A DNA stretch of 64,000 nucleotides. Source: an uncultured Gemmatimonadales bacterium. GTDB lineage: Bacteria; Gemmatimonadota; Gemmatimonadetes; Palauibacterales; Palauibacteraceae. The position numbers were made by a program, and so were the translations under genes. The notes beneath the pieces were generated by a model. That model saw only the letters and a list, made by a program, of their open reading frames with translations, had not been told where the DNA came from and made no database searches. Location: the NCBI GenBank assembly GCA_963783385.1, contig CAWANJ010000001.1, forward strand, positions 704,001 through 768,000, written 5' to 3'. Below, in pieces: positions 1-64,000 of this stretch (positions are counted from its first letter, which is position 1; every line of letters starts with the position of its first letter).

Positions 1-1071
1 CCGGGCCAGGATGTCGCGGATCTTGTAGGCCTCCACGCCGTGGTGGAAGGCGCGGATGTGGAAGCCGAACTCGTGCGAGAGGTTGATCATCTGGACCATC
101 TCGTCGGCCCGGTAGCAGTGGATCTGCGGGAACAGGTGGCCGCGGAGCACCTCGGCCAGCGTCTCGAGCCCCAGGTCGCGCGCGGGCGGGTCGCCCTTGC
201 GACCCCCCTCGATCCACGCGTCCCACTTCTCGCGGTAGGCCCTGGCCCTGATGAAGGCCTCGCGGTAGCCGGCCACGTTGCCCATGCGGGTGGAGGGGAA
301 GCGGCCGCGGCTGCCGTACACGCGCTTGGGGTTCTCGCCGCACGCCATCTTGAGCGCCATGGGAGCGCCCGGGAACATCATGTCCTGAACGCTCCGGCCG
401 GGCACCAGCTTGAGCGTGATCCCGCGCCCCCCGATGAGGTTGGCACTGCCCGGCAGCACCTCGACCGTGGTCACGCCGGCCGCGAGGGCGCGCGTGAAGG
501 AGGGGTCCTGGGGCCACACCGAGTGCTCCGCCCACACCTGCGGAGTGGTGGGACTGGTGGCCTCGTTGCCATCCGAGTGGGCCTGGACGCCGGGGTCCGG
601 GTAGTCTCCCATGTGGGAGTGGACGTCGATGATCCCCGGGGTCACGTACCGGCCGCTCGCCTCGATCACCACCGCGCCGGGCGGCGCCTGGATCCCCTTC
701 CCCACCGCGGCGATCTCGCCGTTCTCGAGGAGCACGTCGCCGCCCTGGATCGTGCGCCCGGTGGCGGTCATCACCGTCCCGCCCCTGATCAAGGTCGGCT
801 TCGAGGGCAGGGGCCGGTAGGTGGAGCGCCACGCCCCGTTCGGCATCCCGTACAGCAGGTCGCGCGTGTCGGTGGTGTCGGTCCCGTCGGCCGCCACGGG
901 GACCGTGCCCGTCGCGGTGGTTCCGCCGACGTCCCTCGCCTGGACCCCGGCGACGTCCGACCCGGCCGCGGGCCCGCCCGCGCCGGCGGTGGCGCAGGCG
1001 GCCGCCAGCCAGGCACAGCCGGCCAGCAGGGCGGCGCGCGGGACGGCCGGGCTCGATGCTCGATTCCTCAT
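1..1071 (-). CDS. Amidohydrolase family protein, runs off window start
   Basis: Manual translation: signal/lipoprotein-like N-terminus, then LIRGGTVMT...VTPGIIDVHSH (HxH metal motif). Confidence 0.8.
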   Translation of the reverse strand, partial: MRNRASSPAVPRAALLAGCAWLAAACATAGAGGPAAGSDVAGVQARDVGGTTATGTVPVAADGTDTTDTRDLLYGMPNGAWRSTYRPLPSKPTLIRGGTVMTATGRTIQGGDVLLENGEIAAVGKGIQAPPGAVVIEASGRYVTPGIIDVHSHMGDYPDPGVQAHSDGNEATSPTTPQVWAEHSVWPQDPSFTRALAAGVTTVEVLPGSANLIGGRGITLKLVPGRSVQDMMFPGAPMALKMACGENPKRVYGSRGRFPSTRMGNVAGYREAFIRARAYREKWDAWIEGGRKGDPPARDLGLETLAEVLRGHLFPQIHCYRADEMVQMINLSHEFGFHIRAFHHGVEAYKIRDILAR

Positions 1072-1167
1072 GGGCTCTCCTCTCGAGTGGTCGTTCCGGC
1101 CGGACCCCGATCGGCGCCGGCCCATCGTACCGGCGCCCCCCGGGGGCGCCGCGCTGTGAAGGCGGCC

Positions 1168-2223
1168 TCAGGCGGCCACCCGGTAGTCCGTGAGCTCCTC
1201 GCGTCCGCCGGCGTCGAGCTCGGCCCGGATCTCCTGGCGCGCGCCCGGCGCCCCGACGGCCACCAGGACGTACGCCCCGGGCCATCGGCCGAGCTCGGCC
1301 GGCGACAACACGGGGAGCCCGTGGATCTCCTGCCCGATCTTCCTCGGGTCCACGTCGATGAACGCGGCCGCCGGGCGCCCCTGCCGGGCCAGCTCCACCG
1401 CCAGCGGCTTCCCCACGCGGCCCGCCCCCCACACCAGGAGAGCGCGTCCCTCGGGCAGCTCGCCGCGCACCAGGAAGTGCACCTTGCAGCGGCGGAACGC
1501 GTCGGGCGCATACGCGCCGGAAACCCGGGACAGCCGCCCCCGGCGCACCCTCCAGCGAAGCAGCGTCTCGGGAACCAGGTCGGCCCGCATCCCGGCCCGG
1601 TGCAGCCGGAGCAGGAGGTCGTAGTCCTCGGGCCAGCCCTGGTCACGGTAGCCGCCCAGAGCCCGCAGCGCGGAGGCGCGGATCATCAGCGTAGGATGGG
1701 CGATCGGGCACTCCACGAACAGGTCCCGCCGGAGCGCCGCGGGCCCGGCGAGGCCGTTGAGCCACCCCTGGTAACGGCGGTAGCCCATCCCCACCCGGGT
1801 GGAGGGGAACAGCTCGACCCGCGTGCCGCAGGCGGCCAGACCCGGACGCCCCGACAGGAAGTCGACCTGACGCTCGAGCCGGGAGGGGAGCGCCACGTCG
1901 TCGGCGTCCATGCGCGCCAGCAGGGGGGCGCGGGCCGCCGCCGCGGCGCGCCGGAGCGCCGCGACCACCCCCTCGCCGCCCGCGCTCCCGGCGGAGAGGA
2001 GGCGCACGCGGGCGTCACGCGCCGCCCACGCCTCCAGGAGGCCGGCCGTGCCGTCGGTTGAGCCGTCGTCGACGGCGACCACCTCGAAGTCGGTCAGCGT
2101 CTGCGCCTCGAGGCTGGCGGCGGCCTCGACGAGCCAGGCCGCGGCGTCGCGGCAGGGCAGGAGGACCGAGACGCGCGGGAGGCCCGCGCCCCGGTCCCCG
2201 GTCCACCCGCGGCCCTGGCTCAG
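1168..2223 (-). CDS. Glycosyltransferase family 2
   Basis: VSVLLPCRD...VVAVDDGSTD and RMDADD motifs; frame is open upstream of the track ORF; start uncertain (CTG overlapping upstream stop). Confidence 0.8.
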   Translation of the reverse strand: MSQGRGWTGDRGAGLPRVSVLLPCRDAAAWLVEAAASLEAQTLTDFEVVAVDDGSTDGTAGLLEAWAARDARVRLLSAGSAGGEGVVAALRRAAAAARAPLLARMDADDVALPSRLERQVDFLSGRPGLAACGTRVELFPSTRVGMGYRRYQGWLNGLAGPAALRRDLFVECPIAHPTLMIRASALRALGGYRDQGWPEDYDLLLRLHRAGMRADLVPETLLRWRVRRGRLSRVSGAYAPDAFRRCKVHFLVRGELPEGRALLVWGAGRVGKPLAVELARQGRPAAAFIDVDPRKIGQEIHGLPVLSPAELGRWPGAYVLVAVGAPGARQEIRAELDAGGREELTDYRVAA

Positions 2224-4346
2224 CTCCCGGCCTTCCCCGCGTCACCGGTGGCGGTCAGCTCCAGGGTGACGGGCCGTCCCTCGAACTCCTCCTTGACCAG
2301 CAGGTGGGGCGTCTCCTTCGTGACGTAGAACAGGATCTTCTGCCCCGCCTGGCCGGTCACCTCCACCTTGTAGACCTGGTAGGTGCCCGCCGGGACGGTC
2401 ACGCTGTCCGCGCCCGTCACCTTCGCCGACAGCTGCTGGACGCCCTGCCCCGCGGCGTAGATCGGGACCTGGAGGTCGAAGCCGTCGGCCAGCGGGCTGG
2501 CGAGCACGATGGCCACCGACGCGCTCCCGTCCAGCGTGCCGTCCGGAAGGTCCGTGTCGATCTTCTGCTCCTTCGTCTGGCCCTGCGGCGTGGGCAGCGT
2601 CGCCGTGCCCGAGACGTGCCCCGACGCGTAGTGGAGGTCGGTGGAGGCGGGCCCGCCCTGCTCGGCGGCCGAGATGGGTGTGAGGTCGCCCTGGAACACG
2701 TAGGTCCCCGTCTGGCTCCCCATGGGCGCCTGGAGCTTCTCCTCGAGCTTCCAGCTCCCCGCCTGCTCGCCCTTCCCGAGGGTCAGGGTGTAGCTGCCGA
2801 ACGACTTGCCCTGGACCATGAGGTCGTACTCGAACGACCCGGTCCGGGCCCGGCTCGCGTCCAGCTTCACCGCGGAGCGCTTCACCGCCAGGTCCGATGG
2901 CTGCAGCGGGCTCCCGTCCACGTCCTGCAGGCGAACCGGGGCGATGGCCTTCAGCTCATCGTAGAGCTTGGCGGCGTCACCCACGATCACGATGTCGAGG
3001 CTGTCGGGGTGCAGGTACTCCCTGGCCACCCGCTGCACGTCGGCCGGCTTCACCTCCGCCACCCTGTCGCGGTAGCTCTCCAGGTAGCCGATCCCGAGGC
3101 CGCGCAGGAGGGCGTCCGCCACCTGCGAGGCCACCTGCTCGGGCGTTTCGATCGCGATCGGGAAGTGCCCGGTGAGGTAGTCCTCGGCCGTCTGCACCTC
3201 CGAGTCCGGCACCGTCTGCATCCGCATGCGCCGGATCTGGTGGAGCATCTCGTTCACCGAGCTGTCCGTAACGGGCGTCCTCACCTGGGCCGTGGCCACG
3301 AAGTACCCCCTGTCGCGGGGGCTGGTGATCTGGCTGTAGGCCCCGTACGTCCACCCCTTCTGCTCGCGCAGGATGAGGAAGAGGCGCGCGTTGGCGCCGC
3401 CGCCCAGGATCCGGTTCATCACGTCGAGGGGGATCGCGTCGGGGTTGTCGGGCCGGATGGCCAGGTTCCCCATCCAGATCTCCGACTGCACCGAGCCGGG
3501 CCGGTTGATGAGGGTGATCGAGGTCGGGCTCGGCGCCGGCGGCGCGGGCGGGGTGGCCCGCGCCGGCGCCTTCCCGCTCCAGTCGCCGAAGTACTTCTCG
3601 GCGGCCTGGCGCGCCCCGGCCAGGTCGATGTCCCCGGCGAACACGAGCAGGGCGCCCGAAGGGTCGTAGCGCGCGGCGTGGAACGCCTCGATGTCCTGAC
3701 GGGTGATGGCCTTGACGCTCTCGGGCGTGGGCGCGTTCGCGTAGGGGTGCTTCCCGTACACCTCCCTGGAGAACTGGCGCCCGGCCAGGACGGAGGGCTG
3801 GCTGAGCTGGACCTGGAGGCCGGAGAGCTCGCGCTTACGCATGGTCTCGAGCTGGTCGTCCGGGAAGGTCGGATTCCGCACCACATCCGAGAAGATCTCG
3901 AGCACCGCGGGCAGGTGCTTCGTGAGGGTGGTGGCGGCCACGTAGGTGAAGTCGTCGTCCGCCCCCTCGTTCAGGGAGGCGCCGACCCCCTCCACCGCGG
4001 AGGCGATCTGGTCCGCGCTGCGCGTCTTGGTGCCCTTGTCGAGGAGCGAGGCCGTCATGTCGGCCAGCCCCGCCTCGTGCTCGGGATCGGCCGTGGCGCC
4101 GGCGGGGAGGTAGAGCCGCACCGATACGACGGGCTGCTCGTGGTTCTCGATCACCACCAGCCGGAGGCCGTTGGAGAGCGTGTCCCGGCCGACGGCCGGG
4201 AAGTGCACCGGCTTGGCCTTCAGGGGCGGGGGCGCCTTGGACGGGAAGCCCTGCTGGGCCGCCAGGCCGGCCGGGGCCGCCAGGAGGCCCGCCGTCCCGA
4301 GGAGAAGCAGCGAGGAGAGGACCGAGGTTCGACGTGCGGCGCTCAT
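2220..4346 (-). CDS. M16 (pitrilysin-like) peptidase, non-catalytic subunit with C-terminal extension
   Basis: LSNGLRLVVIE, RLFLILREQKGWTYG; no HxxEH; signal peptide. Confidence 0.8.
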   Translation of the reverse strand: MSAARRTSVLSSLLLLGTAGLLAAPAGLAAQQGFPSKAPPPLKAKPVHFPAVGRDTLSNGLRLVVIENHEQPVVSVRLYLPAGATADPEHEAGLADMTASLLDKGTKTRSADQIASAVEGVGASLNEGADDDFTYVAATTLTKHLPAVLEIFSDVVRNPTFPDDQLETMRKRELSGLQVQLSQPSVLAGRQFSREVYGKHPYANAPTPESVKAITRQDIEAFHAARYDPSGALLVFAGDIDLAGARQAAEKYFGDWSGKAPARATPPAPPAPSPTSITLINRPGSVQSEIWMGNLAIRPDNPDAIPLDVMNRILGGGANARLFLILREQKGWTYGAYSQITSPRDRGYFVATAQVRTPVTDSSVNEMLHQIRRMRMQTVPDSEVQTAEDYLTGHFPIAIETPEQVASQVADALLRGLGIGYLESYRDRVAEVKPADVQRVAREYLHPDSLDIVIVGDAAKLYDELKAIAPVRLQDVDGSPLQPSDLAVKRSAVKLDASRARTGSFEYDLMVQGKSFGSYTLTLGKGEQAGSWKLEEKLQAPMGSQTGTYVFQGDLTPISAAEQGGPASTDLHYASGHVSGTATLPTPQGQTKEQKIDTDLPDGTLDGSASVAIVLASPLADGFDLQVPIYAAGQGVQQLSAKVTGADSVTVPAGTYQVYKVEVTGQAGQKILFYVTKETPHLLVKEEFEGRPVTLELTATGDAGKAGS

Positions 4347-5728
4347 CGGTCACCTCCCTTCGACGGCAGGTCGAACACGACGCTCATGTTGTCGCGGACG
4401 AAGTACTTGTCGATCACCCGCTTCAGGTCGTCCACCGTCACCGCCTCGTAGCGCGCCAGGTCCCCGTTCACCTCCGAGAGCCCGGGGCGGAAGAGCGCAT
4501 AGTGCTGCAGCGCCTCCGCCTTGCTGAGGTCCGTCTGGTGGCCCTCCACGAAGTCGGCCTCGAAGGTGTTCTTGGCCTTCCGCAGCTCCGCCTCGGTGGG
4601 CGGGTCGGTCTTCAGACGCTGCACCTGCGCCTCCATGAGCGTCAGCAGGGAGTCGGCGCCCACGCCCTGGTTGGCGAGCGCGAAGCCGAAGAACAGGGAC
4701 GGGCCCACCCGCGAGGAGAGCGCGGCCGAGGCCTGGAGGGCCGCGCCCGCGTCGTTCACCACCGCCCGGTACAGCCGGGAGCTCTGGCCCTGCCCGAACA
4801 GCACGGCCAGGAGGGCGAGCGGATAGTGGTCCGCCGAGGAGTCGGGCGGCACGCGGTAGCTCCAGATGACGGCCGGGACGTTGGCCTTGGTGTCGAGCAC
4901 CGTGTCCATCCGGAAGCCGGGCGAATAGCTCACCGTGCAGGTCGCCGGCGGCGGAGTGGCGGCCTTCGGGATCCCGCCGAAGTACTGCTGGATGAAGCTC
5001 TTCACCTGGGCGGGATCGAAGTCGCCGACCACGGTGAGGGTGGCGTTGTTGGGCTGGTAGTAGGTGGCGTGGAACGCCTTCACGTCCTCGAGCGTGGCGG
5101 CCGTGACGTCCTGGATGGAGCCCGAGGGCGGGTGCGCGTAGCCGGGGCAGCCGATGCCTTCGTACGGGACCGTGTACTGGGAGGCCAGGAAGGCCTTCGA
5201 GTACGGCTGGTTGTTGATCCGCTGGCGCAGCTCCTCGGAGACCGTCTTCTGCTGGTTCTCCAGGTTGGTCTGGTTCACGGCCAGCGACCGCATGCGGTCC
5301 GCCTCCATCCACAGCGCCAGGTTCACCCGGTCGGCGGGGATGATCTCGAAGTAGTTGGTGCGGTCCTCGGTGGTCGATCCGTTCACCGACCCGCCCACCG
5401 CCTCGATGCGGGTGAGGTGCTCGGTCTTCCCCACGTGCGCCGAGCCCTGGAACATCATGTGCTCGAACAGGTGGGCGAAGCCGTACCGGCCCTTCGTCTC
5501 GTTGCGCGCCCCCACGTGGTACCAGATGTCCACCGCCACGATGGGCGTGGAGTGGTCCTCGGAGAGGATCACCTGGAGCCCGTTCGGGAGGTCGTAGGTC
5601 TGGTAGGGGATCGCGCCGGGAGCCAAGCCGCGGTCGGCCTGCTGGGCGTGGAGCGGCCCGGAGAGGGTCGCGGCCGCCAGCGCGGCGAGCGCCAGCGACG
5701 CCGGTCTCCTCACGACGTGGAGCTTCAT
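4343..5728 (-). CDS. M16 peptidase, catalytic subunit
   Basis: GFAHLFEHMMFQGS (HxxEH); signal peptide; overlaps partner gene. Confidence 0.9.
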   Translation of the reverse strand: MKLHVVRRPASLALAALAAATLSGPLHAQQADRGLAPGAIPYQTYDLPNGLQVILSEDHSTPIVAVDIWYHVGARNETKGRYGFAHLFEHMMFQGSAHVGKTEHLTRIEAVGGSVNGSTTEDRTNYFEIIPADRVNLALWMEADRMRSLAVNQTNLENQQKTVSEELRQRINNQPYSKAFLASQYTVPYEGIGCPGYAHPPSGSIQDVTAATLEDVKAFHATYYQPNNATLTVVGDFDPAQVKSFIQQYFGGIPKAATPPPATCTVSYSPGFRMDTVLDTKANVPAVIWSYRVPPDSSADHYPLALLAVLFGQGQSSRLYRAVVNDAGAALQASAALSSRVGPSLFFGFALANQGVGADSLLTLMEAQVQRLKTDPPTEAELRKAKNTFEADFVEGHQTDLSKAEALQHYALFRPGLSEVNGDLARYEAVTVDDLKRVIDKYFVRDNMSVVFDLPSKGGDR

Positions 5729-5845
5729 GGGTCCTCCTGACGAGGCAGGGACGGAACGTGGGGGCCTGGGTGACCCGTCAATGTAGTCGAACACTCTTTT
5801 CGAAACAGCCGGGCGCGGCGAACCGTTGAACCGGAGCCCGCGGCC

Positions 5846-8710
5846 TCAGCCGGCGGCGCGGTCCTCCCGTGGCCGGGCGCGCTCGCCGCGCAGGTAGGCC
5901 CCCGTGAGGGAGTCGGGGGCGGCGGCGATCGCGTCGGGCGGGCCCTGGGCCACGATGCGGCCCCCCTCGGCCGCCGCGCCCGGGCCCAGGTCCAGGATCC
6001 AGTCGGCGCTCCGGACCACGGCCAGGTCGTGCTCGACCACCACGACCGTGTGCCCCGCCGACACGAGCTCGTCCAGCACCCGGACGAGCTGGCCGACCTC
6101 CCCCAGGCCGAGCCCCACGGTGGGCTCGTCCAGGATGTAGAGCCGCCGGCCGGAGCCGGAGGCCCCGGCCAGCTCGCGGGCCACCTTGAGCCGCTGCGCC
6201 TCGCCGCCCGACAGGGTGGTGGCGGGCTGGCCGAGCCTCAGGTACCCGAGCCCCACCCGCTGCAGCTGCCAGAGCGCCTCCCCCACCCGGTCCTGGCGCA
6301 GGAAGAAGCGAATGGCCTCGTCCACGGTGAGCTGCAGGACGTCGTGGATGTTCAGGCCCCTGTACTCCACCTCCAGGAGCTCGTCCCGGTAGCGCTTCCC
6401 CCCGCACGCCTCGCACGGCGTGGACACGTCGGCCATGAACACCATGTCGACCTGTTCCTCGCCGGCCCCCTTGCACACCTCGCAGCGCCCGCCCTTCACG
6501 TTGAAGCTGAAGTGCCCCGGCGTGTAGTCGCGGCTGCGCGACAGCGGCTGCTCGGCGAACAGCTCGCGGATGGGATCGAACGCCTTGATGTAGGTGACCG
6601 GGTTGGAGCGCGGCGTGCGTCCGATGGGGCTCTGGTCGACCAGCACGACGTCGTCCAGCGCCCTCGCCCCGAGGAGCGCCTCGTAACGACCCACCTCTTC
6701 GCCCAGGTGCTCCCTGGCGCTGGTCACGCCGTGCAGCTCGCGCTCGAGGGCGTGGAACAGGAGGTCGTGCACGAGGGTGGACTTGCCCGAGCCCGACACG
6801 CCGGTGACCACCGTGAGAGAGCCGAGCGGGATGCGCGCGTCGAGGCCCTGGATGTTGTGGAGGGCGGCACCGCGGAGCTCGAGCCAGCGCCCGCCGGGCT
6901 TTCGGCGCTTGCGGAGCGCCCGCTCCTCGCGGCCCGCGAGCAGCCGGCCGGTCGTGGTGTCGGCCTCCAGCAGCCGGTCCCAGGAGCCCTCGAACACGAC
7001 CCGGCCGCCGCGCTCTCCCGAGCCCGGCCCCAGCTCCACGATCCGGTCGGAGACGCGCAGGGCCTCGGGCTCGTGCTCGACCATGAGCACCGTGTTGCCG
7101 CCGTCCCGAAGCCCGACGAGGACGTCCAGGAAGCGGTCCACGTCGTGAGGGTGGAGGCCGATGGTGGGCTCGTCGAGCACGTACAGCGTCTCCACCAGCC
7201 GGCTCCCGAGGCAGCTGGCCAGCCGGATGCGCTGCATCTCGCCCCCGGACAGGGAGCGGGCCTGGCGGTCCAGGGTCAGGTAGCCGAGCCCCACCTGGTC
7301 CAGGAAGCGGAGCCGGTCGGAGAGCTCCTCCAGGATCCGCTCGGCCACGCGGCGCTCGAACGTCTCGAGCTCCAGCTCGGCCAGCCACGCCCGGAGCGCC
7401 TCGACCGTAAGGGCGGCGGCTTCCGCGATCGTCTTCCCGCCCACGCGGACGTGCAGGGCCTCGTCCCGCAGCCGGGTCCCGCCGCAGGCGAAGCAGCGCA
7501 CCGGCCGCTGGTAGCCGCGCAGGAAGACCCGGATGTAGCGCTTGTACTTGTAGCGCTCCCGGGAGCGCAGGAAGGGGAGGACGCCCTCGAAGTCGTCGCT
7601 CCCCTCGAGGAGCTCGCGCCGCACGTCCTCCGCCAGCGACTCGAAGGGTACGTCGGCCGGAATGCCGCGCTCGCGGGCGAACTCGCGCAGCCGCGCTCGC
7701 TGGCGGTCGTAGCGCGGCTTGCTCCACGGATCGAGCGCCCCTTCCTCCAGAGTCCGGGACGGGTCGGGGACGATGAGGTCCTCGTCGTACTCGAGCGTGG
7801 CCCCGAACCCGCGGCACTCGGGACAGGCCCCGTGCGGGCTGTTGAAGCTGAACAGCGAGGGGCGCGGCTCGGGGAACTCGCGGCCGCACCCGGCGCAGCG
7901 GAAGGACTCGCTGAACGGATGGCGGGCCACCTCGCGCGCGGCGCCGGCCTCGTCCCGCTCGACCTGGAGCACGAAGGCGGTCTCCTCCCCCTCGGCGAAG
8001 GCGGCGGCGAGCGCGTCGGCCAGCCGCTCGCGACCGTCCGGGTCCACGACCAACCGGTCCACCACCACCAGGAGCTCCTCGGCGGCGGCCAGGTCGGGGG
8101 CGGGGGCCGCGTCCTCGCCCTCCTCGCCCTCCTCGCCCTCCAGGTCGGGCAGGTAGAGCTCCTCTCCATCGGCCCGCACCCGCAGGTAGCCCTGCGCCTG
8201 GAGGTTGGAGACGGCGACCGCGTGGGTGATCTCCCCGGAGAGGACGAGCGGGAAGGCCACCTCGATGCGGGTGTCGGGCTCCAGGGCGAGGACCGCGTCC
8301 ACGGCGGAGGCGACCGTGTCCGGCACCACCCGGATGCCGCACTCCGGGCACCAGGTCCGGCCCGAGCGCGCCCACAGGAGCCGCATGTAGTCATACACCT
8401 CGGTCACGGTGCCCACCGTGGAGCGGCTGGTCTGCACGGTGTTGCGCTGGTCGATGGCGACCGAGGGGCTCACCCCCTCCAGACGGTCCACGGCCGGCTT
8501 CTCCATGCGCTCCAGGAACTGCTTGGCGTAGGTGGACAGCGACTCGATGTAGCGGCGCTGACCCTCGGCGTAGACGGTGTCGAAGGCGAGGCTGGACTTG
8601 CCCGAGCCCGACGGGCCCGTGAGCACGGTCAGGGCCCGGCGCGGGATGTCGAGGTCGATCCCCTTGAGGTTGTGCTGTCGCGCCCCGAGGACGCGGATCA
8701 CGTCGGTCAC
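5846..8710 (-). CDS. uvrA: Excinuclease ABC subunit A (UvrA family)
   Basis: GARQHNLK, two Walker A motifs (GSGKS), LSGGE signatures, Zn fingers. Confidence 0.92.
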
Positions 8711-8893
8711 GGAATCCTTCTGCGGTGGCGGGAGGCGCCGCCCGGAGCGGCGCGCCCGGAGGTCACGGTGAGTGGTGTCCTGGATGATACTCCACCGGGG
8801 TCCCGGGTTCACGCTGCGGGAACGCGAAATGCATTCCTGGGGGGCGGAAGGCGTCGCGCGCGACAGCGGCGGCGCAGCGGAAAGGAGCTTCAC

Positions 8894-9316
8894 ATGAAGA
8901 ATCTACGACGCACGACTTCAATGGGGGCCGCGGCGGCCCTCGCACTCGGAACACTGGGCCTGGCGGGCTGCGCTACCGCGAGCGGCGGCGCGCCGGCGAG
9001 CCAGACCGCCGTGAAGGTCGAACCGGCCCCCACGGTGCGGATCATCAACGACCGCACCACGCCCATGCAGGTGAGCCTGTTCGGCGACGGCCAGTCGACC
9101 TTTCTCGGGACCGTGCCCGTGCAGGACACGCTGAGGAGCCGGATCCCGGAGACGCTGCTGGCCACCACGCGGGAGATCCGGCTGACCACGAGCCCGCTGG
9201 GCGGAGGGCCGGCCCGGACCTCCGAGCCGGTCTACGTCGACTCGTCCGATCCGGTCATCCAGTGGACGCTGATCCCGATGGGAGCGCCGGCGCCCATGGT
9301 GCTGTCCGGCAATTGA
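8894..9316 (+). CDS. Putative lipoprotein
   Basis: AAGGAG RBS, hydrophobic leader with LAGC lipobox. Confidence 0.7.
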   Translation: MKNLRRTTSMGAAAALALGTLGLAGCATASGGAPASQTAVKVEPAPTVRIINDRTTPMQVSLFGDGQSTFLGTVPVQDTLRSRIPETLLATTREIRLTTSPLGGGPARTSEPVYVDSSDPVIQWTLIPMGAPAPMVLSGN

Positions 9317-9361
9317 GCGCTCCGGCACGGAGCGCCGCGTCCCGGCGGGCCGCGCCCGGCC

Positions 9362-9390
9362 TTGACATTGCATGTTACAACATGTATCAT
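9362..9390 (+). promoter_or_regulatory. Sigma70 promoter of marR with overlapping palindromic operator
   Basis: TTGACA (9362-9367), 17 bp, TATCAT (9385-9390); palindrome CATGTT-AC-AACATG at 9371-9384. Confidence 0.75.
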
Positions 9391-9396
9391 GGCCGC

Positions 9397-9864
9397 ATGA
9401 CGATGCGCCTTCAGGACGAGATCAAGCAGTCGAAGCCGTTCGGGCGGCCGGAGGTCGAGGCGCTCCTCAGCGTTCTCAGGACCTCCGCGCTGGTCGAGCA
9501 CGCGCTCGGCCAGACGCTCAAGCCGTTCGGCCTCACGCACACGCAGTACAACGTGCTGCGCATCCTGCGGGGCGCCGGGGAGGACGGGCTGTGCGGCCGG
9601 GAGGTGGGCGAGCGCCTCGTGTCCCCGGTGCCGGACGTGTCCCGGCTCCTGGACCGACTCTCCGAGGACGGCCTGCTGGCCCGTCACCGGGACCCCAGCG
9701 ACCGGCGTCACGTGAAGGCGACGCTGACGGCCGAGGGCCGGCGTACGCTCGAGCGGGCGACCCCCGCCCTCGAGGCCCTGCAGACGCGCTGGTTCGGCAA
9801 CCTGGACCGGGACCGGCTCCGGGCGCTGATCGAGGCGCTGGGCACGGTCCGCGCGGCGGGCTAG
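9397..9864 (+). CDS. MarR family transcriptional regulator
   Basis: GLTHTQYNVLRILRG...SRLLDRL...DRR...LTAEG winged-helix pattern. Confidence 0.9.
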   Translation: MTMRLQDEIKQSKPFGRPEVEALLSVLRTSALVEHALGQTLKPFGLTHTQYNVLRILRGAGEDGLCGREVGERLVSPVPDVSRLLDRLSEDGLLARHRDPSDRRHVKATLTAEGRRTLERATPALEALQTRWFGNLDRDRLRALIEALGTVRAAG

Positions 9865-9949
9865 AGAGCCGTTGGAGAGCTGGGCGCGGCCGGGTCGCGC
9901 GCCCTGCGGGTCCAGCCCCAACCAGACGCGGCTTGTTCGTCCCGGTATG

Positions 9950-9977
9950 CTTGTTGCAACATACATGTTGACACATA
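9950..9977 (+). promoter_or_regulatory. Two tandem degenerate copies of the MarR operator upstream of doxX
   Basis: CTTGTTGCAACATA and CATGTTGACACATA resemble CATGTTACAACATG; AT-rich patch in GC-rich DNA. Confidence 0.55.
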
Positions 9978-9997
9978 TAACTCCGGAGGGTAACCCC

Positions 9998-10546
9998 ATG
10001 TCGACACTGTACACGCAGGGTCCGGCGGTCCTGGCGATCGGACTGTTCGCGGTCCGGCTCATCCTGGGCCTGGGACTGGCGGCGCACGGGGCCCAGAAGC
10101 TGTTCGGCTGGTTCGGAGGCTACGGTCTGGAGGGCACGGGTGGCTTCTTCGAGAGCCTGGGCTTCCGGCCCGGACGGACGTTCGCGGCCCTGGCGGGGCT
10201 GGGCGAGCTGGGCGGCGGACTGCTCACCGCGGCCGGCTTCCTGGGCCCGATCGGCCCGGCCATCATGATCCTGGTCATGCTGGTGGCCATCCTGGCCGTG
10301 CACCGGCCCAACGGCTTCTTCGCCTCGGACGACGGCATTGAGCTGCCGCTGCTGTTCGCCACCGGCGCCCTGGCGGTCGCGGTGGCCGGCCCGGGCGTGA
10401 TCTCGCTGGACGCCCTGTTCGGGCTCGAGGCGCTGTGGGCGCCGGCGGTGGTGTGGATCTCGCTGGCGGCGGCCTTGCTGATGGCGCTCGGCAACGTGGC
10501 GCTGCGGAGACCCACCGCGGGCGCCGGCAAGACGGCGGAAGCGTGA
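9998..10546 (+). CDS. DoxX family membrane protein
   Basis: RLILGLGLAAHGAQKLFGWFGG motif. Confidence 0.88.
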   Translation: MSTLYTQGPAVLAIGLFAVRLILGLGLAAHGAQKLFGWFGGYGLEGTGGFFESLGFRPGRTFAALAGLGELGGGLLTAAGFLGPIGPAIMILVMLVAILAVHRPNGFFASDDGIELPLLFATGALAVAVAGPGVISLDALFGLEALWAPAVVWISLAAALLMALGNVALRRPTAGAGKTAEA

Positions 10547-11412
10547 GCCTCCGGGTCCTGGGGATCCCGGGCAGCCTCCGCGGCGGCTCCTACAACCGCC
10601 GCCTGCTGGAGGCCGCCCGGGAGATGGCCCCCGACGGCATCGAGATCGAGGTCTTCGATCTGGCCGGGATCCCGCTGTACGACGCGGACCTCGACACGGA
10701 CGAGGCCCGTCCTGGAGCCGTGGAGCGCCTCAAGACGTCGATCGGAGAGGCGGACGCGGTCCTGTTCGCCACGCCCGAGTACAACCACTCCGTCCCGGGC
10801 GTGCTCAAGAACGCCATCGACTGGGCCTCCAGGCCCGCGGGGCGCTCGCCGCTGCGCGGCAAGCCCGTGGCCATGATGGGCGCCTCGCCCGGCGCCGTGG
10901 GGACGGCGCGGGCGCAGATGCACCTGGAGTCCGTGCTGCTGGCCACCCTGGCCCGTCCCCTGCCCCACCCCGGCGTTCTGGTGGGCGGAGCGAAGGAGAA
11001 GTTCGACGCGGACGGGCGGCTGGTGCACGAGTCGACCCGACTCTTCCTGCGGAGCTTCCTGGAGGAGCTGTCGGCGTGGACGCGGAAGGTGGCGGGCGGG
11101 CGCGACGCCGCGGCCGGAGGCGATGCGGGGCGTGCGTCCCCCGATGCCTCGCGCGCGAGCTCCGGCGAGAAGCGCCCGGCGGCGCCGGCGCCGAAGCCGG
11201 TCGGCGCCGCGGCTTCGTTCAGCGGTCCTGCTGCGACGCCTCCTGCAGCGACTCGACCAGGGGCTCGGGTGTCACGCCATAGTACCGGCGCACGATGGCG
11301 CTCCACTCTGACACGAATCGATTCAACACGTATGGATCGGTGTGGACCCAGCACCAGCGGGCCGGCTCCACCCACGCCGCGGCGTAGCCCAGGTCGTTCG
11401 AGCCATACTTGA
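10543..11412 (+). CDS. NADPH-dependent FMN reductase; 3' end probably overextended
   Basis: [27 protein letters not shown]; domain ends near 11090, and the low-complexity tail overlaps the opposite-strand gene. Confidence 0.85.
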
Positions 11413-12391
11413 TCCACATGTAGCCGTGGTCTCCCCAGTTCGGCCCCCACGAGTTGCGGATTAGCCACGCCCCCTTCTTGTCATCCCAACCGACCAGGGC
11501 CACCTCGTGGTTGCAGCAGCTCCGCCAGGCGTGGTCATACTGGAAGACGCCTCCCGTGTAGTACTGGAAGCGGGCGTATGCGTTAACCCCTACGGAGAGG
11601 GGACCGTGTTGGGCGAGCGCGCGCTTGAGGGACGCCACGGACGGCTGGACCCACTTGGGCGAGACGAAATCCCAGCTCACGGCGCGGTAGGGCTTGGGGC
11701 TGGGATTCGGGCAGGAAGAGTCACGGCCCAAGTATGGCATCGTGGTCTCCGCGACCGTCCCACCCGCGACATAGTCCCGGAACACCTTGTCCGACCACCC
11801 GCCGGAGCAGCTCCCCGCGTTGGCGCACGCGCTGACCATGTGTTGCTCGGAGGCGTCCACGTGGCGGCCGTTCTCGATGAGGTTGGTGGATTCCAGGGAT
11901 GCGGCGGCCGCGAAGGCCCAGCAGGAGCCGCAGTTGCCCTGATCCCGCACCCGGCCGAAGGCCCCGTAATCGCGCCAGTCGAACGACGAGCGGGTGGCCA
12001 GCCCCGCGTCGAACCTCGGCGTCTGGCACGTGGTGGAGTGCTCACGGAGCACGGCCTCGATCCTGGCGATCTCCACGGCCATGGCGTGCTGGCGGGCGGC
12101 CTCGCGCCCGTACTCGTCCGGCGAGGGGAACCGGGCGCCGGTGATGCGCTCCAGGTCGTGATCCACGGCGGCCGTGTAGCCCACCGTGTAGTGCCAGCCG
12201 TTCTTCTCGATCTCCGTGCGGAGCCGCTGCAGCTCCTTCTTCACGGCGGGCGGGGCCGCGGCCTCCCGGTGCCGGTAGTAGTCCTGCTGGGCGCGCACCG
12301 GCACGGTCGCGAGCGCGGACAGGAGAGCCAGCCCGGCCGGCACCGCCAGCCAGCGTCCGGCCCGGGACACGAGCCTCGACACCCGTCGCAT
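11219..12391 (-). CDS. Secreted papain-like C1A cysteine peptidase
   Basis: [19 protein letters not shown]...WGDHGY catalytic motifs; signal peptide. Confidence 0.9.
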
Positions 12392-12557
12392 GCGTCCTCC
12401 TCGGTTGGGGGTGAGGATCTTCCCCCACAGAGCGGAAAACGCGGGCGAGCGCCGCCAATGAATGTTACGACGCTATGGGGCGTCCGGGGGCGGGCGCGGG
12501 TCGGCAGCGGGAGGTGCCGGCCGCCGGCGCTCGGTGGCGGCGACGGCCGGCCCCAGC

Positions 12558-14710
12558 CTACTTCTTCCCGGGCTTCAGGTGCCGGTCCATCCAGTCCATC
12601 CAGCGCCGGTACACGTCGGTGGTGCGCACGATGTCACCCGGGAAGTGGGAGTCGGCCGGGTAGGCCCAGAACTCCGTCTCCACCCCGTTGTCCCGGATGC
12701 CGTGGTACCACTCGAAGCTGTTCACGACCGGCACGTTGGGGTCGCCGATGTCTCCCATGACCAGCGTGGGGGCGGTCACGTTGCGGACCGAGCTGATGGG
12801 CGACTGGTCGCGCCAGATCTTCCAGATCCTTGGCCGTCCACGGGGAGCCGCCGAAGAAGTACAGGTCGCCCTGCTGGTAGAAGGCGATCGTGTAGTCCAT
12901 GACCCAGTCGGTGAGCGCGGCGCCGGCCACCGCCGCCTTCCACACGTGGTAGTGGCCGGTGAGCCACGTGGTCATGTAGCCGCCGTACGACCAGCCCGAC
13001 ACGCCGATGCGGGTCGTGTCGACCACGCCCAGCTTCTCGACCGCCGCCAGCCCCGCCATCACGTCCTTGCCCGGGCCCTCGCCGGTGTCGCGGTAGATGG
13101 CGTGCTGGTAGGCGTCGCCCAGGTTGATGCTGCCGCGGTAGTTGGGCTCGAACACCAGGTAGCCGCGCTCCGCCAGGAGCTGCGGCAGGATGGAGAAGCG
13201 CGCCGTGGACGCGCCCTCCGGGCCGCCGTGGATCACGAGGACCAGGGGTAGCTTCGTCCCCTTCCGGTAGTCGGGCGGATAGGTGAGGACGCCGTCCTCG
13301 TGGAAGCCGCCCGGGCCCGTCCACGCCACCGTGTCCACGCGCCCCAGGTGCAGGGAGTCGAGGAAGGCGTTGAAATGCGTGAGCTGCCTGGGCTTCGCGT
13401 CCGGGGAGGCCAGGTAGTAGAGCTGGCCCGGCTGGTCGGACGTCGCGCCGACGAAGGCCACGGCGCCCCCGTCCGAGACGCTCATCCCGCGAGTGGGCTG
13501 CACGTCGCCCAGGTCGAGGACCCGGGCCGGCCCGTCGGCCGGCTTCTCCCACAGGGCCGAGCGACCGCCGAGCGCGCCGGCCAGCAGGAAGGACTTACCG
13601 TCGGGGAGCCACTCGAAGCCCCCGATATCACGGGCCATGTCCGCCGTCACGTCGCGCACCCGCCCGTCGCGCAGCACGTACACGGCGTTGCCGTTGTTCA
13701 TGTCGCCGCCGCGGTCGCGGCTGGAAGGCGAGCGCGCCCCCCTTGGGGGCGAACTTCGGCCCTCCGGCGCCCTCGCCGGCCAGCAGCGTGTCGCCGGTCG
13801 TGCCGATGCGGACGGCGGCCGTGTCGGGCACCCCCACCGCCAGGGAGACCGCTCCGCCCGACGAGTCGGCCGCCACCGTGTCCACCCGGATCAGGGTCGA
13901 GCGGTAGGCGTTCCCGAACCACACGCCGGGATGGCGGACGACCAGGATCGACGCGCCGTCCGGGCTCCAGGCGGGCGGGGCCGCCCCGCCCGGCACCGTC
14001 TGCAGGCTCCAGCTCCCCGAGGTGAGGCGCTTCGCCTTCCCGCCGTCGGCCGGGATCATCCACAGGTGCCAGGGCTGGACGGCCTTGCGCACCTGGTAGT
14101 TGTTGAGGGTGACCTGGAAGGCGTCCTCGTGGTGCTTGATGGCCTTGGGGTCGGGGACCGTGTCCTGGGCGATGTAGGCGATCGAGCGACCGTCGGGGCT
14201 CCACGAGTAGGAGGAGATGCCGGTCTTCGAGTCGGTGAGCCGCATGGGGTCGCCGCCGTCCATGTGCAGCACCCACACCTGCGACTCCTTGGTGGCCGTG
14301 TCCCGCGCCACGAAGGCCAGGCGGTCCCCGGAGGGCGACCAGCGCGGCGAGGACACGCCATTGCGCCGGTAGGTGAGCGGCCGCATGGAGCCGCTGGCCA
14401 CGTCGACCAGGTCCAGCTCGCGGCGCGACTTGTCCTTCTCCCAGTCCTGGCGGCTCACCAGCACCGCGATCTTCTTCCCGTCCGGGCTGATCTCCGGGCT
14501 CCCCACCTGCACCAGCCGGCGCACGTCGGTGAGCCGGAAGGTGGTGTGCGGACCCGCCGTGTCGGCCGCGGCCGCCGTGTCGACGGGCACGCGGGCGGCG
14601 GGGGGCCGCGCCACGGACCGGGACGCGGGGCCCGCCGCGCCCGGCCCGGCGGGCGCGTGCGGGGACAGGGCCAGGACGAGGGCGAGCGCGGACAGGCTGG
14701 CGACGTTCAT
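12558..14710 (-). CDS. S9 prolyl oligopeptidase family protein, split by two frameshifts
   Basis: PD40-like WSP repeats, HGGP, GWSYGG nucleophile spread across three track ORFs; shifts near 13720 and 12820. Confidence 0.8.
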
Positions 14711-14953
14711 GCTTCCTCCCTGGTTCCGCGGCCGGCTCCAGGCATTCCGTCTTCCCGCGGTCGAAGACCGGCCCAACGTCGCGCGCCGGCGGGAGGTCGG
14801 TCAAGTCCCGGCGCCGCGACGTGGCTCGTTTCGCGACTCCCGGGTATGTTCGGGGAAGCTTCGCCCCGGCCGGGCGCGCCGACCGGCGCCCGCGCCCGGG
14901 GCGCCGACGAGACAGCGATCGCGATCCACCCGGAAAGGCGACCTCTCCAGTCC

Positions 14954-16810
14954 ATGCAGACCAGCCCCGACGGCCCGTACCGCGAGGAGGACGCGCTCGG
15001 AAAGGCGTACGACGCCCGCCTCATGCGCCGCTTGCTGGCCTACGTGGGCCCCTACCGGAGGCAGGTGGTGGCGGCCGTCGGCATGCTGATCGCCGCCTCG
15101 GGGCTGGAGCTGGTGGGCCCGGGGATCACCAAGTTCGCCATCGACAACGCCTTCCCGAACCAGGACACCTCGCTCCTGGCCCTGCTGGCCGGCGCCTACG
15201 TGCTGTCGCTCGTCCTGTCCGCGGGGCTCTCCTACGCCAACACGATCCTCACCACGTGGATCGGCCAGTCCGTCATGAAGGACCTGCGGGGCGAGATCTT
15301 CTCGCACCTGCAGGGCCTGGACACCGCCTACTTCGACCGGAACCCGGTGGGGCGGCTGATGACCCGGGTGACCAGCGACGTCGAGGTGCTGAACGAGATG
15401 TTCACCTCGGGCGTGGTGACCATCTTCGGCGACGTGTTCACGCTGGTGTTCATCATGGCCGCCATGCTGATCATGGACTGGCGGCTGGCCCTGGTCACCT
15501 TCACCGTGCTGCCGCTGGTGACCGTGGCCGCGTGGCTGTTCCGGGTGCGCGTGCGCCAGGCCTACCGCGACATCCGCGTGCGGCTGGCCCGCATCAACGC
15601 CTTCCTGCAGGAGCGGATCAGCGGCATGTCCGTGGTCCAGCTGTTCCGGCAGGAGGCGCCCACCACGGACCGGTTCCGCGACATCAACGACGACTACCTG
15701 GAGGCGCACCTCCGGTCGATCACCTACTACGCCCTGTTCTTCCCGGTCGTCTCCTTCCTGTCCTCGCTGGCCCTGGCCCTGATCATCTGGTACGGCGGGA
15801 GCGCGGCCCTCAGGGGCGCGGTCACGCTGGGGACGATCGCCGCCTTCCTGCAGTACGCGCAGCGCTTCTTCCGGCCCATCCAGGACCTGTCGGAGAAGTA
15901 CAACGTCCTGCAGGGGGCGATGGCCAGCTCGGAGCGCATCTTCCGCCTCCTGGACGAGGAGCCGACGATCCGCGAGCCACGGGCCCCGGCGGCCCTCCCC
16001 ACGCCGGTGCGCGGGCGGATCGCGTTCGAGGACGTGTGGTTCCGCTACCTGGAGCCGGACGAGGCCACGCCCCCCACGCCGGCCGCGCTCGAGGGCGAGG
16101 GGCCGCGGCGCCAGTGGGTGCTGGAGGGCGTCGACTTCACGGTCGAGCCCGGCCAGCGGGTGGCCATCGTGGGCCCCACCGGGGAGGGGAAGACCACGAT
16201 CATCAACCTCCTGATGCGATTCTACGAGCCGCAGAAGGGCCGGATCACCCTGGACGGGGTGGACGTGCGGGACATCCCGCTGGCCACGCTGCGCTCCCAG
16301 ATGGGGCTCGTGCTCCAGGACATCTACCTGTTCTCGGGCTCGGCCGCGCACAACGTGCGGCTGGACCGCCCCGAGGTGACCGAGGAGCGCATGGAGGAGG
16401 CCGCCCGCCGCGTGGGCGTGAACCGGCACGTCGAGCGACTCGAGGGGGGGTGGGACCGGCCGCTGGGCGAGCGCGGCAGCCACCTGAGCGTGGGCGAGCG
16501 CCAGCTCCTGAGCTTCGCGCGCGCCCTGGCCGGGGACCCGCCCATCCTCCTGCTGGACGAGGCGACCAGCTCGGTGGACTCGGAGATCGAGGCCCAGATC
16601 GAGGCGGCCCTCGAGGAGCTCATGGCGGACCGCACCAGCCTGGTGGTGGCGCACCGCCTGTCCACGATCCGGCACGCCGACGCCATCCTGGTCCTGCACC
16701 ACGGGAAGATCCGCGAGGCCGGGACGCACGAGGAGCTCCTGGAGCGGGGCGGCCTATACGCCCGTCTGCACCGGCTGCAGTTCGCCTCGGCGCAGACCAC
16801 TGCCGCGTAG
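14954..16810 (+). CDS. ABC transporter, fused permease/ATPase (MsbA/MdlB-like)
   Basis: TM domain, GPTGEGKT, LSVGERQ, LLLDEATS. Confidence 0.92.
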   Translation: MQTSPDGPYREEDALGKAYDARLMRRLLAYVGPYRRQVVAAVGMLIAASGLELVGPGITKFAIDNAFPNQDTSLLALLAGAYVLSLVLSAGLSYANTILTTWIGQSVMKDLRGEIFSHLQGLDTAYFDRNPVGRLMTRVTSDVEVLNEMFTSGVVTIFGDVFTLVFIMAAMLIMDWRLALVTFTVLPLVTVAAWLFRVRVRQAYRDIRVRLARINAFLQERISGMSVVQLFRQEAPTTDRFRDINDDYLEAHLRSITYYALFFPVVSFLSSLALALIIWYGGSAALRGAVTLGTIAAFLQYAQRFFRPIQDLSEKYNVLQGAMASSERIFRLLDEEPTIREPRAPAALPTPVRGRIAFEDVWFRYLEPDEATPPTPAALEGEGPRRQWVLEGVDFTVEPGQRVAIVGPTGEGKTTIINLLMRFYEPQKGRITLDGVDVRDIPLATLRSQMGLVLQDIYLFSGSAAHNVRLDRPEVTEERMEEAARRVGVNRHVERLEGGWDRPLGERGSHLSVGERQLLSFARALAGDPPILLLDEATSSVDSEIEAQIEAALEELMADRTSLVVAHRLSTIRHADAILVLHHGKIREAGTHEELLERGGLYARLHRLQFASAQTTAA

Positions 16811-16818
16811 GGGGAGGC

Positions 16819-17088
16819 GTGAACCCCGTCGCCGTCGCCGCCCGCATCGACACCCGCTGGCTCCTGGTCCTCCTGGTCGTGGTGCTGGACGTGTGGTCCG
16901 CCGGCCTCGCGCTGCGCTCCCGCGCCTCCCGGCGCGAGCGCCTCCTGTGGGCCGCGGTCATCGTGCTGTGCCCGATCATCGGGCTGATGATCTGGTTCGT
17001 GCTGGGACCCAAGCCGCTGCTGGTGCCCGGGCGGCAGGGTGGCGACGGGAGCTGGCCCCGGCGCGAGGACGACGACGCGGGCGACTGA
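16819..17088 (+). CDS. Small membrane protein, PLDc N-terminal-like
   Basis: GGAGG RBS; ERLLWAAVIVLCPIIGLMIWFVLGP. Confidence 0.65.
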   Translation: MNPVAVAARIDTRWLLVLLVVVLDVWSAGLALRSRASRRERLLWAAVIVLCPIIGLMIWFVLGPKPLLVPGRQGGDGSWPRREDDDAGD

Positions 17089-17135
17089 CGGAGGGGCGGC
17101 GGGCTGACGGAGGGCGGCGGCCCAGCGGCCGGCCC

Positions 17136-18515
17136 TCAGCCCCCGCCGCGCTCCACGAGCCGCTCGATGAGGTCCGCCGTGCGCTCGGCCGCCCCCCGCC
17201 CTTCCTCGACGTAGGACCGCGCGGCGGCGCCGTGCCGTGCGCGCTCCGCCCCGTCCGACAGGAGTCGCGCCAGCACCTCCGCCGCCGTCGAGGGGCCGAC
17301 CTCGAGCGCCCCGCCCCGCTCCAGGAGGTCGGCAGCCTCGCGGCGCGCGTGCCGGCGCCCGAACAGCACCGGGATCCCGGCGGCGGCCGGCTCGACCACC
17401 GAGTGGAGCCCGTCCGTTCCGAGCCCGCCCCCCACGTAGGCCAGGTCCGCGAACGCGTACAGCCCGGCCAGGAGGCCGACCCGGTCGATCACGAGGGGGG
17501 TGAGCGCCCGACCCGCATCGTTCGCGGGGTCGCCGTCCGCCGCCGGCCCGGCCTCGGACCAGAGCCGCGGCCGCACGCCCAGGATCCGTAGGCTGGCCTC
17601 CGACACGCGCTCGAGGGCGGCGCGGTCGGGCTCGTGCGGGACCAGGACGAGGGCCACCGGCCGCCCGGCCGCCCGGGCCGCGGCCACCGCCGAGAGGAGG
17701 AGGGCCTCGTCGCGCGGCCACGTCGAGCCGCCCACGAGCACCGGGACGCGACCATCGGTCGCCTCCGCCCGACCCTCGAGCCCCAGCGCCGCCGGCAGGC
17801 GCGACGCCTCCGAGCCGGGCTCGCGGGCCTCGCGCACCCGGGCCGCGGCCCGATCGAAGGCGGCATCCCCCGTGACCACCACCGCCCCGGGCCGGGCGCC
17901 GAGGAGGCGGAGGCGCGCGGCGTCCTCCTCGGACACGGCGCCGGCCAGGTCGAGGCGGGCGTAGGTGCCGGCCAGGAGCTGGACCGCCGGCCAGTGGAGG
18001 CGGGAGCTGCGCGGGCCGACCGTCCCGTTCACGAGGCCGAGGGGCACGCCCCGGACCGACGCCGAGGCCACCAGCCCGGGCCACAGGTCCGCCTTGGCGA
18101 ACACGAGGGCCGACGGACGCACGGCGTCCAGGGCGCGGCCCGTCTCGCGCAGCGTGTCGAGCGGGAGGGCCCCGGACCCGTCGGGCGACAGGGCGGGCAC
18201 GGCCGCCTCGGCCGAGGGGGAGAACCAGGTGACGACGAGCTGGAGGTCGAGCCGCTCGCGGAGGCGCTCGACGGCGGGCACGGCCCCGAGGAGCTCGCCC
18301 GCCGACGCGCCATGCAGCCACACGGCCGGACGGGTCGGGTCGCGGCCGGCCGCCGCCCACGCCTCGAGCCGGGCCACGGCGCCGCGGCGGGCCGCCACGC
18401 CCCGGGCCCGCTTGGGGGAGCCGAGGCCGGCCAGGGGGAGGAGGGGCCGTGACGCCTCCACGGCCAGGCTCCAGGCGCGGATCCCGAGGCCGGGCTTCAC
18501 GCGGCCGGGCGTCAC
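17136..18515 (-). CDS. waaA: Kdo transferase (WaaA/KdtA-like)
   Basis: WLHGASAGE, LPLDT, LVPHEP, AYVGGG...HSVVEPA. Confidence 0.8.
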   Translation of the reverse strand: MTPGRVKPGLGIRAWSLAVEASRPLLPLAGLGSPKRARGVAARRGAVARLEAWAAAGRDPTRPAVWLHGASAGELLGAVPAVERLRERLDLQLVVTWFSPSAEAAVPALSPDGSGALPLDTLRETGRALDAVRPSALVFAKADLWPGLVASASVRGVPLGLVNGTVGPRSSRLHWPAVQLLAGTYARLDLAGAVSEEDAARLRLLGARPGAVVVTGDAAFDRAAARVREAREPGSEASRLPAALGLEGRAEATDGRVPVLVGGSTWPRDEALLLSAVAAARAAGRPVALVLVPHEPDRAALERVSEASLRILGVRPRLWSEAGPAADGDPANDAGRALTPLVIDRVGLLAGLYAFADLAYVGGGLGTDGLHSVVEPAAAGIPVLFGRRHARREAADLLERGGALEVGPSTAAEVLARLLSDGAERARHGAAARSYVEEGRGAAERTADLIERLVERGGG

Positions 18516-18577
18516 GCGGCGCCTCCCGCGGCCGGCGGGTCTGGCTCGCGGCGCCGGCCCGTCCCCATCTTGGGGCC

Positions 18578-19639
18578 ATGCGCTTCCTGGGCAACAAGAC
18601 CCGCCTCCTCCCCTTCCTGCTGGACAGCGTCGAGGCGCTCGGCATCGAGCCGGGCGTGGCCTGCGACCCGTTCGCGGGAACGGCGAGCGTGGCGCGCGCG
18701 CTCAAGCAGCGCGGCTGGCGGGTGCACGCCGGCGACCTGCTGGCCTGCTCCTACGCGCTCCAGGTGGCGCGCGTCGAGCTGGACCGCACGCCCGGGTTCC
18801 GGGTGCCGGCCCGCCTGTCCTACGCGGCCCTCCTCGAGCGGCTCGAGGACCTGGAGCCCCGGCACGGCTTCGTGACCGAGCACTACACGACGGCCGGGGA
18901 GGCCGGGGCGCGGCACGGGCGCATGTACTTCACCCCCGAGAACGCGCGCCGCATCGACGCGGTGCGGGAGAGGGTCGCGGCCTGGAGCGCGGCCGGGCAC
19001 CTGGACGAGGCGCGCGAGCAGCTCCTGCTGGCGACCCTGATCGAGGCGGCCGACCGGGTGGCCAACACGACGGGCGTATACGCCTCCTTCGTGAAGACCC
19101 TGCAGCCCAACGCCGTGAAGCCCCTGGAGCTCCGGGCGATCCGGCCGACGCCGGCGCGGAACGGCTCGGCCGGGTGCACGGCCTCGCGGAGGCCGGCCGC
19201 CGACCTGCTGGCCGAGCGCGGGAGCGTGGACCTGGTCTACCTGGACCCTCCCTACAACGAGCGCCAGTACCCCGCCTACTACCACATTCCCGAGCTGCTG
19301 GCGGAGGGGTGGGGGGAGGAGCCGGAGCTGCGCGGCAAGACGGGGCTCATCCCGGACGAGGACCGGCGCTCGGACTGGTGCCGGCGCCGGGAGTGCGAGG
19401 ACGCGCTGCGGACGCTGCTGGAGGCGGCGGACACCCGGCATCTCCTCCTCAGCTACAACGACGAGGGGCTCCTGGAGTCGGGGCGTATCGAGGCGGCGCT
19501 GCGGGCGTGGGGGGATCCGGACAGCTACGACTGCCTGGAGCGGCCCTACCGCCGCTACCGGAGCGATGGGGACGGGCCCAACCGGCGCTATACCCGCGAC
19601 CGGGTGCGCGAGCGGCTCCACTACGTGCGGGGGCGCTGA
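18578..19639 (+). CDS. DNA adenine methyltransferase (D12 class), orphan
   Basis: MRFLGNK, DPFAGTASV, YLDPPYN, LSYN. Confidence 0.88.
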   Translation: MRFLGNKTRLLPFLLDSVEALGIEPGVACDPFAGTASVARALKQRGWRVHAGDLLACSYALQVARVELDRTPGFRVPARLSYAALLERLEDLEPRHGFVTEHYTTAGEAGARHGRMYFTPENARRIDAVRERVAAWSAAGHLDEAREQLLLATLIEAADRVANTTGVYASFVKTLQPNAVKPLELRAIRPTPARNGSAGCTASRRPAADLLAERGSVDLVYLDPPYNERQYPAYYHIPELLAEGWGEEPELRGKTGLIPDEDRRSDWCRRRECEDALRTLLEAADTRHLLLSYNDEGLLESGRIEAALRAWGDPDSYDCLERPYRRYRSDGDGPNRRYTRDRVRERLHYVRGR

Positions 19640-19654
19640 GCACGCACCGCGGCG

Positions 19655-20002
19655 CTACGCCCCGTCCGGACCCTCCTCCGGGTCGGGGCCCCCGTCGAAC
19701 TCCTCGAGGCCCGACTCCAGCTCCTCGAACAGCTCCCGGTCGCGCTCGAGCGCCTCGCGCACGATGCGGCGGGACTCGCGCTCGACCGGGTCCTCGATGG
19801 GGAGGAGGCGCTCGGTGAAGCGGACCTCGTAGTCGAACAGCAGGCGGCGCAGGTCGCCCAGCCGCCCCAGGAGAAGGGGCGTGGCCTTCGTGAGCCGCCC
19901 CTCCCGCTCCAGCCGCTGCACCAGCTCCGCGAAGCCGAGCAGGGCCCGGCGGACCCGGCTCTCCTCCGGCTGCGCTTCGTGCTCGATCTCGTCGTCCCTC
20001 AC
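19655..20002 (-). CDS. Hypothetical protein
   Basis: Acidic helical ORF with RBS, co-oriented downstream of infC. Confidence 0.6.
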   Translation of the reverse strand: MRDDEIEHEAQPEESRVRRALLGFAELVQRLEREGRLTKATPLLLGRLGDLRRLLFDYEVRFTERLLPIEDPVERESRRIVREALERDRELFEELESGLEEFDGGPDPEEGPDGA

Positions 20003-20042
20003 GGCGTCCTCCGGGCCGGGCGCTGCGCCCGGCCTCCCCGTT

Positions 20043-20561
20043 CTACACTTCCCACCCCTGCGGGACCAGCATCATGGTCATGTTGCGGCCCTCGAGCCCC
20101 GAGCGGGACTGGACCTGGGCGATGTCGCCGAGCTGTTCCGTGATGCGGTCCAGGAGCTCGATGCCCAGCTCCGGCCTGCGCAGCTCGCGGTACCGGAACA
20201 TGATCGTGACTTTGACCTTGTTGCCCTGCTCGATGAACTCGCGGGCATGGCGCGTCTTGAAGTCGAAGTCGTGGTCCTCGATCTTGGGTCGGAACTTGAC
20301 TTCCTTGACCTCGACCGTGTGCTGGTGCTTCTTGGCCTCCTTCTCGGCCTTGGCCTGCTCGTACTTGAACCGTCCGTAGTCCATCAGACGGACCACCGGC
20401 GGCCTCGCGTTGGGCGCCACCTCCACCATGTCCAGGTTCCGGTCCGCGGCCAGCTCTCTCGCCTCGTCCAGGGAGACCACCCCGACCTGCTCCCCTTCCT
20501 CGTCCACCAGCCGCACCGGGCTCACCCGGATGTCTTCGTTCACTCTGTGCTCGTTAGTGAT
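20043..20561 (-). CDS. infC: Translation initiation factor IF-3, probable ATC start
   Basis: VNEDIR...PPVVRLMDYGRFKYE...KEVKFRPKI; AGGAGG precedes in-frame ATC at 20561. Confidence 0.95.
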   Translation of the reverse strand: MTNEHRVNEDIRVSPVRLVDEEGEQVGVVSLDEARELAADRNLDMVEVAPNARPPVVRLMDYGRFKYEQAKAEKEAKKHQHTVEVKEVKFRPKIEDHDFDFKTRHAREFIEQGNKVKVTIMFRYRELRRPELGIELLDRITEQLGDIAQVQSRSGLEGRNMTMMLVPQGWEV

Positions 20562-20629
20562 GCTCCAACCTCCTTCTCGGGTACACGGTCACGTCACGAT
20601 AGGGACGCCGCGGGGCGGAAGGCCCCGGA

Positions 20630-20956
20630 TCAGGCGTCCACGTCCTCCGGCTCCAGGAACGACACGTCCGGCGTCTGGAGCGCCCCGGCCATGAAGCCGA
20701 GCGCCAGGATGGCCACGCCGAACACGAGCAGGTTCCAGGGCCGACGCGCCCAGTCGATGCCGGACGACAGGGCCAGCCACCCGCCGGCCACCACCAGGAG
20801 CGACGGCCCCCAGCCGGCCAGGGTAAGCAAGCCGCAGGCCGCCGCGGCCAATCCCCCGGCCAGCGGCACCCAGGCGGGCGCGTACGAGTACAGGCCCGCC
20901 ACCACGAGGGCCGCCCCGATCACGCTCGCGGCGTACCCGAAGCCGTCACGACTCAT
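20630..20956 (-). CDS. Hypothetical membrane protein
   Basis: Hydrophobic 108-aa ORF with RBS. Confidence 0.55.
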   Translation of the reverse strand: MSRDGFGYAASVIGAALVVAGLYSYAPAWVPLAGGLAAAACGLLTLAGWGPSLLVVAGGWLALSSGIDWARRPWNLLVFGVAILALGFMAGALQTPDVSFLEPEDVDA

Positions 20957-21059
20957 CCGATGCCTCTCCGCGTATGTGCGGGGACGCCGCTTGCCGCGCG
21001 TCGCCCTTTCGCTTCACTTGCTCGCTGGAAACCCCAACGATTCGGATTCAGAAAGATAG

Positions 21060-21353
21060 ATGACAGAGGCCGATCGAATCCAGTGCGCGCGCTGCGGACG
21101 CGAGGACGCGCCCGCCCTTCCCTCGCCTCCGTTCCGGAACGAGCTGGGGGGCCGCATCCAGCGGGAGATCTGCCGGACCTGCTGGGAGGAGTGGAAGCAG
21201 CGCCAGATGCTGCTCATCAACCACTACGGCCTCAACCTGCAGGAGCCCGACGCGCGCGAGTTCCTGCTCGTCAACCTGCGCTCGTTCCTGTTCGGCGAGG
21301 GCCCCGACGGCGCCCCCATCGACAGCTCGAAGGAGGGCGACGTCTCCTGGTAG
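21060..21353 (+). CDS. Fe(II)-trafficking / oxidative damage protection protein (YggX-like)
   Basis: CARCG...LGGRI...IC..CWEEW...QMLLINHYGLNL. Confidence 0.8.
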   Translation: MTEADRIQCARCGREDAPALPSPPFRNELGGRIQREICRTCWEEWKQRQMLLINHYGLNLQEPDAREFLLVNLRSFLFGEGPDGAPIDSSKEGDVSW

Positions 21354-21362
21354 CGCGCCGGC

Positions 21363-23953
21363 TCACCCTTCTACCACCAGGTTGAGCAGACGGTCCGGCA
21401 CATGCACCACGTGCCGGATGGCGGCGCCCTCCACGTGGCGGCGGACGTTGTCGTCCCGCAGGGCCGCCTCGCGCACCGCCTCCTGGCTGGCCCCCCGCTC
21501 CACCCGCACCGTGCCCCGCACCTTGCCGTTCACCTGCACCGGGATCTCGACCTCGTCGGCGTGCAGCTTGTCCGGGTCGTAGGCGGGCCACACCTCGCGG
21601 GCCCGCTCGCCGCCGCTCGGGCGCGAGGCGAGCAGCCGCTCCCCGTCCCCGGCCTTCTCCCATAGCTCCTCGGCCAGGTGCGGCACCACGGGTGCGGCCA
21701 TGACGAGGAGGGGACGCACCTCGTCCAGGGTGGGCGTGCGGCCGCCGGCGCGCAGCTCGTTGAGGCACTCCATGAGGGCGGCGATGGCCGTGTTGTAGGA
21801 GAGGCGCTCGAAGTCGTCGGTGACCTGCCGGATGGTGCGGTGCACCTTGCGCTCGACCGCCTCGTCCGGGAAGCCCTCCGCCCCCGCCCCGACCGCCTCG
21901 TGCACGCTGTCCCACAGGCGGGCCAGGAAGCGCTCGATCCCCACGATCCCCTCGTCGCGGAAGTCGCCCCCCTCCTGGTAGGGACCCAGGAACATCAGGT
22001 AGGCGCGGAACACGTCCGCCCCGTGCCGGTCCATGTAGGCGTCGGGCACGACCACGTTGCCGCGCGACTTGGACATTTTGGCCCCGTCCTTGATGAGGAG
22101 GCCGTGCTTCCGGAAGCGCTGGTAGGGCTCCTCGAAGCCCACGTGTCCCGTGTCGTGGAGCACCATGGTCACGAAGCGCGAGTACAGGAGGTGGAGGACG
22201 GCGTGCTCCTCCCCGCCGATGTACATGTCCACCGGGAGCCAGCGCTCCGTGCGCGCCTCGTCGAAGGGATGGTCGGAGAAGTCCGTGCTCGGGTAGCGCA
22301 GGAAGTACCAGGCGCTGTCCAGGAAGGTGTCCGACACGTCCGTCTCCCGACGCGCCTCCCCGCCGCACTTCGGGCAGCGGGTCCGGTAGAAGGACTCGAC
22401 CCGCGCCAGGGGCGAGAGGCCCTCGTCGTCGGGGCGGAAGTTCTCCACGTACGGGAAGCTCGACCGGCAGGTCCTCCTCCGGGACCGGCACCGTCCCGCA
22501 CGCGTCGCAGTAGACGATCGGGATGGGCGGGCCCCAGTAGCGCTGGCGCGAGATGCACCAGTCGTGCAGCCGGTACTGGACGCGGGGCTCGGCCCGCTCC
22601 CGGGCCGCCAGCCACTCGATGATGGCCATGGCGCCCTGGCCCGGGCGCAGGCCGCTGAACTTCCCGGAGTTCACCAGACGCACGTCGCCCGTGTCGGCCA
22701 GCGCCTCCTCGCCCGCCTCGAGGTCGACGTGCGCCGGGTCGTCGGCCGACTCGGCCACCTCGCGCGGGGCGACCACGACCGGGATCGGAAGGCCGAACTG
22801 GCGCGCGAACTCGAAGTCGCGCTGGTCGTGGGCGGGCACCGCCATGATGGCGCCGGTACCGTACTCCATGAGCACGTAGTCGGCGATCCACACCGGCACG
22901 TCCTCGGCCGGTGGCCGGGTTTCGGGCCGTGCCGCCCGTGAACACGCCCGTCTTGGTGCGGTCGGTCTTCCGGCGCTGCACCAGGTCGGTAGCCACCACC
23001 TTCTCCCGGTACGCCTCGACCTCGGCGCGGCATTCCTCCGTGGTCAGACGGTCGACGAGCGGGTGCTCGGGGGCCAGCACCATGAAGCTGGCCCCGAACA
23101 CGGTGTCCGGCCGTGTCGTGAACACCTCGATGGCGGCGTCATCCGCGCCGGCCGCACCGCCATGCTCGCGCGCGGCGCCCGGTCCGGCCGCGCCGGCTCC
23201 CGACGCCACCTCGGCACGCGTGGGCGGAGGCGAGGTCACCGGGAAGCGCAGCAGGGCGCCCTCGGAGCGGCCGATCCAGTTCCGCTGGGCCGTCTTGGTG
23301 GTCTCCGACCAGTCGATCCAGTCGAGGTCGTCCAGGAGCCGGCCGGCGTACTCGGTGATCCTGAAGAACCACTGGCTGAGGAACCGCGTGCCGACCGGGG
23401 TGCCGCAGCGCTCGCACGCCCCGGCGATCACCTGCTCGTTGGCGAGCACGGTCTTGCAGGAGGGGCACCAGTTGACCGGCGCCTCCTTCTTCTCGGCCAG
23501 CCCCGCCTCGTACAGCTGCAGGAAGATCCACTGCGTCCAGCGGTAGTAGCCGGGGTCGGTGGTGTCGACCGTGTGGGACCAGTCGTACATGATCCCGGCC
23601 CGGTGGAGCTGGCGCGTGAAGTTCCGGATGTTGGACGGGATCAGCTCCATCGGGTGGGTGTCCACCTTCAGGGCGTAGTTCTCCGAGTGGATCCCGAACG
23701 CGTCGAAGCCGATGGGCTGGAACACCTCGTCTCCGCGCAGCCGGCGGTAGCGGCCGTACAGGTCGGCGCCCGTGAAGGCGTACAGATTGCCGACGTGCAG
23801 CCCCTCCGCGGAGGGATAGGGATACATCATCAGGTTGTAGAATGGCCGCTCGGGCGCGTCGAGGTCGGGCTCGTCGGCCCGCTCCTCGCGCCAGCGCCGC
23901 TGCCACTTCTCCTCGATCTTCTGCGGATCGTACATCGATTCCCGTTCGGTCAA
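21363..23953 (-). CDS. leuS: Leucine--tRNA ligase, two apparent frameshifts
   Basis: PYPSAEGLHVGN, YGTGAIMAVPAHD, DWCISRQRYWG, KMSKS across three frames; shifts near 22905 and 22452. Confidence 0.92.
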
Positions 23954-23972
23954 GCTTGCCCTGGCCCCGCGC

Positions 23973-24482
23973 TCACGCCGACCGCCGCCGCGAGCTGATC
24001 ACGCCCGTGTCGAAGCCGGCCATGTGGAGCCCGCCGTGGAAGCGGGCGTGCTCGATCTTCAAGCACCGGTCCATCACCACCTTCATCCCGGCATCCAGCG
24101 CGATCCGGGCCGCCTCGGGGCTCCAGATCCCGAGCTGCAGCCACAACGTGCCCGCGCCCACCGCGGCCGCCTCGCGGGCCACCTCCGGGCACGCCCCGGC
24201 GCGGCGGAACACGTCCACGATGTCCGGAACGACCGGGAGCGCCTCCAGGGACGGGACCACCTTCCGCCCCAGGACCTCCGTCTCGGCCGGGTTCACGAAA
24301 TACACCTCGAGGTCCGCCGCGGCCGAGCTGGTCAGGTAGGTGGCCACGAAGTGGCTGGCCCGCTCGGGCTTCGAGGACACGCCCACCATGGCCACGGTGC
24401 GGGCGGCCTGGAGGATGGCCAGCCGCTCGCGCGCGGTGGGCTCCGTCCACCCCTCGACGGGGGTGTGGGCGATCATGGTCAC
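23973..24482 (-). CDS. CoA-binding protein (YccU-like)
   Basis: VAMVGVSSKPERAS, DIVDVFR, LWLQLGI, VVMDRC. Confidence 0.85.
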   Translation of the reverse strand: MTMIAHTPVEGWTEPTARERLAILQAARTVAMVGVSSKPERASHFVATYLTSSAAADLEVYFVNPAETEVLGRKVVPSLEALPVVPDIVDVFRRAGACPEVAREAAAVGAGTLWLQLGIWSPEAARIALDAGMKVVMDRCLKIEHARFHGGLHMAGFDTGVISSRRRSA

Positions 24483-24516
24483 GGGCGCGCCTCCGGCGGC
24501 CGCACGGCGCGTCCGC

Positions 24517-25851
24517 TCACGACGCCATCCCGAGCGCGCGGTCCAGGTCCCAGAGGATGTCGTCGATGTCCTCGAGGCCGATCGAGATGCGCACCATGTC
24601 CGGCGTGACCCCCGTCGCCAGCAGGTCGTCGTCGGAGAGCTGCTGGTGGGTGGTCGAGGCCGGGTGGATGACCAGCGTGCGGACGTCCCCCACGTTGGCC
24701 AGGTGGCTGATCATCGACAGCGACTCGATGAAGCGCGCCCCCGCCTCGCGGCCCCCGGCCACGCCGAAGGTGAAGATCCCGCCGCCCGGCCCGTTCGGCA
24801 TGTAGCGCAGCGCGAGCTCGTGGTCGGGCGAGTCGGGCAGCCCGGCGTAGCGCACCCAGGCGACCCCGGGGTGCTCGGACAGCCACTCGGCCACCGCCGT
24901 CGCGCCGCGCACGTGCGCGTCCATGCGCACCGGCAGCGTCTCGAGCCCCTGCAGGAACATGAACGCGTTGAAGGGGGAGAGGCAGGCGCCGATGTCGCGG
25001 AGCTGCTCGGCGCGGAGCTTCGTGCAGAAGGCGTACTCGCCGAAGTTCCCCCACCAGCGGAGGTCCCTGTAGCTGGGGATCTCCTCGGTCAGGTGCGGGA
25101 AGCGCCCCGAGTCCCACGGGAAGGTCCCCGACTCGACCGCCACCCCCCCGATCGTGGTGCCGTTGCCGGCGATGTACTTGGTGGCCGAGTGCACCACGAT
25201 GTCCGCCCCGTGCTCGATGGGGCGGCACAGGTAGGGGCTGGCGAAGGTGTTGTCCACCACGAGCGGGAGGCCGTCGGCGTGCGCCATCTCGGCGAGGGGG
25301 GCCAGGTCGGCCATGGCGCCCGACGGGTTCCCGATCGTCTCGGTGTAGACGAGCTTCGTCTCGGGCCGCACCTGGCTCGCGAACGCGTCCGGATCCCGGC
25401 CGTCCACGAACGTGCAGTCGATCCCCAGGCGGCGGAGGGTGACGTTGAACTGGTTGTAGGTGCCGCCGTACAGGGCCGAGCTGGCCAGGATGTGGTCTCC
25501 CGCGTCGGCGAGAGCCGCCACGACGAGGAACTCGGCCGCCTGCCCGCTGGCCGCGGCCACGCCCCCGATCCCCCCCTCCAGGCTGGCCATGCGCTCCTCG
25601 AACGCCGACACGGTGGGGTTCGAGATACGGGTGTAGATGTGCCCGTACTTCTGGAGCGCGAACAGGTCGGCCGCGTCCTTCGTGTCCTCGAACACGAAGG
25701 ACGTGGTCTGGTAGATCGGGACGTTGCGGGCGCCGGTCGTGGGGTCGGGGCGCGCCCCGGCGTGGATGGCCCGCGTGCGGAAGCCCCACGCCCGGTCCTG
25801 GGGGGCTCCGGAGCCCGCGCCGCGCTCGCCTGTGCCGGAAGGTCCGCTCAC
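24517..25851 (-). CDS. metY: O-acetylhomoserine aminocarboxypropyltransferase
   Basis: PIYQTTSF, YTRISNPT, HSATKY (PLP Lys), HLANVGD. Confidence 0.9.
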   Translation of the reverse strand: MSGPSGTGERGAGSGAPQDRAWGFRTRAIHAGARPDPTTGARNVPIYQTTSFVFEDTKDAADLFALQKYGHIYTRISNPTVSAFEERMASLEGGIGGVAAASGQAAEFLVVAALADAGDHILASSALYGGTYNQFNVTLRRLGIDCTFVDGRDPDAFASQVRPETKLVYTETIGNPSGAMADLAPLAEMAHADGLPLVVDNTFASPYLCRPIEHGADIVVHSATKYIAGNGTTIGGVAVESGTFPWDSGRFPHLTEEIPSYRDLRWWGNFGEYAFCTKLRAEQLRDIGACLSPFNAFMFLQGLETLPVRMDAHVRGATAVAEWLSEHPGVAWVRYAGLPDSPDHELALRYMPNGPGGGIFTFGVAGGREAGARFIESLSMISHLANVGDVRTLVIHPASTTHQQLSDDDLLATGVTPDMVRISIGLEDIDDILWDLDRALGMAS

Positions 25852-25957
25852 CACATCTCCTCGGAAGTCTCGCCCGGGTCGGGCCGAACGGGAACCGCCA
25901 ACCTGCCGCCGGCCGGCGGAGGCTGCAAGCCGGGACCGCGTCCCGGGGAGGGGGCCC

Positions 25958-26740
25958 TCACGCCCCGGCGTGCGCCGCCAGGAACCAGCCCACCGCAGCA
26001 CCCGCGCAGGTGCCGGCCAGATTGACCACGTCGTTCCCCACCCACCGCACGCGCCGCTCCAGCGTGGCGCCGAGGAGGGAGTCGACCGACATCCCCGTCG
26101 CCCCCGCCACCAGCGAGGCGAGGGCGGCGCGGGGCGCGGGCGGGCCGCCCAGGGCGCCCCACAGGAGCCCGAGGGCGACCGCTCCGGCCAGCCCGGCCGC
26201 CGTCCCGGCCACGGACAGACCGCCCGAGTGGCCGGGCGACACCCGCTCGCCGGTGGTGATGAGCCAGGTCGGCCCGGCCGCCGTGCGCCCGAGCTCCGAG
26301 GCCCAGGTGTCCGCAGTGGCCGCGGCCAGGGCGCCGGCCACCGCGCCCACCGCGGCCGCGATCCCGAAGGCGCCGGCCACCAGCGCGGCCACGGAGGCCG
26401 CCGCCCCGTTGGCCAGCACCTGCCGCCCGTTCCGTGGAGAGCGGTGGTGGGGGACACGGCGATGGTAGTCGGCCCGCGCCCGCCAGCGCCGCAGGCGCGT
26501 CAAAGCCGACGAAGTCACGAAGAAGAACAGGAGGAGGCCGACGCCGGCCGGGCCGGCGCCCCACCACACCGCCGCGCCGACCAGCGCCGCCACCGGCAGC
26601 GCCCCCCAGGTGAGCCACGCGCGGCCCCAGGCCAGCCCCAGGCTGCCGAGCGCCGCCGCCAGGACCACGCCGTCCGCCGGGCTCAGGCTGGCCTCCGGGC
26701 CGGAGCTTGCCGCCGGACGGTGGGGGGCATAGCCTTCCAA
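25958..26740 (-). CDS. DUF92 family membrane protein
   Basis: QVLANG, ATADTWASELG, SGGLS..GT, DSLLGATLE, NDVVN. Confidence 0.8.
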   Translation of the reverse strand: MEGYAPHRPAASSGPEASLSPADGVVLAAALGSLGLAWGRAWLTWGALPVAALVGAAVWWGAGPAGVGLLLFFFVTSSALTRLRRWRARADYHRRVPHHRSPRNGRQVLANGAAASVAALVAGAFGIAAAVGAVAGALAAATADTWASELGRTAAGPTWLITTGERVSPGHSGGLSVAGTAAGLAGAVALGLLWGALGGPPAPRAALASLVAGATGMSVDSLLGATLERRVRWVGNDVVNLAGTCAGAAVGWFLAAHAGA

Positions 26741-26745
26741 CCGCC

Positions 26746-27408
26746 ATGACCGAAGGCCCTTCCCGCGCCCCGAACCCGCTCGAAGAGATCAGCGCCTCGC
26801 CCCTCGTGGCCCTGGCGCTGCTGGAAGCCATGCGCTCGGCGGACACGCCGATCGAGACCCTCGAGGACGAGAATGTCCAGCGCAGCCTTCCGCGCCGCTT
26901 CGGCCTGAGTGACGTGGTCGAGGGCCAGATCCGCCGCTTCGGCGAGCTCACCGACCGCGGCGGCACGACGCACGCCCAGCAGCTGGCCGACCTGTTCGCG
27001 CTGGTGGACCGGCGCACCGACGCGCCGATCGTGTTCGGGCGGGCGGGACGGTGGCTGGTAGCTCACGAGGTGACCCGGGGCAAGGAGCGCGCCGGGGTGG
27101 CCCGGCTCCCGATCCCGGGGGCCATGCGGCGGCGCCTGGCCCTGCGCTCGGCGCGCAGCGTGGCGACCCTGGTGAGCCCCGGCTCGGTGGTCGCCACCGA
27201 GCGCGACCCGATGGCCCTGTCGGTGGCCGGCTGCCTGCCCGCATACGCGTGCGGGACCTCCACGGGATGCCAGCTCATCACGGCCGCCTTCGCCGCCGCG
27301 CTCGCCGCGTTCGACGTGGAGGAGGCCCGCGACGACCGGGACCCCGTGTCCCACCCGCTGTGCGAGTCGCGGGGCGACGCGGCCTGCATCTGGCGCGTCT
27401 CGGAGTGA
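26746..27408 (+). CDS. Hypothetical protein with V4R-like C-terminus
   Basis: HPLCESRGDAACIW resembles the V4R Cys motif. Confidence 0.5.
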   Translation: MTEGPSRAPNPLEEISASPLVALALLEAMRSADTPIETLEDENVQRSLPRRFGLSDVVEGQIRRFGELTDRGGTTHAQQLADLFALVDRRTDAPIVFGRAGRWLVAHEVTRGKERAGVARLPIPGAMRRRLALRSARSVATLVSPGSVVATERDPMALSVAGCLPAYACGTSTGCQLITAAFAAALAAFDVEEARDDRDPVSHPLCESRGDAACIWRVSE

Positions 27409-27424
27409 GCCGCCGGCCGCGCGG

Positions 27425-28303
27425 CTAGCCGCGGTCCGGGGGCGCCCCCCGGGGGTCCGCCGGCTCGGCGGCCGGCTCCACGTGCACGGTGACGCCCGAG
27501 AAGCCCCCTTCCTCCTCCAGCAGCCGCTCCACCCGGTCCGCCACCTCGTGCGCCTCCCGCACGCCCGCTTCCGGGTCCACGTGGATGGTGAGCTCGGCGA
27601 ACGCCTCGCCCGGTCGGCCGCGCGAGCGGATCCCCGACGCCTGCCGCACCCCGTCCTGCTGCGTCACCAGGGCCCGGATGCGGTCGGGATGGACGGCGCG
27701 GCGGTCGACCAGGATCGGCACGGTGTCCCGGAGGATCTGGTAGCCCGAATAGGCGATGAGCACGACCACGACGAGGGCGAGCCACGCGTCGCCCTGCGTC
27801 CAGCCGCGGGCGACCAGCACCAGGCCGCCGAGCACGGCCGTCGTGATGAGCACGTCGGCCCCCGTGTGGCGCGCGTCCGCCTGGAGGATCTCGCTCTCCA
27901 GCTTCCGGCCCATGCGCTGCTCGGTGAGCGTGACCGCGACGTTCACGGCCATGGTCCCGCCCAGGATCCAGAAGGTGCCGGCCTCGAGGTGAGGCGGGGG
28001 CGCCCCGGAGAGCAGGCGGGCGACCGCGGCGCGGGCCACTTCGAAACAGGTGATGGACAGGAAGCTTACGATGGCCAGGGCGCCCAGCGTCTCGAACTTG
28101 CCGTGGCCGTAGGGGTGCTCGGCGTCGGCGGGCGCGGCCGCGATCCACACGGCCATGAGGGCGACGACGTTGTTGAAGGCGTCCAGCCCCGAGTCGGCCG
28201 CGATCCCGAGGACCGCCATGGAGCCGGAGTGGAGGCCCGCCGCCAGCTTGGCCGCCACCACCACCAGGTTGGCCACCAGGATCCAGGCCAGGACGAGGTT
28301 CAC
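27425..28303 (-). CDS. Cation diffusion facilitator transporter
   Basis: HPYGHGKFE, ADARH, AHEVAD...VHVEP; start may lie further upstream. Confidence 0.88.
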   Translation of the reverse strand: MNLVLAWILVANLVVVAAKLAAGLHSGSMAVLGIAADSGLDAFNNVVALMAVWIAAAPADAEHPYGHGKFETLGALAIVSFLSITCFEVARAAVARLLSGAPPPHLEAGTFWILGGTMAVNVAVTLTEQRMGRKLESEILQADARHTGADVLITTAVLGGLVLVARGWTQGDAWLALVVVVLIAYSGYQILRDTVPILVDRRAVHPDRIRALVTQQDGVRQASGIRSRGRPGEAFAELTIHVDPEAGVREAHEVADRVERLLEEEGGFSGVTVHVEPAAEPADPRGAPPDRG

Positions 28304-28398
28304 CCTGCCGCGCCGCTCGCGCGCGTTCCCCTCGCCGGCGCCGCGCCGCTCGGCCGCGCTCCGGCGCCGTTTCCCTTCGGTGGCCGATCGGACGGACG

Positions 28399-28596
28399 TC
28401 AGTCGATCTCCTTCTTCCCGCGGCCGTCGAGGATCGTCACCACCCAGTCGGCGAAGATCTCCGACGGCGAGCGGCGGCGGGCGGTGGACTCGTGCCTGTC
28501 ATACAGGCCCGGGTAGCCCAGCCCCACCCACAATCCGAAGGCGAGGGCCAGCACCATGGGGGCGATGATGAGGAAGACCTGTACCCGCTCGCTCAT
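28399..28596 (-). CDS. Small membrane protein
   Basis: RBS, single TM helix. Confidence 0.5.
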   Translation of the reverse strand: MSERVQVFLIIAPMVLALAFGLWVGLGYPGLYDRHESTARRRSPSEIFADWVVTILDGRGKKEID

Positions 28597-28692
28597 GGTC
28601 GTCGACTCCCGGTCCCTACTGGAATTGGCGTACGGCTCCCCGTTCGGGCAAGGCGGCGGGCCCCGCCCGGAGCGCGCCGCGCGCCCCCCGGC

Positions 28693-29334
28693 TCACACCC
28701 CGCGCGTCGCCGGGTCCCAGATGAACTTGTGGATCTGGAGGTTGAGTCGGGCCGGAAGCCCGTCCTCCAGCATCCACTCCGCCAGCTCGCGCGGCTCCAT
28801 CTCCCCGAAGGAGGGGGACAGGTGTAGTACGAACCGTCCTAAATCGCGTTCCTCGACCTGGCGCCGGACCCACTCGTAGTCGGCCCGGTCGAGGACGACG
28901 AACTTGAGCTCGTCGCGGGCCGAATCGAGGCGGGCGAGGTTGGACCAGTCGTTGGACTCCGCCTCACCGCTCCCCGGGCACTTGACGTCCATGATCTTGA
29001 CCACCGCCTCCGGCACCCGGTCCACCGGGACGCTGCCGCTCGTCTCGCACAGGACCGTGTAGCCCGCGTCCAGGAGCCGCCGCGCCAGCTCGCCAATGTC
29101 GTGCTGGAGGAGCGGCTCGCCTCCCGTGAGCTCGACCAGCCGGCACCCGCCGCCCAGGCGGCCGACCTCGGCCACGATCTCGTCCACCGACAGCTCCTCG
29201 CCCCCGTGGAAGGCGTAGGCCGTGTCGCACCACACGCACCGGAGGTTGCAGCCGGTGGTGCGAACGAAGATGCAGGGCCGGCCGGCGTAGCTGGACTCGC
29301 CCTGGATGGACAGGAAGATCTCGGTGATGCGCAT
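28693..29334 (-). CDS. queE: 7-carboxy-7-deazaguanine synthase (radical SAM)
   Basis: EIFLSIQGE, CNLRCVWCDT, TGGEP, QIHK. Confidence 0.88.
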   Translation of the reverse strand: MRITEIFLSIQGESSYAGRPCIFVRTTGCNLRCVWCDTAYAFHGGEELSVDEIVAEVGRLGGGCRLVELTGGEPLLQHDIGELARRLLDAGYTVLCETSGSVPVDRVPEAVVKIMDVKCPGSGEAESNDWSNLARLDSARDELKFVVLDRADYEWVRRQVEERDLGRFVLHLSPSFGEMEPRELAEWMLEDGLPARLNLQIHKFIWDPATRGV

Positions 29335-29565
29335 CGAGGGAAATTACCCGCCCGCGGCGGCGGCGGTCCCGGGCGGCAGGGTGGGGGCCCTCCCGCGACT
29401 ATCGAGACAAGCCATGGCTTGCATCCGCCTCACATATTGACAAGCTATTACTTGCGCACATCCCAACAAGACGCTATCTATACCTTGCGCGTATAGCACA
29501 TATGCGCAAGCCATCACTTGCTCCCATCAGGACCCGGCGTCTGGAATCATTCAGGACACGACACG

Positions 29566-30048
29566 ATGACTGATGCACAGAACCCTGTACGAGAGCTGGC
29601 TCGCCGACAACTCGACCAGCGACTGGAGCGCGTACGAGACGTCCTGCCCGATCTCCGCGCACCGGGGGGCGGATGGATCGGTACCCTGCGGTCCGCCCTC
29701 GGGATGAGCCAGGAGGACCTGGCGCGACGCCTGGGAGTGACGCGTCAAGCGATCAGCCAGCTCGAGCACCGAGAGGTGGAGGGGTCCGCCACCCTGAACG
29801 CCCTCAAGGCGGCGGCAGAAGCCCTCGAAGGCGAGCTCGCGTACACCATCGTGCCCGCGCGCTCCATCCAGGAGACACTGGAGGCGCGCGCCCGGGATCT
29901 CGCGCTCGGCATGCTCGAGTCGGTCCGCCATACGATGCGGTTGGAGGACCAGGAGCCCGACGTGGACCTCGAGGCACGTCTCGAACGACTGACGAACGAG
30001 CTGCTCGCCTCGCCGGAGAAGCTCTGGTCGCAGCCGGATGACGCCTGA
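29566..30048 (+). CDS. Mobile mystery protein A (XRE-type HTH)
   Basis: GGWIGTLRSALGMSQEDLARRLGV...TMRLEDQ...LW; overlaps downstream Fic gene. Confidence 0.8.
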   Translation: MTDAQNPVRELARRQLDQRLERVRDVLPDLRAPGGGWIGTLRSALGMSQEDLARRLGVTRQAISQLEHREVEGSATLNALKAAAEALEGELAYTIVPARSIQETLEARARDLALGMLESVRHTMRLEDQEPDVDLEARLERLTNELLASPEKLWSQPDDA

Positions 30049-30634
30049 CCTTCCACAGGGGACCACTCCCCTGGATCCGGACGAGGCCGAGGGCCTGCGG
30101 TTTCCGCACGTGAGGACGCGCCGTGAGCTCGACGAGCTGGAGGAGGCGAACGTCCAGTCGGGCCTCGAGTGGGCCCGCGACCGGGCCGTGATGGGGAGGC
30201 GTACGACGGACGTGCTTAGCGAGGAATTCCTTTACGAGCTGCACCGGAGAATGTTCGGGGAGGTGTGGGACTGGGCCGGGGCGTCACGCCGAACCGACAA
30301 GAACATCGGAATCGACAAGTTCGAGGTTCCGCAGGAGGTCCGAAAGCTGATCCAGGACGCGCGCCACTGGCGAGAGCACCGCGTCTACGACGCCGACGAA
30401 CTCGCGGTCCGGCTGCATCATCGACTCACGCAAATCCACCCGTTCCCCAACGGCAACGGACGCCACGCCCGGATGATGGCGGACCTGGTCGCGCAGCAGC
30501 TCGGACGCCCGTCCTTCTCGTGGGGAGGACGCAGCCTCACCACGACGTCGGAGCTTCGGCGATCCTACATCGCGGCATTGCAGGAGGCCGACGGCGGCGA
30601 CCTCGACCCCCTGATCTCGTTCGCCCGCTCCTGA
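30038..30634 (+). CDS. Mobile mystery protein B (Fic family)
   Basis: GTTPLDPDE, HPFPNGNGRHAR Fic motif. Confidence 0.85.
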   Translation: MTPDLPQGTTPLDPDEAEGLRFPHVRTRRELDELEEANVQSGLEWARDRAVMGRRTTDVLSEEFLYELHRRMFGEVWDWAGASRRTDKNIGIDKFEVPQEVRKLIQDARHWREHRVYDADELAVRLHHRLTQIHPFPNGNGRHARMMADLVAQQLGRPSFSWGGRSLTTTSELRRSYIAALQEADGGDLDPLISFARS

Positions 30635-30722
30635 CGCTTCTGAGGCCGACCTGCGCTCGGGGGCGATCGGCCTCCGGCTGCAATAGCGCCGGGCGCCGAC
30701 GTGCGGCCGACCGTCCGCTCCC

Positions 30723-32944
30723 TCAGGCCTGCGGCAGCACCGGCAGCTCGCGGACCCGGGTCCCGGTGAGCGCGAACCAGGCGTTGGTGAGCGCCGGGGC
30801 CGCGGGCGGGAGGGCCGGCTCGCCGACCCCGCCCGGGTCCTCGCGGCTGTCCACGATGTGGACGTCGACCGCGGGCGCCTCGTCCATGCGCAGGAGCGGG
30901 TAGCCGCCGAAGTTCCCCTGCACCACGCTTCCCTCCCGGAGCGTGATCTTCCCGTACAGGGCGGCGGCGAGCCCCGCGATCACCGAGCCGGCGTATTGCG
31001 ACTCGACAATGTTGGGGTGGACGACGATGCCGCAGTCGGCCACCACGGTCACCCGGTGCACGCGCGGCTGGCCGTTCTCGCTGGAGACCTCGGCGATCTC
31101 CGCCACCCGGCCGCCCTTGTCGCGCACGAGGGCGACGCCGCGGGCCCGGCCGGCCGGGAGCGGCTTCCCCCAGCCCGCCCGCTCGGCGGCCATCTCCAGC
31201 ACGCGCTTCACGCGCGGCTCGCCGTCCAGGAGCTCGAGCCGGAACTCGACCGGGTCGCGCCCGGCGGCGTGGGCGAGCTCGTCGACGAAGCTCTCCATGA
31301 CCCACGTGTTCTGGGAGGGGCCCACCGAGCGCCAGTAGCCGGTCGGCACCGGGATGCCCGAGTAGCGGTAGTCGACCCGGAGGTTGGGGATCGAGTAGGC
31401 GCTGTTCGCGATGCCGTCCACCGCGCTCCGGTTCACCTCGCCCGCGCGGCCGCGGCCGTCCTGCACCCCAATGGGCGGGGCGGCCACGCGCGCGTCGAGG
31501 GCCGAGAGGCGCCCCTTCGCATCGACCGCGCCCTGCATGCGGTAGTGGCTGATGGGCCGGTACTCGTCGTGGCGCATGTCCTCCTCGCGCGTCCACACGA
31601 GCTGCACCGGCGCGCCGACCGCCTTGGCGGTCTCGACCGCGTCCCTCACGTAGTCGACGCTGCCGCGCCGGCCCCAGCCGCAGCCGACGAAGGTCACGTG
31701 CACGTCCACGTTCGGACACGTCGAGGCCGGTGACGTCGGCCGCCACGCGCTGGGCGCCCTGCGGGTTCTGGGTGGAGGCCCACACCTCGCAGCGGCCCTT
31801 CTCCACCCGGGCCGTGGTCACCATGGGCTCCATGGTGGCGTGGGCCAGGTAGGGGGTGACGTAGCGCGCCTGGACCCGGTGCGCGCCCGAGGCGAGCGCG
31901 CTCGGCCACGTCGCCGTCGTTCCTGGCCACCGCGGCCTTCGACCCCTCGAGCAGCCCGTCGAGCTCGGCGGCGATCGCCTTCGAGTCCATGCCGAAGCCG
32001 CCGTCCTTCCAGGTGGCCTCCAGCGCCTCGGCGCCGCGGAAGGCGGCCCACGTGTGGTCGGCCACCACGGCGAGGCCCGCCGAGATCGGGACGACCTTGC
32101 GGACGCCCGGCACCGCCAGCGCCTTCGACGCGTCGAAGCTCCCGACCGCGTCGCCGAAGCGGGGCGGGTGGACGACCGTGGCCTGCAGCATCCCGTCCAC
32201 GCGCACGTCCGCCCCGAAGTCGGCCTTCCCCCGCACCTTGGCGGGCGTATCCCGCCGGGCGGGGCTGGTGCCGATGAGGGTGAACCCCGAGGGGTCCTTG
32301 AGCTTCGGGTCGGCCGGCACGGACAGCCTCGCGGCCTCTTCGGCGAGCTCGCCGTAGCCGAGCGAGCGGCCGGACGCTCCGTGCGTGACCCGGCCCTTCG
32401 AGGTAGCGCACTGGCCCGCCGGGACGCCCCAGCGCTTCGCCGCGGCGGCCACGAGCATGGCGCGCGCCGCCGCGCCGGCCTTCCGCAGGTTGAGCCACGC
32501 GCCGTTCCGCACGCTCGAGCTCCCGACCGTGGTCTGGCGGCCGTACTTGTGGGGGTCGGCCCCCGCCTGCTGGATGCGGACCGAGTCCCAGTCGGCGTCC
32601 AGCTCCTCGGCCACCAGCATCGGAAGCGCCGTGAGCACTCCCTGCCCCATCTCGGCCCGCGCCATCCAGATGATGACGCTACCGTCGGTGGCCACCTGCA
32701 CGAAGGCGTTGAGGGTGGCGGCGTCCGCCGCGTCCGCGCCCTCCGCGTCTCCGGCCGTCTCCCACGCTTTCAGCCCGCGCGGGAAGGCGACGCCGAGCAC
32801 GAGCCCGCCGCCGGCCATGGCGCCGAGCTTCACGAAGTCGCGCCGGTCGAGCTTGAAGACGCCGGACGAGCCGGCCGCGACGGCGGTCCCGGCGGCCGGG
32901 TCGATGTCGGGAACGAGGGGCCTGACCTCCGGTTCGCGCTCCAT
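30723..32944 (-). CDS. Molybdopterin oxidoreductase large subunit (IorB-like), two frameshifts
   Basis: Tat RRDFVK, EMGQGV, HATMEP, GGVGEP across three frames. Confidence 0.85.
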
Positions 32945-32948
32945 GGCC

Positions 32949-33416
32949 CTAACCCTCCTTCCCGTCGCCCGCGGCGCGGTGGATCGCCTTCCGGATGCGG
33001 TCGTAGGTCCCGCAGCGGCACAGGTTGCCGGACATGGCCTGGTCGATGTCGTCGTCGGTGGGCGAGGAGGTCCGCGCCAGGAGCGCGGCCGCCGACATGA
33101 TCTGGCCCGGCTGGCAGTAGCCGCACTGGGGGACGTCCTCTTCGACCCAGGCGCGCTGCACCGGGTGCGAGCCGTCCTCCGACAGCCCCTCGATCGTGGT
33201 CACCTCGGCCCGTCCCACGGCCGACACCGGCGTCACGCAGGAGCGCACGGCGTTCCCGCCCATGTGGACCGTGCAGGCCCCGCACTGCGACACCCCGCAG
33301 CCGTACTTGGTGCCCGTGAGCCCGAGGAGGTCGCGGAGCACCCAGAGGAGCGGCATGTCGGGGGGCGCGTCCACCGGGTGCGAGGATCCGTTGACGCGAA
33401 GCGTGAAGCGGGCCAT
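32949..33416 (-). CDS. [2Fe-2S] subunit (IorA/CoxS-like)
   Basis: [26 protein letters not shown]. Confidence 0.92.
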
Positions 33417-33667
33417 GAGGCCTCCAGCGCTGGTAGCCGGCGTGCGGCGGGCAGGGGGCGGCGATGCGCCGCTCCCATCGCCCGGTCCTGCCCGTTCAGG
33501 ATGGTCCGGAACGCGGGGCAGGAGCAAGGGGAGAGGGGCGGACGGGGGGCCGCGCGCGCTCGTCCGGGGCGGCCCGCCTTTCGCATCGTCCGTCATCGAC
33601 CGGGCGGCACACGAACACGGCGAGGCCGTGTGCCCGGACCCGCGATCCACGACCCGAGAGGAGAGCC

Positions 33668-34495
33668 ATGAACTACGCCGAGCGGTTCCGCGTCGAGCCC
33701 GGGAGCCGGGTGGACCTGTCGTCGATCGACCCGGGCTTCCGCGGCGACGAGTCGAAGGGCGACGCGAAGGAGGCGCTGGAGGGGGACCGAGACCGCCTGC
33801 GCGAGCTGCAGGGCCTCCTGTACGCCGGCGACCGGCACTCCCTCCTCCTCTGCCTTCAGGGTATGGACACGGCCGGCAAGGATGGCACGATCAACCACGT
33901 GTTCAGCGCCATGAACCTGCAGGGCTGCCGCGTGGTGAACTTCCGGCAGCCCTCGGCCGAGGAGCTGGCGCACGACTTCCTGTGGCGCGTCCACCGGAAG
34001 GCGCCCGGCCGCGGTGAGGTGGTGGTGTTCAACCGCTCGCACTACGAGGACGTGCTCGTGGTGCGCGTGCACTCGCTGGTGCCCGAGGAGGTCTGGTCCC
34101 TGCGCTACGACCGGATCAACGCGTTCGAGCGCGGCCTGGCCGACCACGACACGATCGTCCTCAAGTTCTTCCTCCACATCTCCAGGGAGGAGCAGCTCGA
34201 GCGGTTCGGGGACCGGATCGACGAGCCCGACAAGCGCTGGAAGATCAGCGAGTCCGACTACGCGGAGCGCACGCGGTGGGACGCGTACACGGAGGCGTAC
34301 GAGGACGCGCTCTCCCGGTGCAGCACCGAGCGCGCTCCCTGGTACGTGATCCCCTCCGACCACAAGTGGTTCCGGAACCGGGCCATCGCGCGCATCGTGG
34401 TCGAGCGGCTGGAGGCGCTCGGCATGGGCTACCCCGAGCCCACCGTCGACCTCGAGCGCGTTCGGCGGGAGTACCACGCGGCGAAGGAGGAGTAG
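33668..34495 (+). CDS. ppk2: Polyphosphate kinase 2 family
   Basis: [26 protein letters not shown]. Confidence 0.9.
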
Positions 34496-34680
34496 CTCGG
34501 GGGGAGGACGGCGAGCCGCCGCGGAGCTGCGTGCCCTCGCGGTCTCTCCGCACCTCCGGGGGCTCCACGGCACAGCCCACGCCATGACGCTCCGATGACG
34601 CCCCGCCGGAGGGATGGGGTTCGGAAACGCGTCCCGGGAGGCACCCGGGACGACGGATGTCGCGAAGCCTGGAGGCCGCC

Positions 34681-35820
34681 ATGGCGGACGCGGACGCGGG
34701 CCGCCGCGCGCCCCTCGAGATCCGGCCCGGACCGGAGGGCCGCCTGATCGTCAAGCTCCCCTACGATCCCGCGCTCGTGCGCCGGATCCGCGGGATCGCG
34801 GGGCGGCACTGGAATCCGGCGGAGAAGCACTGGACGGTGCCCCGAACGCCCGGAACGGTAGGGCACCTCCTGGAGATGTTCGAGGGCGAGCCCGTGGTGC
34901 TGGACCCGGGTCTGGGCGGCTCGGGGCCGGTGGCGGCGATTCCCGCCGGGGAAGGAGACGCCGGCGAGCTCCTGGCCCGCACCCGCGAGGAGCTCGGGCT
35001 CCGGGGCTACAGCCCCAAGACCCGCCGGGCCTACGCCGGCCACGTGCGCCGCTTCCTGGAATGGCTGGCGAGGGAAGGAGGCGACACCGGGGACCCGGGC
35101 CAGGACGACCTCCGCCGGCACGTGGCCCGCCTCCTGGAGCGGAAGGGCGTGTCCCACTCCTACGCCAACCAGTGCGTGAGCGCGCTCAAGTTCCTGTACG
35201 AGCACGTGCTCGAGCGCCCGATCGGCCAGCTCCGGCTGCCGAGGCCCAAGATCGAGCGCAAGCTCCCCGTGGTCCTCTCGCGCGAGGAGGTCCGGCAGAT
35301 CTTCCGGGCCGTCCCCAACCGGAAGCACCGCGCCCTCCTCATGCTCGTCTACTCCGCGGGGCTCCGGGTGGGGGAAGTGGTGCGCCTGCGGCCCGACGAC
35401 CTGGACACCGGGCGAGGACTCCTGCACGTGCGGCAGGGAAAAGGCCGGAAGGACCGGTACGTCATGCTGTCGGCCGTGGCCGTCGAGGCCGTCGAGGAGT
35501 ACGTCCGCTTCTTCGAGCCCACGCGGTGGCTGTTCCCGGGCGCGAGGCCGCGCCGCCACCTGCACGAGCGCTCCGTGCAGCACCTGTTCGCCCGGGCGTG
35601 CCGCAAGGCGGGCATCCGGAAGCACGCCACCGTGCACACATTGCGGCACTCCTTCGCCACCCATCTTCTGGAAAAAGGCGTGAACCTGCGGTACATTCAG
35701 GAGCTTCTGGGCCACAAGAGCCCCAAGACCACCCAGGTCTACACCCGCGTCGCCGAAGGAGACCTGGCACGAATACAGAGCCCCCTGGACGATCTCATGC
35801 GGGACAAAGGCGCCGGCTAG
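34681..35820 (+). CDS. Tyrosine recombinase (integron-integrase-like, no IntI insertion, HARP-like N-terminal extension)
   Basis: GGAGG RBS; SAM-like domain (RGYSPKTRRAY...SALKFLY); intact R-K-HxxR-H-Y (GLRVGE, GKGRKDR, HTLRH, LLGH, TQVY). Confidence 0.92.
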   Translation: MADADAGRRAPLEIRPGPEGRLIVKLPYDPALVRRIRGIAGRHWNPAEKHWTVPRTPGTVGHLLEMFEGEPVVLDPGLGGSGPVAAIPAGEGDAGELLARTREELGLRGYSPKTRRAYAGHVRRFLEWLAREGGDTGDPGQDDLRRHVARLLERKGVSHSYANQCVSALKFLYEHVLERPIGQLRLPRPKIERKLPVVLSREEVRQIFRAVPNRKHRALLMLVYSAGLRVGEVVRLRPDDLDTGRGLLHVRQGKGRKDRYVMLSAVAVEAVEEYVRFFEPTRWLFPGARPRRHLHERSVQHLFARACRKAGIRKHATVHTLRHSFATHLLEKGVNLRYIQELLGHKSPKTTQVYTRVAEGDLARIQSPLDDLMRDKGAG

Positions 35821-36395
35821 CGAGCCCGGCGGCCTCCCTGCTGCTGCTGGCGGCCGCGGGCGCCCTGGCCTGCGCCGGAGAGCGCGGAGCCGCGCCCGGG
35901 GCCGCCGCCTGCGCCGCCCCCGATACCACGGCGACGGCGCACGTCGACCCCTCGCACCTCCGCGGCGTCTTCTCCCTCTCCATGCACGTGACCGCCGGCC
36001 GGCGGCCGGACTCCGTGGTCGAGGCCCGCCTGTGGCTCCGGCCGAGCGGGCGCGGCGACAGCCTCCCGAACGACCTGCCGTGGATCGTGGAGGGCCGGAC
36101 GACCCTGGCCATCACCTCCGCGTCCCTCGCCACGGACGACCCCTCGGGCGCCCTCCTCACCTCGGACTCCGTCGCCCCGCGCCACGTGGTCGGCTTCTGG
36201 GACCCCAACGAGCGCTCGATCGCGCTCCTCCGCACGCGCGACCCGGGCGACGACACGACCCGCGTCCAGCGCGGCGTCGCCCTCCGGGTCCTGGACACGA
36301 GCGCGGACGGCTTCCGCGGCACCTGGCACACCGCGTTCTGGAGGCCGCCGCTGCCGTCGGGGTTCTTCTGCGCGCGGCGGGCGGGAGGAGAGTGA
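35817..36395 (+). CDS. Putative lipoprotein, start uncertain
   Basis: LLLLAAAGALAC lipobox-like leader in the open frame ending 36395. Confidence 0.5.
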   Translation, partial: LASPAASLLLLAAAGALACAGERGAAPGAAACAAPDTTATAHVDPSHLRGVFSLSMHVTAGRRPDSVVEARLWLRPSGRGDSLPNDLPWIVEGRTTLAITSASLATDDPSGALLTSDSVAPRHVVGFWDPNERSIALLRTRDPGDDTTRVQRGVALRVLDTSADGFRGTWHTAFWRPPLPSGFFCARRAGGE

Positions 36396-36685
36396 CGATG
36401 GTGCCGCGGACGAGAATCCCGACCCATCCCGGCGTGATCCTGCTGAGGGAGTTCCTGAGGCCGCTGGAACTGACCCGGGTGGCGTTCGCGGAGCACATCG
36501 GCGTCCCCGTTCAGCGAGTCAATGAAATCGTGAACGGGAAGCGAGCATTGACACCCGCGACGGCCTGGCTTCTGTCCGGCGCGTTCGGGACGAGCCCCGA
36601 GTTCTGGCTCAGGCTCCAGAATGCATACGACCTGGCCGTGAGTCACCCGGCACGTACGGTCGAGCGCCTCACCGGCAGGGTTTGA
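36392..36685 (+). CDS. higA: HigA-family antitoxin (no adjacent toxin)
   Basis: PTHPGVILLREFL...RVNEIVNGKR...FGTSPEFWLRLQ. Confidence 0.85.
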   Translation: MTMVPRTRIPTHPGVILLREFLRPLELTRVAFAEHIGVPVQRVNEIVNGKRALTPATAWLLSGAFGTSPEFWLRLQNAYDLAVSHPARTVERLTGRV

Positions 36686-36716
36686 CCCCCGCAGGGGGAC
36701 ACACGAGCTTTCAAGC

Positions 36717-37004
36717 ATGAAGATCGATCGTGAGGCCATGGCCGCTATCTGCCGGCGCAACGACATCGCGCGGCTGAGACTGTTCGGGTCGTTCGCCCGC
36801 GGCGAGGCGGACGACGGCAGCGACGTGGACCTCATCGCCGATTTCCTGCGTCCCAAGAGCCTGCTCGAGCTCGTGCGCATCCAGCGGGAATTCTCGGAGG
36901 CCCTGGGTCGCGACGTCGACCTCCTCACGGAGCGATCGATCAGCCCACACCTTCGGGAGCGAATCGTCCGGGACGCGCGGATCGTGTATGAGCGCGCCGC
37001 GTGA
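36717..37004 (+). CDS. Minimal nucleotidyltransferase (MntA-like antitoxin)
   Basis: LFGSFARGE...SDVD. Confidence 0.85.
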   Translation: MKIDREAMAAICRRNDIARLRLFGSFARGEADDGSDVDLIADFLRPKSLLELVRIQREFSEALGRDVDLLTERSISPHLRERIVRDARIVYERAA

Positions 37005-37335
37005 CGACTCCGTCTATGTGGCGCACATCCGGGAAGCCATCCATCGCGTCCAGTCGTACATCCGCGGCCTGACGAAGGAAGCGTTCCTCGAGACGCCTCT
37101 CGTGCAAGACGCCGTCATTCGCCAGCTGCAGATCATCGGAGAAGCCGCGAAACGTCTGTCGTCCGACTACCGGGCACGCACATCGGATGTCCCGTGGTCG
37201 GACATCACGGGGATGCGAGAGAAGTTGGTGCACGACTACATGGGCGTGGATCTCGAGGCGGTGTGGGAGACGGTCGTGCGGGATCTCCCGGAGCTGAGGG
37301 AGTGGCTGGAAGAGGCCGATGAATCTAAAGCTTGA
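36988..37335 (+). CDS. HEPN/DUF86 toxin (HepT-like)
   Basis: DAVIRQLQIIGEA, REKLVH (RxxxxH); coupled to MNT. Confidence 0.85.
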   Translation: MSAPRDDSVYVAHIREAIHRVQSYIRGLTKEAFLETPLVQDAVIRQLQIIGEAAKRLSSDYRARTSDVPWSDITGMREKLVHDYMGVDLEAVWETVVRDLPELREWLEEADESKA

Positions 37336-37400
37336 CATAGGGAGCATCCCTCAAAGGCATCGCAAGCCAGCCCACCACGCCATCATCCCAGATACCGAGT

Positions 37401-37431
37401 CACGCCAACGAACGAGTTAAGCGCCACACGT
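37401..37431 (+). other. Putative attI-like primary recombination site
   Basis: CCAAC-6 nt-GTTAAGC (GTT at 37416); following bases are the inverted complement of cassette 1's 3' end (14/16); no attC upstream. Confidence 0.6.
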
Positions 37432-37453
37432 ATCCTTCAATACGGAGTGAATC

Positions 37454-38140
37454 ATGGCTGGTGAACGGCAAGGGTTTCCAATGATTCCCATCAGGGCATG
37501 GTGGGCGCTCAGAAAGAGGTTTCGGCTCACCATGCCTAAGGAGGTCACCGCGACCTATGTCGCATCTGCGTTGGACATGACACCCCGTTCGGCAGAGGCC
37601 AACGTGCTTCCAAGCCTGCGCCAGATGGGACTTATCGACGCTGACGGCAAACCGAGTGACCTCGCCAACAGATGGCGCGATGACGACGAGTATGCTGACG
37701 TCGCCGAGACTATTCGAAGCGAGGTATACCCGAGGGAACTGCTCGATCTGGCACCGGCGGGGCATGCCGATCGAAGTACCGTTCAATCTTGGTTTGCGCG
37801 TCATACGGGCGCAGGTGAGAGCGCGGCGAGGAAGATGGCAGCAGTCTACATGATACTGATCGACGCCGATCCGGGTCATGCGCAGGGCAATAAGAGCGGA
37901 ACTGGGACACCTCGCAGATCGAAGCGCAAGCCGTCCAAGAGGAAGAAGAAGAAGGAGACCGGGACCAGGCCGGACGCTCAAACGGATGCAGACAATCAGG
38001 ATGATGAGCCGCGGCGACCTTCCCTTCCCCAGGTGGCATTCAACATTCAGGTTGTGCTGCCTTCCGATGGGAGCGCGGAGACCTACGATCAGATTTTTGC
38101 CAGCATCGCGAAGCACCTCCTGAGCGGCCCGACTGAGTGA
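37454..38140 (+). CDS. Cassette 1 gene 1: DUF5343-like protein
   Basis: VLPSLRQMGLIDADGKPS...FNIQVVLP resembles DUF5343; recognition only. Confidence 0.55.
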   Translation: MAGERQGFPMIPIRAWWALRKRFRLTMPKEVTATYVASALDMTPRSAEANVLPSLRQMGLIDADGKPSDLANRWRDDDEYADVAETIRSEVYPRELLDLAPAGHADRSTVQSWFARHTGAGESAARKMAAVYMILIDADPGHAQGNKSGTGTPRRSKRKPSKRKKKKETGTRPDAQTDADNQDDEPRRPSLPQVAFNIQVVLPSDGSAETYDQIFASIAKHLLSGPTE

Positions 38141-38727
38141 CGGAATCGTCTGGGAGTAAGTGGCTTCACGAGGCCGCCCTAAACGCCAAGGGCGCGCAAG
38201 ACTCCATCGACGCATTGCTTGGCGCCAACGAGACTCCATCTACGAAGAACTTGCGTGTCGAGGATGTTGAGGGTATCGGCTCAGCGGCCATCAGGGCTGC
38301 ACTTGAGAGGGTCTCACCAGAGTTAGCGCGCAGCTACGATCAAATCCTCGAGGACATTGCCGACCGCTCCCGTAAGTCATGGGCGGGTACTGCGCACGAG
38401 ATCCGTGAGACGCTTGCTGCACTGCTAAGGTATATGGCCTCTGACGAGGAGGTCCAAGCACAGGCGTGGTACATTCAAAATTCGAACACCAATGGGCCCA
38501 CACAGAAGCAGCGAGTCCGCTACATCTTGGAGACTCAATCTCCCTCGTCCAAGAGGGCAGATGTGGTCAAAGAGGTGTCGGTCCTTGAAGATCGAATTGG
38601 AAGGCTGGTTCGCGCCACATACGCACGAGCGAGCGATGCGGCACACCGTTTCAAGGGGCGGCGCGAGGTTATTCGAATACTCCGATACTTTGAGGTGTTC
38701 GCCCGCGATCTCATGGATCTTGACTAG
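38137..38727 (+). CDS. Cassette 1 gene 2: helical protein resembling predicted pPIWI-associated/HEPN-like nuclease
   Basis: GTAHEIRETL...DEEV...WY...PTQKQRVRYIL...RASDAAH; GTGA overlap. Confidence 0.45.
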   Translation: MTESSGSKWLHEAALNAKGAQDSIDALLGANETPSTKNLRVEDVEGIGSAAIRAALERVSPELARSYDQILEDIADRSRKSWAGTAHEIRETLAALLRYMASDEEVQAQAWYIQNSNTNGPTQKQRVRYILETQSPSSKRADVVKEVSVLEDRIGRLVRATYARASDAAHRFKGRREVIRILRYFEVFARDLMDLD

Positions 38728-38741
38728 TGAGGACGTGCAGC

Positions 38742-38843
38742 GCTTAACACGACGGGTGCCGCTTCACCGCCTGCGGCGGCTCGCCCTTCGGGACGCCCGC
38801 TCGCTGGGACTCGCGGGCGTCGGCAACCGCGGGGACGTTAGAC
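38742..38843 (+). repeat. attC-like site 1 (family A, 102 bp)
   Basis: GCTTAAC...GTTAGAC; stem CGGGTGCCG/CGGCAACCG. Confidence 0.85.
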
Positions 38844-39036
38844 GCCAGGTCCCCAAGACGGGGGTGATCGATTCCCGATTCGGAGGCGATGTCCCGAACC
38901 GCTGCCGCGAGAGGCGCAGCTCAGGCCGACCCCCGCTCGGAGGGAGAGAGAGCCTCCGAATCGAAGCTGAAGAGCGAATCGCTTAGCAGGTTGGAAGACA
39001 GGGCCACCGCTTGGATCGGGGGACCCGGCGTCTAAC
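38838..39036. repeat. ORF-less structured cassette, copy 1 (cassette 2)
   Basis: Terminal IR and internal CGATTCGGAGGC/GCCTCCGAATCG stem. Confidence 0.85.
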
Positions 39037-39185
39037 AGGATGGGTAGCGGCTCGCGCGCGAGGGCGCGCTCGCTTCAACCTGCTAGGCTTTTCGAAGGCG
39101 GGGATTCGGTGCGGGCTGCTAATCGAGGATCGGTCCGGCAGCGCAGAGCGGGCCAAGCAGGTTCGCTACCCACCGGACGTTAAGC
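39030..39185 (+). repeat. attC-like site 2 (family B)
   Basis: GTCTAAC...GTTAAGC; TGGGTAGCG/CGCTACCCA and AACCTGC/GCAGGTT stems. Confidence 0.85.
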
Positions 39186-39235
39186 GTCACGCTTATATCT
39201 CACCAACCTTGCTCAACGGATGTGGGCACCGGCCA

Positions 39236-39865
39236 ATGGAAACACTCAAGCCACTTGACGAGATCTGCGAACCGGACACGCGACATACGATCTTCGGGGG
39301 ATTTGATCCCGAGGGAGTCAAGGGCGAGGAGGGCGTTAGCCTTCAGACACAGTATGCACAGATGGAGCGCCTGGAATTGCCAAAGTCTGTGCCCGAGACC
39401 GTTCGCTCGGCTTATGCGGTCACCCGCATGCTATGGGTCTACGGATGGTTCTATTGGCCCTTCTACACACTCGCGCTCCTCCACGCCAACACCTGCCTTG
39501 AGATGGCACTCCATCAACGCTTCCTCAAGGACGGCTTGTACGATGAAGAGGGCGACTCATCTAGGAAGGCAAAGAACCGGACGCTAAGCTGGCTGATAAA
39601 GAGAGCCGTTGAGATGGGCTGGTTGGAGGACGAGGCTTTCGAGCACATTCGATGGTGGACCCGGCAGACGCCTCCGTTCGAGAATGAGGGAGACGAATCG
39701 GGACACCAGACCGCACCCGATCCTCAGCGGTATGCGAAGACGCTGGCCTCGACCATTCCGAGCACCCGAAATGCGCAAGCCCATCCGGGGCACTATTCGC
39801 ACGGCTTCCCGCAGGTACTGCCACTTCAGAACGCTCGGGACATCATTGTGCAGTTGTTCATGTAG
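39236..39865 (+). CDS. Cassette 3: HEPN-like protein
   Basis: CLEMAL helix and RNAQAH (RxxxxH). Confidence 0.55.
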   Translation: METLKPLDEICEPDTRHTIFGGFDPEGVKGEEGVSLQTQYAQMERLELPKSVPETVRSAYAVTRMLWVYGWFYWPFYTLALLHANTCLEMALHQRFLKDGLYDEEGDSSRKAKNRTLSWLIKRAVEMGWLEDEAFEHIRWWTRQTPPFENEGDESGHQTAPDPQRYAKTLASTIPSTRNAQAHPGHYSHGFPQVLPLQNARDIIVQLFM

Positions 39866-39884
39866 CGCATTGGGGACGCGCGAC

Positions 39885-40040
39885 GCTTAACAGGACGTGT
39901 GGCGGCTCGCGCGCCAAGGCGCGCTCGCTTCAACCTGCGGAATGCTGGATGAAGCAGTCAGGGGAAACGAGACATGTAGCATATATCAGTCAGGCGAACG
40001 AGAGTGGCCCGCAGGTTCGCCACCCGCCAGAACGTTATCG
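39885..40040 (+). repeat. attC-like site 3 (family D)
   Basis: GCTTAAC...GTTATCG. Confidence 0.85.
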
Positions 40041-40147
40041 GACCTGAGCCGCTCGGCTAGCACGAGTGGATTGGTGGTTGGAACCCCTACGGCCCGGTGT
40101 ACAGGTATCTGCTTGAGCAAGTGCCCGCGGCGGGAGGACTTCACTCA

Positions 40148-40711
40148 ATGTCGATCCAAGCCTCGATCGCATCCTTATGCACGGTGCTGGCGGCTGTCTT
40201 CATGACCTTCGCGGTGCCCCCCAGGGGGACCCAGGCCCAGTCGGTCAAACTCCCGGCGCCGAACGTTCGTCTATGCTATGCGGACTGTGACAGCATCCCC
40301 TCGCTCCCCGATCACGCGGAGCCACACCTCGCGAACCCCTCCGTCATGTTTCAGGCCATGACGGAGGCGTACCGACAGAGACCCAAGACGGCTGCGATCG
40401 GTGGCAGCGCTACCGTGGCGATCCTCATTGGCCAAGATGGTTCGGTCCGAGAGGTTCGTCTCATCACCAGCTCTGGCCACGCTACAATCGACACCATGGC
40501 CGTAGCGGTCGGCAGCGTGATCCGGGCCGCCCCCCGGCCTGGAAGCAAGAAGGTGCATGCCCGCTGGTACGAGATGCCCATCGCCTTCGAGACGAGAGAT
40601 GATGCGAGACAGCCGGTCTACGCCCCGTGTCGGAGATCAAGTCCGATAACAGGTCGGGTGGCGGCTCGCGCGCCAAGGCGCGCTCGCTTCAACCTGCGGG
40701 ATGTCGCTTGA
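40148..40711 (+). CDS. Cassette 4: TonB C-terminal domain protein; ORF ends inside attC 4
   Basis: Signal peptide; G..TVAILIGQDGSV..VRLITSSGH..ID. Confidence 0.65.
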   Translation: MSIQASIASLCTVLAAVFMTFAVPPRGTQAQSVKLPAPNVRLCYADCDSIPSLPDHAEPHLANPSVMFQAMTEAYRQRPKTAAIGGSATVAILIGQDGSVREVRLITSSGHATIDTMAVAVGSVIRAAPRPGSKKVHARWYEMPIAFETRDDARQPVYAPCRRSSPITGRVAARAPRRARFNLRDVA

Positions 40712-40799
40712 AGCCGTCAGCGAAGACGGCCCATGTAGCATATATCAGTCAGGCGGACGCGGCGGGCCCGCAGGTTCGCCACCCGCAAGGACGTTAGAC
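40644..40799 (+). repeat. attC-like site 4 (family D)
   Basis: CGATAAC...GTTAGAC. Confidence 0.85.
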
Positions 40800-40992
40800 G
40801 CCAGGTCCCCAAGACGGGGGTGATCGATTCCCGATTCGGAGGCAATGTCCCGAGCCGCTGCCTCCAGAAGCGCAGCTCGAGCCGAGTTCCGCCCGGAGGG
40901 AGAGAGAGCCTCCGAATCGAAGCTGAAGAGCGAATCGCTTAGCAGGTTGGGAGGCAGGGCCGCCGCTTGGATCGGGGGACCCGGCGTCTAAC
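40794..40992. repeat. ORF-less structured cassette, copy 2 (cassette 5)
   Basis: Same family as 38838-39036. Confidence 0.85.
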
Positions 40993-41142
40993 AGGATGGG
41001 TAGCGGCTCGCGCGCAAAGGCGCGCTCGCTTTAACCTGCTGAGGCCTCTCGCAGATGGGGATCCGATGCGGGCTGCTGATCGAGGATCGGTCCGGCATCC
41101 GAGAGCGGGCCAAGCAGGTTCGCTACCCACCGGACGTTAGGC
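40986..41142 (+). repeat. attC-like site 5 (family B)
   Basis: GTCTAAC...GTTAGGC. Confidence 0.85.
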
Positions 41143-41335
41143 GCCAGGTCCCCAAGACGGGGGTGATCGATTCCTGATTCGGAGGCGAGGTCCCGAGCCG
41201 CGGCCTCAAGAGGCGCAGCTCGAGCCGGACTCCGCTCGAAGGGAGAGAGAGCCTCCGAATCGAGGCTGAAGAGCGAATCGCTTAGCAGGTTGGAAGGCAG
41301 GGCCACCGCTTGGATCGGGGGACCCGGCGCCTAAC
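41137..41335. repeat. ORF-less structured cassette, copy 3 (cassette 6)
   Basis: Same family; appears identical to 43289 and 48458 copies. Confidence 0.85.
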
Positions 41336-41484
41336 AGGATGGGTGGTGGCTCGCGCGCGCTCGCGCGCTCGCAGCAACCTGCGGTAGCTTTTCGAAAAGG
41401 GGAGGCGATGTCGGCGGTCGATTCGGACGCGTCCAGCCCTACGGGTCAGTCCAGCGCAGGTTCACCACCCACCGGACGTTAGAC
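41329..41484 (+). repeat. attC-like site 6 (family C)
   Basis: GCCTAAC...GTTAGAC; TGGGTGGTG/CACCACCCA stem. Confidence 0.85.
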
Positions 41485-41677
41485 GCCAGGTCCCCAAGAC
41501 AGGGGTGATCGATGCCCGATTCGGAGGCGATGTCCCGAACCGCGGCCGCGAGAGGCGCAGCTCAGGCCGACCCCCGCTCGGAGGGAGAGAGAGCCTCCGA
41601 ATCGAGGCTGAAGATCGAATCGCTTCGCAGGTGAGCAGGCAGGGCCGCCGCTTGGATCGGGGGACCCAGCGTCTAAC
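41479..41677. repeat. ORF-less structured cassette, copy 4 (cassette 7)
   Basis: Same family. Confidence 0.85.
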
Positions 41678-41827
41678 AGGATGGGTAGCGGCTCGCGCGC
41701 GAGGGCGCGCTCGCTTCAACCTGCTGAGGCTTCTCGAAGGTGGGGATTCGATGCGGGCTGCTGATCGAGGATCGGTCCGGCAGCGCAGAGCGGGCCAAGC
41801 AGGTTCGCTACCCACCGGACGTTAGAC
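41671..41827 (+). repeat. attC-like site 7 (family B)
   Basis: GTCTAAC...GTTAGAC. Confidence 0.85.
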
Positions 41828-41859
41828 GGAATTCCAAAGGATTCTGAGGGAGCAGAGGA

Positions 41860-42024
41860 ATGCGCACACCGAGGCCACAGGGCTGGAGACCCACAATGTC
41901 CGCAGCCGCAGCAGCCGGTGCTGCCGGTCTCGGGGTCCCGACACACTCCCCTGTCTGGACCGCCTTCGGCGCACTCGTCGGTGCCACGATCGGTTACCTC
42001 GTCGCACTTCGACTAGACAAGTAG
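41860..42024 (+). CDS. Cassette 8: 54-aa small membrane peptide (not in ORF track)
   Basis: MRTPRPQGWRPTMSAAAAAGAAGLGVPTHSPVWTAFGALVGATIGYLVALRLDK; fills the cassette, RBS-like leader. Confidence 0.55.
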   Translation: MRTPRPQGWRPTMSAAAAAGAAGLGVPTHSPVWTAFGALVGATIGYLVALRLDK

Positions 42025-42035
42025 AGAGGAACTCC

Positions 42036-42193
42036 GTCTAACAGGACGGGCGGCGGCTCGCGCGCTCTCGCGCGCTCGACCCAACCTGCGGTAGCTTTTC
42101 AGAAATCGGAACGGTGAGGTGGCGACCGGTGGAGAACCGCTCCGCCCTGCTCTTCAGGCCACCGCAGGTTCGCCACCCGCCGGGACGTTATCC
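42036..42193 (+). repeat. attC-like site 8 (family E)
   Basis: GTCTAAC...GTTATCC. Confidence 0.85.
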
Positions 42194-42217
42194 GCAATCT
42201 CAAGAGGGTTAGGTTCG

Positions 42218-42436
42218 ATGCGCCGGTTTGACGTCTTCGGTCGAATGATGGGAGTCGATCGAAAGGACGACCGTTGGCAGGTCTACGATCTCGGGCCCGA
42301 CGGCAAGCGTCGCGAAGCCCGCGACATCATGATCCCGGCATCGGTCCCCGAGGAGCAGCTCGCTCTCTACCTTGCGGAGATCTTCCATGAGTCAGCGTCG
42401 CCACGACGGCCCGAGGTGCTGGAACTGGACCCCTGA
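42218..42436 (+). CDS. Cassette 9: 72-aa hypothetical protein
   Basis: MRRFDVFGR...LYLAEIFHE; fills the cassette. Confidence 0.7.
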   Translation: MRRFDVFGRMMGVDRKDDRWQVYDLGPDGKRREARDIMIPASVPEEQLALYLAEIFHESASPRRPEVLELDP

Positions 42437-42460
42437 GCCAGCACGGGAGCGAGAGTCTGC

Positions 42461-42616
42461 GGATAACAGGATGGGTAGCGGCTCGCGCGCTGCGCGCACT
42501 CGCTTCAACCTGCTGAAGCTGTTCGGAGGTGGGGATTCGGTGCGGGCAGCTGATCGAAGATCGGTCCGGCAGCGGAGAACCGGCCAAGCAGGTTCGCTAC
42601 CCACCGGACGTTAGGC
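42461..42616 (+). repeat. attC-like site 9 (family B)
   Basis: GGATAAC...GTTAGGC. Confidence 0.85.
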
Positions 42617-42809
42617 GCCAGGTCCCCGAAACGGGATGTGCCGGGTTCCGATTCGGAGGCGAGGTCCCGAGCCGCTGCCTCTAGAAACGCAGCTCAGGCT
42701 GAGCTCCACTCGGAGGGAGAGGATGCCTCCGAATCGAGGCTGAAGAGCGAATCACTTAGCGAGATGACAGGCAGGGCCACCGCTTGGATCGGGGGACCCG
42801 GCGCCTAAC
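42611..42809. repeat. ORF-less structured cassette, copy 5 (cassette 10)
   Basis: Same family. Confidence 0.85.
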
Positions 42810-42956
42810 AGGATGGGTGGTGGCTCGCGCGCTCGCGCGCTCGCAGCAACCTGCGGTAGCTTTTCGAAAAGGGGAGGCGATGTCGGCGGTCGATTCGGTC
42901 GCGTCCAATCCAGCGATTCAGGCCAACGCAGGTTCACCACCCACCGGACGTTAGGC
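42803..42956 (+). repeat. attC-like site 10 (family C)
   Basis: GCCTAAC...GTTAGGC. Confidence 0.85.
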
Positions 42957-43149
42957 GCCAGGTCCCCGAAACTGGATGTGCCGGGTTCCGATTCGGAGGC
43001 GGGGTCCCGAGCCACTGCCTAGAGAGGCGCAGCTCAGGCTGAGCTCCACTCGGAGGGACAGAATGCCTCCGAATCGAGGCTGAAGAGCGAGTCGCTTAGC
43101 GAGAGGGAAGGCAGGGCCACCGCTTGGATCGGGGGACCCGGCGCCTAAC
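42951..43149. repeat. ORF-less structured cassette, copy 6 (cassette 11)
   Basis: Same family. Confidence 0.85.
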
Positions 43150-43294
43150 AGGATGGGTGGTGGCTCGCGCTCGCGCGCTCGCGGCAACCTGCGGTAGCTT
43201 TTCGAAAAGGGGAGGCGATGCCGGCGGTCGATTCGGACGCGTCCAATCGAGCGAATCAGGCCAACGCAGGTTCACCACCCACCGGACGTTAGGC
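43143..43294 (+). repeat. attC-like site 11 (family C)
   Basis: GCCTAAC...GTTAGGC. Confidence 0.85.
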
Positions 43295-43487
43295 GCCAGG
43301 TCCCCAAGACGGGGGTGATCGATTCCTGATTCGGAGGCGAGGTCCCGAGCCGCGGCCTCAAGAGGCGCAGCTCGAGCCGGACTCCGCTCGAAGGGAGAGA
43401 GAGCCTCCGAATCGAGGCTGAAGAGCGAATCGCTTAGCAGGTTGGAAGGCAGGGCCACCGCTTGGATCGGGGGACCCGGCGCCTAAC
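43289..43487. repeat. ORF-less structured cassette, copy 7 (cassette 12)
   Basis: Same family. Confidence 0.85.
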
Positions 43488-43636
43488 AGGATGGGTGGTG
43501 GCTCGCGCGCGCTCGCGCGCTCGCAGCAACCTGCGGTAGCTTTTCGAAAAGGGGAGGCGATGTCGGCGGTCGATTCGGACGCGTCCAGCCCTACGGGTCA
43601 GTCCAGCGCAGGTTCACCACCCACCGGACGTTATCA
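43481..43636 (+). repeat. attC-like site 12 (family C)
   Basis: GCCTAAC...GTTATCA. Confidence 0.85.
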
Positions 43637-43684
43637 GAAACGCGCCCCAGCTGATTGGAAATAGGAGATTGGTACTGCAGCGCC

Positions 43685-43972
43685 CTAGGTGGAGGACGCA
43701 GCCTTCCTGGCTGGCGGAGGAGCCGGGGTACCATCCAGCATGCCGCGGATGCTGATGTCTTCGTCAACGTCGGGCCAGTGAATGCCTTGACCAGCTCCGA
43801 TAAGACGGAAGTTGGTGCGCTGTTGGGGCGTGGCTTCGCTCAAGCGCCACGACCACGCGAGCGGGACACTGATCGTACGGCCGTCTGTCAGGCGCGCGAT
43901 GATCTCATTGTCGGTCACCTCGACGTCGGTCGCCAAGGGTTCAGACGTGGCCGCAGTGTTCGTCCCAGGCAT
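43685..43972 (-). CDS. Cassette 13: DUF2442 family protein
   Basis: LTDGRTISVPLAWSWRL..AT..Q...GIHWPDVDEDIS. Confidence 0.8.
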   Translation of the reverse strand: MPGTNTAATSEPLATDVEVTDNEIIARLTDGRTISVPLAWSWRLSEATPQQRTNFRLIGAGQGIHWPDVDEDISIRGMLDGTPAPPPARKAASST

Positions 43973-44183
43973 TCGAGATCCTCTGGATGTGGGACTCAAT
44001 CAAGCCCCGGATCCTGTTGAGCTCGCGCGGAGCGAAGCCATGGTTGCGAGCGAGAACCAACGGGTCCAGCCAGAACTTGCACGTGGACCGATCACGCTCG
44101 ACATGCACATGCTTTGGCTCCCTGCAATCGAAGCTGTAGAAGAAGAACCGGTACGGTCCGGAGATGTCTGAAATGGTTGGCAT
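43941..44183 (-). CDS. Cassette 13: DUF4160 family protein (putative TA partner)
   Basis: MPTI...GPYRFFFYS..EPKHVHV...KFWL. Confidence 0.8.
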   Translation of the reverse strand: MPTISDISGPYRFFFYSFDCREPKHVHVERDRSTCKFWLDPLVLARNHGFAPRELNRIRGLIESHIQRISNAWDEHCGHV

Positions 44184-44285
44184 CACGCGTCCCGGCCCGA
44201 GGCTTCTCTACCCTCAGATGCTAGCATACACCGAGGCGCCTCGCCAAGAGCCGCGTTGGCCTCGAGGTCCACGGTCGCGCGAATC

Positions 44286-44441
44286 TGATAACAGGACGGG
44301 TGGCGGCTCGCGCGCCAAGGCGCGCTCGCTTCAACCTGCGGAATGTCGGTTGAAGCAGTCACTGGAAGCGGGCAATGTAGCATATGTCAGTCAGGCAAAC
44401 GAGGGTGGCCCGCAGGTTCGCCACCCACCGGGGCGTTATGT
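44286..44441 (+). repeat. attC-like site 13 (family D)
   Basis: TGATAAC...GTTATGT. Confidence 0.85.
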
Positions 44442-44481
44442 CAAATGGCGCGCCATTGGCCTACGAGGCTAGATTTCTCGT

Positions 44482-44769
44482 ATGACACCGGCGGTGGCTG
44501 AGCTTCGGGAGCAGGTGCGAGACGTCATGCGGAAGCGTGGGGTCGTCCGAGCCAGTGTGTTCGGGTCCGTGGCCCGCGGGGAGGATCACCCGGCGAGCGA
44601 TGTGGACTTCCTCGTCGAGCTGGAAGAGGGACGGACCCTCCTCGACCTGGCTGGCCTGCGGCTGGATCTCGAGGACCTTCTGGAGCGCGACGTTGACGTA
44701 GCCACACCGGCTTCTCTCCATCCCCAGCTCCGCGAACGTATCCTCGAGCAGCAGGTCCCGATCTTGTGA
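44482..44769 (+). CDS. Cassette 14: minimal nucleotidyltransferase
   Basis: VFGSVARGE...SDVD. Confidence 0.85.
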   Translation: MTPAVAELREQVRDVMRKRGVVRASVFGSVARGEDHPASDVDFLVELEEGRTLLDLAGLRLDLEDLLERDVDVATPASLHPQLRERILEQQVPIL

Positions 44770-45110
44770 CGCGCTCGGCTCGGATCCTTCTCGGGGACAT
44801 CCTTGAGGCAGCCGAGCTGCTCGAACGCTACACGGCCGGCATCTCCCACCAGCAATTCGCGAACAACCTCGAGAAGCAGGACGCCGTCGCCCGCCGGATC
44901 GAGGTCATTGGGGAAGCCGTCAAAGGCCTCCCCGAGTCCCTTCGCCAGCGGCACCCCGAAGTGCCGTGGCGGGAGATTGCCGGAGCGAGGGATGTCCTGA
45001 TTCACGAATACTTCCGAATCGACGTCAGGCTCGCCTGGGAGATGGTTCAGAAGGACATCCCGGACCTGGCAGCCAAGGTCCGGAAGATCCTGGGTGAACT
45101 CGAAGACTGA
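44766..45110 (+). CDS. Cassette 14: HEPN/DUF86 toxin
   Basis: DAVARRIEVIGEA, RDVLIH. Confidence 0.85.
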   Translation: MTRSARILLGDILEAAELLERYTAGISHQQFANNLEKQDAVARRIEVIGEAVKGLPESLRQRHPEVPWREIAGARDVLIHEYFRIDVRLAWEMVQKDIPDLAAKVRKILGELED

Positions 45111-45123
45111 GGTCTGCCACTTC

Positions 45124-45225
45124 ACATAACACGACGGCTGCCGCTTCGCCGCCTGCGGCGGCTCGCCCTGCGGGACGCCCGCTCGCTGAGACTCGCGGGC
45201 GTCGGCAACCGCGGGGACGTTAGAC
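45124..45225 (+). repeat. attC-like site 14 (family A)
   Basis: ACATAAC...GTTAGAC. Confidence 0.85.
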
Positions 45226-45419
45226 GCCAGGTCCCCGAAACAGGGGATGGTCGGTTCCCGATTCGGAGGCGATGTCCCGTAGCGCTGCCTCGGTGAACGC
45301 AGCTCAGGCTGAGCTCCACTCGGAGGGAGAGGATGCCTCCGAATCGAGGCTGAAGAGCGAATCGCTTAGCGAGATGGAAGGCAGGGCCACCGCTTGGATC
45401 GGGGGACCCGGCGCCTAAC
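45220..45419. repeat. ORF-less structured cassette, copy 8 (cassette 15)
   Basis: Same family; one core mismatch (GTTAGAC/GCCTAAC). Confidence 0.85.
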
Positions 45420-45569
45420 AGGATGGGTGGTGGCTCGCGCGCGCTCGCGCGCTCGCAGCAACCTGCGGTAGCTTTTCGAAAAGGGGGAGGCGATGTCGGC
45501 GGTCGATTCGGACGCGTCCAGCCCAACGAGTCAGGCCAGCGCAGGTTCACCACCCACCGGACGTTAGAC
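45413..45569 (+). repeat. attC-like site 15 (family C)
   Basis: GCCTAAC...GTTAGAC. Confidence 0.85.
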
Positions 45570-45762
45570 GCCAGGTCCCCAAGACGGGGGTGATCGATTC
45601 CCGATTCGGAGGCGATGTCCCGAACCGCTGCCGCGAGAGGCGCAGCTCAGGCCGACCCCCGCTCGGAGGGAGAGAGAGCCTCCGAATCGAAGCTGAAGAT
45701 CGAATCGCTTAGCAGGTTGGGAGGCAGGGCCGCCGCTTGGATCGGGGGACCCGGCGTCTAAC
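45564..45762. repeat. ORF-less structured cassette, copy 9 (cassette 16)
   Basis: Same family. Confidence 0.85.
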
Positions 45763-45911
45763 AGGATGGGTAGCGGCTCGCGCGCGAGAGCGCGCTCGCT
45801 TCAACCTGCTAGGCTTTTCGAAGGTGGGGATCCGATACGGGCTGCTGATCGAGGATCGGTCCGGCAGCGGAGAGCGGGCCAAGCAGGTTCGCTACCCACC
45901 GGACGTTAGGC
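45756..45911 (+). repeat. attC-like site 16 (family B)
   Basis: GTCTAAC...GTTAGGC. Confidence 0.85.
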
Positions 45912-46104
45912 GCCAGGTCCCCGAAACAGGGTGTGCCGGGTTCCGATTCGGAGGCGATGTCCCGAACCGCTGCCTCCAGAAGCGCAGCTCGAGCCAGCTT
46001 CCGCTCGGAGGGAGAAAGAGCCTCCGAATCGAGGCTGAAGAGCGAATCGCTTGGCGAGATGGCAGGCAGGGCCACCGCTTGGATCGAGGGACCCGGCGCC
46101 TAAC
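45906..46104. repeat. ORF-less structured cassette, copy 10 (cassette 17)
   Basis: Same family. Confidence 0.85.
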
Positions 46105-46253
46105 AGGATGGGTGGTGGCTCGCGCGCGCTCGCGCGCTCGCAGCAACCTGCGGTAGCTTTTCGAAAAGGGGAGGCGATGTCGGCGGTCGATTCGGACGCG
46201 TCCAGCCCAACGAGTCAGGCCAGCGCAGGTTCACCACCCACCGGACGTTATAA
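46098..46253 (+). repeat. attC-like site 17 (family C)
   Basis: GCCTAAC...GTTATAA. Confidence 0.85.
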
Positions 46254-46360
46254 GACATGCCATAGACGGGTGGGCCGATGGACCGATATCTACGTTGGCC
46301 TTGCGCCCCTTCGTGTCCGATGGGGAGCTGGGCAGCCGCTCTGGCCCGATCGGAGATGAG

Positions 46361-46759
46361 ATGACAGACCTCAACGAGTTCACGCTGGAGCAGGCCGAGG
46401 CGGCGGCCGCGAAGTTGTGGGCGTTCGGCAGCGCCCCTTTCCCGATGGCGGACGGCGCGGTCATACAGGGTCATGTTGAGAAAGCTGTGACTGATACGGC
46501 CATCGCTTTCGCCATCCACGTGCGCCGCCTCCTAGATAATCACGGCATCCGTACCCGATTCACGCTTGATGAGCCGTTTGTGCACTGGTCACCAACCGGC
46601 TCTGCGCCGAAGGTGGCGGTTCTTCGGGATGCCTTGAATCGAATCGTGCATGCCATTGATTTCGAGGTCGGCTTTGAGCGTCTACCGGATGATCAACACA
46701 AGATCAAAGGTGGCGCGATCACGGTCCTGGTACCTTCGGACCAGAACCGACCAACGTGA
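46361..46759 (+). CDS. Cassette 18: hypothetical protein, probably frameshifted near 46730
   Basis: RDALNRIVHA helix; protein-like text continues in another frame (YLRTRTDQREEGLIDVFALA). Confidence 0.5.
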   Translation: MTDLNEFTLEQAEAAAAKLWAFGSAPFPMADGAVIQGHVEKAVTDTAIAFAIHVRRLLDNHGIRTRFTLDEPFVHWSPTGSAPKVAVLRDALNRIVHAIDFEVGFERLPDDQHKIKGGAITVLVPSDQNRPT

Positions 46760-46906
46760 GGAAGGGCTGATCGACGTGTTCGCGCTTGCGTCCTGGCTTC
46801 TACCACCAGGTCTTGCCCGCGGTGCGTGGTCTTGGCCCCGATATGGCGTAACTTCCAGGTGGCGGAATGCTATTGATGCCTGGGTGTGCGGTGTGGTGGG
46901 CACGTC

Positions 46907-46999
46907 TTATAACAAACGGGTGCCGCCTTCGCTCGCTGCGCTCGCTCCGGAGAACACGGCCCGCGGTGCGGGCCGCGTCGGCACCCTAGGACGTTATGT
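46907..46999 (+). repeat. attC-like site 18 (short, 93 bp)
   Basis: TTATAAC...GTTATGT; GGGTGCCG/CGGCACCC. Confidence 0.8.
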
Positions 47000-47028
47000 G
47001 CAAGTTCGGAACTAGCGCGAAGGTAGGA

Positions 47029-47298
47029 TCAGAGACGAGATAGTAGGTCATCATAGTCGGCGTGGGAGCCGATCCAAAACCAGACGAGATCCTCCTGATC
47101 GCGGACACAGAGGGCCCGGTAGCCGCGACCGACGCGCGCGGAGTAGACCGGCCGGGAGGGATGAACCTGCTTGAACTGAAGGCTCGGATGCGTCGGGTCA
47201 CGCTGAAATCGACGGTAGGCAATCCGGGCCTGCCGTTGAACGTGCGCTGGAAGTTGTGCGAAGGCCTTACGAAAGCGCGAGGTCGTGTGGGACGTCAC
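47029..47298 (-). CDS. Cassette 19: RelE/ParE-like toxin
   Basis: FRKAFAQLP...HPSLQFK...YRAL...WFWIGSHADYD. Confidence 0.8.
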   Translation of the reverse strand: MTSHTTSRFRKAFAQLPAHVQRQARIAYRRFQRDPTHPSLQFKQVHPSRPVYSARVGRGYRALCVRDQEDLVWFWIGSHADYDDLLSRL

Positions 47299-47513
47299 AG
47301 CGCATCGGGCTCGAGCGGCTTGGTCCGCCCGCGTCGATGCTCTTCCAGGGCTTCGTCGGCTAGGGACTCAAGGTGGCTTGCCGACGCGGCGAAGGAGCGG
47401 TCCCACTCCTCATCCGACTCGATCTCGTCGAGGAGAATCGCCGCTAGGGCGTCCTGCTGCTCGGAGGGCAGCCTCCTGGCCGCCTCGATCGCCTTCTTCA
47501 GTAGCTCGGTCAT
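47295..47513 (-). CDS. Cassette 19: cognate antitoxin
   Basis: MTELLKKAI...WDRSF...LADEALEE; GGAGG RBS; GTGA overlap. Confidence 0.75.
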   Translation of the reverse strand: MTELLKKAIEAARRLPSEQQDALAAILLDEIESDEEWDRSFAASASHLESLADEALEEHRRGRTKPLEPDAL

Positions 47514-47598
47514 CGTTTCCTCCGCCGTTCGGTGAATTCTACGCCGGCAGCCTGCACAAGTGCCAGCGGCCAGGCGAGCCACTCGGCGCCAAACCTGC

Positions 47599-47755
47599 AC
47601 ATAACAGGACGGGTAGCGGCTCGCGCGCGGAAGCGCGCTCGCTTCAACCTGCTGAAGCACTTCGGAGGTGGGGATCGGATGCGGGCTGCTGATCAGGGAC
47701 CGGTCCGGCAGCGGAGAGCCTGCCAAGCAGGTTCGCTACCCACCGGACGTTAGGC
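47599..47755 (+). repeat. attC-like site 19 (family B)
   Basis: ACATAAC...GTTAGGC. Confidence 0.85.
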
Positions 47756-47948
47756 GCCAGGTCCCCGAAACAGGGTGTGCCGGGTTCCGATTCGGAGGCA
47801 ATGTCCCGAACCGCTGCCTCCAGAAGCGCAGCTCGAGCCAGCTTCCGCTCGGAGGGAGAAAGAGCCTCCGAATCGAGGCTGAAGAGCGAATCGCTTGGCG
47901 AGATGGCAGGCAGGGCCACCGCTTGGATCGAGGGACCCGGCGCCTAAC
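47750..47948. repeat. ORF-less structured cassette, copy 11 (cassette 20)
   Basis: Near-identical to 45906 copy. Confidence 0.85.
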
Positions 47949-48097
47949 AGGATGGGTGGTGGCTCGCGCGCGCTCGCGCGCTCGCAGCAACCTGCGGTAG
48001 CTTTTCGAAAAGGGGAGGCGATGTCGGCGGTCGATTCGGACGCGTCCAGCCCAACGAGTCAGGCCAGCGCAGGTTCACCACCCACCGGACGTTAGAC
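47942..48097 (+). repeat. attC-like site 20 (family C)
   Basis: GCCTAAC...GTTAGAC. Confidence 0.85.
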
Positions 48098-48129
48098 GGA
48101 ATTCCAAAGGATTCTGAGGGAGCAGAGGA

Positions 48130-48294
48130 ATGCGCACACCGAGGCCACAGGGCTGGAGACCCACAATGTCCGCAGCCGCAGCAGCCGGTGCTGCCGGTCT
48201 CGGGGTCCCGACACACTCCCCTGTCTGGACCGCCTTCGGCGCACTCGTCGGTGCCACGATCGGTTACCTCGTCGCACTTCGACTAGACAAGTAG
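48130..48294 (+). CDS. Cassette 21: duplicate of the 54-aa peptide
   Basis: Appears identical to 41860-42024, including its attC. Confidence 0.55.
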   Translation: MRTPRPQGWRPTMSAAAAAGAAGLGVPTHSPVWTAFGALVGATIGYLVALRLDK

Positions 48295-48305
48295 AGAGGA
48301 ACTCC

Positions 48306-48463
48306 GTCTAACAGGACGGGCGGCGGCTCGCGCGCTCTCGCGCGCTCGACCCAACCTGCGGTAGCTTTTCAGAAATCGGAACGGTGAGGTGGCGACCGGT
48401 GGAGAACCGCTCCGCCCTGCTCTTCAGGCCACCGCAGGTTCGCCACCCGCCGGGACGTTAGGC
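48306..48463 (+). repeat. attC-like site 21 (family E)
   Basis: GTCTAAC...GTTAGGC. Confidence 0.85.
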
Positions 48464-48656
48464 GCCAGGTCCCCAAGACGGGGGTGATCGATTCCTGATT
48501 CGGAGGCGAGGTCCCGAGCCGCGGCCTCAAGAGGCGCAGCTCGAGCCGGACTCCGCTCGAAGGGAGAGAGAGCCTCCGAATCGAGGCTGAAGAGCGAATC
48601 GCTTAGCAGGTTGGAAGGCAGGGCCACCGCTTGGATCGGGGGACCCGGCGCCTAAC
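48458..48656. repeat. ORF-less structured cassette, copy 12 (cassette 22)
   Basis: Same family. Confidence 0.85.
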
Positions 48657-48805
48657 AGGATGGGTGGTGGCTCGCGCGCGCTCGCGCGCTCGCAGCAACC
48701 TGCGGTAGCTTTTCGAAAAGGGGAGGCGATGTCGGCGGTCGATTCGGACGCGTCCAGCCCTACGGGTCAGTCCAGCGCAGGTTCACCACCCACCGGACGT
48801 TAACT
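48650..48805 (+). repeat. attC-like site 22 (family C)
   Basis: GCCTAAC...GTTAACT. Confidence 0.85.
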
Positions 48806-48934
48806 GAAAGGTGCCTGTGGATTCAGAACGGGGCCTGAGACAGAGAGAGATGGATGCTGGAGGAGGCGTGGCGACCCAACTCAAGGGACACGTGCGGACG
48901 GCTGGCCACGGCCGACGTATCAAGAGGAGGCGCG

Positions 48935-49432
48935 ATGCGAAGAGGCACGTCAGCGACGGTGGCTGAATTCCTCGGGAGTCTTCCAGTTGACCGGCAGACG
49001 ACCGTGGAGGCGGTGCGGGCCGTGATTCGTCGACACCTGCCCCAGGGCTACGAGGAGGTGGTGGCAAAAAACATGCTGGTCTATCAGGTGCCGCTCAGCC
49101 GGTATGCGGACACCTACAACGGCCATCCGCTGTGGTATGTGGCGTTGGCGTCGGAAAAGTCGTACCTCTCGCTGCATTTGATGCCGGTATACGGGAGCGC
49201 TATCTACGCGGAGCGCCTAGCAGAGGGCTTCCGAAAGGAAGGCAAACGCCTGGACATGGGTAAGGCATGCGTACGGTTCCGGAAGATTGAGGACCTAGCC
49301 CTCGCTCCGATCGGTGAAATAGTTGAAAGCGTGCCGGTGGATCGTTGGGTGGAGATTGCCAAGAGCGCGCGATCTCGAAGATCGCGGGACGGATCTGCTG
49401 GCCGCGCCACACCGGGTGCAGGCGACGGATAG
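48935..49432 (+). CDS. Cassette 23: DUF1801 (YdhG-like) protein
   Basis: LPQGYEE...YVALASEKSYLSLHLM...LDMGKACVRF; AGGAGG RBS. Confidence 0.8.
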   Translation: MRRGTSATVAEFLGSLPVDRQTTVEAVRAVIRRHLPQGYEEVVAKNMLVYQVPLSRYADTYNGHPLWYVALASEKSYLSLHLMPVYGSAIYAERLAEGFRKEGKRLDMGKACVRFRKIEDLALAPIGEIVESVPVDRWVEIAKSARSRRSRDGSAGRATPGAGDG

Positions 49433-49518
49433 AGGCGGTCCGGAAGCATTGGTAGAGGATTGTTAGCGCCGAGGTGGTGTGGCGACGAGCGGTGCTGTAG
49501 TACGCACCGGCACCCATC

Positions 49519-49678
49519 AGTTAACAAACAAGTTGCGCCTACGCCGCGCATGCGCGGCTCCGGGGAACACCGGCGCAAGGCACGCGGGCCGTGGGAAGCG
49601 TGCCGAGAATGTGTCGAAGAGCGGTGCTCGACGGGCCGTGACGGACGCGCCGGCGTCGCAACTTTAGGAACGTTAGGC
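49519..49678 (+). repeat. attC-like site 23 (unique, 160 bp)
   Basis: AGTTAAC...GTTAGGC; AAGTTGCG/CGCAACTT. Confidence 0.8.
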
Positions 49679-49871
49679 GCCAGGTCCCCGAAACAGGGTG
49701 TGCCGGGTTCCGATTCGGAGGCGATGTCCCGAACCGCTGCCTCCAGAAGCGCAGCTCGAGCCAGCTTCCGCTCGGAGGGAGAGAGAGCCTCCGAATCGAG
49801 GCTGAAGAGCGAATCGCTTGGCGAGATGGCAGGCAGGGCCACCGCTTGGATCGAGGGACCCGGCGCCTAAC
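49673..49871. repeat. ORF-less structured cassette, copy 13 (cassette 24)
   Basis: Near-identical to 45906 copy. Confidence 0.85.
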
Positions 49872-49933
49872 AGGATGGGTGGTGGCTCGCGCGCGCTCGC
49901 GCGCTCGCAGCAACCTGCGGTAGCTTTTCGAAA
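49865..49933 (+). repeat. attC-like site 24 (family C), left part; interrupted by IS1595 element
   Basis: Family C sequence stops at TTTCGAAA and resumes at 54537. Confidence 0.85.
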
Positions 49934-49998
49934 CGGAACTATGCACTTGACAAACCCATGCGCCCATGGTACCTTTCATAGTAGAAAGGGGAGCTACC

Positions 49999-50907
49999 AT
50001 GAGCATGACGTTCGCGGAAGCATTGGCTCTGTCGGAGAGCGAGGCAAGGACCTATCTGGAGCGCATCCGCTGGCCGGAAGGTCCCGTGTGCCCCCATTGC
50101 GGCGCGTCGGACCGGATCTATGACCTCCAGGGTAGCGCGCACCGCGAGGGCCTCTACAAGTGCGGATCCTGCCGGAAGCAGTTCACGGTCACGGTCGGTA
50201 CCGTCATGCACCGGACCAAGATCCCGCTCCGCAAGTGGGTTCTGGCCTTCCAGATCCTGTGCGCGTCCAAGAAGGGTGTCTCGGCCCTGCAGCTCCAGCG
50301 GATGCTGGACCTCGGGTCCTACCGGACCGCATGGCACATGGCGCACCGCATCCGGCTTGCCATGCGGGAAGAGCCACTCGCCACCATGCTCCATGGGCAC
50401 GTGGAGGTCGATGAGACCTACATTGGCGGCAAGACACGGAAGGGCATCCGTGGGCGGGGCTCGGAGCGGAAGACCCCGGTCCTGGCACTCGTGGAGCGGA
50501 ACGGCCGCGTGCGGTCGCAGCCCGTCCAGCGCGTGTCCGGCAAGGAACTCAAGGCCGCGATCCGGGAGCAGGTTCACAAGTCGGCCGCGATCCACACCGA
50601 CGAACTGGCCTCCTACAAGGGCATTGGTGCCGAGTTCGAGGGCGGACATCACGTGGTGCGGCACGGACGGGGCGAGTACGTTGCCGGTCCGGCGAGCACC
50701 AACACCGCTGAGAGCTACTTTGCCCTGCTCAAGCGGTCGATCCACGGAGCCTATCACAGCGTGTCGAAGAAGCATCTGGGGCGCTACCTCGACCACCAGG
50801 GCTTCCTGTGGAACACCAGGGACCTTCCGGATGGGGCGAGAGTGGATGCGGCGGTCCGCGGAGTCGGTGGCAAGCGGCTTACGTATTCGACGCCACGTAA
50901 CCGGTGA
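49999..50907 (+). CDS. IS1595 family transposase
   Basis: CPHCG...YKCGSCRKQFTV Zn ribbon, VEVDETY, HTDE, TNTAESYF. Confidence 0.92.
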   Translation: MSMTFAEALALSESEARTYLERIRWPEGPVCPHCGASDRIYDLQGSAHREGLYKCGSCRKQFTVTVGTVMHRTKIPLRKWVLAFQILCASKKGVSALQLQRMLDLGSYRTAWHMAHRIRLAMREEPLATMLHGHVEVDETYIGGKTRKGIRGRGSERKTPVLALVERNGRVRSQPVQRVSGKELKAAIREQVHKSAAIHTDELASYKGIGAEFEGGHHVVRHGRGEYVAGPASTNTAESYFALLKRSIHGAYHSVSKKHLGRYLDHQGFLWNTRDLPDGARVDAAVRGVGGKRLTYSTPRNR

Positions 50908-50983
50908 GGATTGCGTGTTACAACGTAACCTTGTTACAGCTAACAGCGATGACTAGATTCGATGGGCTACTTGACAGCGGCAA

Positions 50984-51085
50984 TGCGGGCGACCGGCTTT
51001 GCACCGGCACGGGGCAGCCTCGGGTAAGGGTTTGCGCCCCACCGACTCCCAAGGTCGGCGTGTCTACTAGTTCCACCACGCCCGC
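50984..51085 (-). ncRNA. tRNA-like (tRNA-Leu-type scaffold) RNA or pseudo-tRNA
   Basis: Acceptor GCGGGCG/CGCCCGC+A, anticodon arm CCGAC-CTTGGGA-GTCGG, long variable arm, T arm GCCGG-TGCAAAG-CCGGT. Confidence 0.6.
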
Positions 51086-51247
51086 AGCGGAGGTCCAGGC
51101 CGGGCTGGTGCGGCGTACCGTACCGCCCATTCGGGGCGCGTACCCAACGCCCCTTACCCGGTCCTGGCCCGTCAACCGGTCGCGGCTACGCCCGCGCCCG
51201 GCCCCTCACGGCCCTCACGGACACCACCCGTGGGGGCCGTCTTCATC

Positions 51248-51658
51248 CTATCGGATCTTGTACCGTTTCTCGCGGCTTCCCTTCACGGGATCCAGCTTTA
51301 CGTACACGTTGTCCTCGGTGGTCCCGTGATGCAGGTCCCAGCGCACGGAGTTCTTATTGAGCACCTCTCCCGTGCTGGCGCTCCGCTCCACGATCTCATT
51401 GATCGTAAGTGGGCTGTCCGCTCCGCGAAGGATGGTGGTGACTCGCTCTCGAATGCTGACATCTCCGGCAGCACCGGCCGATGCGTGGGCCTTTCCATTG
51501 CGCCCGGCACCGGCTGCACCCGTCTTCTGGACGGCGTCAACCAGCTCCTTCAGCGTCTCGTGGACCAACCGCTGGAGTTCCAGTTTGCGCTCCGCCTGCC
51601 GGATCTCCACCTCGCTATCCTCGAGCTTCTTCCGGAGCAGATCCATGACTTCTGTCAT
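51248..51658 (-). CDS. IS passenger: coiled-coil plus winged-HTH-like protein
   Basis: AAAGGAG RBS; RVTTILRGADSPLTINEIVE. Confidence 0.55.
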   Translation of the reverse strand: MTEVMDLLRKKLEDSEVEIRQAERKLELQRLVHETLKELVDAVQKTGAAGAGRNGKAHASAGAAGDVSIRERVTTILRGADSPLTINEIVERSASTGEVLNKNSVRWDLHHGTTEDNVYVKLDPVKGSREKRYKIR

Positions 51659-51783
51659 TGTTTCGGAACTCCTTTCGGCGGGCCAGCCATCACTCAGTGT
51701 TGGTGGACTGATGGAAGGTAAGCGCTCAGGCATGGAGGAGCAAGGAGGCCATCCGATGGGCCATCACTCGAGGAGGGCATCCT

Positions 51784-51954
51784 ATGAGTAAGCCGCATGA
51801 CAAGGAGTCAGGAGAGCGGGATTCGCTCTCCCTTCATCCCCTGGAGTTGGATGAAGCCATGGCCGGTTTCCTTCAAGTGGACCCCAAGAAGGTGAAGGAG
51901 GCGGAACATGAAAGGCAGCATGAAGACGAGAATGACACTCGGGAGGACCGATGA
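51784..51954 (+). CDS. IS passenger: 56-aa acidic protein (not in ORF track)
   Basis: MSKPHDKESGERDSLSLHPLELDEAMAGFLQVDP...; RBS; ATGA overlap with next gene. Confidence 0.55.
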   Translation: MSKPHDKESGERDSLSLHPLELDEAMAGFLQVDPKKVKEAEHERQHEDENDTREDR

Positions 51955-54500
51955 GGTCGCTCGTCGTTGACGCCCTATCTGGCCGAGAAGTAATCGCCGG
52001 CCCAGAGGAACGGGACGCAACGCAGCCTTTTGTCTTCTATCTGACGCAGCGCCTCGGCTGGCATCCGAAGCAGATCATTACTCGTCCTCAGTGGCGAGTA
52101 CCCAAGTCCCCGTCGTCGCCAAGAAGCTCGGGCTATCCAGTAGACATTGCCATCTTTGACTCAGAGGAGTACGCGGGAGACCCCGACCACATCCAGATCA
52201 TTGTAGAGTGCAAAGCGCCAAGCGAGGATCAGGGAATAGGGGAGCTCAAGACCTACCTGGGCTTAGAGCCAGAAGCACGCCTTGGCATTTGGTTCAACGG
52301 TGAGAAGCATGTGCTGGTATGGAAGGTGGCGGACGGCTTCTCGGTCGACAGATATGGACCAGTGCCGCGCTCAACCGACCCGTTAGCGCCAACCGAATCG
52401 CAGCCTCCGCTTCGATATGTAGACCTCGTACCGCCGCCCAACCTAGGCGAGATTTTCCGTAGGCTTCGGGACCGCATTGCCGCGCAGGACACGCACGTCA
52501 ACAGGGATGAGTTCATTCTAAACGATCTTGCCAACCTACTCGTGTGCAAGATAGCCGACGAGCAGGAAGGACAATTGGAGCCCAATCGGCCGATGGCGTT
52601 TCAGCTGGCGGGTTCGCAGAAAGCCACAGCGGAGTCGATTCGCCGCTACTTCACGGAGATCAAGAATCGACTAACATCCGTGTTCACGGACAGAGATGAG
52701 CGATTGCACATTGACGACGAGAGCTTGGAAGAAGTGGTGCGAACACTTCAAGCCTACATTTTGCTCGACCATGACAGACATGCCGTGGGCACGGCGTTTC
52801 AGGTCCTTCGCGGTCGAGCGTTAAAGGGCGAGGAGGGCTCCTATTTCACCCCGCCGCCGCTCGTTGACTGCGTGGTGTCCATCCTAGACCCTGATCACGG
52901 CACTCGACTCGTTGATCCGGCTTGTGGAACGGGCGGATTCTTGGCGGCTGCTCTCGATCACGTTTTCACTGGGATCGACAACAAGAAGCTGTCCGCCGAT
53001 GCGAAGACACGCGCTAAGACCACATGGGCGGGCGAATCTCTCATTGCGGTAGACAAGGATGCAGTATCCACGAAGCTATGCAAGGCATACCTCACCCTTC
53101 TTGGAGATGGGCGGTCACACGTCTACCGGGCAGATGCGATTGACCGGACCGCGTGGGGCGAGCGGGCCGATGACCTGCAACGGGTTGTGGCGAGCGGGAC
53201 CTTCGACCAGGTCATGACTAACCCGCCGTTCGGATCGAAGCTCAAGATTAGCGCGGATACCGGTCGCCAGGAGCAGTTGCTGGTATGCAGGAGGTGGGTC
53301 GACGCAGGATCTGAATGGAAACCAACCGACGAATGGACGGACCAGCAGCTCGGCATCGCATTCTTTGAGCGTGCTGTGGATCTCCTAAGCAACGGAGGAA
53401 ATCTCGCCATCGTTCTTCCGGAGACCTTTCTGTTCTCCCCAAGCTTCAAATGGTTCATTGACTGGATTTGCCGAACTCTTACAGTTACCCATGTTGTCGA
53501 CGTTCCCATGGTAGCATTCGAGGAGTTTTGCCGCGCCAAGACGTGCCTCGTCTTCGTCCGAAAGACCAAGCCATCCCCCGGACATTGCACGGTCATGAGC
53601 TTCCCACGATCTATCGGACAAGACAAGCGGGGCAAGCCTCTCTTCGCGCTCAATGGAGAGGGCGTAAGAAAGGAGGGGGAGGGCCTTGACAATGAAATGG
53701 CGGAGGCCGTGAAGGAGATCGTTTCGAGGGGCTACAGGGGCAAGACGAAAACGGATCGCAAGGGAAGCCATGGTCGCTATTGCTTCACAGTAGCTCAAGC
53801 GGACATCAGGAGGCGTGGCGTTCTTGTCCCCCGCTTTTGGTGGAGGTCACATACTGACGATGCTTTACATGAATGGTCAGAGAAGCACGACAGCCGGATA
53901 CTGAGCCTCGGTGAGCTTGCAGACCGCGGAGCGATTGAAGCCTTCAGCGGACATGGCTCGCCACCAGGAAATGCGAGGGGAACCGGAAAGGTCCCTTATG
54001 TGAAGGTTACCGATCTGAAGAACTGGCGCATCAACGAAAACCCGACAAACTTCATTCACCAGAGCATCGCAGAGAAGTATTGGGCACGCGGACCGTCACT
54101 TGAGTACGGAGATTTGATCTCTCCCGCTCGCGCTTCATTGAACATCGGACAGTTTTCGATGGTGCTACCGTGGCAGACTCGCATCGTGGTGACTCGTGAG
54201 GTGCTAATCTTACGCGTCCACGACAACGATCTAGGGATAGACCCGTTCCTGCTGCTTGTGCTCCTTTCCTTGAAAGTGGTGCAGGACCAATACGAGAACC
54301 TCGCTCTCATGCAGACCAACAGGGAGCATTGAGGAGACCACTGGCGCGAAGTCCAAATCCCGATACCGGCCACAGAGTCTGCCAGGAAGCAACTGTCGCG
54401 TCCCGTGCGGGATTACTTCGATGCGATCATAGCGGCTCGCGAGTCATACCGAAGAATCTTCACCAAGTACGACCGTCAGGATTTCGGCACAAGGCCATGA
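51951..54500 (+). CDS. Fused restriction-modification enzyme (nuclease + N6-MTase + specificity-like domain), in-frame TGA at 54330-54332
   Basis: VDIAIF...IVECK, DPACGTGGF, TNPPF, IVLPE; frame stays open to TGA at 54498-54500. Confidence 0.8.
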
Positions 54501-54536
54501 CGGCGGCGCACTGGGTTTGTCAACGCCATAGTTCCG

Positions 54537-54631
54537 TTTCGAAAAGGGGAGGCGATGTCGGCGGTCGATTCGGACGCGTCCAGCCCAACGAGTCAGGCCA
54601 GCGCAGGTTCACCACCCACCGGACGTTATGC
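54537..54631 (+). repeat. attC-like site 24, right part
   Basis: Family C remainder ending GTTATGC. Confidence 0.85.
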
Positions 54632-54674
54632 GAAAACCGATGAATGGCCAGATCCTTCTGGACTACAGAGGCCC

Positions 54675-54860
54675 TTAGACTATGCCGGTCGTAGCCGTCG
54701 AACTCATGCCTAGGCTCGGAACAACGTACATCGGCTGAATCGTGATAGTCGGGTGGGTAGGAACGTGGCCGCCCACGATGGCGAGGGTCTCGGGCAGGTA
54801 GGATGCTGCGAGGGATGTTCCGAGCACCACTGCGAGCCATCGCCGTCTTCCGTCGTCCAT
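54675..54860 (-). CDS. Cassette 25: 61-aa peptide in reverse orientation
   Basis: AAGGAGG RBS before ATG; GRRRWLAVVLG leader-like segment. Confidence 0.45.
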   Translation of the reverse strand: MDDGRRRWLAVVLGTSLAASYLPETLAIVGGHVPTHPTITIQPMYVVPSLGMSSTATTGIV

Positions 54861-54941
54861 TCTCAACCTCCTTGCTCAAGGTATGGTGAAGAACCTCAAG
54901 ATTCAAAATATTTGGCTATGCAAGGAGCGCTGTCAGTCTTC

Positions 54942-55043
54942 GCATAACACGACGGGTGCCGCTTCGCCGCCTGCGGCGGCTCGCCCTTCGGGACGCCCGC
55001 TCGCTGAGACTCGCGGGCGTCGGCAACCGCGAGGACGTTATAC
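54942..55043 (+). repeat. attC-like site 25 (family A)
   Basis: GCATAAC...GTTATAC. Confidence 0.85.
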
Positions 55044-55087
55044 GCCACCGCCGTGCGAACTGGGATTCCTATAACGGGACAAATACG

Positions 55088-55786
55088 GTGAGAGCGATTG
55101 TAGCGGCGTTTCCGGTTGCCATCGCACTTGTGGTCGTTGGCAGTGTCGCCGCAACCACGGGACGGCCACGCGCGAACCAGACCATGAGATCGGTCAAGCT
55201 CCCGGTCCGAGTGCTGATGACTTCTGATGCCATGTCGGGCGATAGTCTCTACGCTAACCAGTATCCTGATACTGTTGCGATCATTTGTCCTGAGGAGATG
55301 GCCCGGCTGGTCGGAGCGTACGGGGCGGTATATCAGGTGTGGATCGCCCCGAAGGGTTGGACGGGTGGAGGGGGGATAGGTGCGGATGGCGGTACGGGTG
55401 TGAATCTCCATCCCGTAGGGGGTTCCGATACCACCGGTCCGCGCATTGGTATCACTGAAGTCCCTGCCTGCCAAGCGTGCATGCTGGGAGGAGCTGCTGT
55501 CTACTTTCCCGCCGCAATGTCCGAGTACAATCAGGAATTCAATCAACAAGGAGAGGTCCCGGTTAGAAAGCCAAGTGGTCTCGTGATCACTCGACTATCC
55601 AGGAGCTTGGTGACGTACACCCTTCCAGACGAAGGCTCGCTCAGCGTTCGTGGAGTCGCATACTTTGACAGCACGCAAACTGCAGACGAGCCGTTCATCG
55701 ATGCACAATTTGTCTTCGAGCGCCGCGACAGCCTTTTGGCGAGTCTCCTGGTGACCACATTCATCAGGCGGAAGAAACTGAAGTAA
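55088..55786 (+). CDS. Cassette 26: secreted protein, DUF4850-like
   Basis: Signal peptide; APKGW...GADG...PACQAC...YFP. Confidence 0.6.
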   Translation: MRAIVAAFPVAIALVVVGSVAATTGRPRANQTMRSVKLPVRVLMTSDAMSGDSLYANQYPDTVAIICPEEMARLVGAYGAVYQVWIAPKGWTGGGGIGADGGTGVNLHPVGGSDTTGPRIGITEVPACQACMLGGAAVYFPAAMSEYNQEFNQQGEVPVRKPSGLVITRLSRSLVTYTLPDEGSLSVRGVAYFDSTQTADEPFIDAQFVFERRDSLLASLLVTTFIRRKKLK

Positions 55787-55803
55787 CGTCAGGAACTGGC
55801 GGC

Positions 55804-55953
55804 GTATAACAAACGGTGGCCGGCTGCGCGGCCTGCGGCCGCTCCGCGCAACTGGCGCGCACACGTTGCGCATCTGGAGAGCTGCGGTGTCATTAGGCGT
55901 TGTGCTGAGACGCGGCCACGGCGCGCCAGTTCGGCAACCTAGGAACGTTATGC
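55804..55953 (+). repeat. attC-like site 26 (unique)
   Basis: GTATAAC...GTTATGC. Confidence 0.8.
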
Positions 55954-56170
55954 GAAAGCCAGCAAGATCCCCGATCGATGCTTGTAGAGGAAGTCTGGAC
56001 TTGCTGAGAGGCCAGAAACGGCAGCCTAGGATTGGGCGTTTGAGACTGACGTTACGAATGGGCCTGCGGTGCTGATGAGGAACTCTCTCGCGACTCGTAC
56101 GCGGCAGCCCGGTGTTCGAACACCGCTACCCGAGCACCCTATAGCCGTCGACTCGCAGCTACCAGAGCCT

Positions 56171-57243
56171 ATGAGGCGCAAGACGAAACACCTACGACTG
56201 CGGCTTCGTCTCCTCCTGCTACCGATTGCCTTGGTCGGGTGCCAGGGGCGACGGTCGCCCCCCTTCCTGCACCCGCCACCGAGGTCCTCTTCCCGGTCGA
56301 TAGCCTTTCGCTACCCCCGGAACTGTGGCTCGGGTTCGCGGCCGATATGGTACTGTGGCCGTCTCATGGCGCCCTGTTGGCCGCTGATGGGGTCGGCAGC
56401 AGAATCATCCGTATTGATCTGGCTCGCCGGAGTTCGCAGGTGATCTGTTCGACCGGGTCCGGACCGAACGAAGTACGCAATCCCACCGCGCTGGAAGTCG
56501 TGGGTGATCGCCTCTGGATCGTCGACAGCGGGAACGGCCGCATCCTGCTTGTGTCCGCGAACTGTGCGGATGGCCGTTCCTTTCCTCTCGAGGCTCGTGC
56601 CTATGCAACCAACACGGCGCTGGGCCCGACGGGTGTCGTGCTCAATCCTACGGGCGGATTCGACGGCCATTTGCTCACACTCCATGACTCCGCCGGGAGA
56701 CTGGGCAGTCTGGTACCTGTACCGCCGCTTCTTCTTCCCCTCTCTCCGACGGATGTCAAGCGCGAGGTGGCCCGTCACGAGTTGCCCCAGCTGTTCGCCA
56801 ACAACGTGCTGGTGGCACAGGACGCCTCGGAAGATGTGTACGTCGCCTCTCTGGGCGCCGGGTGGTTGAGGAAGTACTCGCGCGATTCGACGCTGGTTTG
56901 GGGGACGACGCTGGACGATCCGTTGTTCACGAAGCTCTTGGAAGCGTACAGGGCCCAGAACCTGAACGAGCCGAATCCCCGACGGATACATCCCTACCGA
57001 CTCTTCGCCGATCTCGAGCTCGCCGAGAAGGACGAGGAGGTCTGGCTCTTGAGCTCGCCGGACGCCGACTCCGCCATCGTATGGCAGTTCGCCTCCGGGA
57101 CAGGCCATCTCGATCGGCGCCTGAGCCTTCATGGGGTGTCGTCTCCCGGGGCCTTGACGGTGGATGACCACGGAGGTCGGTTCTTCGTGATGGCGGACAA
57201 CGGTGAGAGGGTCTTTGTCTTTTCGACCGACAGCAGCCAATGA
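56171..57243 (+). CDS. Cassette 27: beta-propeller (NHL-like) lipoprotein, frameshift after lipobox
   Basis: LLLLPIALVGC leader is out of frame by one base at a G run near 56245; GSGPNEVRNP...LWIVDSGNGRI. Confidence 0.65.
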
Positions 57244-57332
57244 TTAGGATATTCGAACGGGGGCGGGCCCTGGGAATGCTCGTCGTTGGAGTACGCATAT
57301 GCCGTTGCAGGGGAGATGCTCGGGCGACCTTC

Positions 57333-57434
57333 GCATAACACGACGGGTGCCGCTTCGCCGCCCGCGGCGGCTCGCCCTTCGGGACGCCCGCTCGCCGAGA
57401 CTCGCGGGCGTCGGCAACCGCAAGGACGTTATCC
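57333..57434 (+). repeat. attC-like site 27 (family A)
   Basis: GCATAAC...GTTATCC. Confidence 0.85.
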
Positions 57435-57483
57435 GAGAGTGGGCCTTTGACGATTCGATGCTAGCGGGACGACAAGAGTCTGC

Positions 57484-58191
57484 ATGATCCTAGTCTACTT
57501 CGATGAGTCCAAGAGTGAACCGGATCATGAGCACTACCATCTCGGGGCTGTTTGCGTTGACGAGTCAAACATCAGGGCAGTGGAGGATCGAGTAGCCGAC
57601 ATTGCGAAGCAGGCTCTTGGGAGCTCAGCACTCACGTCTGATACTGAACTGCACGCCGCCGAAATATATCACCGAAAGAGACACTTCAAGGACTGGACCG
57701 ACTTTCAAGACCGTATCGATCTCTTAGGCGAGCTTGTCGACGTCCTGAGCCTGCCTGAAGTGATGCTGATCGACATCCAGATCAACTGTAAGCTCCTCTA
57801 CACGAGCCAGCCGGCCAGCGACATAGCCTTCATGTACCTCTGCGAGAAGGCGAACAGCCTAGTAGGGGAATGTGACACGCTCGGCATGCTCATTGGAGAC
57901 CGCGAAAGCGACCGCTTCGCAGAGCGGTATGCTATCGCTCTCTCCGAATACCGTTTAGAGGGCACAGGCTTCCAGTTTGGACGCGAAATATCGCACTTGG
58001 TCGATTCGGTGCACTTCACGCACTCGCATCTAAGCCGCTTACTGCAGCTCGCCGATATCTATTGCTGGCTCCTGCAGTTTCAACTTCGCAATGCCGACTC
58101 CGACAACGTCCATCACCGGACTGTCTTCAACATGCTGGGACGAAACAACGTGGACCTGTTCCCAAGGAGGTACAAAGAGTGGCCTCGCTAG
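57484..58191 (+). CDS. Cassette 28: DUF3800 family protein
   Basis: YFDES, ELHAAEI, LLQLADI. Confidence 0.8.
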   Translation: MILVYFDESKSEPDHEHYHLGAVCVDESNIRAVEDRVADIAKQALGSSALTSDTELHAAEIYHRKRHFKDWTDFQDRIDLLGELVDVLSLPEVMLIDIQINCKLLYTSQPASDIAFMYLCEKANSLVGECDTLGMLIGDRESDRFAERYAIALSEYRLEGTGFQFGREISHLVDSVHFTHSHLSRLLQLADIYCWLLQFQLRNADSDNVHHRTVFNMLGRNNVDLFPRRYKEWPR

Positions 58192-58238
58192 CCCCTGACG
58201 GCGGCCACATGACTGGGGCTCAGACGGTCACCACCCTC

Positions 58239-58394
58239 GGATAACAGGACGGGCGGCGGCTCGCGCGCTAGCGCGCTCGCAGCAACCTGCGGTAGCTTTT
58301 TGGAAACCCGCACCGGACCCGGTGACTGACGGAGGACCGCCCTGCCATGGCCTTCGGGCCACCGCAGTTTCGCCACCCGCCGGGGACGTTATGC
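58239..58394 (+). repeat. attC-like site 28 (family E-like)
   Basis: GGATAAC...GTTATGC. Confidence 0.85.
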
Positions 58395-58427
58395 ACCACT
58401 GCACTTTGCATCGGGGAGCGCCGGTCG

Positions 58428-59372
58428 GTGATTGACATTTTCCTTTCCTATTCCCATTGAGATGCAGGGATGCGAGATGAGCTTGAGGTACATTCCGCAA
58501 TTCTGAAGCGCCAAGGACTCGTCCGGCTCTGGCATGACCGTCGAATTGCTCCTGGGGGGGATATCCGCCACGAGATCGACGCCCAACTTGAGAGTGCCGA
58601 CGTTATCCTCCTGCTGGTAAGCCCGTACTTCCTCGCATCCGATTACTGCTACGATGTTGAAATGACTCGAGCCTTAGCCCGCCACGAGGCTGGGGAAGCT
58701 ATAGTGATCCCGGTAATACTCGAAGCATGTGAATGGAAGAACACGCCGTTTGGTGGACTGCGGGCCACTCCCGAGGATGGCAGGCCGATCTCGAAATTCG
58801 GCAACATGCATGACGCGTTTCTTCAGGTCACAACTGACATTCGCTGGGCCGCCGAGCAACTTGGGAAGGCCGAGCAAAGAGCAATGGAACCGGTCGACGC
58901 TCAAGAGGTGAGGGCTGACACATCCGTTCGCACCAGCAACTTGAGGCTCCGCAAGAGCTTCTTGGATCGTGACAGAGATCTCTTTCGAGATGAAGCCTTC
59001 GACTATGCTGCAACGTTCTTTGAGAATTCTCTCATAGAACTGACCGCCCGCAATCCGGAGATCGAGTATCGCTTTAGACGATCCGGGGATGATGAGTTCA
59101 CTGTGGCCGTCTACGTCGAGGGAGAGAAGAGGAGTAGCTGCCGGATCTGGTTGCCCCACAGGGATGCCTTTGGTGGCGATATTGCCTACGCCTCGAGCGA
59201 ACGGGTAGAGGCGGGAGCTTCAATGATTCGATGCAGATTGAGGACAATGGCTACAAACTGGGATTCAGGCCTTTGGGCCTCGCCTACATGGGCCAACAGA
59301 GTGATCGAGTTGCTGACACCACATGGCGCGGCAGAGTACTTCTGGTCTGTGCTGATAGCTCCTCTACAGTAG
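58428..59372 (+). pseudogene. Cassette 29: TIR-domain protein with in-frame TGA at codon 11 and apparent 3' frameshifts
   Basis: VIDIFLSYSH*D...WHDRRIAPG...LLVSPYFLASDYCYDVEM. Confidence 0.7.
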
Positions 59373-59382
59373 GTGACGATCA

Positions 59383-59526
59383 ATGGTTAAGAAGCGGTTC
59401 ATCTGTCATCGTTGTGAGAAGTCCTTTGTGGTGGAAGTTCTTGAGCCCGGTGAGGCTGAAGCCAAGAACGTGCGACCGGTCCCGGTCAGATGTCCGGACT
59501 GTGGAGGACCGGTAGTAGCAGAATGA
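59383..59526 (+). CDS. Cassette 29: 47-aa zinc-ribbon protein (not in ORF track)
   Basis: MVKKRFICHRCEKSF...VRCPDCGGPVVAE; two CxxC; AGGTGA RBS. Confidence 0.65.
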   Translation: MVKKRFICHRCEKSFVVEVLEPGEAEAKNVRPVPVRCPDCGGPVVAE

Positions 59527-59561
59527 GTCGAAACAAGTCCGGATCAGGCAATAGCTGCGGT

Positions 59562-59660
59562 GCATAACAGGTCCGCTGGCGGCCCGAGGCTGTGCCTCGG
59601 GCCTACACCTGCCCTCGCTCGTCGCTCGGGCAGGCGTCGCCAGCTGCCGGGACGTTAGGC
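59562..59660 (+). repeat. attC-like site 29 (unique, 99 bp)
   Basis: GCATAAC...GTTAGGC; GCTGGCG/CGCCAGC. Confidence 0.8.
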
Positions 59661-59696
59661 GAGAGACCGCTTCATTTGCTGCAGTCAGGAGGCGTG

Positions 59697-59843
59697 ATGC
59701 CAGGCAAGAAGAAGAGCTCGGTCCCGAAGAGGCCGGCTCCCAAAAAGAAGGCAACCAAGAAGACCGGGACACACAGCACCGGAGCACGAAAGGCTCCTAA
59801 GAAGAAGGCCACAAAGAAGACTAAGAAGAAGCCATCACGCTAG
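59697..59843 (+). CDS. Cassette 30: 48-aa lysine-rich peptide
   Basis: AGGAGG RBS; APKKKATKKT occurs twice. Confidence 0.6.
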   Translation: MPGKKKSSVPKRPAPKKKATKKTGTHSTGARKAPKKKATKKTKKKPSR

Positions 59844-59898
59844 GTGCGATTGGCCCGACCCGCCGAGTTCAGGCGATGCCACTAAGCCGGGGATCGGA

Positions 59899-60291
59899 GT
59901 GAAGTTAAAGGACGTAAGAGAGGCGTATCAGTTCTACACTGGTAAGGCCAGCGACATCGTTCGCCAGCTTTCCTTTGCAGGCTTAGCTACGATCTGGCTT
60001 TTCAAGGAAGGGGTCGGGCAACGGCAGCACGTGCCGCACGAGCTCTTCATGCCTGGGGCGCTGATCGTCTCGGCGTTAGCAGCTGATTTCCTTCATTACC
60101 TCGTGGGCTCGGCGGTCTGGGGCTCCTATAACCGCCACAAGGAGCGATCGGGAACAGCGGTCACCGATGAGTTCGAGGCACCACCGGCGCTCAACTGGCC
60201 CACCATGGTTCTCTTCTGGCTCAAGGTAGCTTTCCTGCTCCTCTCGTACGGGCTGCTTCTCAGCTTCCTCATCCACAGGATTGTCGACTAA
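59899..60291 (+). CDS. Cassette 30: membrane protein (about 3 TM)
   Basis: KASDIVRQLSFAGLATIWLF and two further hydrophobic helices. Confidence 0.7.
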   Translation: MKLKDVREAYQFYTGKASDIVRQLSFAGLATIWLFKEGVGQRQHVPHELFMPGALIVSALAADFLHYLVGSAVWGSYNRHKERSGTAVTDEFEAPPALNWPTMVLFWLKVAFLLLSYGLLLSFLIHRIVD

Positions 60292-60305
60292 TGCCGCGCC
60301 CCCTC

Positions 60306-60401
60306 GCCTAACATGACGGGTCCCGGCTCGGACGCTGCGCGCCCTCGCACACGCCGCCTCGCAACCGCTCGGCAGCGTCGGGACCCGCAAGGACGTTATG
60401 T
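60306..60401 (+). repeat. attC-like site 30 (unique, 96 bp)
   Basis: GCCTAAC...GTTATGT; CGGGTCCCG/CGGGACCCG. Confidence 0.8.
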
Positions 60402-60428
60402 GAAATGCTCATACCCAGAGGCGTCTAG

Positions 60429-61291
60429 ATGAAGACATTCTTCATACGGCACCGTATCGGCGCTATTGATACAGCCGAGAACCGTGAGCTGTATGAGGCG
60501 AATCTCATCGCAATTCATTATCCTGGCGATGGACCCAGGACTCACAAAGCCTCGATCCCGATGATTACGATAAGAAGTCTGCGCATGTGATCCGACGCTT
60601 TCTCGACCTAGGCGTGTCTGGTGGCTATGTCTGGGCGCAGTATCGGGGCTTGCCGGGTGTTAAGATTGGTGTCATTGAACCAGGATCGAAGCCCGAGTTG
60701 CTGCGCCGCCGATGGACTAATCCTCGATACGTGTCGCGACTCGGGGATGTGGCGATCCTCAAGACGCTTAGGCTAACACGCGTTCGGGAGGTTGGGCCGG
60801 GTAAGCTTATGAGTCTCCGGGCTGCCCGACCTCGTCAAGGCACAGTCTGCCAGTGGCCGAGGATCGGGAGACGCCTCGAGAACATCCTGGAAGATCGACA
60901 GCAGGCGCTTCGATGGGAATCCTTGTCACCGGATCAACTTGAGGTCGCCTGCAGCGAGTTCCTCAGGGAACAAACACAGGCCGGGCTGCCCCGGCTTAGC
61001 ATGCTCTTGATGCCGCCGGGACGAACCATGAAGGACGTAGACCTTTACGGCGTCACGCCTGACGACCAAGAAGTTTTCGCACAGGTGACGCAGCGAACAG
61101 CGACCGCTTCGAACAGCAAGTTGAGACACCTGCGCGACTATGCGGGGGACCGGGTGCACCTTCTGTTCTTCTGCGATGTGCGCACCGTGGAACAGCAGGA
61201 TGGCGTTACGCTGGTGCCGAATGCACTAGTTGATGACTGGCTGCAGGCTAGGGTTCCTCAGTCACGTCGATTGCTGGATTGCTTAGACTGA
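60429..61291 (+). CDS. Cassette 31: restriction-endonuclease-like protein, frameshift near 60540
   Basis: MKTFFIRH start; LSPDQLEVAC...KDVDLYG...FAQV resembles an Mrr-like nuclease motif. Confidence 0.5.
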
Positions 61292-61305
61292 ACCGCCAGC
61301 ACTTC

Positions 61306-61407
61306 ACATAACATGACGGCTGCCGCTTCGCCGCCTGCGGCGGCTCGCCCTTCGGGACGCCCGCTCGCTGAGACTCGCGGACGTCGGCAACCGCAAGGAC
61401 GTTAACT
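61306..61407 (+). repeat. attC-like site 31 (family A)
   Basis: ACATAAC...GTTAACT. Confidence 0.85.
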
Positions 61408-61505
61408 GACACCGTACCACCTATGCCGGCGCGAGTTGCAGCTGTCAGTGGCATGGATGGCGGCTAAATTGAGGGCTTGCATGCCCCTTGCCGGAGGATC
61501 GGACC

Positions 61506-62000
61506 ATGGCCGAGTCGAAGCGCCGCCACGCTTTCATTAGCCATCATCATGCCGACGACGAACACGTCGACCGCATGACCTCCCTTCTGAGCCGAGCTGG
61601 GTACGACATCCGCAACAGTTCGATACGTGCCAAGCCTGCTAACCAGCGCCGGTTGGAGGAGGGGCGCGTCTCTGACGCGGTGATCCGACGCCTCCTCCGA
61701 ATGAAGATCTCTTGGGCTGGCACGGTCGTGGTCCTCGTGGGGAAGGACACTCACAGTCGGCAATGGGTGGACTGGGAGATCAACGAGGCTCACCAGCAGG
61801 GTAAGACGATCGTCGGGGTATACACGCGTGGAGGCAAAGAGGCCGACGTGCCAGAGGCCCTTGAAAAGTATGGCTCATCCATCGTTGGTTGGCACTCCGA
61901 TAGCATCATGGCCGCTATCGATGGGCAGGAAAATCGGTTTGAGAACCCTGATGGGACACCGCGAGCGCCCGTCCACGCTGGCCGGTCTGTCAACTGCTAG
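61506..62000 (+). CDS. Cassette 32: TIR-like domain protein (DUF1863/ThsB-like)
   Basis: HAFISH, VVLVG..T..RQWVDWEI. Confidence 0.8.
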   Translation: MAESKRRHAFISHHHADDEHVDRMTSLLSRAGYDIRNSSIRAKPANQRRLEEGRVSDAVIRRLLRMKISWAGTVVVLVGKDTHSRQWVDWEINEAHQQGKTIVGVYTRGGKEADVPEALEKYGSSIVGWHSDSIMAAIDGQENRFENPDGTPRAPVHAGRSVNC

Positions 62001-62005
62001 ATCTG

Positions 62006-62650
62006 ATGCACTGTCTGATGTTTGTGGTCGCCCGAGACTTCGGGTTCGCGCCAAACCCCTTTCACGGCGTCTGTACCCTAGCAACTTGCAAGCCGGTGAT
62101 CCGTCGCGTGGCGAGGATCGGGGACTGGCTCTTCGGGGTCGGTGGTGCTCGTCTGGGCGCCACCGGTCGTCTCATCTTTGCAATGGAAGTCACTGAGACC
62201 CTGACGTTCGACCAATACTGGCAAGATCCACGCTTTCGGCCGAAGCGTCCGGCCCGAAATGGCACTCGGAAGATGCTGGTTGGCGACAACATTTATCACA
62301 GCGATCCGAGTACGGGGCGTTGGGTGCAGGAAGACTCCCACCACAGCAATCCCGACGGCTCGGCAAACGAGGCAAACGTTCAGCATGACACCAAGACTGA
62401 CCGCGTGTTGATTAGCCAGCGATTCTTCTACTTCGGCAAGGCCGCCCCTGACGTGCCAGTGGGCTTGGTGCAGGCTCTGGGCTACGAGAATGGACGTGGG
62501 CACCGCAGGTACACGTTGGATCAGTTCCAGCCCCTGATGCGTTGGCTCGAAGCGGAGTTCGGCAGCTCGTTGAACCGAGTGTCCGGCGATCCTTTCGAGT
62601 TCGAGAGCGGTGAGCGCCGGTACTCAGTTGCCAGCGACAGGGTTACATGA
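62006..62650 (+). CDS. Cassette 32: Nmad2-like nucleotide-modification-associated protein
   Basis: RDFGFAPNPFHGVCTLATCKP.IR...GDW...GDNIY. Confidence 0.75.
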   Translation: MHCLMFVVARDFGFAPNPFHGVCTLATCKPVIRRVARIGDWLFGVGGARLGATGRLIFAMEVTETLTFDQYWQDPRFRPKRPARNGTRKMLVGDNIYHSDPSTGRWVQEDSHHSNPDGSANEANVQHDTKTDRVLISQRFFYFGKAAPDVPVGLVQALGYENGRGHRRYTLDQFQPLMRWLEAEFGSSLNRVSGDPFEFESGERRYSVASDRVT

Positions 62651-62654
62651 CGGT

Positions 62655-63677
62655 ATGGCGTCCTCTTCTAGCGTGCTCTCCGATCTCATGCCGACGGTTG
62701 TCTTCGAGACGTATTGGCGGTTCGCTCATCTTAGGCAGGAGATATACTATGGGCGGCTTCGATCCCTGAGCCCCCCCTGGACGAGCGACTCGATCCTGTC
62801 CACGTATCGGTTCACCAACGCCTTCCGAGCGGCCGATCGTGTCAGTCAGTATCTGATCTCAGAAGTCATCTATCACGACGATCACAGATCCGACACTGCT
62901 GACGACATTGTTCTCCGCGTCCTGCTCTTCAAGATCTTCAACCGGATTGAGACGTGGGAATTGTTGCGCGAGCGGGTCGGGCGGATATCCGCCGCATCCT
63001 TTGAACCAAAACGCTATGCGAGGGTTCTCGAAGAGGAGATGACAGCCGGGCGCCCGATCTATTCAGCGGCCTACATCATGCCGTCACCTCGACAGTTTGG
63101 CGCCAGCCGAAAGCATGAGAACCATCTGGCTCTTCTTGCACAGATGATATCCGACCGGGTCGGACCCCAACTCGCTGACGCGGCAGACATGAGGTCAGCG
63201 TTCTCGATCCTGCGGGCGTATCCGGGCATCGGCGACTTCCTGGCCTATCAGTACGTAACCGACCTCAACTACAGCGAACTGACGGCGTTCTCGGAGAACG
63301 ATTTCGTGGTACCCGGACCCGGTGCCCGAGAGGGTATTAGGAAGGCCTTCTCCAGCACTGCGGGACGAACTGACGCGGACGTAATCCGAATCGTGAGCGA
63401 CGCCCAAGAAGAGCACTTCGCTCGGTTGGATCTGCCCTTCCAGGATCTGTTCGGACGTCCCCTGATGCATATCGATTGCCAGAACCTTTTCTGCGAGGTG
63501 GCGAAGTACTCTCGAGTCGCGCACCCTGGCTTCACCGCCGAGGGGGGACGAAAGCGTATCAAACAGCGTTTCCGGGCGAAGGGGCAGGTGCCGCGACCTT
63601 GGTTCCCGCCGAAATGGGGCATCAACGGTCAGGTAACGGAGGCTCTGGATCGGCAGGGGGAGGACAAATGGAGTTGA
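62655..63677 (+). CDS. Cassette 32: 5-hmdU DNA kinase helical-domain / aGPT-Pplase-like protein
   Basis: PPWT.D.IL..YRFTN.FR..DRVSQ, GPGAREG, DCQNLFCE..KY. Confidence 0.7.
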   Translation: MASSSSVLSDLMPTVVFETYWRFAHLRQEIYYGRLRSLSPPWTSDSILSTYRFTNAFRAADRVSQYLISEVIYHDDHRSDTADDIVLRVLLFKIFNRIETWELLRERVGRISAASFEPKRYARVLEEEMTAGRPIYSAAYIMPSPRQFGASRKHENHLALLAQMISDRVGPQLADAADMRSAFSILRAYPGIGDFLAYQYVTDLNYSELTAFSENDFVVPGPGAREGIRKAFSSTAGRTDADVIRIVSDAQEEHFARLDLPFQDLFGRPLMHIDCQNLFCEVAKYSRVAHPGFTAEGGRKRIKQRFRAKGQVPRPWFPPKWGINGQVTEALDRQGEDKWS

Positions 63678-64000
63678 GCGAGTACCAAGCTTTAGCGCTC
63701 CGGACCGATCAGGCTCCTGCCTCAGAAGGCGTGCCGGAGATAGTGCCCCTGCTCGGACTCGCCGGTGAGGTGGGTGAGCTGCTTAGCGAGTTCAAGAAGC
63801 ATTTGCGCGATGGAGAGGCTTATTGCCTGCATCCGACACGTGTTCAGGAAGAGCTGGGCGACATCCTCTGGTATGTCGCGGCCGTCAGCGATAGATACGG
63901 GCTAGAGCTCGAAGACGTGGCGGCGGCGAACCTAGTCAAGTGCGCCCAGACTTGGTTAGGAAGGAGCAAAGTTCCAGAACCCGCCAGTCTACGCTTCGAT
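63668..64000 (+). CDS. Cassette 32: MazG-like pyrophosphohydrolase, partial
   Basis: GLAGEVGELLSEFKK...EELGDILWY. Confidence 0.8.
   Translation, partial: MELSEYQALALRTDQAPASEGVPEIVPLLGLAGEVGELLSEFKKHLRDGEAYCLHPTRVQEELGDILWYVAAVSDRYGLELEDVAAANLVKCAQTWLGRSKVPEPASLRFD

Follow-up and report, generated by a model that had tools for sequence, protein, structure and literature searches.

An integron-like cassette array downstream of an IntI-like recombinase without the I2 insert in a soil Gemmatimonadota genome

We have found what is probably a sedentary chromosomal integron-like cassette platform whose integrase is of a lineage sister to IntI and has no I2 insert, a reading drawn from sequence comparison. 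It is apparently a distinct variant of the integron that has gone undescribed. The locus lies in a 64-kb window, which is the whole stretch of DNA analysed here, from the genome of a soil Gemmatimonadota (G000; 3.54 Mb, 92% complete). On the forward strand, a tyrosine recombinase gene is followed by an attI-like junction and by an array of 31 cassettes and the start of a 32nd (37417-64000), as delimited by covariance-model matches.

The recombinase, P0001 (34657-35820, + strand; 387 aa; Pfam PF13495 and PF00589), is one of four tyrosine recombinases detected in the genome by PF00589 and the only one inside the window. Its stop codon lies 1596 nt before the first crossover GTT at 37416, and the initial annotation had correctly described the only tyrosine recombinase gene in the window as oriented with the array and ending 1.6 kb before the first GTT. 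An N-terminal beta-alpha domain (approximately residues 20-82) is joined by a variable linker to a SAM-like core-binding domain, which is followed by the catalytic domain (pLDDT of the AF2 model of the protein, 84.5). Residues R237, K262, H327, R330, H353 and Y362 are invariant across 29 homologues. Among the NCBIfam models, that of the integron integrase (TIGR02249) matches best, scoring 223.7 bits where the cut-off is 265. The score falls short because the IntI-specific insert is absent, and the match comes in two stretches that leave model positions 178-232 without a counterpart. Alignment with IntI4 (PDB 2a3v), which is also the top Foldseek match ahead of archaeal XerA, is likewise split: residues 104-276 correspond to 4-174 and residues 298-378 to 238-318, with 21 aa at the insert position versus 63 in IntI. 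The split alignment and the score under the cut-off uphold the earlier designation of P0001 as a non-IntI recombinase. The insert, I2, is regarded as essential for integron integrases, and its helix docks the extrahelical bases of attC. In a tree rooted on the two Xer-like genes that G000 carries away from the array, the insert-bearing IntIs (20 rows) formed a single clade, nested within a well-supported group that included insert-less relatives. Most P0001-type homologues in Gemmatimonadota have the extra N-terminal domain, the fold of which weakly resembles the N-terminal DNA-structure-recognition domains of UvsW, XPB and SMARCAL1.

Downstream of the recombinase, all on the + strand, are a lipoprotein-like ORF (35823-36395; lipobox-like N-terminus by eye, no match in a Pfam search), an HTH_3 (HigA-like) gene (36398-36685; PF01381, E 1.8e-10) and an MNT/HepT toxin-antitoxin pair (36717-37335, made up of 36717-37004 and 36988-37335; PF01909 and PF01934). 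The middle part of the HTH_3 gene is strain-variable, positions 36453-36562 being of equal length but diverged in other populations. The lipoprotein-like ORF is kept at the equivalent position in L007/G003, where the toxin-antitoxin pair is also conserved. The attI-like junction follows (37336-37422, + strand), with the crossover between G37416 and T37417 (...AACGAACGAG|TTAAGC). On its left side, L007/G003:C111 matches G000 as far as the G in G|TTA, save for a 6-base stretch approximately 20 nt upstream, and beyond G|TTA it carries a different first cassette. In a soil metagenome contig, position 37415 is fused to 42950, just 4 bases being in common. At the start of the first cassette, 9 nt can pair with the R'' of that same cassette at 38742. 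Elsewhere, G004 and G023 have '...AATGC[AG]CGA|GTTAT' in common 170-270 nt past the stop codon and diverge thereafter, the contig of G005 ends at GTTA, and G008 has GTTAGAC at the recombinase stop codon and a complementary R'' in the next attC. Comparison of these genomes thus indicates that one fixed junction, G|TTA at 37416, receives insertions downstream of the recombinase gene.

Array sites were located with two covariance models made from sites of G000 itself, 23 long ones for R1 and 16 short ones for R2; both models detect related attC classes only. Within the window they yielded 31 attC-type sites, all on the + strand between 38742 and 61407, 30 of them intact and one split by a 4.5-kb insertion, in agreement with the 31 sites and 32 cassettes counted initially. 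The sole minus-strand match in the window was weak (38981-39088, E 0.004). Class B sites (156 nt) form a three-way junction. Those matched by R1 (bits in brackets) are attC 2 (39030-39185; 157.6), 3 (39885-40040; 130.3), 4 (40644-40799; 129.5), 5 (40986-41142; 161), 6 (41329-41484; 161.5), 7 (41671-41827; 163.6), 8 (42036-42193; 148.9), 9 (42461-42616; 152.9), 10 (42803-42956; 157), 11 (43143-43294; 151.6), 12 (43481-43636; 158.5), 13 (44286-44441; 136.3), 15 (45413-45569; 166.5), 16 (45756-45911; 158.7), 17 (46098-46253; 162.9), 19 (47599-47755; 155.3), 20 (47942-48097; 165), 21 (48306-48463; 150.5), 22 (48650-48805; 158.5) and 28 (58239-58394; 130.5), together with the divergent attC 23 (49519-49678; 77.7) and 26 (55804-55953; 75.4). 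Class A sites (102 nt), matched by R2, are attC 1 (38742-38843; 113.3), 14 (45124-45225; 113.2), 25 (54942-55043; 117.6), 27 (57333-57434; 115.9) and 31 (61306-61407; 115.1), the last in the window; attC 18 (46907-46999, 93 nt; 63), 29 (59562-59660; 65.7) and 30 (60306-60401; 69.1) are class A-like. The split site is attC 24 (49865-54631), whose halves at 49865-49979 and 54495-54631 scored 57.1 and 45.9 bits with R1. Within the insertion lie genes for an IS1595-family transposase (49966-50907) and for an N6-methylase/Eco57I-like protein (51951-54332), with Pfam matches to PF12762, PF12760 and PF02384.

Past the window end, the next site lies at window-equivalent position 65109 (match 1109-1227 of L105), and in all 10 further + strand sites follow on the same contig to its end at window-equivalent 77153, which gives a total array of at least 40 kb. 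Because sites run to the contig end and four to five more, including three class-A model matches, stand on the opposite strand at the end of contig C9 (L127), the array probably continues across the contig gap to C9. Apart from those three class-A matches, R1 and R2 had no match in the 3.54-Mb genome outside the array; a crude strict detector gave 8.4 hits per 10 kb of strand inside the array versus 0.0014 outside. GC content is 0.57-0.65 in the array and 0.69-0.77 upstream.

A cassette body co-varies with the attC to its right but shows no co-variation with the one to its left. Counted from the G of GTT, the cassette start is complementary to its own R'' end in a contiguous run of exactly 10 bases in 33 of the 40 cassettes and of at least 7 bases in 38, versus a median of 4 bases for non-cognate pairs, of which 5.7% reach 10. 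The complementarity of each cassette's ends, as originally reported, is therefore real, but it is just as long in canonical arrays. Cassettes are evidently bounded at G|TT of R', each having an attC on its 3' side and opening with the complement of its own R''.

By their R''/R' boxes (RYYYAAC / GTTRRRY) and co-varying L stems, the array sites qualify as a genuine type of attC, and the TAAC...GTTA ends noted at first are simply canonical R''/R' boxes. The L stem of G000-type sites is 9-12 bp long, uninterrupted and without a bulged base, and their asymmetry is confined to the unpaired spacer, in 2-3 extra bases on the R' side. When one detector was applied to arrays beside insert-less recombinases and beside canonical IntIs, uninterrupted L stems of at least 10 bp were found in the former (window, 15 of 17 sites; L147, 7 of 8; L033, 9 of 9), whereas the latter had a single-base bulge in the R''-L'' arm after 4-8 bp (L101, 4/4; L102, 8/10; L097, 5/5; L008, 5/5; L156, 12/14; L158, 2/2). 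Both kinds of array occur in G385, with bulged L stems by its canonical IntI and uninterrupted ones by its insert-less recombinase. The initial proposal that the sites depart from attC hairpins with extrahelical bases thus holds for the L stem, but only there, since 8 of the 14 sites of L150 can alternatively be parsed as having a bulged base at a distance of 4 nt from the R box.

We propose that the recombinase would bind attC in its folded single-stranded form (R box, unpaired spacer, L box) as well as the attI-like junction, and that one strand would be exchanged at G|TT, with replication resolving the product by analogy with classical integrons. The enzyme could do without the I2 helix because the L stem is uninterrupted and all asymmetry resides in the unpaired spacer. 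More speculatively, the N-terminal domain may help to bind the hairpin or the three-way junction.

The recombinase and the array type also occur together elsewhere. Among 41 related genomes, which are non-independent samples, these attC classes were present in 5 of the 8 with a homologue and in 2 of the 33 without one, and in just one of the seven with a canonical IntI. Five closed genomes of a sister genus, with no homologue at E<=1e-70, had no R1 or R2 matches. Across the phylum sample, homologues at this threshold were found in 18 of 401 genomes. Nine of the loci had at least 2.8 kb of downstream DNA, and six of these, one of them in a closed genome without IntI, had R1 or R2 matches, every one downstream and co-oriented. 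The covariance models found nothing at the other three, of which L152 had crude-detector hits only, while L153 and L154 had no hit with that detector either; the recombinase gene of L154 contains a stop codon. These counts bear out the association of sites with recombinase homologues that had been suggested for checking. The combination of recombinase, junction and array type recurs at no fewer than 13 loci in three families, and the genes upstream differ (PPK2 in G000, an Ndh-like gene in G008, where the recombinase copy has lost its core-binding domain). In an Ignavibacteriota MAG (L033), GTTAGCC lies 27 nt past the stop codon of an insert-less recombinase gene and precedes at least nine 130-nt sites, the first with R'' = GGCTAAC. 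Recombinase, junction and array type thus appear to travel together across Gemmatimonadota genera and families, with the same layout in one Ignavibacteriota MAG.

Such joint recurrence beside different neighbours argues against a reading of the locus as an orphan attC cluster (CALIN), in which a canonical IntI, now lost, unassembled or acting in trans, built and maintains the array while the recombinase next to it does something else or nothing. In this clade canonical IntIs are common: seven of the 41 related genomes have one, as do two of the five best-assembled genomes with the layout, at another place in the genome (in G385 at a distance of 227 kb, in G333 on a different contig). With the 100-aa IntI-like fragment in G409, this makes action in trans possible in these three genomes. 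An unassembled intI is possible in G000 too, since the genome is 92% complete and its array crosses a contig gap. None of its four tyrosine recombinases passes the IntI cut-off; a canonical intI elsewhere in the genome that recombines these sites had been named at the outset as grounds for rejecting the proposal. CALINs are frequent, and Cury et al. 2016 (PMC4889954) judged non-IntI recombinases near attC not to be integron integrases; those set aside there had fewer than 3 attC nearby, versus more than 40 here. The same layout exists in G284, a closed, one-contig genome (97% complete) with no canonical IntI above the cut-off, and in G320 and G409, which also have none above it. In G385, the canonical IntI stands next to an array of its own with sites of another type, and up to a distance of approximately 19 kb from the canonical IntI gene neither G385 nor G333 has an R1 or R2 match (classes A and B). 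We consider the CALIN reading unlikely. That a non-IntI recombinase heads an integron-like platform, as first suggested, is supported by the conserved G|TTA with a variable first cassette, by the arrays at six of nine loci and by the lack of IntI in closed G284.

Less likely still, and in our view improbable, is that the recombinase is part of a separate mobile element, or acts as a site-specific resolvase or invertase, and repeatedly settled at, or was recruited to, the attI end of canonical integrons in place of intI while moving no cassettes itself. The wider insert-less family is large, spans many phyla and is often without visible arrays. It is not always array-linked as a whole, since in a wider family sample (Bacteroidota, Spirochaetota, Pseudomonadota and others) the crude detector found co-oriented downstream site families beside insert-less recombinases only at L033 and L061, and one distant member adjoins an IS91-type transposase. 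The four unrelated genes (1.6 kb) between recombinase and junction in G000 also speak for this alternative and against the platform reading. On the other hand, the recombinase is single-copy, always at the same array end and co-oriented, and usually 0-480 nt from the first crossover site. A remnant of intI was looked for beside it and none was found. The site type, moreover, is unlike that of canonical arrays, a difference not to be expected had intI been replaced repeatedly.

The integron-like platform that we favour can be compared with three known systems. Like the Xer recombinases (XerC/XerD and archaeal XerA), P0001 has a catalytic domain without the insert, with 66 residues from the beta-hairpin lysine to HxxR as against 107 in IntI, and the XerA model NF040815 gives it 208.6 bits, although every Xer model stays below its own cut-off. 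Unlike them, it adjoins a cassette array with no dif-type context and groups in the tree with IntI, apart from the two other Xer-like genes of the genome. Under the rule of IntegronFinder (PF00589 plus intI_Cterm; Cury et al. 2016), the locus would be called an integrase-less attC cluster, if the attC model accepts the sites, but, unlike in a CALIN, an IntI-like recombinase and a fixed junction for insertion are conserved at the head of the array and recur across genomes. The locus also resembles the sedentary chromosomal integrons with reverse-orientation IntI, namely the inverted integrase group (for example in Treponema and further Spirochaetota) and the archaeal integrons described by Ghaly et al. 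2022. An integrase gene pointing towards its array, with attI downstream of it, is already described for Spirochaetota and archaeal integrons (PMC9668308), and canonical IntIs in reverse orientation occur in our comparison sample (L102, L097, L156), so the layout first listed as a deviation is a known one. These integrons share with G000 an integrase transcribed towards the array, an attI just downstream of its gene, and long homogeneous arrays. In both, the crossover falls at G|TT within R', and toxin-antitoxin and defence genes abound in the cassettes. They differ in that the G000 recombinase is without the IntI insert and below the family cut-off, that most Gemmatimonadota insert-less recombinases have the extra N-terminal domain, and that the attC sites of the reverse-orientation arrays have a bulged base in the L stem, which is uninterrupted in sites of the G000 type.

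Our analysis supports, as the best reading of the locus, the proposal of the initial annotation that a recombinase other than IntI runs a distinct cassette platform. The sequences probably represent an integron variant in which a recombinase that is sister to IntI but has no IntI-specific (I2) insert is combined with a fixed attI-like junction and with attC sites whose L stem has no bulge.

In the host genome (3.54 Mb in nine contigs, 71% GC, estimated to be 92% complete), which the names of its homologues assign to soil Gemmatimonadota, GC content falls from 0.69-0.77 upstream to 0.57-0.65 from 37.4 kb to the end of the window, and repeats starting with TAAC and ending with GTTA crowd the low-GC part. 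An Rfam search of the window gave no match. Within this GC-rich window the site ends were seldom paired in minimum-energy folds, and sites were therefore called by box and stem rules together with covariance models. Class A, with 16 short sites of about 102 nt, and class B, with 23 long ones of about 156 nt, were aligned; TAAC and GTTA are invariant throughout, and the consensus ends match RYYYAAC and GTTRRRY. With R''/R' boxes, paired L boxes, a variable centre, and structure conserved more than sequence, these are attC sites. RNAalifold showed that pairing in the class B L stem is kept as the letters change, for example GC 14 / AU 7 / UA 1 at one pair and CG 15 / UA 8 at another. Covariance models built from the long (R1) and short (R2) sites recovered 31 sites in the window, all on the plus strand and one of them split by an insertion, which matches the 31 sites and at least 32 cassettes of the initial annotation. 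Ten further sites were found between the end of the window and the end of contig C1, and four to five on the opposite strand at the end of contig C9; the same search of the remainder of the 3.54 Mb returned no others. Because the sites reach the end of C1 and recur at the end of C9, the array is at least 40 kb long and probably crosses the gap between these contigs. Those near the end of C9 on the minus strand (within C9:987778-996241) belong to class A and suggest that the array continues past C1 into C9.

Thirteen copies of a 343-bp mini-cassette were used as a linkage test of the cassette unit. Variants of its body always track the type of the right-hand attC and the four bases after GTT on the left, and never the left-hand attC, so the unit is TTRRRY, body, attC and G, as in integrons. 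Read from the G, the cassette start shares exactly 10 contiguous paired bases with its own R'' end in 33 of 40 cassettes and at least 7 in 38 of 40 (non-cognate pairs have a median of 4), and the mutually complementary ends noticed earlier are thus present. The first cassette obeys the same rule when the GTT at 37416 is used; since its start complements its own R'', this GTT is the insertion point. The mini-cassette copies lie within 38837-49871 (for example at 41136-41335), and each comprises a 196-nt body and a class B attC. The bodies are 91% identical, apparently contain no ORF, and have a strong predicted fold (consensus -74.9 kcal/mol) with compensatory change at only two pairs; the mini-cassette may encode a small RNA or serve as non-coding filler. 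In L007, a locus from the same genus, it is the first cassette past the junction.

Pfam matches among the cassette ORFs include a second MNT/HepT pair, TIR and ThsB-like proteins, DUF3800, a pPIWI-associated nuclease with DUF5343, Nmad2 with a 5-hmdU DNA kinase, DUF7661 and a TonB_C domain. Cargo of this kind is usual for sedentary chromosomal integrons. A 4.5-kb insertion at 49980-54494 splits attC 24 and carries an IS1595-family transposase gene, a gene for a 793-aa N6-methylase/Eco57I-like protein, and two small ORFs without a family. From 61405 to 64000 and beyond, a cassette of about 3.7 kb encodes the ThsB-like TIR protein, Nmad2 and the 5-hmdU DNA kinase, the latter two being DNA-hypermodification genes that usually occur in phages.

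The recombinase gene at 34657-35820 (plus strand, 387 aa) is, as first stated, the sole tyrosine recombinase gene in the window; the whole genome has four. Its product matches PF00589 with an E value of 2.5e-44, and its catalytic residues R237, K262, H327, R330, H353 and Y362 are invariant in 29 homologues. The best family match was TIGR02249 (integron integrase), at 223.7 bits in two pieces against a cut-off of 265. Scores also fell below the cut-offs for PRK15417 (144.3 bits against 435), XerC (186.6 against 335), XerD (185.2 against 329.6) and archaeal XerA (NF040815; 208.6 against 220). Positions 178-232 of the TIGR02249 model were unmatched, and the alignment with IntI4 of Vibrio cholerae (PDB 2a3v) breaks at the IntI-specific insert, with 21 aa here against 63 in IntI4 (residues 175-237). 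A distance of 66 residues separates the lysine from HxxR, compared with 107-108 for the canonical IntIs of our sample. The IntI-specific additional domain (the I2 helix region near patch III) is absent, and the earlier view that this protein is not a canonical IntI holds.

In the AlphaFold2 model (pLDDT 84.5), the closest structure was again 2a3v, followed by archaeal XerA. The protein begins with a beta-alpha domain of about 65 residues, followed by a variable linker. Modelled alone (pLDDT 88.5), this N-terminal domain had no Foldseek match at E<=0.001. By VIA-align it came closest to T4 UvsW (Z 7.7) and archaeal XPB (Z 5.9) in their N-terminal domains, the HARP domain of SMARCAL1 reaching only Z 3.9, and all of these scores are below the level that would prove kinship; a Pfam HARP match occurred in a homologue only, below the cut-off. 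Length is hypervariable in the linker that joins the N-terminal domain to the core (34951-34959), with 163 other letters in a metagenome contig and a Pro/Arg-rich version about 50 residues longer in the homologue P0003. An in-frame loss has removed the SAM-like core-binding domain entirely from one recombinase copy (L015, G008:C94, 1286-2230), which still lies directly before GTTAGAC and a cassette; a canonical IntI is encoded on a different short contig of that genome. A distant homologue (L016, G033:C71; 42% identity) has no N-terminal domain, and the next gene after it by eye resembles an IS91-family transposase. In an Undinarchaeales genome (L027, 8478-11059), two insert-less homologues stand in tandem, and the archaeal contig ends just after the second.

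A quick maximum-likelihood tree of 111 recombinases (281 columns, LG+G4, SH-aLRT support only) was rooted on two other Xer-like genes of the host genome (C9:584845 and C1:587637), which served as the outgroup. All IntI-like proteins formed one group (support 100), within which the 20 insert-bearing IntIs formed one clade (support 100). The insert-less proteins of Gemmatimonadota fell into two clades, of 6 rows (support 92) and 15 rows (support 96). Because its backbone is unresolved, the tree is silent on whether the insert-less state is ancestral or derived.

At 37416, downstream of the recombinase gene, the sequence has the form of an attI-like site, with a conserved left side, a variable right side and a crossover at G|TT. 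A contig of the same genus (L007, G003:C111) carries the same platform genes (lipoprotein-like, HTH, MNT, HepT) and a recombinase with 94% identity over residues 99-386 (in a separate comparison, 80% over the best segment); it is identical up to the G of G|TTA, save for a 6-base stretch, and then has a different first cassette. On a soil metagenome contig from another study, 37415 is joined to 42950; only four bases are common to the two positions, so the join cannot be an assembly jump through a repeat. Metagenome contigs show alternative junctions at R' positions, which speak only indirectly for cassette excision and integration by the recombinase. Two genomes of genus g2 are alike up to GTTAT, 170-270 nt past the stop codon, and then diverge; in G005 the contig stops at GTTA. 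The stop codon in G008 borders directly on GTTAGAC, and the R'' of the following attC is complementary; the upstream neighbour is an Ndh-like gene there and PPK2 in the host genome. Joints that lead backwards (45217 to 44434 and others) were not counted as excision, as circles, tandem copies or another cassette order could produce them. In related strains and in metagenome contigs, a divergent segment of equal length takes the place of the middle of the HTH (HigA-like) gene (36453-36562), between nearly identical flanks.

In the main rival explanation the array is an orphan, and the canonical IntI serving it has been lost, was left out of the assembly, or acts in trans. The canonical intI elsewhere in the genome for which the initial annotation had allowed was not found: among the proteins of this 92% complete genome none scored above the TIGR02249 cut-off, and more than 40 attC sites occur with no IntI as judged by TIGR02249 and the 2a3v alignment, our stand-ins for the intI_Cterm profile. 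Among 41 related genomes, which are not independent and in which the models see related site classes only, 7 had class A/B sites, 8 had a homologue (E<=1e-40) and 5 had both; such sites occurred in only one of the seven related genomes with a canonical IntI. Across the phylum sample, 18 of 401 genomes had a homologue at E<=1e-70, and the nine loci with at least 2.8 kb downstream were taken. Six of these nine had model matches, from one to about 20 each, all downstream of the gene and co-oriented with it, which speaks for the anticipated association between recombinase homologues and arrays. Of the others, L152 had matches by the crude detector only, and L153 and L154 had none, the recombinase gene of L154 containing a stop codon. 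No IntI exceeds the cut-off in three of the five best-assembled genomes that show the layout, namely G284 (one contig, 97% complete), G320 and G409, although G409 has a 100-aa IntI-like fragment. The other two, G385 and G333, have a canonical IntI elsewhere, and within about 19 kb of it neither has a class A/B site. Five closed sister-genus genomes without a homologue at E<=1e-70 gave no model matches. The canonical integron of G031 has only about three candidate sites, which by eye are dissimilar. Other searches say less: arrays often fall outside assemblies, and R1 found no match in three of five fragmented genomes with a homologue, while a search of 151 phylum genomes, with only 19 candidates scored in each, was uninformative, returning the host genome and one weak match. 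Outside the phylum, the insert-less recombinase of an Ignavibacteriota genome (L033) has no N-terminal domain; GTTAGCC lies 27 nt past its stop codon, and at least nine sites of 130 nt come next, the first with the R'' GGCTAAC. We regard the orphan array as unlikely and retain the insert-less recombinase as the probable operator.

A single detector, tolerant of a mismatch or of a bulge on either arm, was applied to the two kinds of array. Next to insert-less recombinases, the L stem runs without a break for 10-12 bp in 15/17 detected sites of the window, 7/8 of L147 and 9/9 of L033; in L150 it is uninterrupted in 5/14, and eight more parse as 3 bp, a bulge and 9-11 bp. Arrays of canonical IntIs instead have a single base bulged from the R''-L'' arm after 4-8 bp (L101 4/4, L102 8/10, L097 5/5, L008 5/5, L156 12/14, L158 2/2; 36/40 in total). 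The L-stem irregularity of the class A consensus is a 1x1 mismatch rather than a bulge. The sites of the window thus lack the extrahelical L-box base, although a bulged base may lie inside the spacer. Since L147, beside an insert-less recombinase, and L156, beside a canonical IntI, both come from G385, that genome has two systems, each with its own site type.

It is hypothesized, with the balance close to even, that IntI-like recombinases that never had or have lost I2 run complete attC platforms. Recognition of hairpins without an L-box extrahelical base would rely on the asymmetry of the spacer and, for some lineages, also on an additional N-terminal structure-binding domain. If so, the I2 helix would not be required for recombination of single-stranded attC, many 'integrase-less' attC clusters in soil phyla would be complete systems, and, as regards how integrons arose, the lineage could represent either the missing intermediate or a sister solution. 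A natural lineage that heads arrays of over 40 cassettes without the insert would demonstrate that folded attC can be recombined in a second way. It would make strand choice and single-strand exchange in the absence of extrahelical-base docking accessible to experiment. It would also reclassify part of the CALIN 'dark matter' and widen the known reach of cassette-based gene capture, here with toxin-antitoxin and anti-phage cargo in abundant soil bacteria.

The I2 insert is viewed in the field as the invention that made integrons possible, and Messier and Roy (2001) reportedly defined the integron integrase by its additional domain. According to Escudero et al. 2020, the I2 helix docks extrahelical bases, is found in no protein other than IntI and lacks known evolutionary intermediates, and the insert is said to be needed for activity (PMC7790495). 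Search tools define an integron by this insert, according to Cury et al. 2016 (PMC4889954). The same paper counts, in complete genomes, 50 cases of tyrosine recombinases without the IntI profile near attC (21 without IntI in the genome) and four recombinases between IntI and Xer in the tree, always with fewer than three sites nearby, and concludes that such recombinases are not integron integrases (PMC4889954). Searches of the main texts in the full-text literature turned up no account of attC arrays with an insert-less integrase at their head. Several features of the present array are shared with canonical ones. The complementary cassette ends, although real, do not distinguish it, as they are equally long in canonical arrays, and the 10-bp R box was dropped as a distinctive feature (canonical medians 7-10.5). 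Extra bases on what seemed the wrong arm relative to Vibrio repeats were likewise dropped, because the canonical arrays L101 and L020 have the same unpaired spacer with 2-3 extra bases on the R' side. The layout was thought to deviate from that of classical integrons; the recombinase is indeed co-oriented with the array, but so are the canonical IntIs of L102, L097 and L156, and the same co-orientation is described for Spirochaetota and archaeal integrons (PMC9668308).

Follow-up and report, generated by a model that had tools for sequence, protein, structure and literature searches.

Integron integrases are defined, and integrons searched for, by means of the IntI-specific insertion (Cury et al.), and a passage in PMC7790495 links the acquisition of the I2 helix with the move from double-strand to single-strand recombination. 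IntegronFinder 2.0 reported one complete integron in Bacteroidetes. Insertion-less relatives of IntI already have a place in a classification, because the main text of Smyshlyaev et al. (2021, PMC8138268) sets out an 'Integron-like subgroup' of simple tyrosine recombinases. That main text differs from what we describe below in that it has no mention of HARP (0 occurrences of the word), draws no link from insertion-less recombinases to arrays and does not describe bulge-less sites. In the literature searched, neither an insertion-less integrase with a HARP domain nor a natural attC array without bulges is described, and no paper connects tyrosine recombinases with HARP; the datasets of Smyshlyaev 2021 and the supplementary tree of Cury 2016 may be relevant to earlier sightings. 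Here, we describe a recombinase gene and an adjacent array of attC-like sites in a stretch of 64,000 nucleotides (the window), which, judged from sequence, probably represent a new integron variant and may constitute an overlooked kind of integron.

The recombinase and the missing IntI insertion

The tyrosine recombinase gene lies at 34681..35820 on the + strand. Its start was called at Met9 of the longest open reading frame (34657-35820, +; 387 aa, P0001), and the product from 34681 matches a 379-aa protein in the protein collection with 100% identity. The protein consists of a HARP-like N-terminal domain (residues 20-82; 34714..34902, +), assigned from AF2, Foldseek, VIA and profile matches; a linker of low predicted order (residues 83-104; 34903..34968, +), in which the pLDDT falls below 50 at residues 89-96 in the full-length model and at residues 88-108 in the domain-only model; a core-binding (SAM-like) domain (residues 105-190; 34969..35226, +; Pfam PF13495, SAM_4, E 2.4e-15); and a catalytic domain (residues 207-366; 35275..35754, +; Pfam PF00589, Phage_integrase, E 2.5e-44). 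The R-K-H-R-H-Y set of a tyrosine recombinase core is present as R237, K262/K265, H327, R330, H353 and Y362. Among 118 homologues, R237, R330 and H353 are invariant and H327, Y362 and K262/K265 are conserved in 90% or more.

VchIntIA was the top PDB match of the recombinase, both by sequence (2a3v; E 2.5e-43) and by fold. The alignment fell into two stretches, query residues 104-276 with 2a3v chain residues 4-174 and query residues 298-378 with chain residues 238-318, which left 21 residues between them in the recombinase compared with 63 in VchIntIA (IntI4). Likewise, the motifs GKGRKDR (residues 261-267) and HTLRH (residues 327-331) are separated by 59 residues (268-326; 35458..35634, +), compared with 100-101 in 19 canonical IntIs; in the Xer proteins encoded by the same genome the spacing is 65 and 71. 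XerA (4a8e) and XerD (1a0p) aligned with the recombinase in one continuous stretch. The preliminary description had held the region between the two motifs, from which it quoted VEEYVRFFEPTRWLFPG (residues 279-295), to be short and Xer-like, with no room for the IntI insertion, and both the spacing and the alignments bear this out. The IntI-specific additional domain (~35-40 residues near patch III, with the I2 helix) is not present by alignment or by spacing, and we conclude that an IntI insertion of roughly 41 residues is missing from the recombinase.

Family models agree with this picture. The best family match of the recombinase was TIGR02249, again in two stretches, with 223.7 bits and below the cut-off of 265, and all Xer models also scored below their cut-offs (NF040815, 208.6 against 220; TIGR02224, 186.6 against 335.15; TIGR02225, 185.2 against 329.6). 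The recombinase thus resembles IntI in its top sequence and fold match and in a C-terminal SPL(D) motif that can be aligned, and differs from it in lacking the insertion, in the sub-cut-off TIGR02249 score and in having an additional N-terminal HARP-like domain. Like XerA and XerC/XerD, it has a two-domain core that lacks the IntI insertion; it differs from them in the additional N-terminal domain and in its tie to a cassette array. It further resembles the lambda Int type in that an extra N-terminal module on a linker precedes the core-binding and catalytic domains; no N-domain of the lambda Int type appeared among the 50 VIA matches listed, which does not exclude such a fold.

In the tree, the canonical IntIs form a separate clade (support 100) with the recombinase outside it, and the genome's own two Xer-like genes are split off from the recombinase (support 99). 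Because the tree did not settle the branching order of the IntI clade, the clade of the window recombinase and the Bacteroidota clade, we refrain from naming sister groups and from deciding whether the insertion was lost or never gained. We conclude that the recombinase is a member of an IntI/Xer-related radiation with its catalytic set intact. Further, we note that the insertion and the HARP domain were never combined in one protein: HARP was found in 0 of 33 insertion-bearing recombinases versus 34 of 74 insertion-less ones.

The HARP-like N-terminal domain

The HARP domains of SMARCAL1-type annealing helicases, and the equivalent domains of T4 UvsW and XPB, belong to enzymes that act on forked or junction DNA. 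Mason and colleagues reportedly found in 2014 that the HARP, UvsW-N and XPB folds are alike. Residues 20-82 of the recombinase are predicted to form a beta-beta-alpha-beta-beta-alpha-beta arrangement (strand, strand, helix, strand, strand, helix, strand), with an AF2 pLDDT of 93-97 in the full model and of 86-91 when modelled alone. Ranks 1 and 2 of the Foldseek search were taken by 4o66, the SMARCAL1 HARP domain, at a weak E of 0.084. VIA placed the T4 UvsW N-domain at the top (Z 7.9), XPB at Z 5.9 and 4o66 at rank 31 (Z 3.9), values that have to be read with the caveat that a Z under 8 can reflect a common fold arrangement, eIF1/SUI1-fold proteins standing at Z 5-6. The predicted fold appears to match the class formed by HARP, the T4 UvsW N-domain and the XPB damage-recognition domain.

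The Pfam HARP model (PF07443) gave no match to the recombinase at E<=1 (its cut-off is 25 bits), but it matched 59 of the 118 homologues at E<=0.1, the best at 6.1e-5, and three of four homologues scanned singly at 14-20 bits. A profile built from 22 N-terminal domains only (A3) found 4o66_A as its sole PDB match below E 0.1 (E 7.6e-4; the next at 0.25) and, in a search of 1.84 billion proteins, HARP-SNF2 helicases at E about 1e-23 to 1e-25. HARP is also called in these helicases by Pfam on its own, above the cut-off in P0219 (45.3 bits) and P0269 (27.6 bits) and with 23.4 bits in P0263. The stretches matched by the two models in P0263 overlap (2676-2715 against 2679-2723), whereas the best Pfam stretch of P0219 and P0269 is the neighbouring copy of a tandem repeat, next to the A3 match. 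Because the domain-only profile matches both SMARCAL1 HARP and the HARP-SNF2 helicases, we take the N-terminal domain to be a true HARP homologue. The HARP likeness of an extra N-terminal segment, which the preliminary description had proposed and of which it had quoted LIVKLPYDPALVRRIRGIAGRHWNPAEKHWTVP (residues 30-62), is thus borne out by profile homology, and the predicted fold class appears to agree with it.

The domain occurs once in the genome and in 1 to 4 copies in relatives of the recombinase; tandem copies are also a property of HARP helicases. It differs from the SMARCAL1-type domain (PF07443; 4O66) in being joined to a tyrosine recombinase rather than to an SNF2 motor, and the window protein itself stays below the threshold of the Pfam model. 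To our knowledge, no HARP domain was known outside SNF2 motors before this recombinase.

The attC-like array and its recurrence

Downstream of the recombinase gene, and on the same strand, an array of at least 29 attC-like sites occupies 38742..61408 (+), 27 of which were found by pattern and at least 2 more by detector. The sites fall into two size classes of about 100 nt and about 157 nt and share one layout: an R'' box (C/A)TAAC, a spacer of 4-5 nt, an unbulged L box of 8-9 bp, a branched tip, a spacer of 6-8 nt and an R' box GTTA. The array runs on for about 11.6 kb beyond the window end, and all 24 genomic matches of the long site lie within C1:743032-779652 on the + strand. Screens for repeats by k-mer or self-BLAST overlooked arrays whose sites are dissimilar, and Rfam gave 0 matches in the window. 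In 22 of 26 adjacent pairs, the G|TT crossover signature showed full (4/4) complementarity from one side of the cassette to the other; with shuffled partners the mean was 5.0 such pairs and the maximum 12 (1000 trials).

An attI-like crossover point, GTTAAGC, was assigned at 37416..37422 (+); its complement, GCTTAAC, is the R'' box of the first attC-like site, and it has no folded partner upstream. As a pattern, GTTAAGC does no better than chance (4 window matches, a number reached in 14 of 100 shuffles), so the assignment rests on position and complementarity. The point lies 1.6 kb past the recombinase stop codon, with three to four open reading frames between, compared with corresponding gaps of 80 nt and 18 nt in two relatives (L015 and L128). 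An attI-like point and an adjacent attC-like array with a G|TT crossover are both found here, as in an integron. The likeness to IntI systems extends to the R''/R' boxes with AAC/GTT, the unpaired spacers, the L boxes and the G|TT boundary signature of the sites, and to the placement of the gene, since the canonical IntIs of the phylum also stand upstream of same-strand arrays; the window sites differ in having no L-box bulge. In the genome, which is 92% complete, no TIGR02249 match above the cut-off, and hence no canonical IntI, was detected.

The layout of a recombinase gene followed by an array recurs in relatives from Bacteroidota, Spirochaetota and a plasmid, with arrays downstream of the recombinase in L032, L047, L015 and L128. 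At 16 Flavobacteriales loci selected solely on contig size, we detected 50 sites in 181,408 nt downstream versus 2 in 96,000 nt upstream, and beside related recombinases that have neither the domain nor the insertion the control density was 0.013-0.036 sites per kb; upstream and control densities are thus about tenfold below the downstream density. Fewer than two sites were detected downstream in 7 of the 16 loci, and likewise in L024 and L027. A recombinase homologue at E<=1e-50 is present in 91 of 301 Flavobacteriales genomes. Relatives from the same family and the same phylum stand nearly always at contig ends and provide no context. The long attC-like site was found in one (G003) of five relatives with a gene of this N-terminal type and was not found in five well-assembled genomes that belong to other families of the phylum and have canonical IntI; in either case an empty search is uninformative.

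Site recognition, rival explanations and population data

We next compared the sites with those beside canonical IntIs of the same phylum. An L-box bulge (extrahelical base) was present in 69 of 72 canonical sites versus 0 of 23 in the window array, and among the 50 sites of the 16 Flavobacteriales loci the canonical EHB position (left) was bulged in 4. These counts suggest that the enzyme, with respect to its insertion, and the site, with respect to its bulge, co-vary. Branching was predicted in 30 of 33 window sites, and it was also predicted in 47 of the 72 canonical sites; on these numbers, we rejected branching as a special property of sites beside the HARP-bearing family. Further, one relative (L041) has neither the insertion nor the HARP domain and yet adjoins an array of bulge-less sites, which implies that HARP is not obligatory for insertion-less enzymes. 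The preliminary description had suggested that the HARP-like segment recognises the branched sites in place of extrahelical-base readout. The absence of the bulge from the window sites, and its rarity in the Flavobacteriales sites, indirectly favour the replacement of that readout. The further suggestion that the domain reads the branch or the side arm lacks support in the form in which it was put, given the branching of canonical sites and L041, and we treat it as an inference. The top and bottom strands of the window sites fold about equally well, so that no strand cue could be identified in the window; the sites of many relatives have a bottom-strand G.T wobble at L-box position 5-6.

We consider it somewhat more probable than not that the product of the gene is the integrase of a cassette platform of the integron type, one that functions without the IntI-specific insertion. 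The enzyme would bind folded single-stranded attC-like sites as pairs of R box and L box and would exchange strands at G|TT of R', like IntI. Because the bulge and its reader, the I2 region, are both missing, the site and strand would be recognised by other structural cues. Candidates for these are the unequal spacers (4-5 nt against 6-8 nt), which the window sites retain; the bottom-strand G.T wobble of the relatives; and a junction at the inner end of the L box or a single-strand/duplex junction at the base. The best candidate for the reader of such DNA junctions would be the HARP-like domain, on the model of its counterparts in SMARCAL1-type annealing helicases, T4 UvsW and XPB.

Several observations could be accommodated in other ways. 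The HARP likeness might be due to chance in a small and common alpha/beta fold, in which case the segment would be an unrelated family-specific extension. The Foldseek E of 0.084, the VIA Z of 3.9 for 4o66 beside 5-6 for eIF1/SUI1-fold proteins and the lack of a Pfam HARP match to the window protein itself would fit, but 4o66 is the only PDB match of the A3 profile below E 0.1, the profile reaches SNF2 helicases in which Pfam calls HARP by itself, and PF07443 matches half of the homologues (59 of 118); we regard this explanation as highly improbable. The recombinase might, alternatively, serve the array while its HARP-like domain does not read folded attC, and the domain could instead bind duplex accessory sites at attI in the style of arm-binding domains, support multimerisation or recruit the enzyme to replication forks or to gaps, at which single strands fold. 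Like the arm-binding domains of complex tyrosine recombinases, this domain sits on a disordered linker; its variable copy number (1 to 4), a relative that lies next to an array without having it (L041) and branching that is not peculiar to window-type arrays point the same way. Set against these are the homologues of the domain in enzymes acting on forked or junction DNA and the recognition gap, left by the missing bulge and its missing reader, to which a structure-reading domain would be suited, and we judge a non-reading role to be unlikely.

The array could also be left over from a canonical integron or be served by one in trans (CALIN), with the recombinase a neighbour engaged in another task, such as resolving dimers or integrating a mobile element. 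Many genomes of the phylum (79 of 201) have a canonical IntI and one genome, G005, has both kinds, an IntI could lie in the unassembled 8% of this genome or act in trans, the R boxes GCCTAAC/GTTAGGC are identical to those of canonical arrays, 1.6 kb separate the gene from the attI-like point, and Cury et al. can be cited in favour. However, no canonical IntI was detected in the genome, the bulge of 69 of 72 canonical sites is missing from the window sites, the gene-then-array layout is repeated in other phyla and on a plasmid, site densities upstream and beside control recombinases are about tenfold lower, and the genome has separate Xer-like genes. We give this explanation little credence.

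If the gene is indeed the integrase of its array, cassette capture of the integron type would be possible without the pair of I2 and extrahelical base, the enzyme and its site would be seen to have co-varied, and many arrays would likely be going unnoticed or be classed as orphan clusters. More tentatively, and with slightly less than even confidence, we propose a second, widespread integron lineage, represented in this high-GC genome, in Bacteroidota and Spirochaetota and on plasmids, in which an integrase without the I2 insertion and with one to four HARP domains would act on bulge-less attC sites by means of other strand cues, e.g. the bottom-strand G.T wobble. Flavobacteriales, now counted as nearly integron-free, would then contain many cassette arrays, and single-strand recombination in integrons could have arisen independently of the gain of the I2 helix. 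Searches that require the IntI-specific region would leave such platforms unreported. A recombinase joined to a structure-specific DNA reader would lend itself to direct tests.

Finally, metagenomes were examined for the locus. The scan gave one close relative (L109), on a contig that ends 1.2 kb downstream. Parts of 54000-62000 had no contig cover in the four metagenome runs considered. Contigs from these runs (four runs, four studies), whose sides are short at repeats, have loose ends and joints at R''/R' boxes, which we read as a hint from the population.

The recombinase and the IntI-specific insertion

The recombinase is encoded on the + strand by an ORF of 387 amino acids (34657-35820 in the window translation), and a 379-amino acid form in the protein collection is 100% identical to it, which fits the start at 34681 chosen in the preliminary description. 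Residues 1-104 have no Pfam match at E ≤ 1, whereas a SAM-like core-binding domain is placed over residues 105-190 and a catalytic domain over 207-366. Across 118 homologues, the catalytic residues vary little or not at all. The best-scoring NCBIfam model is that of the integron-integrase family (TIGR02249), which matches in two stretches with 223.7 bits, below its cut-off of 265. The XerA model (208.6, cut-off 220) and likewise the XerC and XerD models also stay below their cut-offs. The preliminary description had held that the protein has no room for the insertion specific to IntI, and alignment to an integron integrase and to XerD bears this out. The top match among all PDB sequences was the integron integrase VchIntIA (IntI4, PDB 2a3v; E 2.5e-43). 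Its alignment is split, with residues 104-276 of the query on chain residues 4-174 and residues 298-378 on 238-318, so that 21 residues of the recombinase correspond to 63 in IntI4, whereas both XerA and XerD aligned in one piece. Further, 59 residues separate the end of GKGRKDR (residue 267) from HTLRH (residue 327), compared with 100-101 in canonical IntIs (n=19), 58-63 in relatives with an N-terminal extension, and 65 and 71 in the two Xer-like genes of the same genome. With the full-length AF2 model (mean pLDDT 89.3) as query, Foldseek again ranked VchIntIA at the top, followed by XerA.

In a tree of 118 rows (LG+G4, quick search, SH-aLRT support), the canonical IntIs formed one clade (support 100), the genome's own Xer genes a separate branch (99), and the Bacteroidota proteins of the N-terminal type, i.e. 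recombinases with the HARP-like domain described below, a group of 32 rows (84). The window's recombinase fell inside a clade of 26 N-terminal-type rows (99), and the tree gave no settled order among the Xer, IntI, window, and Bacteroidota groups. A HARP-like domain was present in none of 33 recombinases with the insertion compared with 34 of 74 without it, in a sample that was gathered by similarity and is hence biased. One canonical locus, L090 from the unpublished genome G133, contributes a row to the spacing, tree, and co-occurrence sets.

The N-terminal HARP-like domain

The likeness of the N-terminal segment to HARP had been proposed by eye. AF2 folds residues 20-82 into a compact domain (strand, strand, helix, strand, strand, helix, strand; pLDDT 93-97 in the full model), followed by a low-confidence linker. 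Searched against 350,542 PDB chains with Foldseek, this domain ranked chains A and C of the SMARCAL1 HARP domain (4o66) first and second, but the E value was only 0.084, and no match reached E ≤ 0.001. In a VIA search of 48,161 chains, in which Z below 8 may reflect a common arrangement, the top match was the N-domain of T4 UvsW (1rif_B; Z 7.9, rmsd 1.6 Å over 62 residues; also 2oca, Z 7.4), followed by XPB N-domains (Z 5.8-5.9); proteins of the eIF1/SUI1 fold reached Z 5-6, and 4o66 came at rank 31 with Z 3.9. HARP, UvsW-N, and the XPB damage-recognition domain are reportedly one fold.

Beyond the fold searches, it is the sequence evidence that decides HARP homology. The Pfam HARP family (PF07443) matched 59 of 118 full-length homologues at E ≤ 0.1 (best 6.1e-5), and when homologues were scanned singly, three of four matched at 14-20 bits, below the 25-bit cut-off. 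With a profile (A3) built from 22 N-terminal domains aligned without the rest of the protein, 4o66_A was the sole PDB sequence below E 0.1 (E 7.6e-4; next 0.25). We conclude that, judged by sequence, the N-terminal segment is a HARP homologue, as the by-eye comparison had suggested. Among 1.84 billion representatives, the A3 profile matched 5645 proteins at E ≤ 0.001. Ten of the 150 matches listed, chosen by length and not at random, were scanned with Pfam. Five were SNF2 helicases, three of which carried Pfam HARP (45.3, 27.6, and 23.4 bits); three were recombinases with four domain copies; and two (P0122 and P0126) were short proteins without any Pfam family. In helicase P0263 (23.4 bits), the Pfam HARP and A3 matches overlap, and in the helicases P0219 and P0269 the best Pfam HARP stretch is the neighboring copy in a tandem repeat.

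The window's genome has a single copy of the HARP-like domain. We noted two or three copies in some Bacteroidota recombinases and, more widely, tandem copies (two to four) at comparison loci L020, L025, L030, L031, L062, L074, and L086 and in proteins P0122-P0271; many proteins of 150-350 amino acids among the A3 matches listed consist of two or three copies. On a contig of a DPANN archaeon (L010, 8478-11059), two N-terminal-type recombinases are adjacent, and the contig stops 34 nt beyond the second.

The attC-like array and canonical integrons of the phylum

Past 36 kb of the window, GC content drops from ~0.72 to ~0.60, and 27 pattern-defined attC-like sites follow at 38742-61408, all on the + strand; a structure-based detector, with a background of ~0.05 sites per shuffled 28 kb, added at least two more. 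Each site runs from an R'' box ((C/A)TAAC) through an unpaired spacer of 4-5 nt, an L box of 8-9 bp, and a variable center to the L' arm, a spacer of 6-8 nt, and the R' box GTTA. In 22 of 26 adjacent pairs, the four bases past GTT complement the four bases before the AAC of the next site, compared with a mean of 5.0 and a maximum of 12 in 1000 trials with shuffled partners, and in two of the four non-complementary pairs an extra detector-found site lies between the partners. Junction complementarity of this kind characterizes cassettes that have been exchanged at G|TT. The sequence GTTAAGC at 37416 complements the first R'' and has no folded partner upstream; it is likely the attI crossover point, a candidate whose bare pattern is no rarer than chance. 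According to Ghaly et al. 2022 (PMC9668308), attI sites in archaea lie immediately downstream of intI; the authors also make the additional domain a requirement. In the 3.54-Mb genome, all 24 matches to the long attC-like site fall at C1:743032-779652 (C1 being the contig with the window) on the + strand and thus belong to one array, which extends ~11.6 kb beyond the window and stops no more than 1.5 kb short of the contig end. Within it, 38808-49942 holds thirteen copies, 76-98% alike, of a unit of ~342 nt, made up of one 157-nt attC-like site and ~185 nt of conserved spacer. Inspection of one unit (41100-41500) showed no convincing + strand ORF, and Rfam gave no match; the unit appears to be a mini-cassette without an ORF that has been amplified within the array.

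The cargo regions of the platform (36398-37335, 38137-38727, 49966-50907, 51951-54332, and 57484-59372) encode an HTH protein, an MNT/HepT toxin-antitoxin pair, a TIR-domain protein, DUF3800, an Eco57I-like methylase, and DUF5343 with a protein like pPIWI-associated nucleases; toxin-antitoxin and defense-type genes are much of this cargo. An IS1595 transposase also lies inside the array. In four metagenome runs, each from a different study, contigs carry the attC-like sites as well as the cassette 55945-57393, and their loose ends and joints lie at R''/R' boxes (54628-54633, 54941-54943, 55038-55041, 55945, 57433, 58240-58242, 61300-61309, and 61404); on one contig, two sites are joined with 678 other letters between them. 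These ends fit cassette exchange at R boxes, weakly so because they come from contigs with short sides and repeated sites.

TIGR02249 exceeded its cut-off in 79 of 201 sampled genomes of the phylum (three of them, G133, G217, and G192, unpublished; no claim is made on these alone), and no match exceeded it in the window's genome, which is 92% complete. Like the canonical IntIs of the phylum, the window's gene lies upstream of a same-strand array and so stands in the position of an IntI. The sites themselves are sharply different. Of 12 canonical IntI loci searched, 11 had sites, and 69 of these 72 sites require one base to bulge out after 4-5 bp of L-box pairing, where canonical attC has its extrahelical base, whereas none of 23 sites in the window array has an L-box bulge (19 perfect over at least 8 bp, four with one mismatch). 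Among ten sites from four further arrays next to N-terminal-type genes, three were scored as bulged, all weakly, after 6-7 paired bases. The best reading is an integron variant in which an integrase without the extrahelical-base reader is paired with sites without the extrahelical base. It is reasonable to infer that the HARP-like domain may read DNA junctions. Its link to the side arm is weakened because folded sites are predicted to branch in 47 of 72 canonical cases compared with 30 of 33 of the N-terminal type, and with so many canonical sites branched we rejected predicted branching as a discriminator. Genome G005, which belongs to the family of the window's genome, has both kinds of enzyme, a canonical IntI (427 bits) and a recombinase of the N-terminal type, on separate contigs of ~2.1 kb each (C146 and C149).

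Passages of Cury et al. 2016 (PMC4889954) report 50 recombinases without the IntI-specific region near attC sites, with fewer than three sites for the four that were intermediate, and state that such proteins "are not IntI". A passage on IntegronFinder 2.0 (PMC9024848) counts one complete integron in Bacteroidetes, and one in Smyshlyaev et al. 2021 (PMC8138268), a paper whose text does not contain "HARP", speaks of an "integron-like subgroup" whose insertion "is not fully conserved". Our literature search, outside supplements, which may hold earlier sightings, returned no paper joining HARP with tyrosine recombinases and no description of insertion-less integrases heading arrays.

Recurrence in other taxa

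The layout of gene followed by same-strand array recurs in Gilvibacter (L032), Winogradskyella (L047), and Spirochaetota (L015), the last with an attI-like GTTATATG 80 nt past the stop codon and a 98-nt site whose 8-bp L box has no bulge. On the 66-kb Chryseobacterium sp. plasmid NZ_CP041688 (L128, 10026-17852), the recombinase is followed by four structured repeats of 282 nt, starting 18 nt after the stop; two annotated "hypothetical proteins" inside the repeats are probably not genes. The intervals between these repeats contain an IS110 transposase and a group II intron reverse transcriptase. As a less hand-picked test, 301 Flavobacteriales genomes were searched with the L047 protein, and 91 had a homologue at E ≤ 1e-50. 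From 16 loci with a match spanning the N-terminus on a large contig, we took 6 kb upstream and 12 kb downstream and detected 50 sites downstream (181,408 nt) compared with two upstream (96,000 nt). Repeated segments (at least three) were found downstream at six of the 16 loci and upstream at none, and seven had fewer than two downstream sites. The A3 profile matched 15 of the 16 proteins, and the motif spacing was 58-59 in all 11 with both motifs. As the control, the same detector question was put to the comparison recombinase loci. Downstream and upstream densities, in sites per kb, were 0.168 and 0.021 for the N-terminal type, 0.146 and 0 for canonical IntIs, 0.036 and 0.022 for related recombinases with neither domain nor insertion ("short"), and 0.031 and 0.013 for those without the domain and with a spacing of 65 ("short65"). 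It was our informal impression that MAG contigs very often end no more than a few kb downstream of N-terminal-type genes (e.g. L010, L016, L030, L055, L062, L086, L113, and L114), as expected if repeated arrays break assemblies.

The 50 Flavobacteriales sites comprised 17 perfect, 24 with one mismatch, four left-bulged, and five right-bulged. In 21 of the 24 mismatched sites (arrays of L032, L047, and L129-L144), the top strand has A where G would pair, so that only the bottom strand forms a G.T wobble. In L032 and L047, the L-box mismatch lies 4-5 pairs in, at the bulge depth of canonical sites, and, with sites folded singly, the bottom strand was the stabler by 7.8 and 5.6 kcal/mol, respectively. 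The Flavobacteriales L-box wobble may, on these folding models, serve as a strand cue. Integron-like platforms without the insertion may extend beyond the HARP-bearing family: in a Firmicutes MAG (L041, 229-5959), a recombinase that lacks both the HARP-like domain and the IntI insertion adjoins a divergent, bulge-less array, in which five large repeats in divergent orientation each read CCTAAC, a 7-nt spacer, GGCTAAACG ... CGTTTAGCC, a 4-nt spacer, and GTTAGG.

Follow-up and report, generated by a model that had tools for sequence, protein, structure and literature searches.

Gene-less, self-folding integron cassettes are a known kind of element. In Vibrionaceae superintegrons, 29 gene-less cassettes have been tested and most of them were promoter-active on the sense strand (Blanco et al., 2024; PMC11014356), while a review cites gene-less cassettes of Treponema and Xanthomonas, as well as gene-less cassettes that encode regulatory RNA (PMC8876359). 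In the portions of these two papers available to us, such cassettes are mostly single, with promoter activity or a small RNA, and no copy numbers are given for single gene-less families. RNA-motif searches have in addition returned the DUF1874 and 'Transposase-resistance' motifs, which turn up repeatedly in successive intergenic regions and were either considered probable attC-type single-stranded DNA sites or matched to such sites (Weinberg et al., 2017; PMC5737381).

We analyzed a window of 64,000 nucleotides from an uncultured Gemmatimonadales bacterium, in which a single gene-less mobile cassette of an integron-type chromosomal array is repeated 13 times and represents 13 of the first 24 cassettes. 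This copy number is unusually high, and the array does not have a standard integron integrase. On balance, we consider it somewhat probable that the family is a minimal cassette that propagates itself 'selfishly' and not a cargo serving the host, and that its hairpins act in cis on DNA.

Copies, boundaries and folding of the element

The array was chained from attI without gaps over 32 cassettes in the window, and the element is cassettes 2, 5, 6, 7, 10, 11, 12, 15, 16, 17, 20, 22 and 24 (c01 to c13), all co-oriented on the + strand. Copies start at positions 38837, 40793, 41136, 41478, 42610, 42950, 43288, 45219, 45563, 45905, 47749, 48457 and 49672. The body is 200 nt long (G + 199) in 12 of the 13 copies and 201 nt in the copy at 45219, which confirms an earlier note on this DNA that had reported a single family of near-constant length; mean column identity is 91%, with 64 of 200 columns variable. 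Each body is followed by an attC-type site of 152-158 nt, and the ~340-bp unit that had been proposed is indeed a true cassette of 338-344 bp with its own attC. Type A sites are found in c01 (38838-39179; body 38837-39036, attC 39030-39185), c02 (40794-41136), c04 (41479-41821) and c09 (45564-45905), and type B sites in c03 (41137-41478), c05 (42611-42950), c06 (42951-43288), c07 (43289-43630), c10 (45906-46247), c11 (47750-48091) and c12 (48458-48799). The longer body belongs to c08 (45220-45563), and c13 (49673-49933) comprises the body and a ~70-nt initial part of its attC, which resumes at 54537-54631.

The attC of c13 is split by an IS1595-family transposon of 4603 bp (49934-54536, + strand), with profile positions 1-72 of the site at 49865-49936 and positions 60-155 at 54535-54630. 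The transposon, which has a transposase gene, small ORFs and a gene for a 793-aa protein with an N6-DNA-methylase domain (Pfam DDE_Tnp_IS1595, Zn_ribbon_IS1595, N6_Mtase), is not part of the element. It is the sole true transposon of the region, with its own terminal inverted repeats, which begin CGGAACTATG, and an 8-bp duplication, TTTCGAAA.

Each copy of the element opens with G|TTAGRC and closes with an attC of its own, and the element appears to move as one unit, as a cassette whose cut-and-paste boundary would be exactly the G|TT of the crossover box. Its parts are a cassette-specific 5' half of the crossover box (TTAGRC + GCC), ~180 nt of self-complementary non-coding cargo, and an attC-type hairpin of ~155 nt. 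The attC-type sites of the array, 93-160 nt long, are imperfectly palindromic and combine TAAC...GTTA crossover boxes with an inner box and an unpaired spacer. Canonical integron sites pair over the 7 bp of GTTRRRY/RYYYAAC, whereas the crossover box of this array pairs over 10 bp (GTTA plus six cassette-specific bases) before reaching a conserved A/C mismatch, an arrangement that is typical array-wide and exact in 13 of 18 non-element cassettes. The terminal stem of ~18 nt seen earlier is thus present, as 10 bp, a mismatch and 7 bp, but most of it is the extended R'/R'' pairing of the array and not a feature of the cargo, the element's own addition being the last 7 bp. The sole copy with a 5' TTAGAC mismatched to its own R'' (GCCTAAC) is c08. 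Since the ends match perfectly, the attC between two copies has the best-formed crossover boxes of the array: in isolated attC sites, the pairing probability of the crossover core is 0.91-0.98 at all six element-element junctions, as it is at cassettes 7 and 20, both upstream of cassette X, against 0.11-0.75 at coding-coding junctions.

The near-invariant inner stem of 12 bp is also borne out. Its 5' arm is exactly CGATTCGGAGGC in 10 of 13 copies and TGATTCGGAGGC in the remaining three, and its 3' arm is exact in all 13. In the window the motif is matched 34 times where 1.12 matches would be expected, a count reached by none of 100 shuffles, and eight of the 34 are a 1-mismatch copy within type-B attC sites. 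A single copy of the element has a folding energy of -101.8 kcal/mol for the + strand (z = -5.4) and -102.2 kcal/mol for the - strand (z = -5.3), a stability that none of 200 shuffles attained, consistent with its earlier description as highly structured. The RNA minimum free energies of the two strands differ by -0.14 +/- 3.3 kcal/mol (+ minus -), the + strand being the more stable in 13 of 21 copies. Covariation is absent among the 53 predicted pairs tested: 41 never vary, and only two are changed on both sides, which 216 of 500 shuffles also reach; one of the two, in the R box, is alone in being clearly compensatory. No variation occurs across 21 copies in the 12-bp inner stem or in the seven additional terminal pairs. 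With no covariation and no strand folding better than the other, a DNA-level palindrome fits the element better than an RNA. The excised circle had been expected to be largely base-paired, and 65-73% of bases are predicted to pair in element cassettes, although this is only modestly above the 62-69% of other cassettes.

Recombinase, attI and distribution of copies

At the head of the array lies a tyrosine recombinase gene (34657-35820, + strand; Pfam Phage_integrase and Phage_int_SAM_4) in the same orientation as the cassettes. Its annotated start is probably too far upstream, since homology begins near residue 104. The protein scores 223.7 bits against TIGR02249, under the cut-off of 265, and leaves model positions 178-232 unmatched, with 42 nt only between the two matched stretches. 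Its best PDB match is IntI4 (2a3v), likewise in two stretches, between which 21 aa face 63 aa; alignment with the XerC-like protein 4a8e, in contrast, is contiguous. The recombinase that the element had been proposed to parasitise is, by these alignments, Xer-like, devoid of the insertion specific to integron integrases, and not a canonical integron integrase. The attI-type region (37345-37422, + strand) has its crossover within GAG|TTA, at G37416|T37417. Homology to related arrays extends to 37426 and is followed by a different first cassette, and from attI onwards the strains vary in their cassette content. In the window, a DUF5343/nuclease cassette occupies this first position, while three different subtypes of the element lie directly at attI in a second genome of the same genus (G003, locus L002) and in metagenome contigs L021 and L015.

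Within the array, c03, c07 and c12 (positions 6, 12 and 22) are 100% identical over the entire cassette, with different neighbours each time. Since the neighbours differ on both sides, the duplicated unit is exactly one cassette. Two further copies, c10 and c11, are 99.7% identical. The nearest relative is non-adjacent for 10 of the 12 complete copies, the only adjacent pair of nearest relatives being c05/c06. Over the whole cassette, copies diverge by up to 26% and are interspersed among unique cassettes. The search for copies elsewhere that the earlier note suggested gave a mixed outcome: none occurs in the rest of the genome (3.54 Mb, in nine contigs, with the entire array on one), but true copies exist in G003 and in 8 of 11 metagenome loci retrieved by motif scan, with 93-96.5% identity to the best window copy, and several of these loci carry two or three copies each. 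In metagenome locus L016, a copy adjoins a cassette that is also present in the window at 55945-56585, with 99% identity. In searches of 61 and 145 genomes, copies were found only in one genus (g1; G000 and G003), so that the success of the element is local.

Explanations for the high copy number

A structured RNA serving the host, transcribed by array read-through or from an atypical promoter, is a possible but unlikely explanation. Such an RNA might be a small regulatory RNA like the one reported for a Xanthomonas cassette, might stabilise transcripts or serve as an anti-polarity spacer, or might act as a decoy for the array's RNase toxins, whose HepT-like genes lie at 36988-37335 and 44766-45110, and many copies would be retained for dosage. 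The strong fold and the invariant sequence blocks would agree with it, as would the RNA-encoding cassettes mentioned above and one-sided changes that keep a + strand G-U at pairs 36-181, 39-179, 153-177 and 154-176; yet neither strand folds better, the pairs hardly vary, and the proposed Rfam check, run against Rfam 15, gave no family match for the element even at E <= 1. Nor does the body contain any promoter-like site or terminator. The consensus scan found no promoter within the copies, the -10-type hexamer TANNNT is absent from both strands of the 200-nt body in all 12 complete copies, in keeping with the earlier failure to see a sigma70-like promoter, and terminator-like hairpins sit in the type-B attC sites, leaving the suggested attenuator unsupported within the body. 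That the unit is a promoter driving downstream cassettes, or supplying antisense transcription, seems very unlikely. The Vibrio cassettes argue for it, and their authors describe such promoters as unidentifiable in silico (PMC11014356). Seven of the 12 coding cassettes in the first 25 positions directly follow an element copy, but this is the chance expectation when copies make up 13 of 24 cassettes; moreover, the attC sites have hexamers of the TAGCTT type only, with no TTG at -35, and three-copy tandem runs would have no promoter purpose. A small protein gene is more improbable still. The sole long frame, of 49-66 codons ending at the TAA of R'' (e.g. ATG at 38890 in c01), runs uninterrupted through all 66 codons in c05, c10, c11 and c13 and has a GGAGG upstream of the ATG, but only 2 nt separate the two, 5 of 13 copies lack the ATG, and stops interrupt c04 and c06. 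Its 47 variable columns are spread 17/18/12 over codon positions 1/2/3, with no third-position excess, and chance open frames are expected at 66% G+C; c08, with a 1-nt insertion upstream of the ATG, is no test of the frame. The family is non-coding, as the lack of an RBS-led ORF had indicated.

The cargo hairpin might instead act as a lock or ratchet by pairing the R' of the upstream site with its own R'' and masking the flanking crossover boxes, which we regard as rather improbable. An integrated single copy would then stabilise itself and its upstream neighbour, while the excised circle, with a perfectly paired 18-bp crossover stem, would integrate well. In a thermodynamic model of the integrated state as naked single-stranded DNA, without recombinase or SSB, the terminal stem is predicted to form with p = 0.98 and both flanking attC crossover boxes with p ~0 on both strands, and three related arrays have the element as their first cassette. 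With 250-nt flanks, the crossover core reaches p >= 0.1 at 1 of 19 element-touching against 4 of 11 coding-coding junctions (one-sided Fisher ~0.05, rows not independent), but the other 7 of 11 are also below 0.1. The long-range pairings that the model prefers in tandem runs are kinetically unlikely, and 13 copies would require another source of circles. As for an assembly artefact, or a homologous or slippage duplication without site-specific recombination, its probability is almost nil: three copies are identical, and integrase-free slippage loss of short cassettes between near-identical sites is reported (PMC5371416), but the copies are up to 26% different and sited between unique cassettes, identical ones have different neighbours, the whole array lies within one contig, and copies recur on independent contigs of a second genome and eight metagenome loci.

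Among the readings offered earlier, the selfish minimal cassette fits best, with identical cassettes at positions 6, 12 and 22 and copies at attI in three related arrays, rather than RNA cargo or an attenuator. Under this selfish reading, the high copy number would have built up as the recombinase repeatedly copied and reinserted the cassette, which would be excised semi-conservatively as a single-stranded circle and then integrate again. The element would win at this process because it is very short, has perfectly matching ends, and has a compact hairpin cargo that may keep both ends together. For one attC pair, an excision frequency of 1.17e-3 at 60-bp spacing against 5.25e-5 at +3000 bp is reported (PMC5371416). 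Several points speak against a selfish element, among them its confinement to one genus. The invariant cargo stems could serve a host function. Taken alone, the naked-DNA model predicts poor rather than good excision, since the terminal stem would remove both flanking crossover boxes, and the low count of 1 in 19 element-touching junctions points the same way. Finally, insertion at attI only would not predict identical copies as deep in the array as positions 12 and 22, which call for gene conversion, attC x attC insertion or a very fast growth of the array; slippage, which the same source reports between near-identical sites independently of the integrase, could be the origin of the adjacent pair c05/c06.

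Comparison with described systems

Like known gene-less integron cassettes, the element has its own attC and no ORF and resides in a sedentary chromosomal array, but it differs from them by a body without any -10-type hexamer and by a strong palindrome-like fold on both strands. The array itself resembles sedentary chromosomal integrons, such as the Vibrio cholerae superintegron with its VCRs, in having a recombinase gene beside an attI-type site, at least 32 co-oriented cassettes, attC-type palindromes, toxin-antitoxin cassettes, and strain-to-strain differences from attI onwards. It departs from them by a recombinase that is co-oriented with the cassettes, falls under the TIGR02249 cut-off and lacks the integron-integrase insertion, and by crossover boxes that pair over 10 bp instead of 7. 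With MITEs and REP-type repeats the element shares its short, non-coding and multi-copy nature, terminal inverted repeats and strong hairpin potential; unlike them, all 13 copies lie in one array with none elsewhere in 3.54 Mb, their ends are the crossover boxes of the array, they carry their own attC, and they cause no target duplication. Finally, the DUF1874 and 'Transposase-resistance' motifs are the recombination sites themselves, whereas the structured part of the element lies between two such sites.

The cassette array and its recombinase

Cassette chaining, in which the reverse complement of the first 10 bases is searched downstream of each GTTA start, places the beginning of the array on the + strand at the crossover between G37416 and T37417 (GAG followed by TTAAGC) and yields 32 consecutive cassettes from attI to the window end. 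The array extends past the window, since a further attC of this family is located at G000:C1:779502-779655 in the same genome. A tyrosine recombinase gene (34657-35820, + strand), co-oriented with the cassettes, is found 1.6 kb upstream of the array, from which it is separated by one ORF, an HTH gene, and an MNT/HepT toxin-antitoxin pair (nucleotidyltransferase plus HEPN RNase; 36717-37335) lying before attI. This pair is absent from the related contig L015; a second MNT/HepT pair (about 44482-45110) makes up cassette 14. The first cassette (37454-38727) carries two genes, one for DUF5343 and one whose product has a predicted pPIWI-associating nuclease domain (PF18165, E = 4e-11); they form a candidate defence pair. 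The same cassette is missing at the first position of three related arrays.

The best NCBIfam family for the recombinase is the integron integrase TIGR02249, at 223.7 bits and below the cut-off of 265, and we found no match above the cut-off elsewhere in the genome (92% complete). Positions 178-232 of the family model are unmatched, with only 42 nt between the two matched stretches. Alignment with IntI4 (2a3v) likewise falls into two stretches, with 21 aa opposite 63 aa, whereas that with the XerC-like 4a8e is contiguous. By these data, the recombinase lacks most of the integrase-specific insertion and does not carry the IntI-specific domain found in the integrase of an IntI-based integron. 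Messier and Roy (2001) are reported to have described the insertion as integrase-specific, and the additional domain (I2 helix) is named in the same way in PMC4792948. In the Protein Atlas, only generic tyrosine-recombinase clusters were retrieved for this protein, and these were of no help with taxonomy.

A cassette copied as a unit

A repeat finder run on the window returns a single family of 13 co-oriented copies (c01 to c13, 38.8-49.9 kb), each made of a short body followed by its own attC-type site, which we call the element. The copies are cassettes 2, 5-7, 10-12, 15-17, 20, 22, and 24 of the array, and the genome (3.54 Mb, 9 contigs) has exactly those 13, with none outside the array. 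The earlier note on this DNA had recognized 13 of the first 24 cassettes as one family, with a near-invariant 12-bp inner stem and a unit of about 340 bp including the attC, and each of these points agrees with what we find. Anchored at its ends, from the G of the GTTAGRC box to the C of the GYCTAAC box, the body measures 200 nt in 12 of the 13 copies and 201 nt in one, with a mean column identity of 91%, while complete cassettes measure 338-344 bp. The 3' arm of the inner stem is exact in 13/13 copies and the 5' arm in 10, reading TGATTCGGAGGC in the other 3.

The 5' boundary falls between G and TTAGRC in all 13 copies, and the 3' side reads GYCTAAC, AGGA, TGGGT...ACCCA, CCGGAC, and GTTA; TTAGAC/GTCTAA or TTAGGC/GCCTAA ends are matched in 12/13 copies. 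An attC profile matches after 12 copies at 136-165 bits, and after c13 as a split site. These attC-type sites are 152-158 nt long and belong to two subtypes, A and B, with a common layout made of the crossover box R'' (GYCTAAC), spacers of 4 and 6 nt, the inner box TGGGT.../...ACCCA, a long variable part, and the crossover box R' (GTTA). The element thus has what defines an integron-type cassette, a crossover box at its 5' end and its own attC at its 3' end.

CGATTCGGAGGC and its complement give 34 matches in the window with at most one mismatch, against 1.12 expected; 8 of the 34, each with one mismatch, lie in the loops of type-B attC sites. The variable loop of type B holds CGATTCGGACGC, one mismatch away from the inner-stem arm of the element (positions 41419, 43229, 43571, 45504, 46188, 48032, 48740, and 54566), and also GGAGGCGATGTC, a sequence common to the element. 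Body and attC have a few 8-10-mers in common, a weak homology (shuffle p = 0.04), and the cargo of the element and the type-B loop may have a common ancestry or be able to pair.

Whole cassettes are 100% identical among c03, c07, and c12 (positions 6, 12, and 22) and 99.7% identical between c10 and c11 (positions 17 and 20), with neighbours that differ on both sides for all five, and the nearest relative is non-adjacent for 10 of the 12 complete copies. This indicates that the duplicated unit is exactly one cassette. In the same-genus genome G003 a copy is found immediately next to attI, at the end of a contig (locus L002), and attI-first copies are also present in the metagenome contigs L021 and L015. 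As these three attI-proximal copies are of different subtypes, they represent independent insertions. In a further locus, L016, a copy adjoins a cassette that is found far off in the window, at 55945-56585. Such varied contexts, together with the position at attI, are those expected of a discrete moving unit. The element is a gene-less cassette that is copied as a unit, and it is often located at the insertion site.

Two other features of the array touch the element. A 366-bp cassette is present in two copies 99% identical (41822-42187 and 48092-48457), with a 54-codon alanine/glycine-rich ORF that possibly codes for a membrane peptide; it is preceded by different element copies, c04 at one place and c11 at the other. 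Moreover, a 4.6-kb IS1595-family transposon (49934-54536) is inserted in the palindrome TTTTCGAAAA of the attC of c13. Its inverted repeats begin CGGAACTATG, the duplication is of 8 bp (TTTCGAAA), and it encodes a protein of 793 aa that combines N6-DNA-methylase and Eco57I-type domains.

Beyond the genome, scanning metagenome contigs for the motif yielded 11 loci. True copies are present at 8 of them, in several cases two or three per locus, with 93-96.5% identity to the best-matching copy of the window. The search of relatives proposed earlier gave a copy in G003, but none by blastn in the other 59 of 61 relatives, where only matches of 22-54 nt at E > 1e-4 appeared, which we take as chance. 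R1, a covariance model of the element, retrieved the genome itself and G003 among 145 genomes of the order, plus one 43-nt match in G085 that lies in a coding region and was rejected, and nothing in the 142 others. Plasmid and phage collections gave no match to the element by blastn. The attC family itself occurs only in genus g1 (G000, G001, and G003) among 61 genomes; as the genomes searched are mostly fragmented and incomplete, these absences mean not found among those searched. The single locus of the genome-contig motif scan (L011, a Desulfobacterales MAG) and the metagenome loci L012 and L014 represent one unrelated 97-nt hairpin, and a long palindrome, likewise unrelated, accounts for L019. 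What these four loci have in common with the element is limited to the 12-mers, taken as chance.

Paired ends and folded structure

The cassettes display a recurring end architecture, in which the first 10 bases (GTTA plus 6 cassette-specific ones) pair with the 10 bases ending in TAAC of their own R''. At position 11 an A (5') then stands opposite a C (3'), with a few more pairs after it. The 10-bp end pairing is found in 14 of the 18 different non-element cassettes despite their differing 6 variable bases, and exactly 10 pairs followed by A/C in 13 of the 18 (window 37416-63637), the rest differing by 1-2 positions. In the other loci of the lineage examined (L013, L017, L018, L022, and L045), A/C is present in 5/6 non-element cassettes with 10-bp end pairing. 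The 6 end bases are variable between cassettes yet complementary within each, which provides natural covariation for the excised circle, a folded form with start and end paired. The bottom strand alone has a G-T wobble in place of the A/C mismatch, and this could contribute to strand choice.

An 18-nt terminal stem had been attributed to the element. It is indeed present, but consists mostly of the generic end pairing of the array and not of cargo: to the generic 10 + 1 ends the element adds 7 pairs of its own (GGTCCCC/GGGGACC), where other cassettes add 0-6. Its own cargo amounts to about 164-178 nt.

The predicted folding energy of one copy is -101.8 kcal/mol for the + strand and -102.2 kcal/mol for the - strand (z about -5.4; 0/200 shuffles as good). 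Over 21 copies (the 13 of the window plus 8 full copies from metagenome contigs) there is no strand preference, the mean difference between + and - being -0.14 +/- 3.3 kcal/mol, with the + strand more stable in 13/21. This predicted symmetry fits a DNA-level palindrome. No variation is seen in 41 of the 53 consensus pairs. Neither the 12-bp inner stem nor the outer stem changes, whereas 64 of the 200 columns are variable in the 13 copies of the window, so that some constraint exists; it may bear on sequence no less than on pairing. Folded as circular single-stranded DNA, element cassettes reach -0.23 to -0.27 kcal/mol per nt versus -0.17 to -0.23 for the others, with 65-73% versus 62-69% of bases paired. 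The largely base-paired circle that the earlier note envisaged thus exceeds its neighbours, but modestly. In contigs of four DNA runs, the joints pointing back each rest on one contig with short sides and have no evidential value. Placed against 36300-40100, these contigs sum to a depth per bin of 12-105 across the element with its attC (bins 38840-39220) and of 19-265 across the upstream attC (bin 38713-38839), with unique cassettes barely covered.

Spread of the element and comparison with known systems

The sole long frame of the element has no ATG in 5/13 copies and stops in c04 and c06, with a stop or a missing start in 7/13 copies overall, and its variable sites are spread over the codon positions as 17/18/12. 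The element is accordingly a gene-less cassette with no conserved protein-coding frame, as the earlier note had read it; an encoded peptide is very improbable, and that the 13 copies stem from an assembly artefact is hardly credible at all. A promoter role deserves more thought: most gene-less cassettes in Vibrio have been found to work as promoters (PMC11014356), and the authors of that study add that promoters there are not callable in silico, making such predictions unreliable for cassettes of this kind. We nevertheless consider it improbable here, because the 200-nt body contains no -10-type (TANNNT) hexamer on either strand in 12/12 complete copies. Nor does the consensus scan place a promoter in any of the copies, in line with the reported lack of a sigma70-like promoter, and its terminator-like hairpins sit in type-B attC. 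An RNA role is easier to entertain, although still unlikely. The Rfam search put forward earlier gave 0 matches at gathering score (whole window) or at E <= 1 (38700-42000), none in L011, L012, L014, and L019 either, and ARAGORN found no tRNA or tmRNA over 36000-56000. Only 2 of the 53 pairs change on both sides, a number reached by 216/500 shuffles, in copies too alike (91%) for this to count against structure, and one of the two is the crossover-box pair 6/196, accounted for by cassette logic. Neither a curated match nor compensatory pairs therefore mark the element as a structured non-coding RNA.

We infer that the element spreads through being a good recombination substrate. It would be favoured as the shortest cassette of the array, and replication-resolved excision keeps the donor copy in place. 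For one attC pair, excision was up to about 20-fold higher with short spacing (PMC5371416). When attC sites are folded alone, crossover-core pairing is 0.91-0.98 at all 6 element-element junctions and at cassettes 7 and 20, each followed by cassette X, versus 0.11-0.75 at coding-coding junctions; the high values at element-element junctions result from the perfectly matching ends of the element. Against this reading stands the integrated naked-ssDNA model, in which the body stem prevails (p = 0.98) and deprives both flanking sites of their crossover boxes. With 250-nt flanks, the crossover core is kept at p >= 0.1 in 1/19 element-touching versus 4/11 coding-coding junctions, a borderline difference, and in the run of three tandem copies the model, which ignores proteins and kinetics, favours long-range pairings. 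Since the flanking boxes are hidden in the modelled integrated state, the cargo could alternatively be a cis-acting DNA device, a ratchet or lock that biases how an integron-like system with an Xer-type recombinase goes through its recombination cycle. In the excised single-stranded circle, the hairpin would extend the crossover stem to 18 bp, an excellent integration substrate; after integration, the same hairpin would hide the crossover half-sites on both sides and block excision, so that copies would pile up and neighbouring cassettes be locked as a side effect. Such a cassette would act on the dynamics of the array and would have no functional cargo to deliver. We regard this as a long shot, given that the model leaves out proteins and kinetics.

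The element (342 bp) offers a concrete test object for asking whether a cassette can spread as a better recombination substrate and not by helping its host. For gene-less cassettes, few roles besides promoter activity are established, and in this array a single family of them accounts for over half of the attI-proximal part. It suits that test because it is repeatedly found at the insertion site in related strains, with no promoter-type signal and with invariant hairpins.

The existence of ORF-less or gene-less cassettes is well established (PMC8876359, PMC11014356), whereas the literature searched contains no description of this element family or of Gemmatimonadota arrays of this type. The element also differs from MITEs and IS-derived repeats, which have inverted repeats of their own, target duplication, and dispersal: it has no copies outside the array and no flanking duplication, and its ends are generic cassette ends. 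The crossover box of a canonical attC is 7 bp long, shorter than the 10-bp box of the cassettes studied here. The array resembles integrons in its attI-type site, its attC-type hairpins, its strain-specific content from attI on, its toxin-antitoxin cassettes, and an end pairing that implies folded single strands, for which variable but complementary ends and a fixed A/C mismatch over dozens of unrelated cassettes provide natural covariation evidence. It fails one defining feature, the integrase insertion. On these sequence grounds, the array is best viewed as integron-like yet not a canonical IntI integron, in which the use of folded single-stranded sites would coexist with a recombinase devoid of the insertion thought to define integron integrases.
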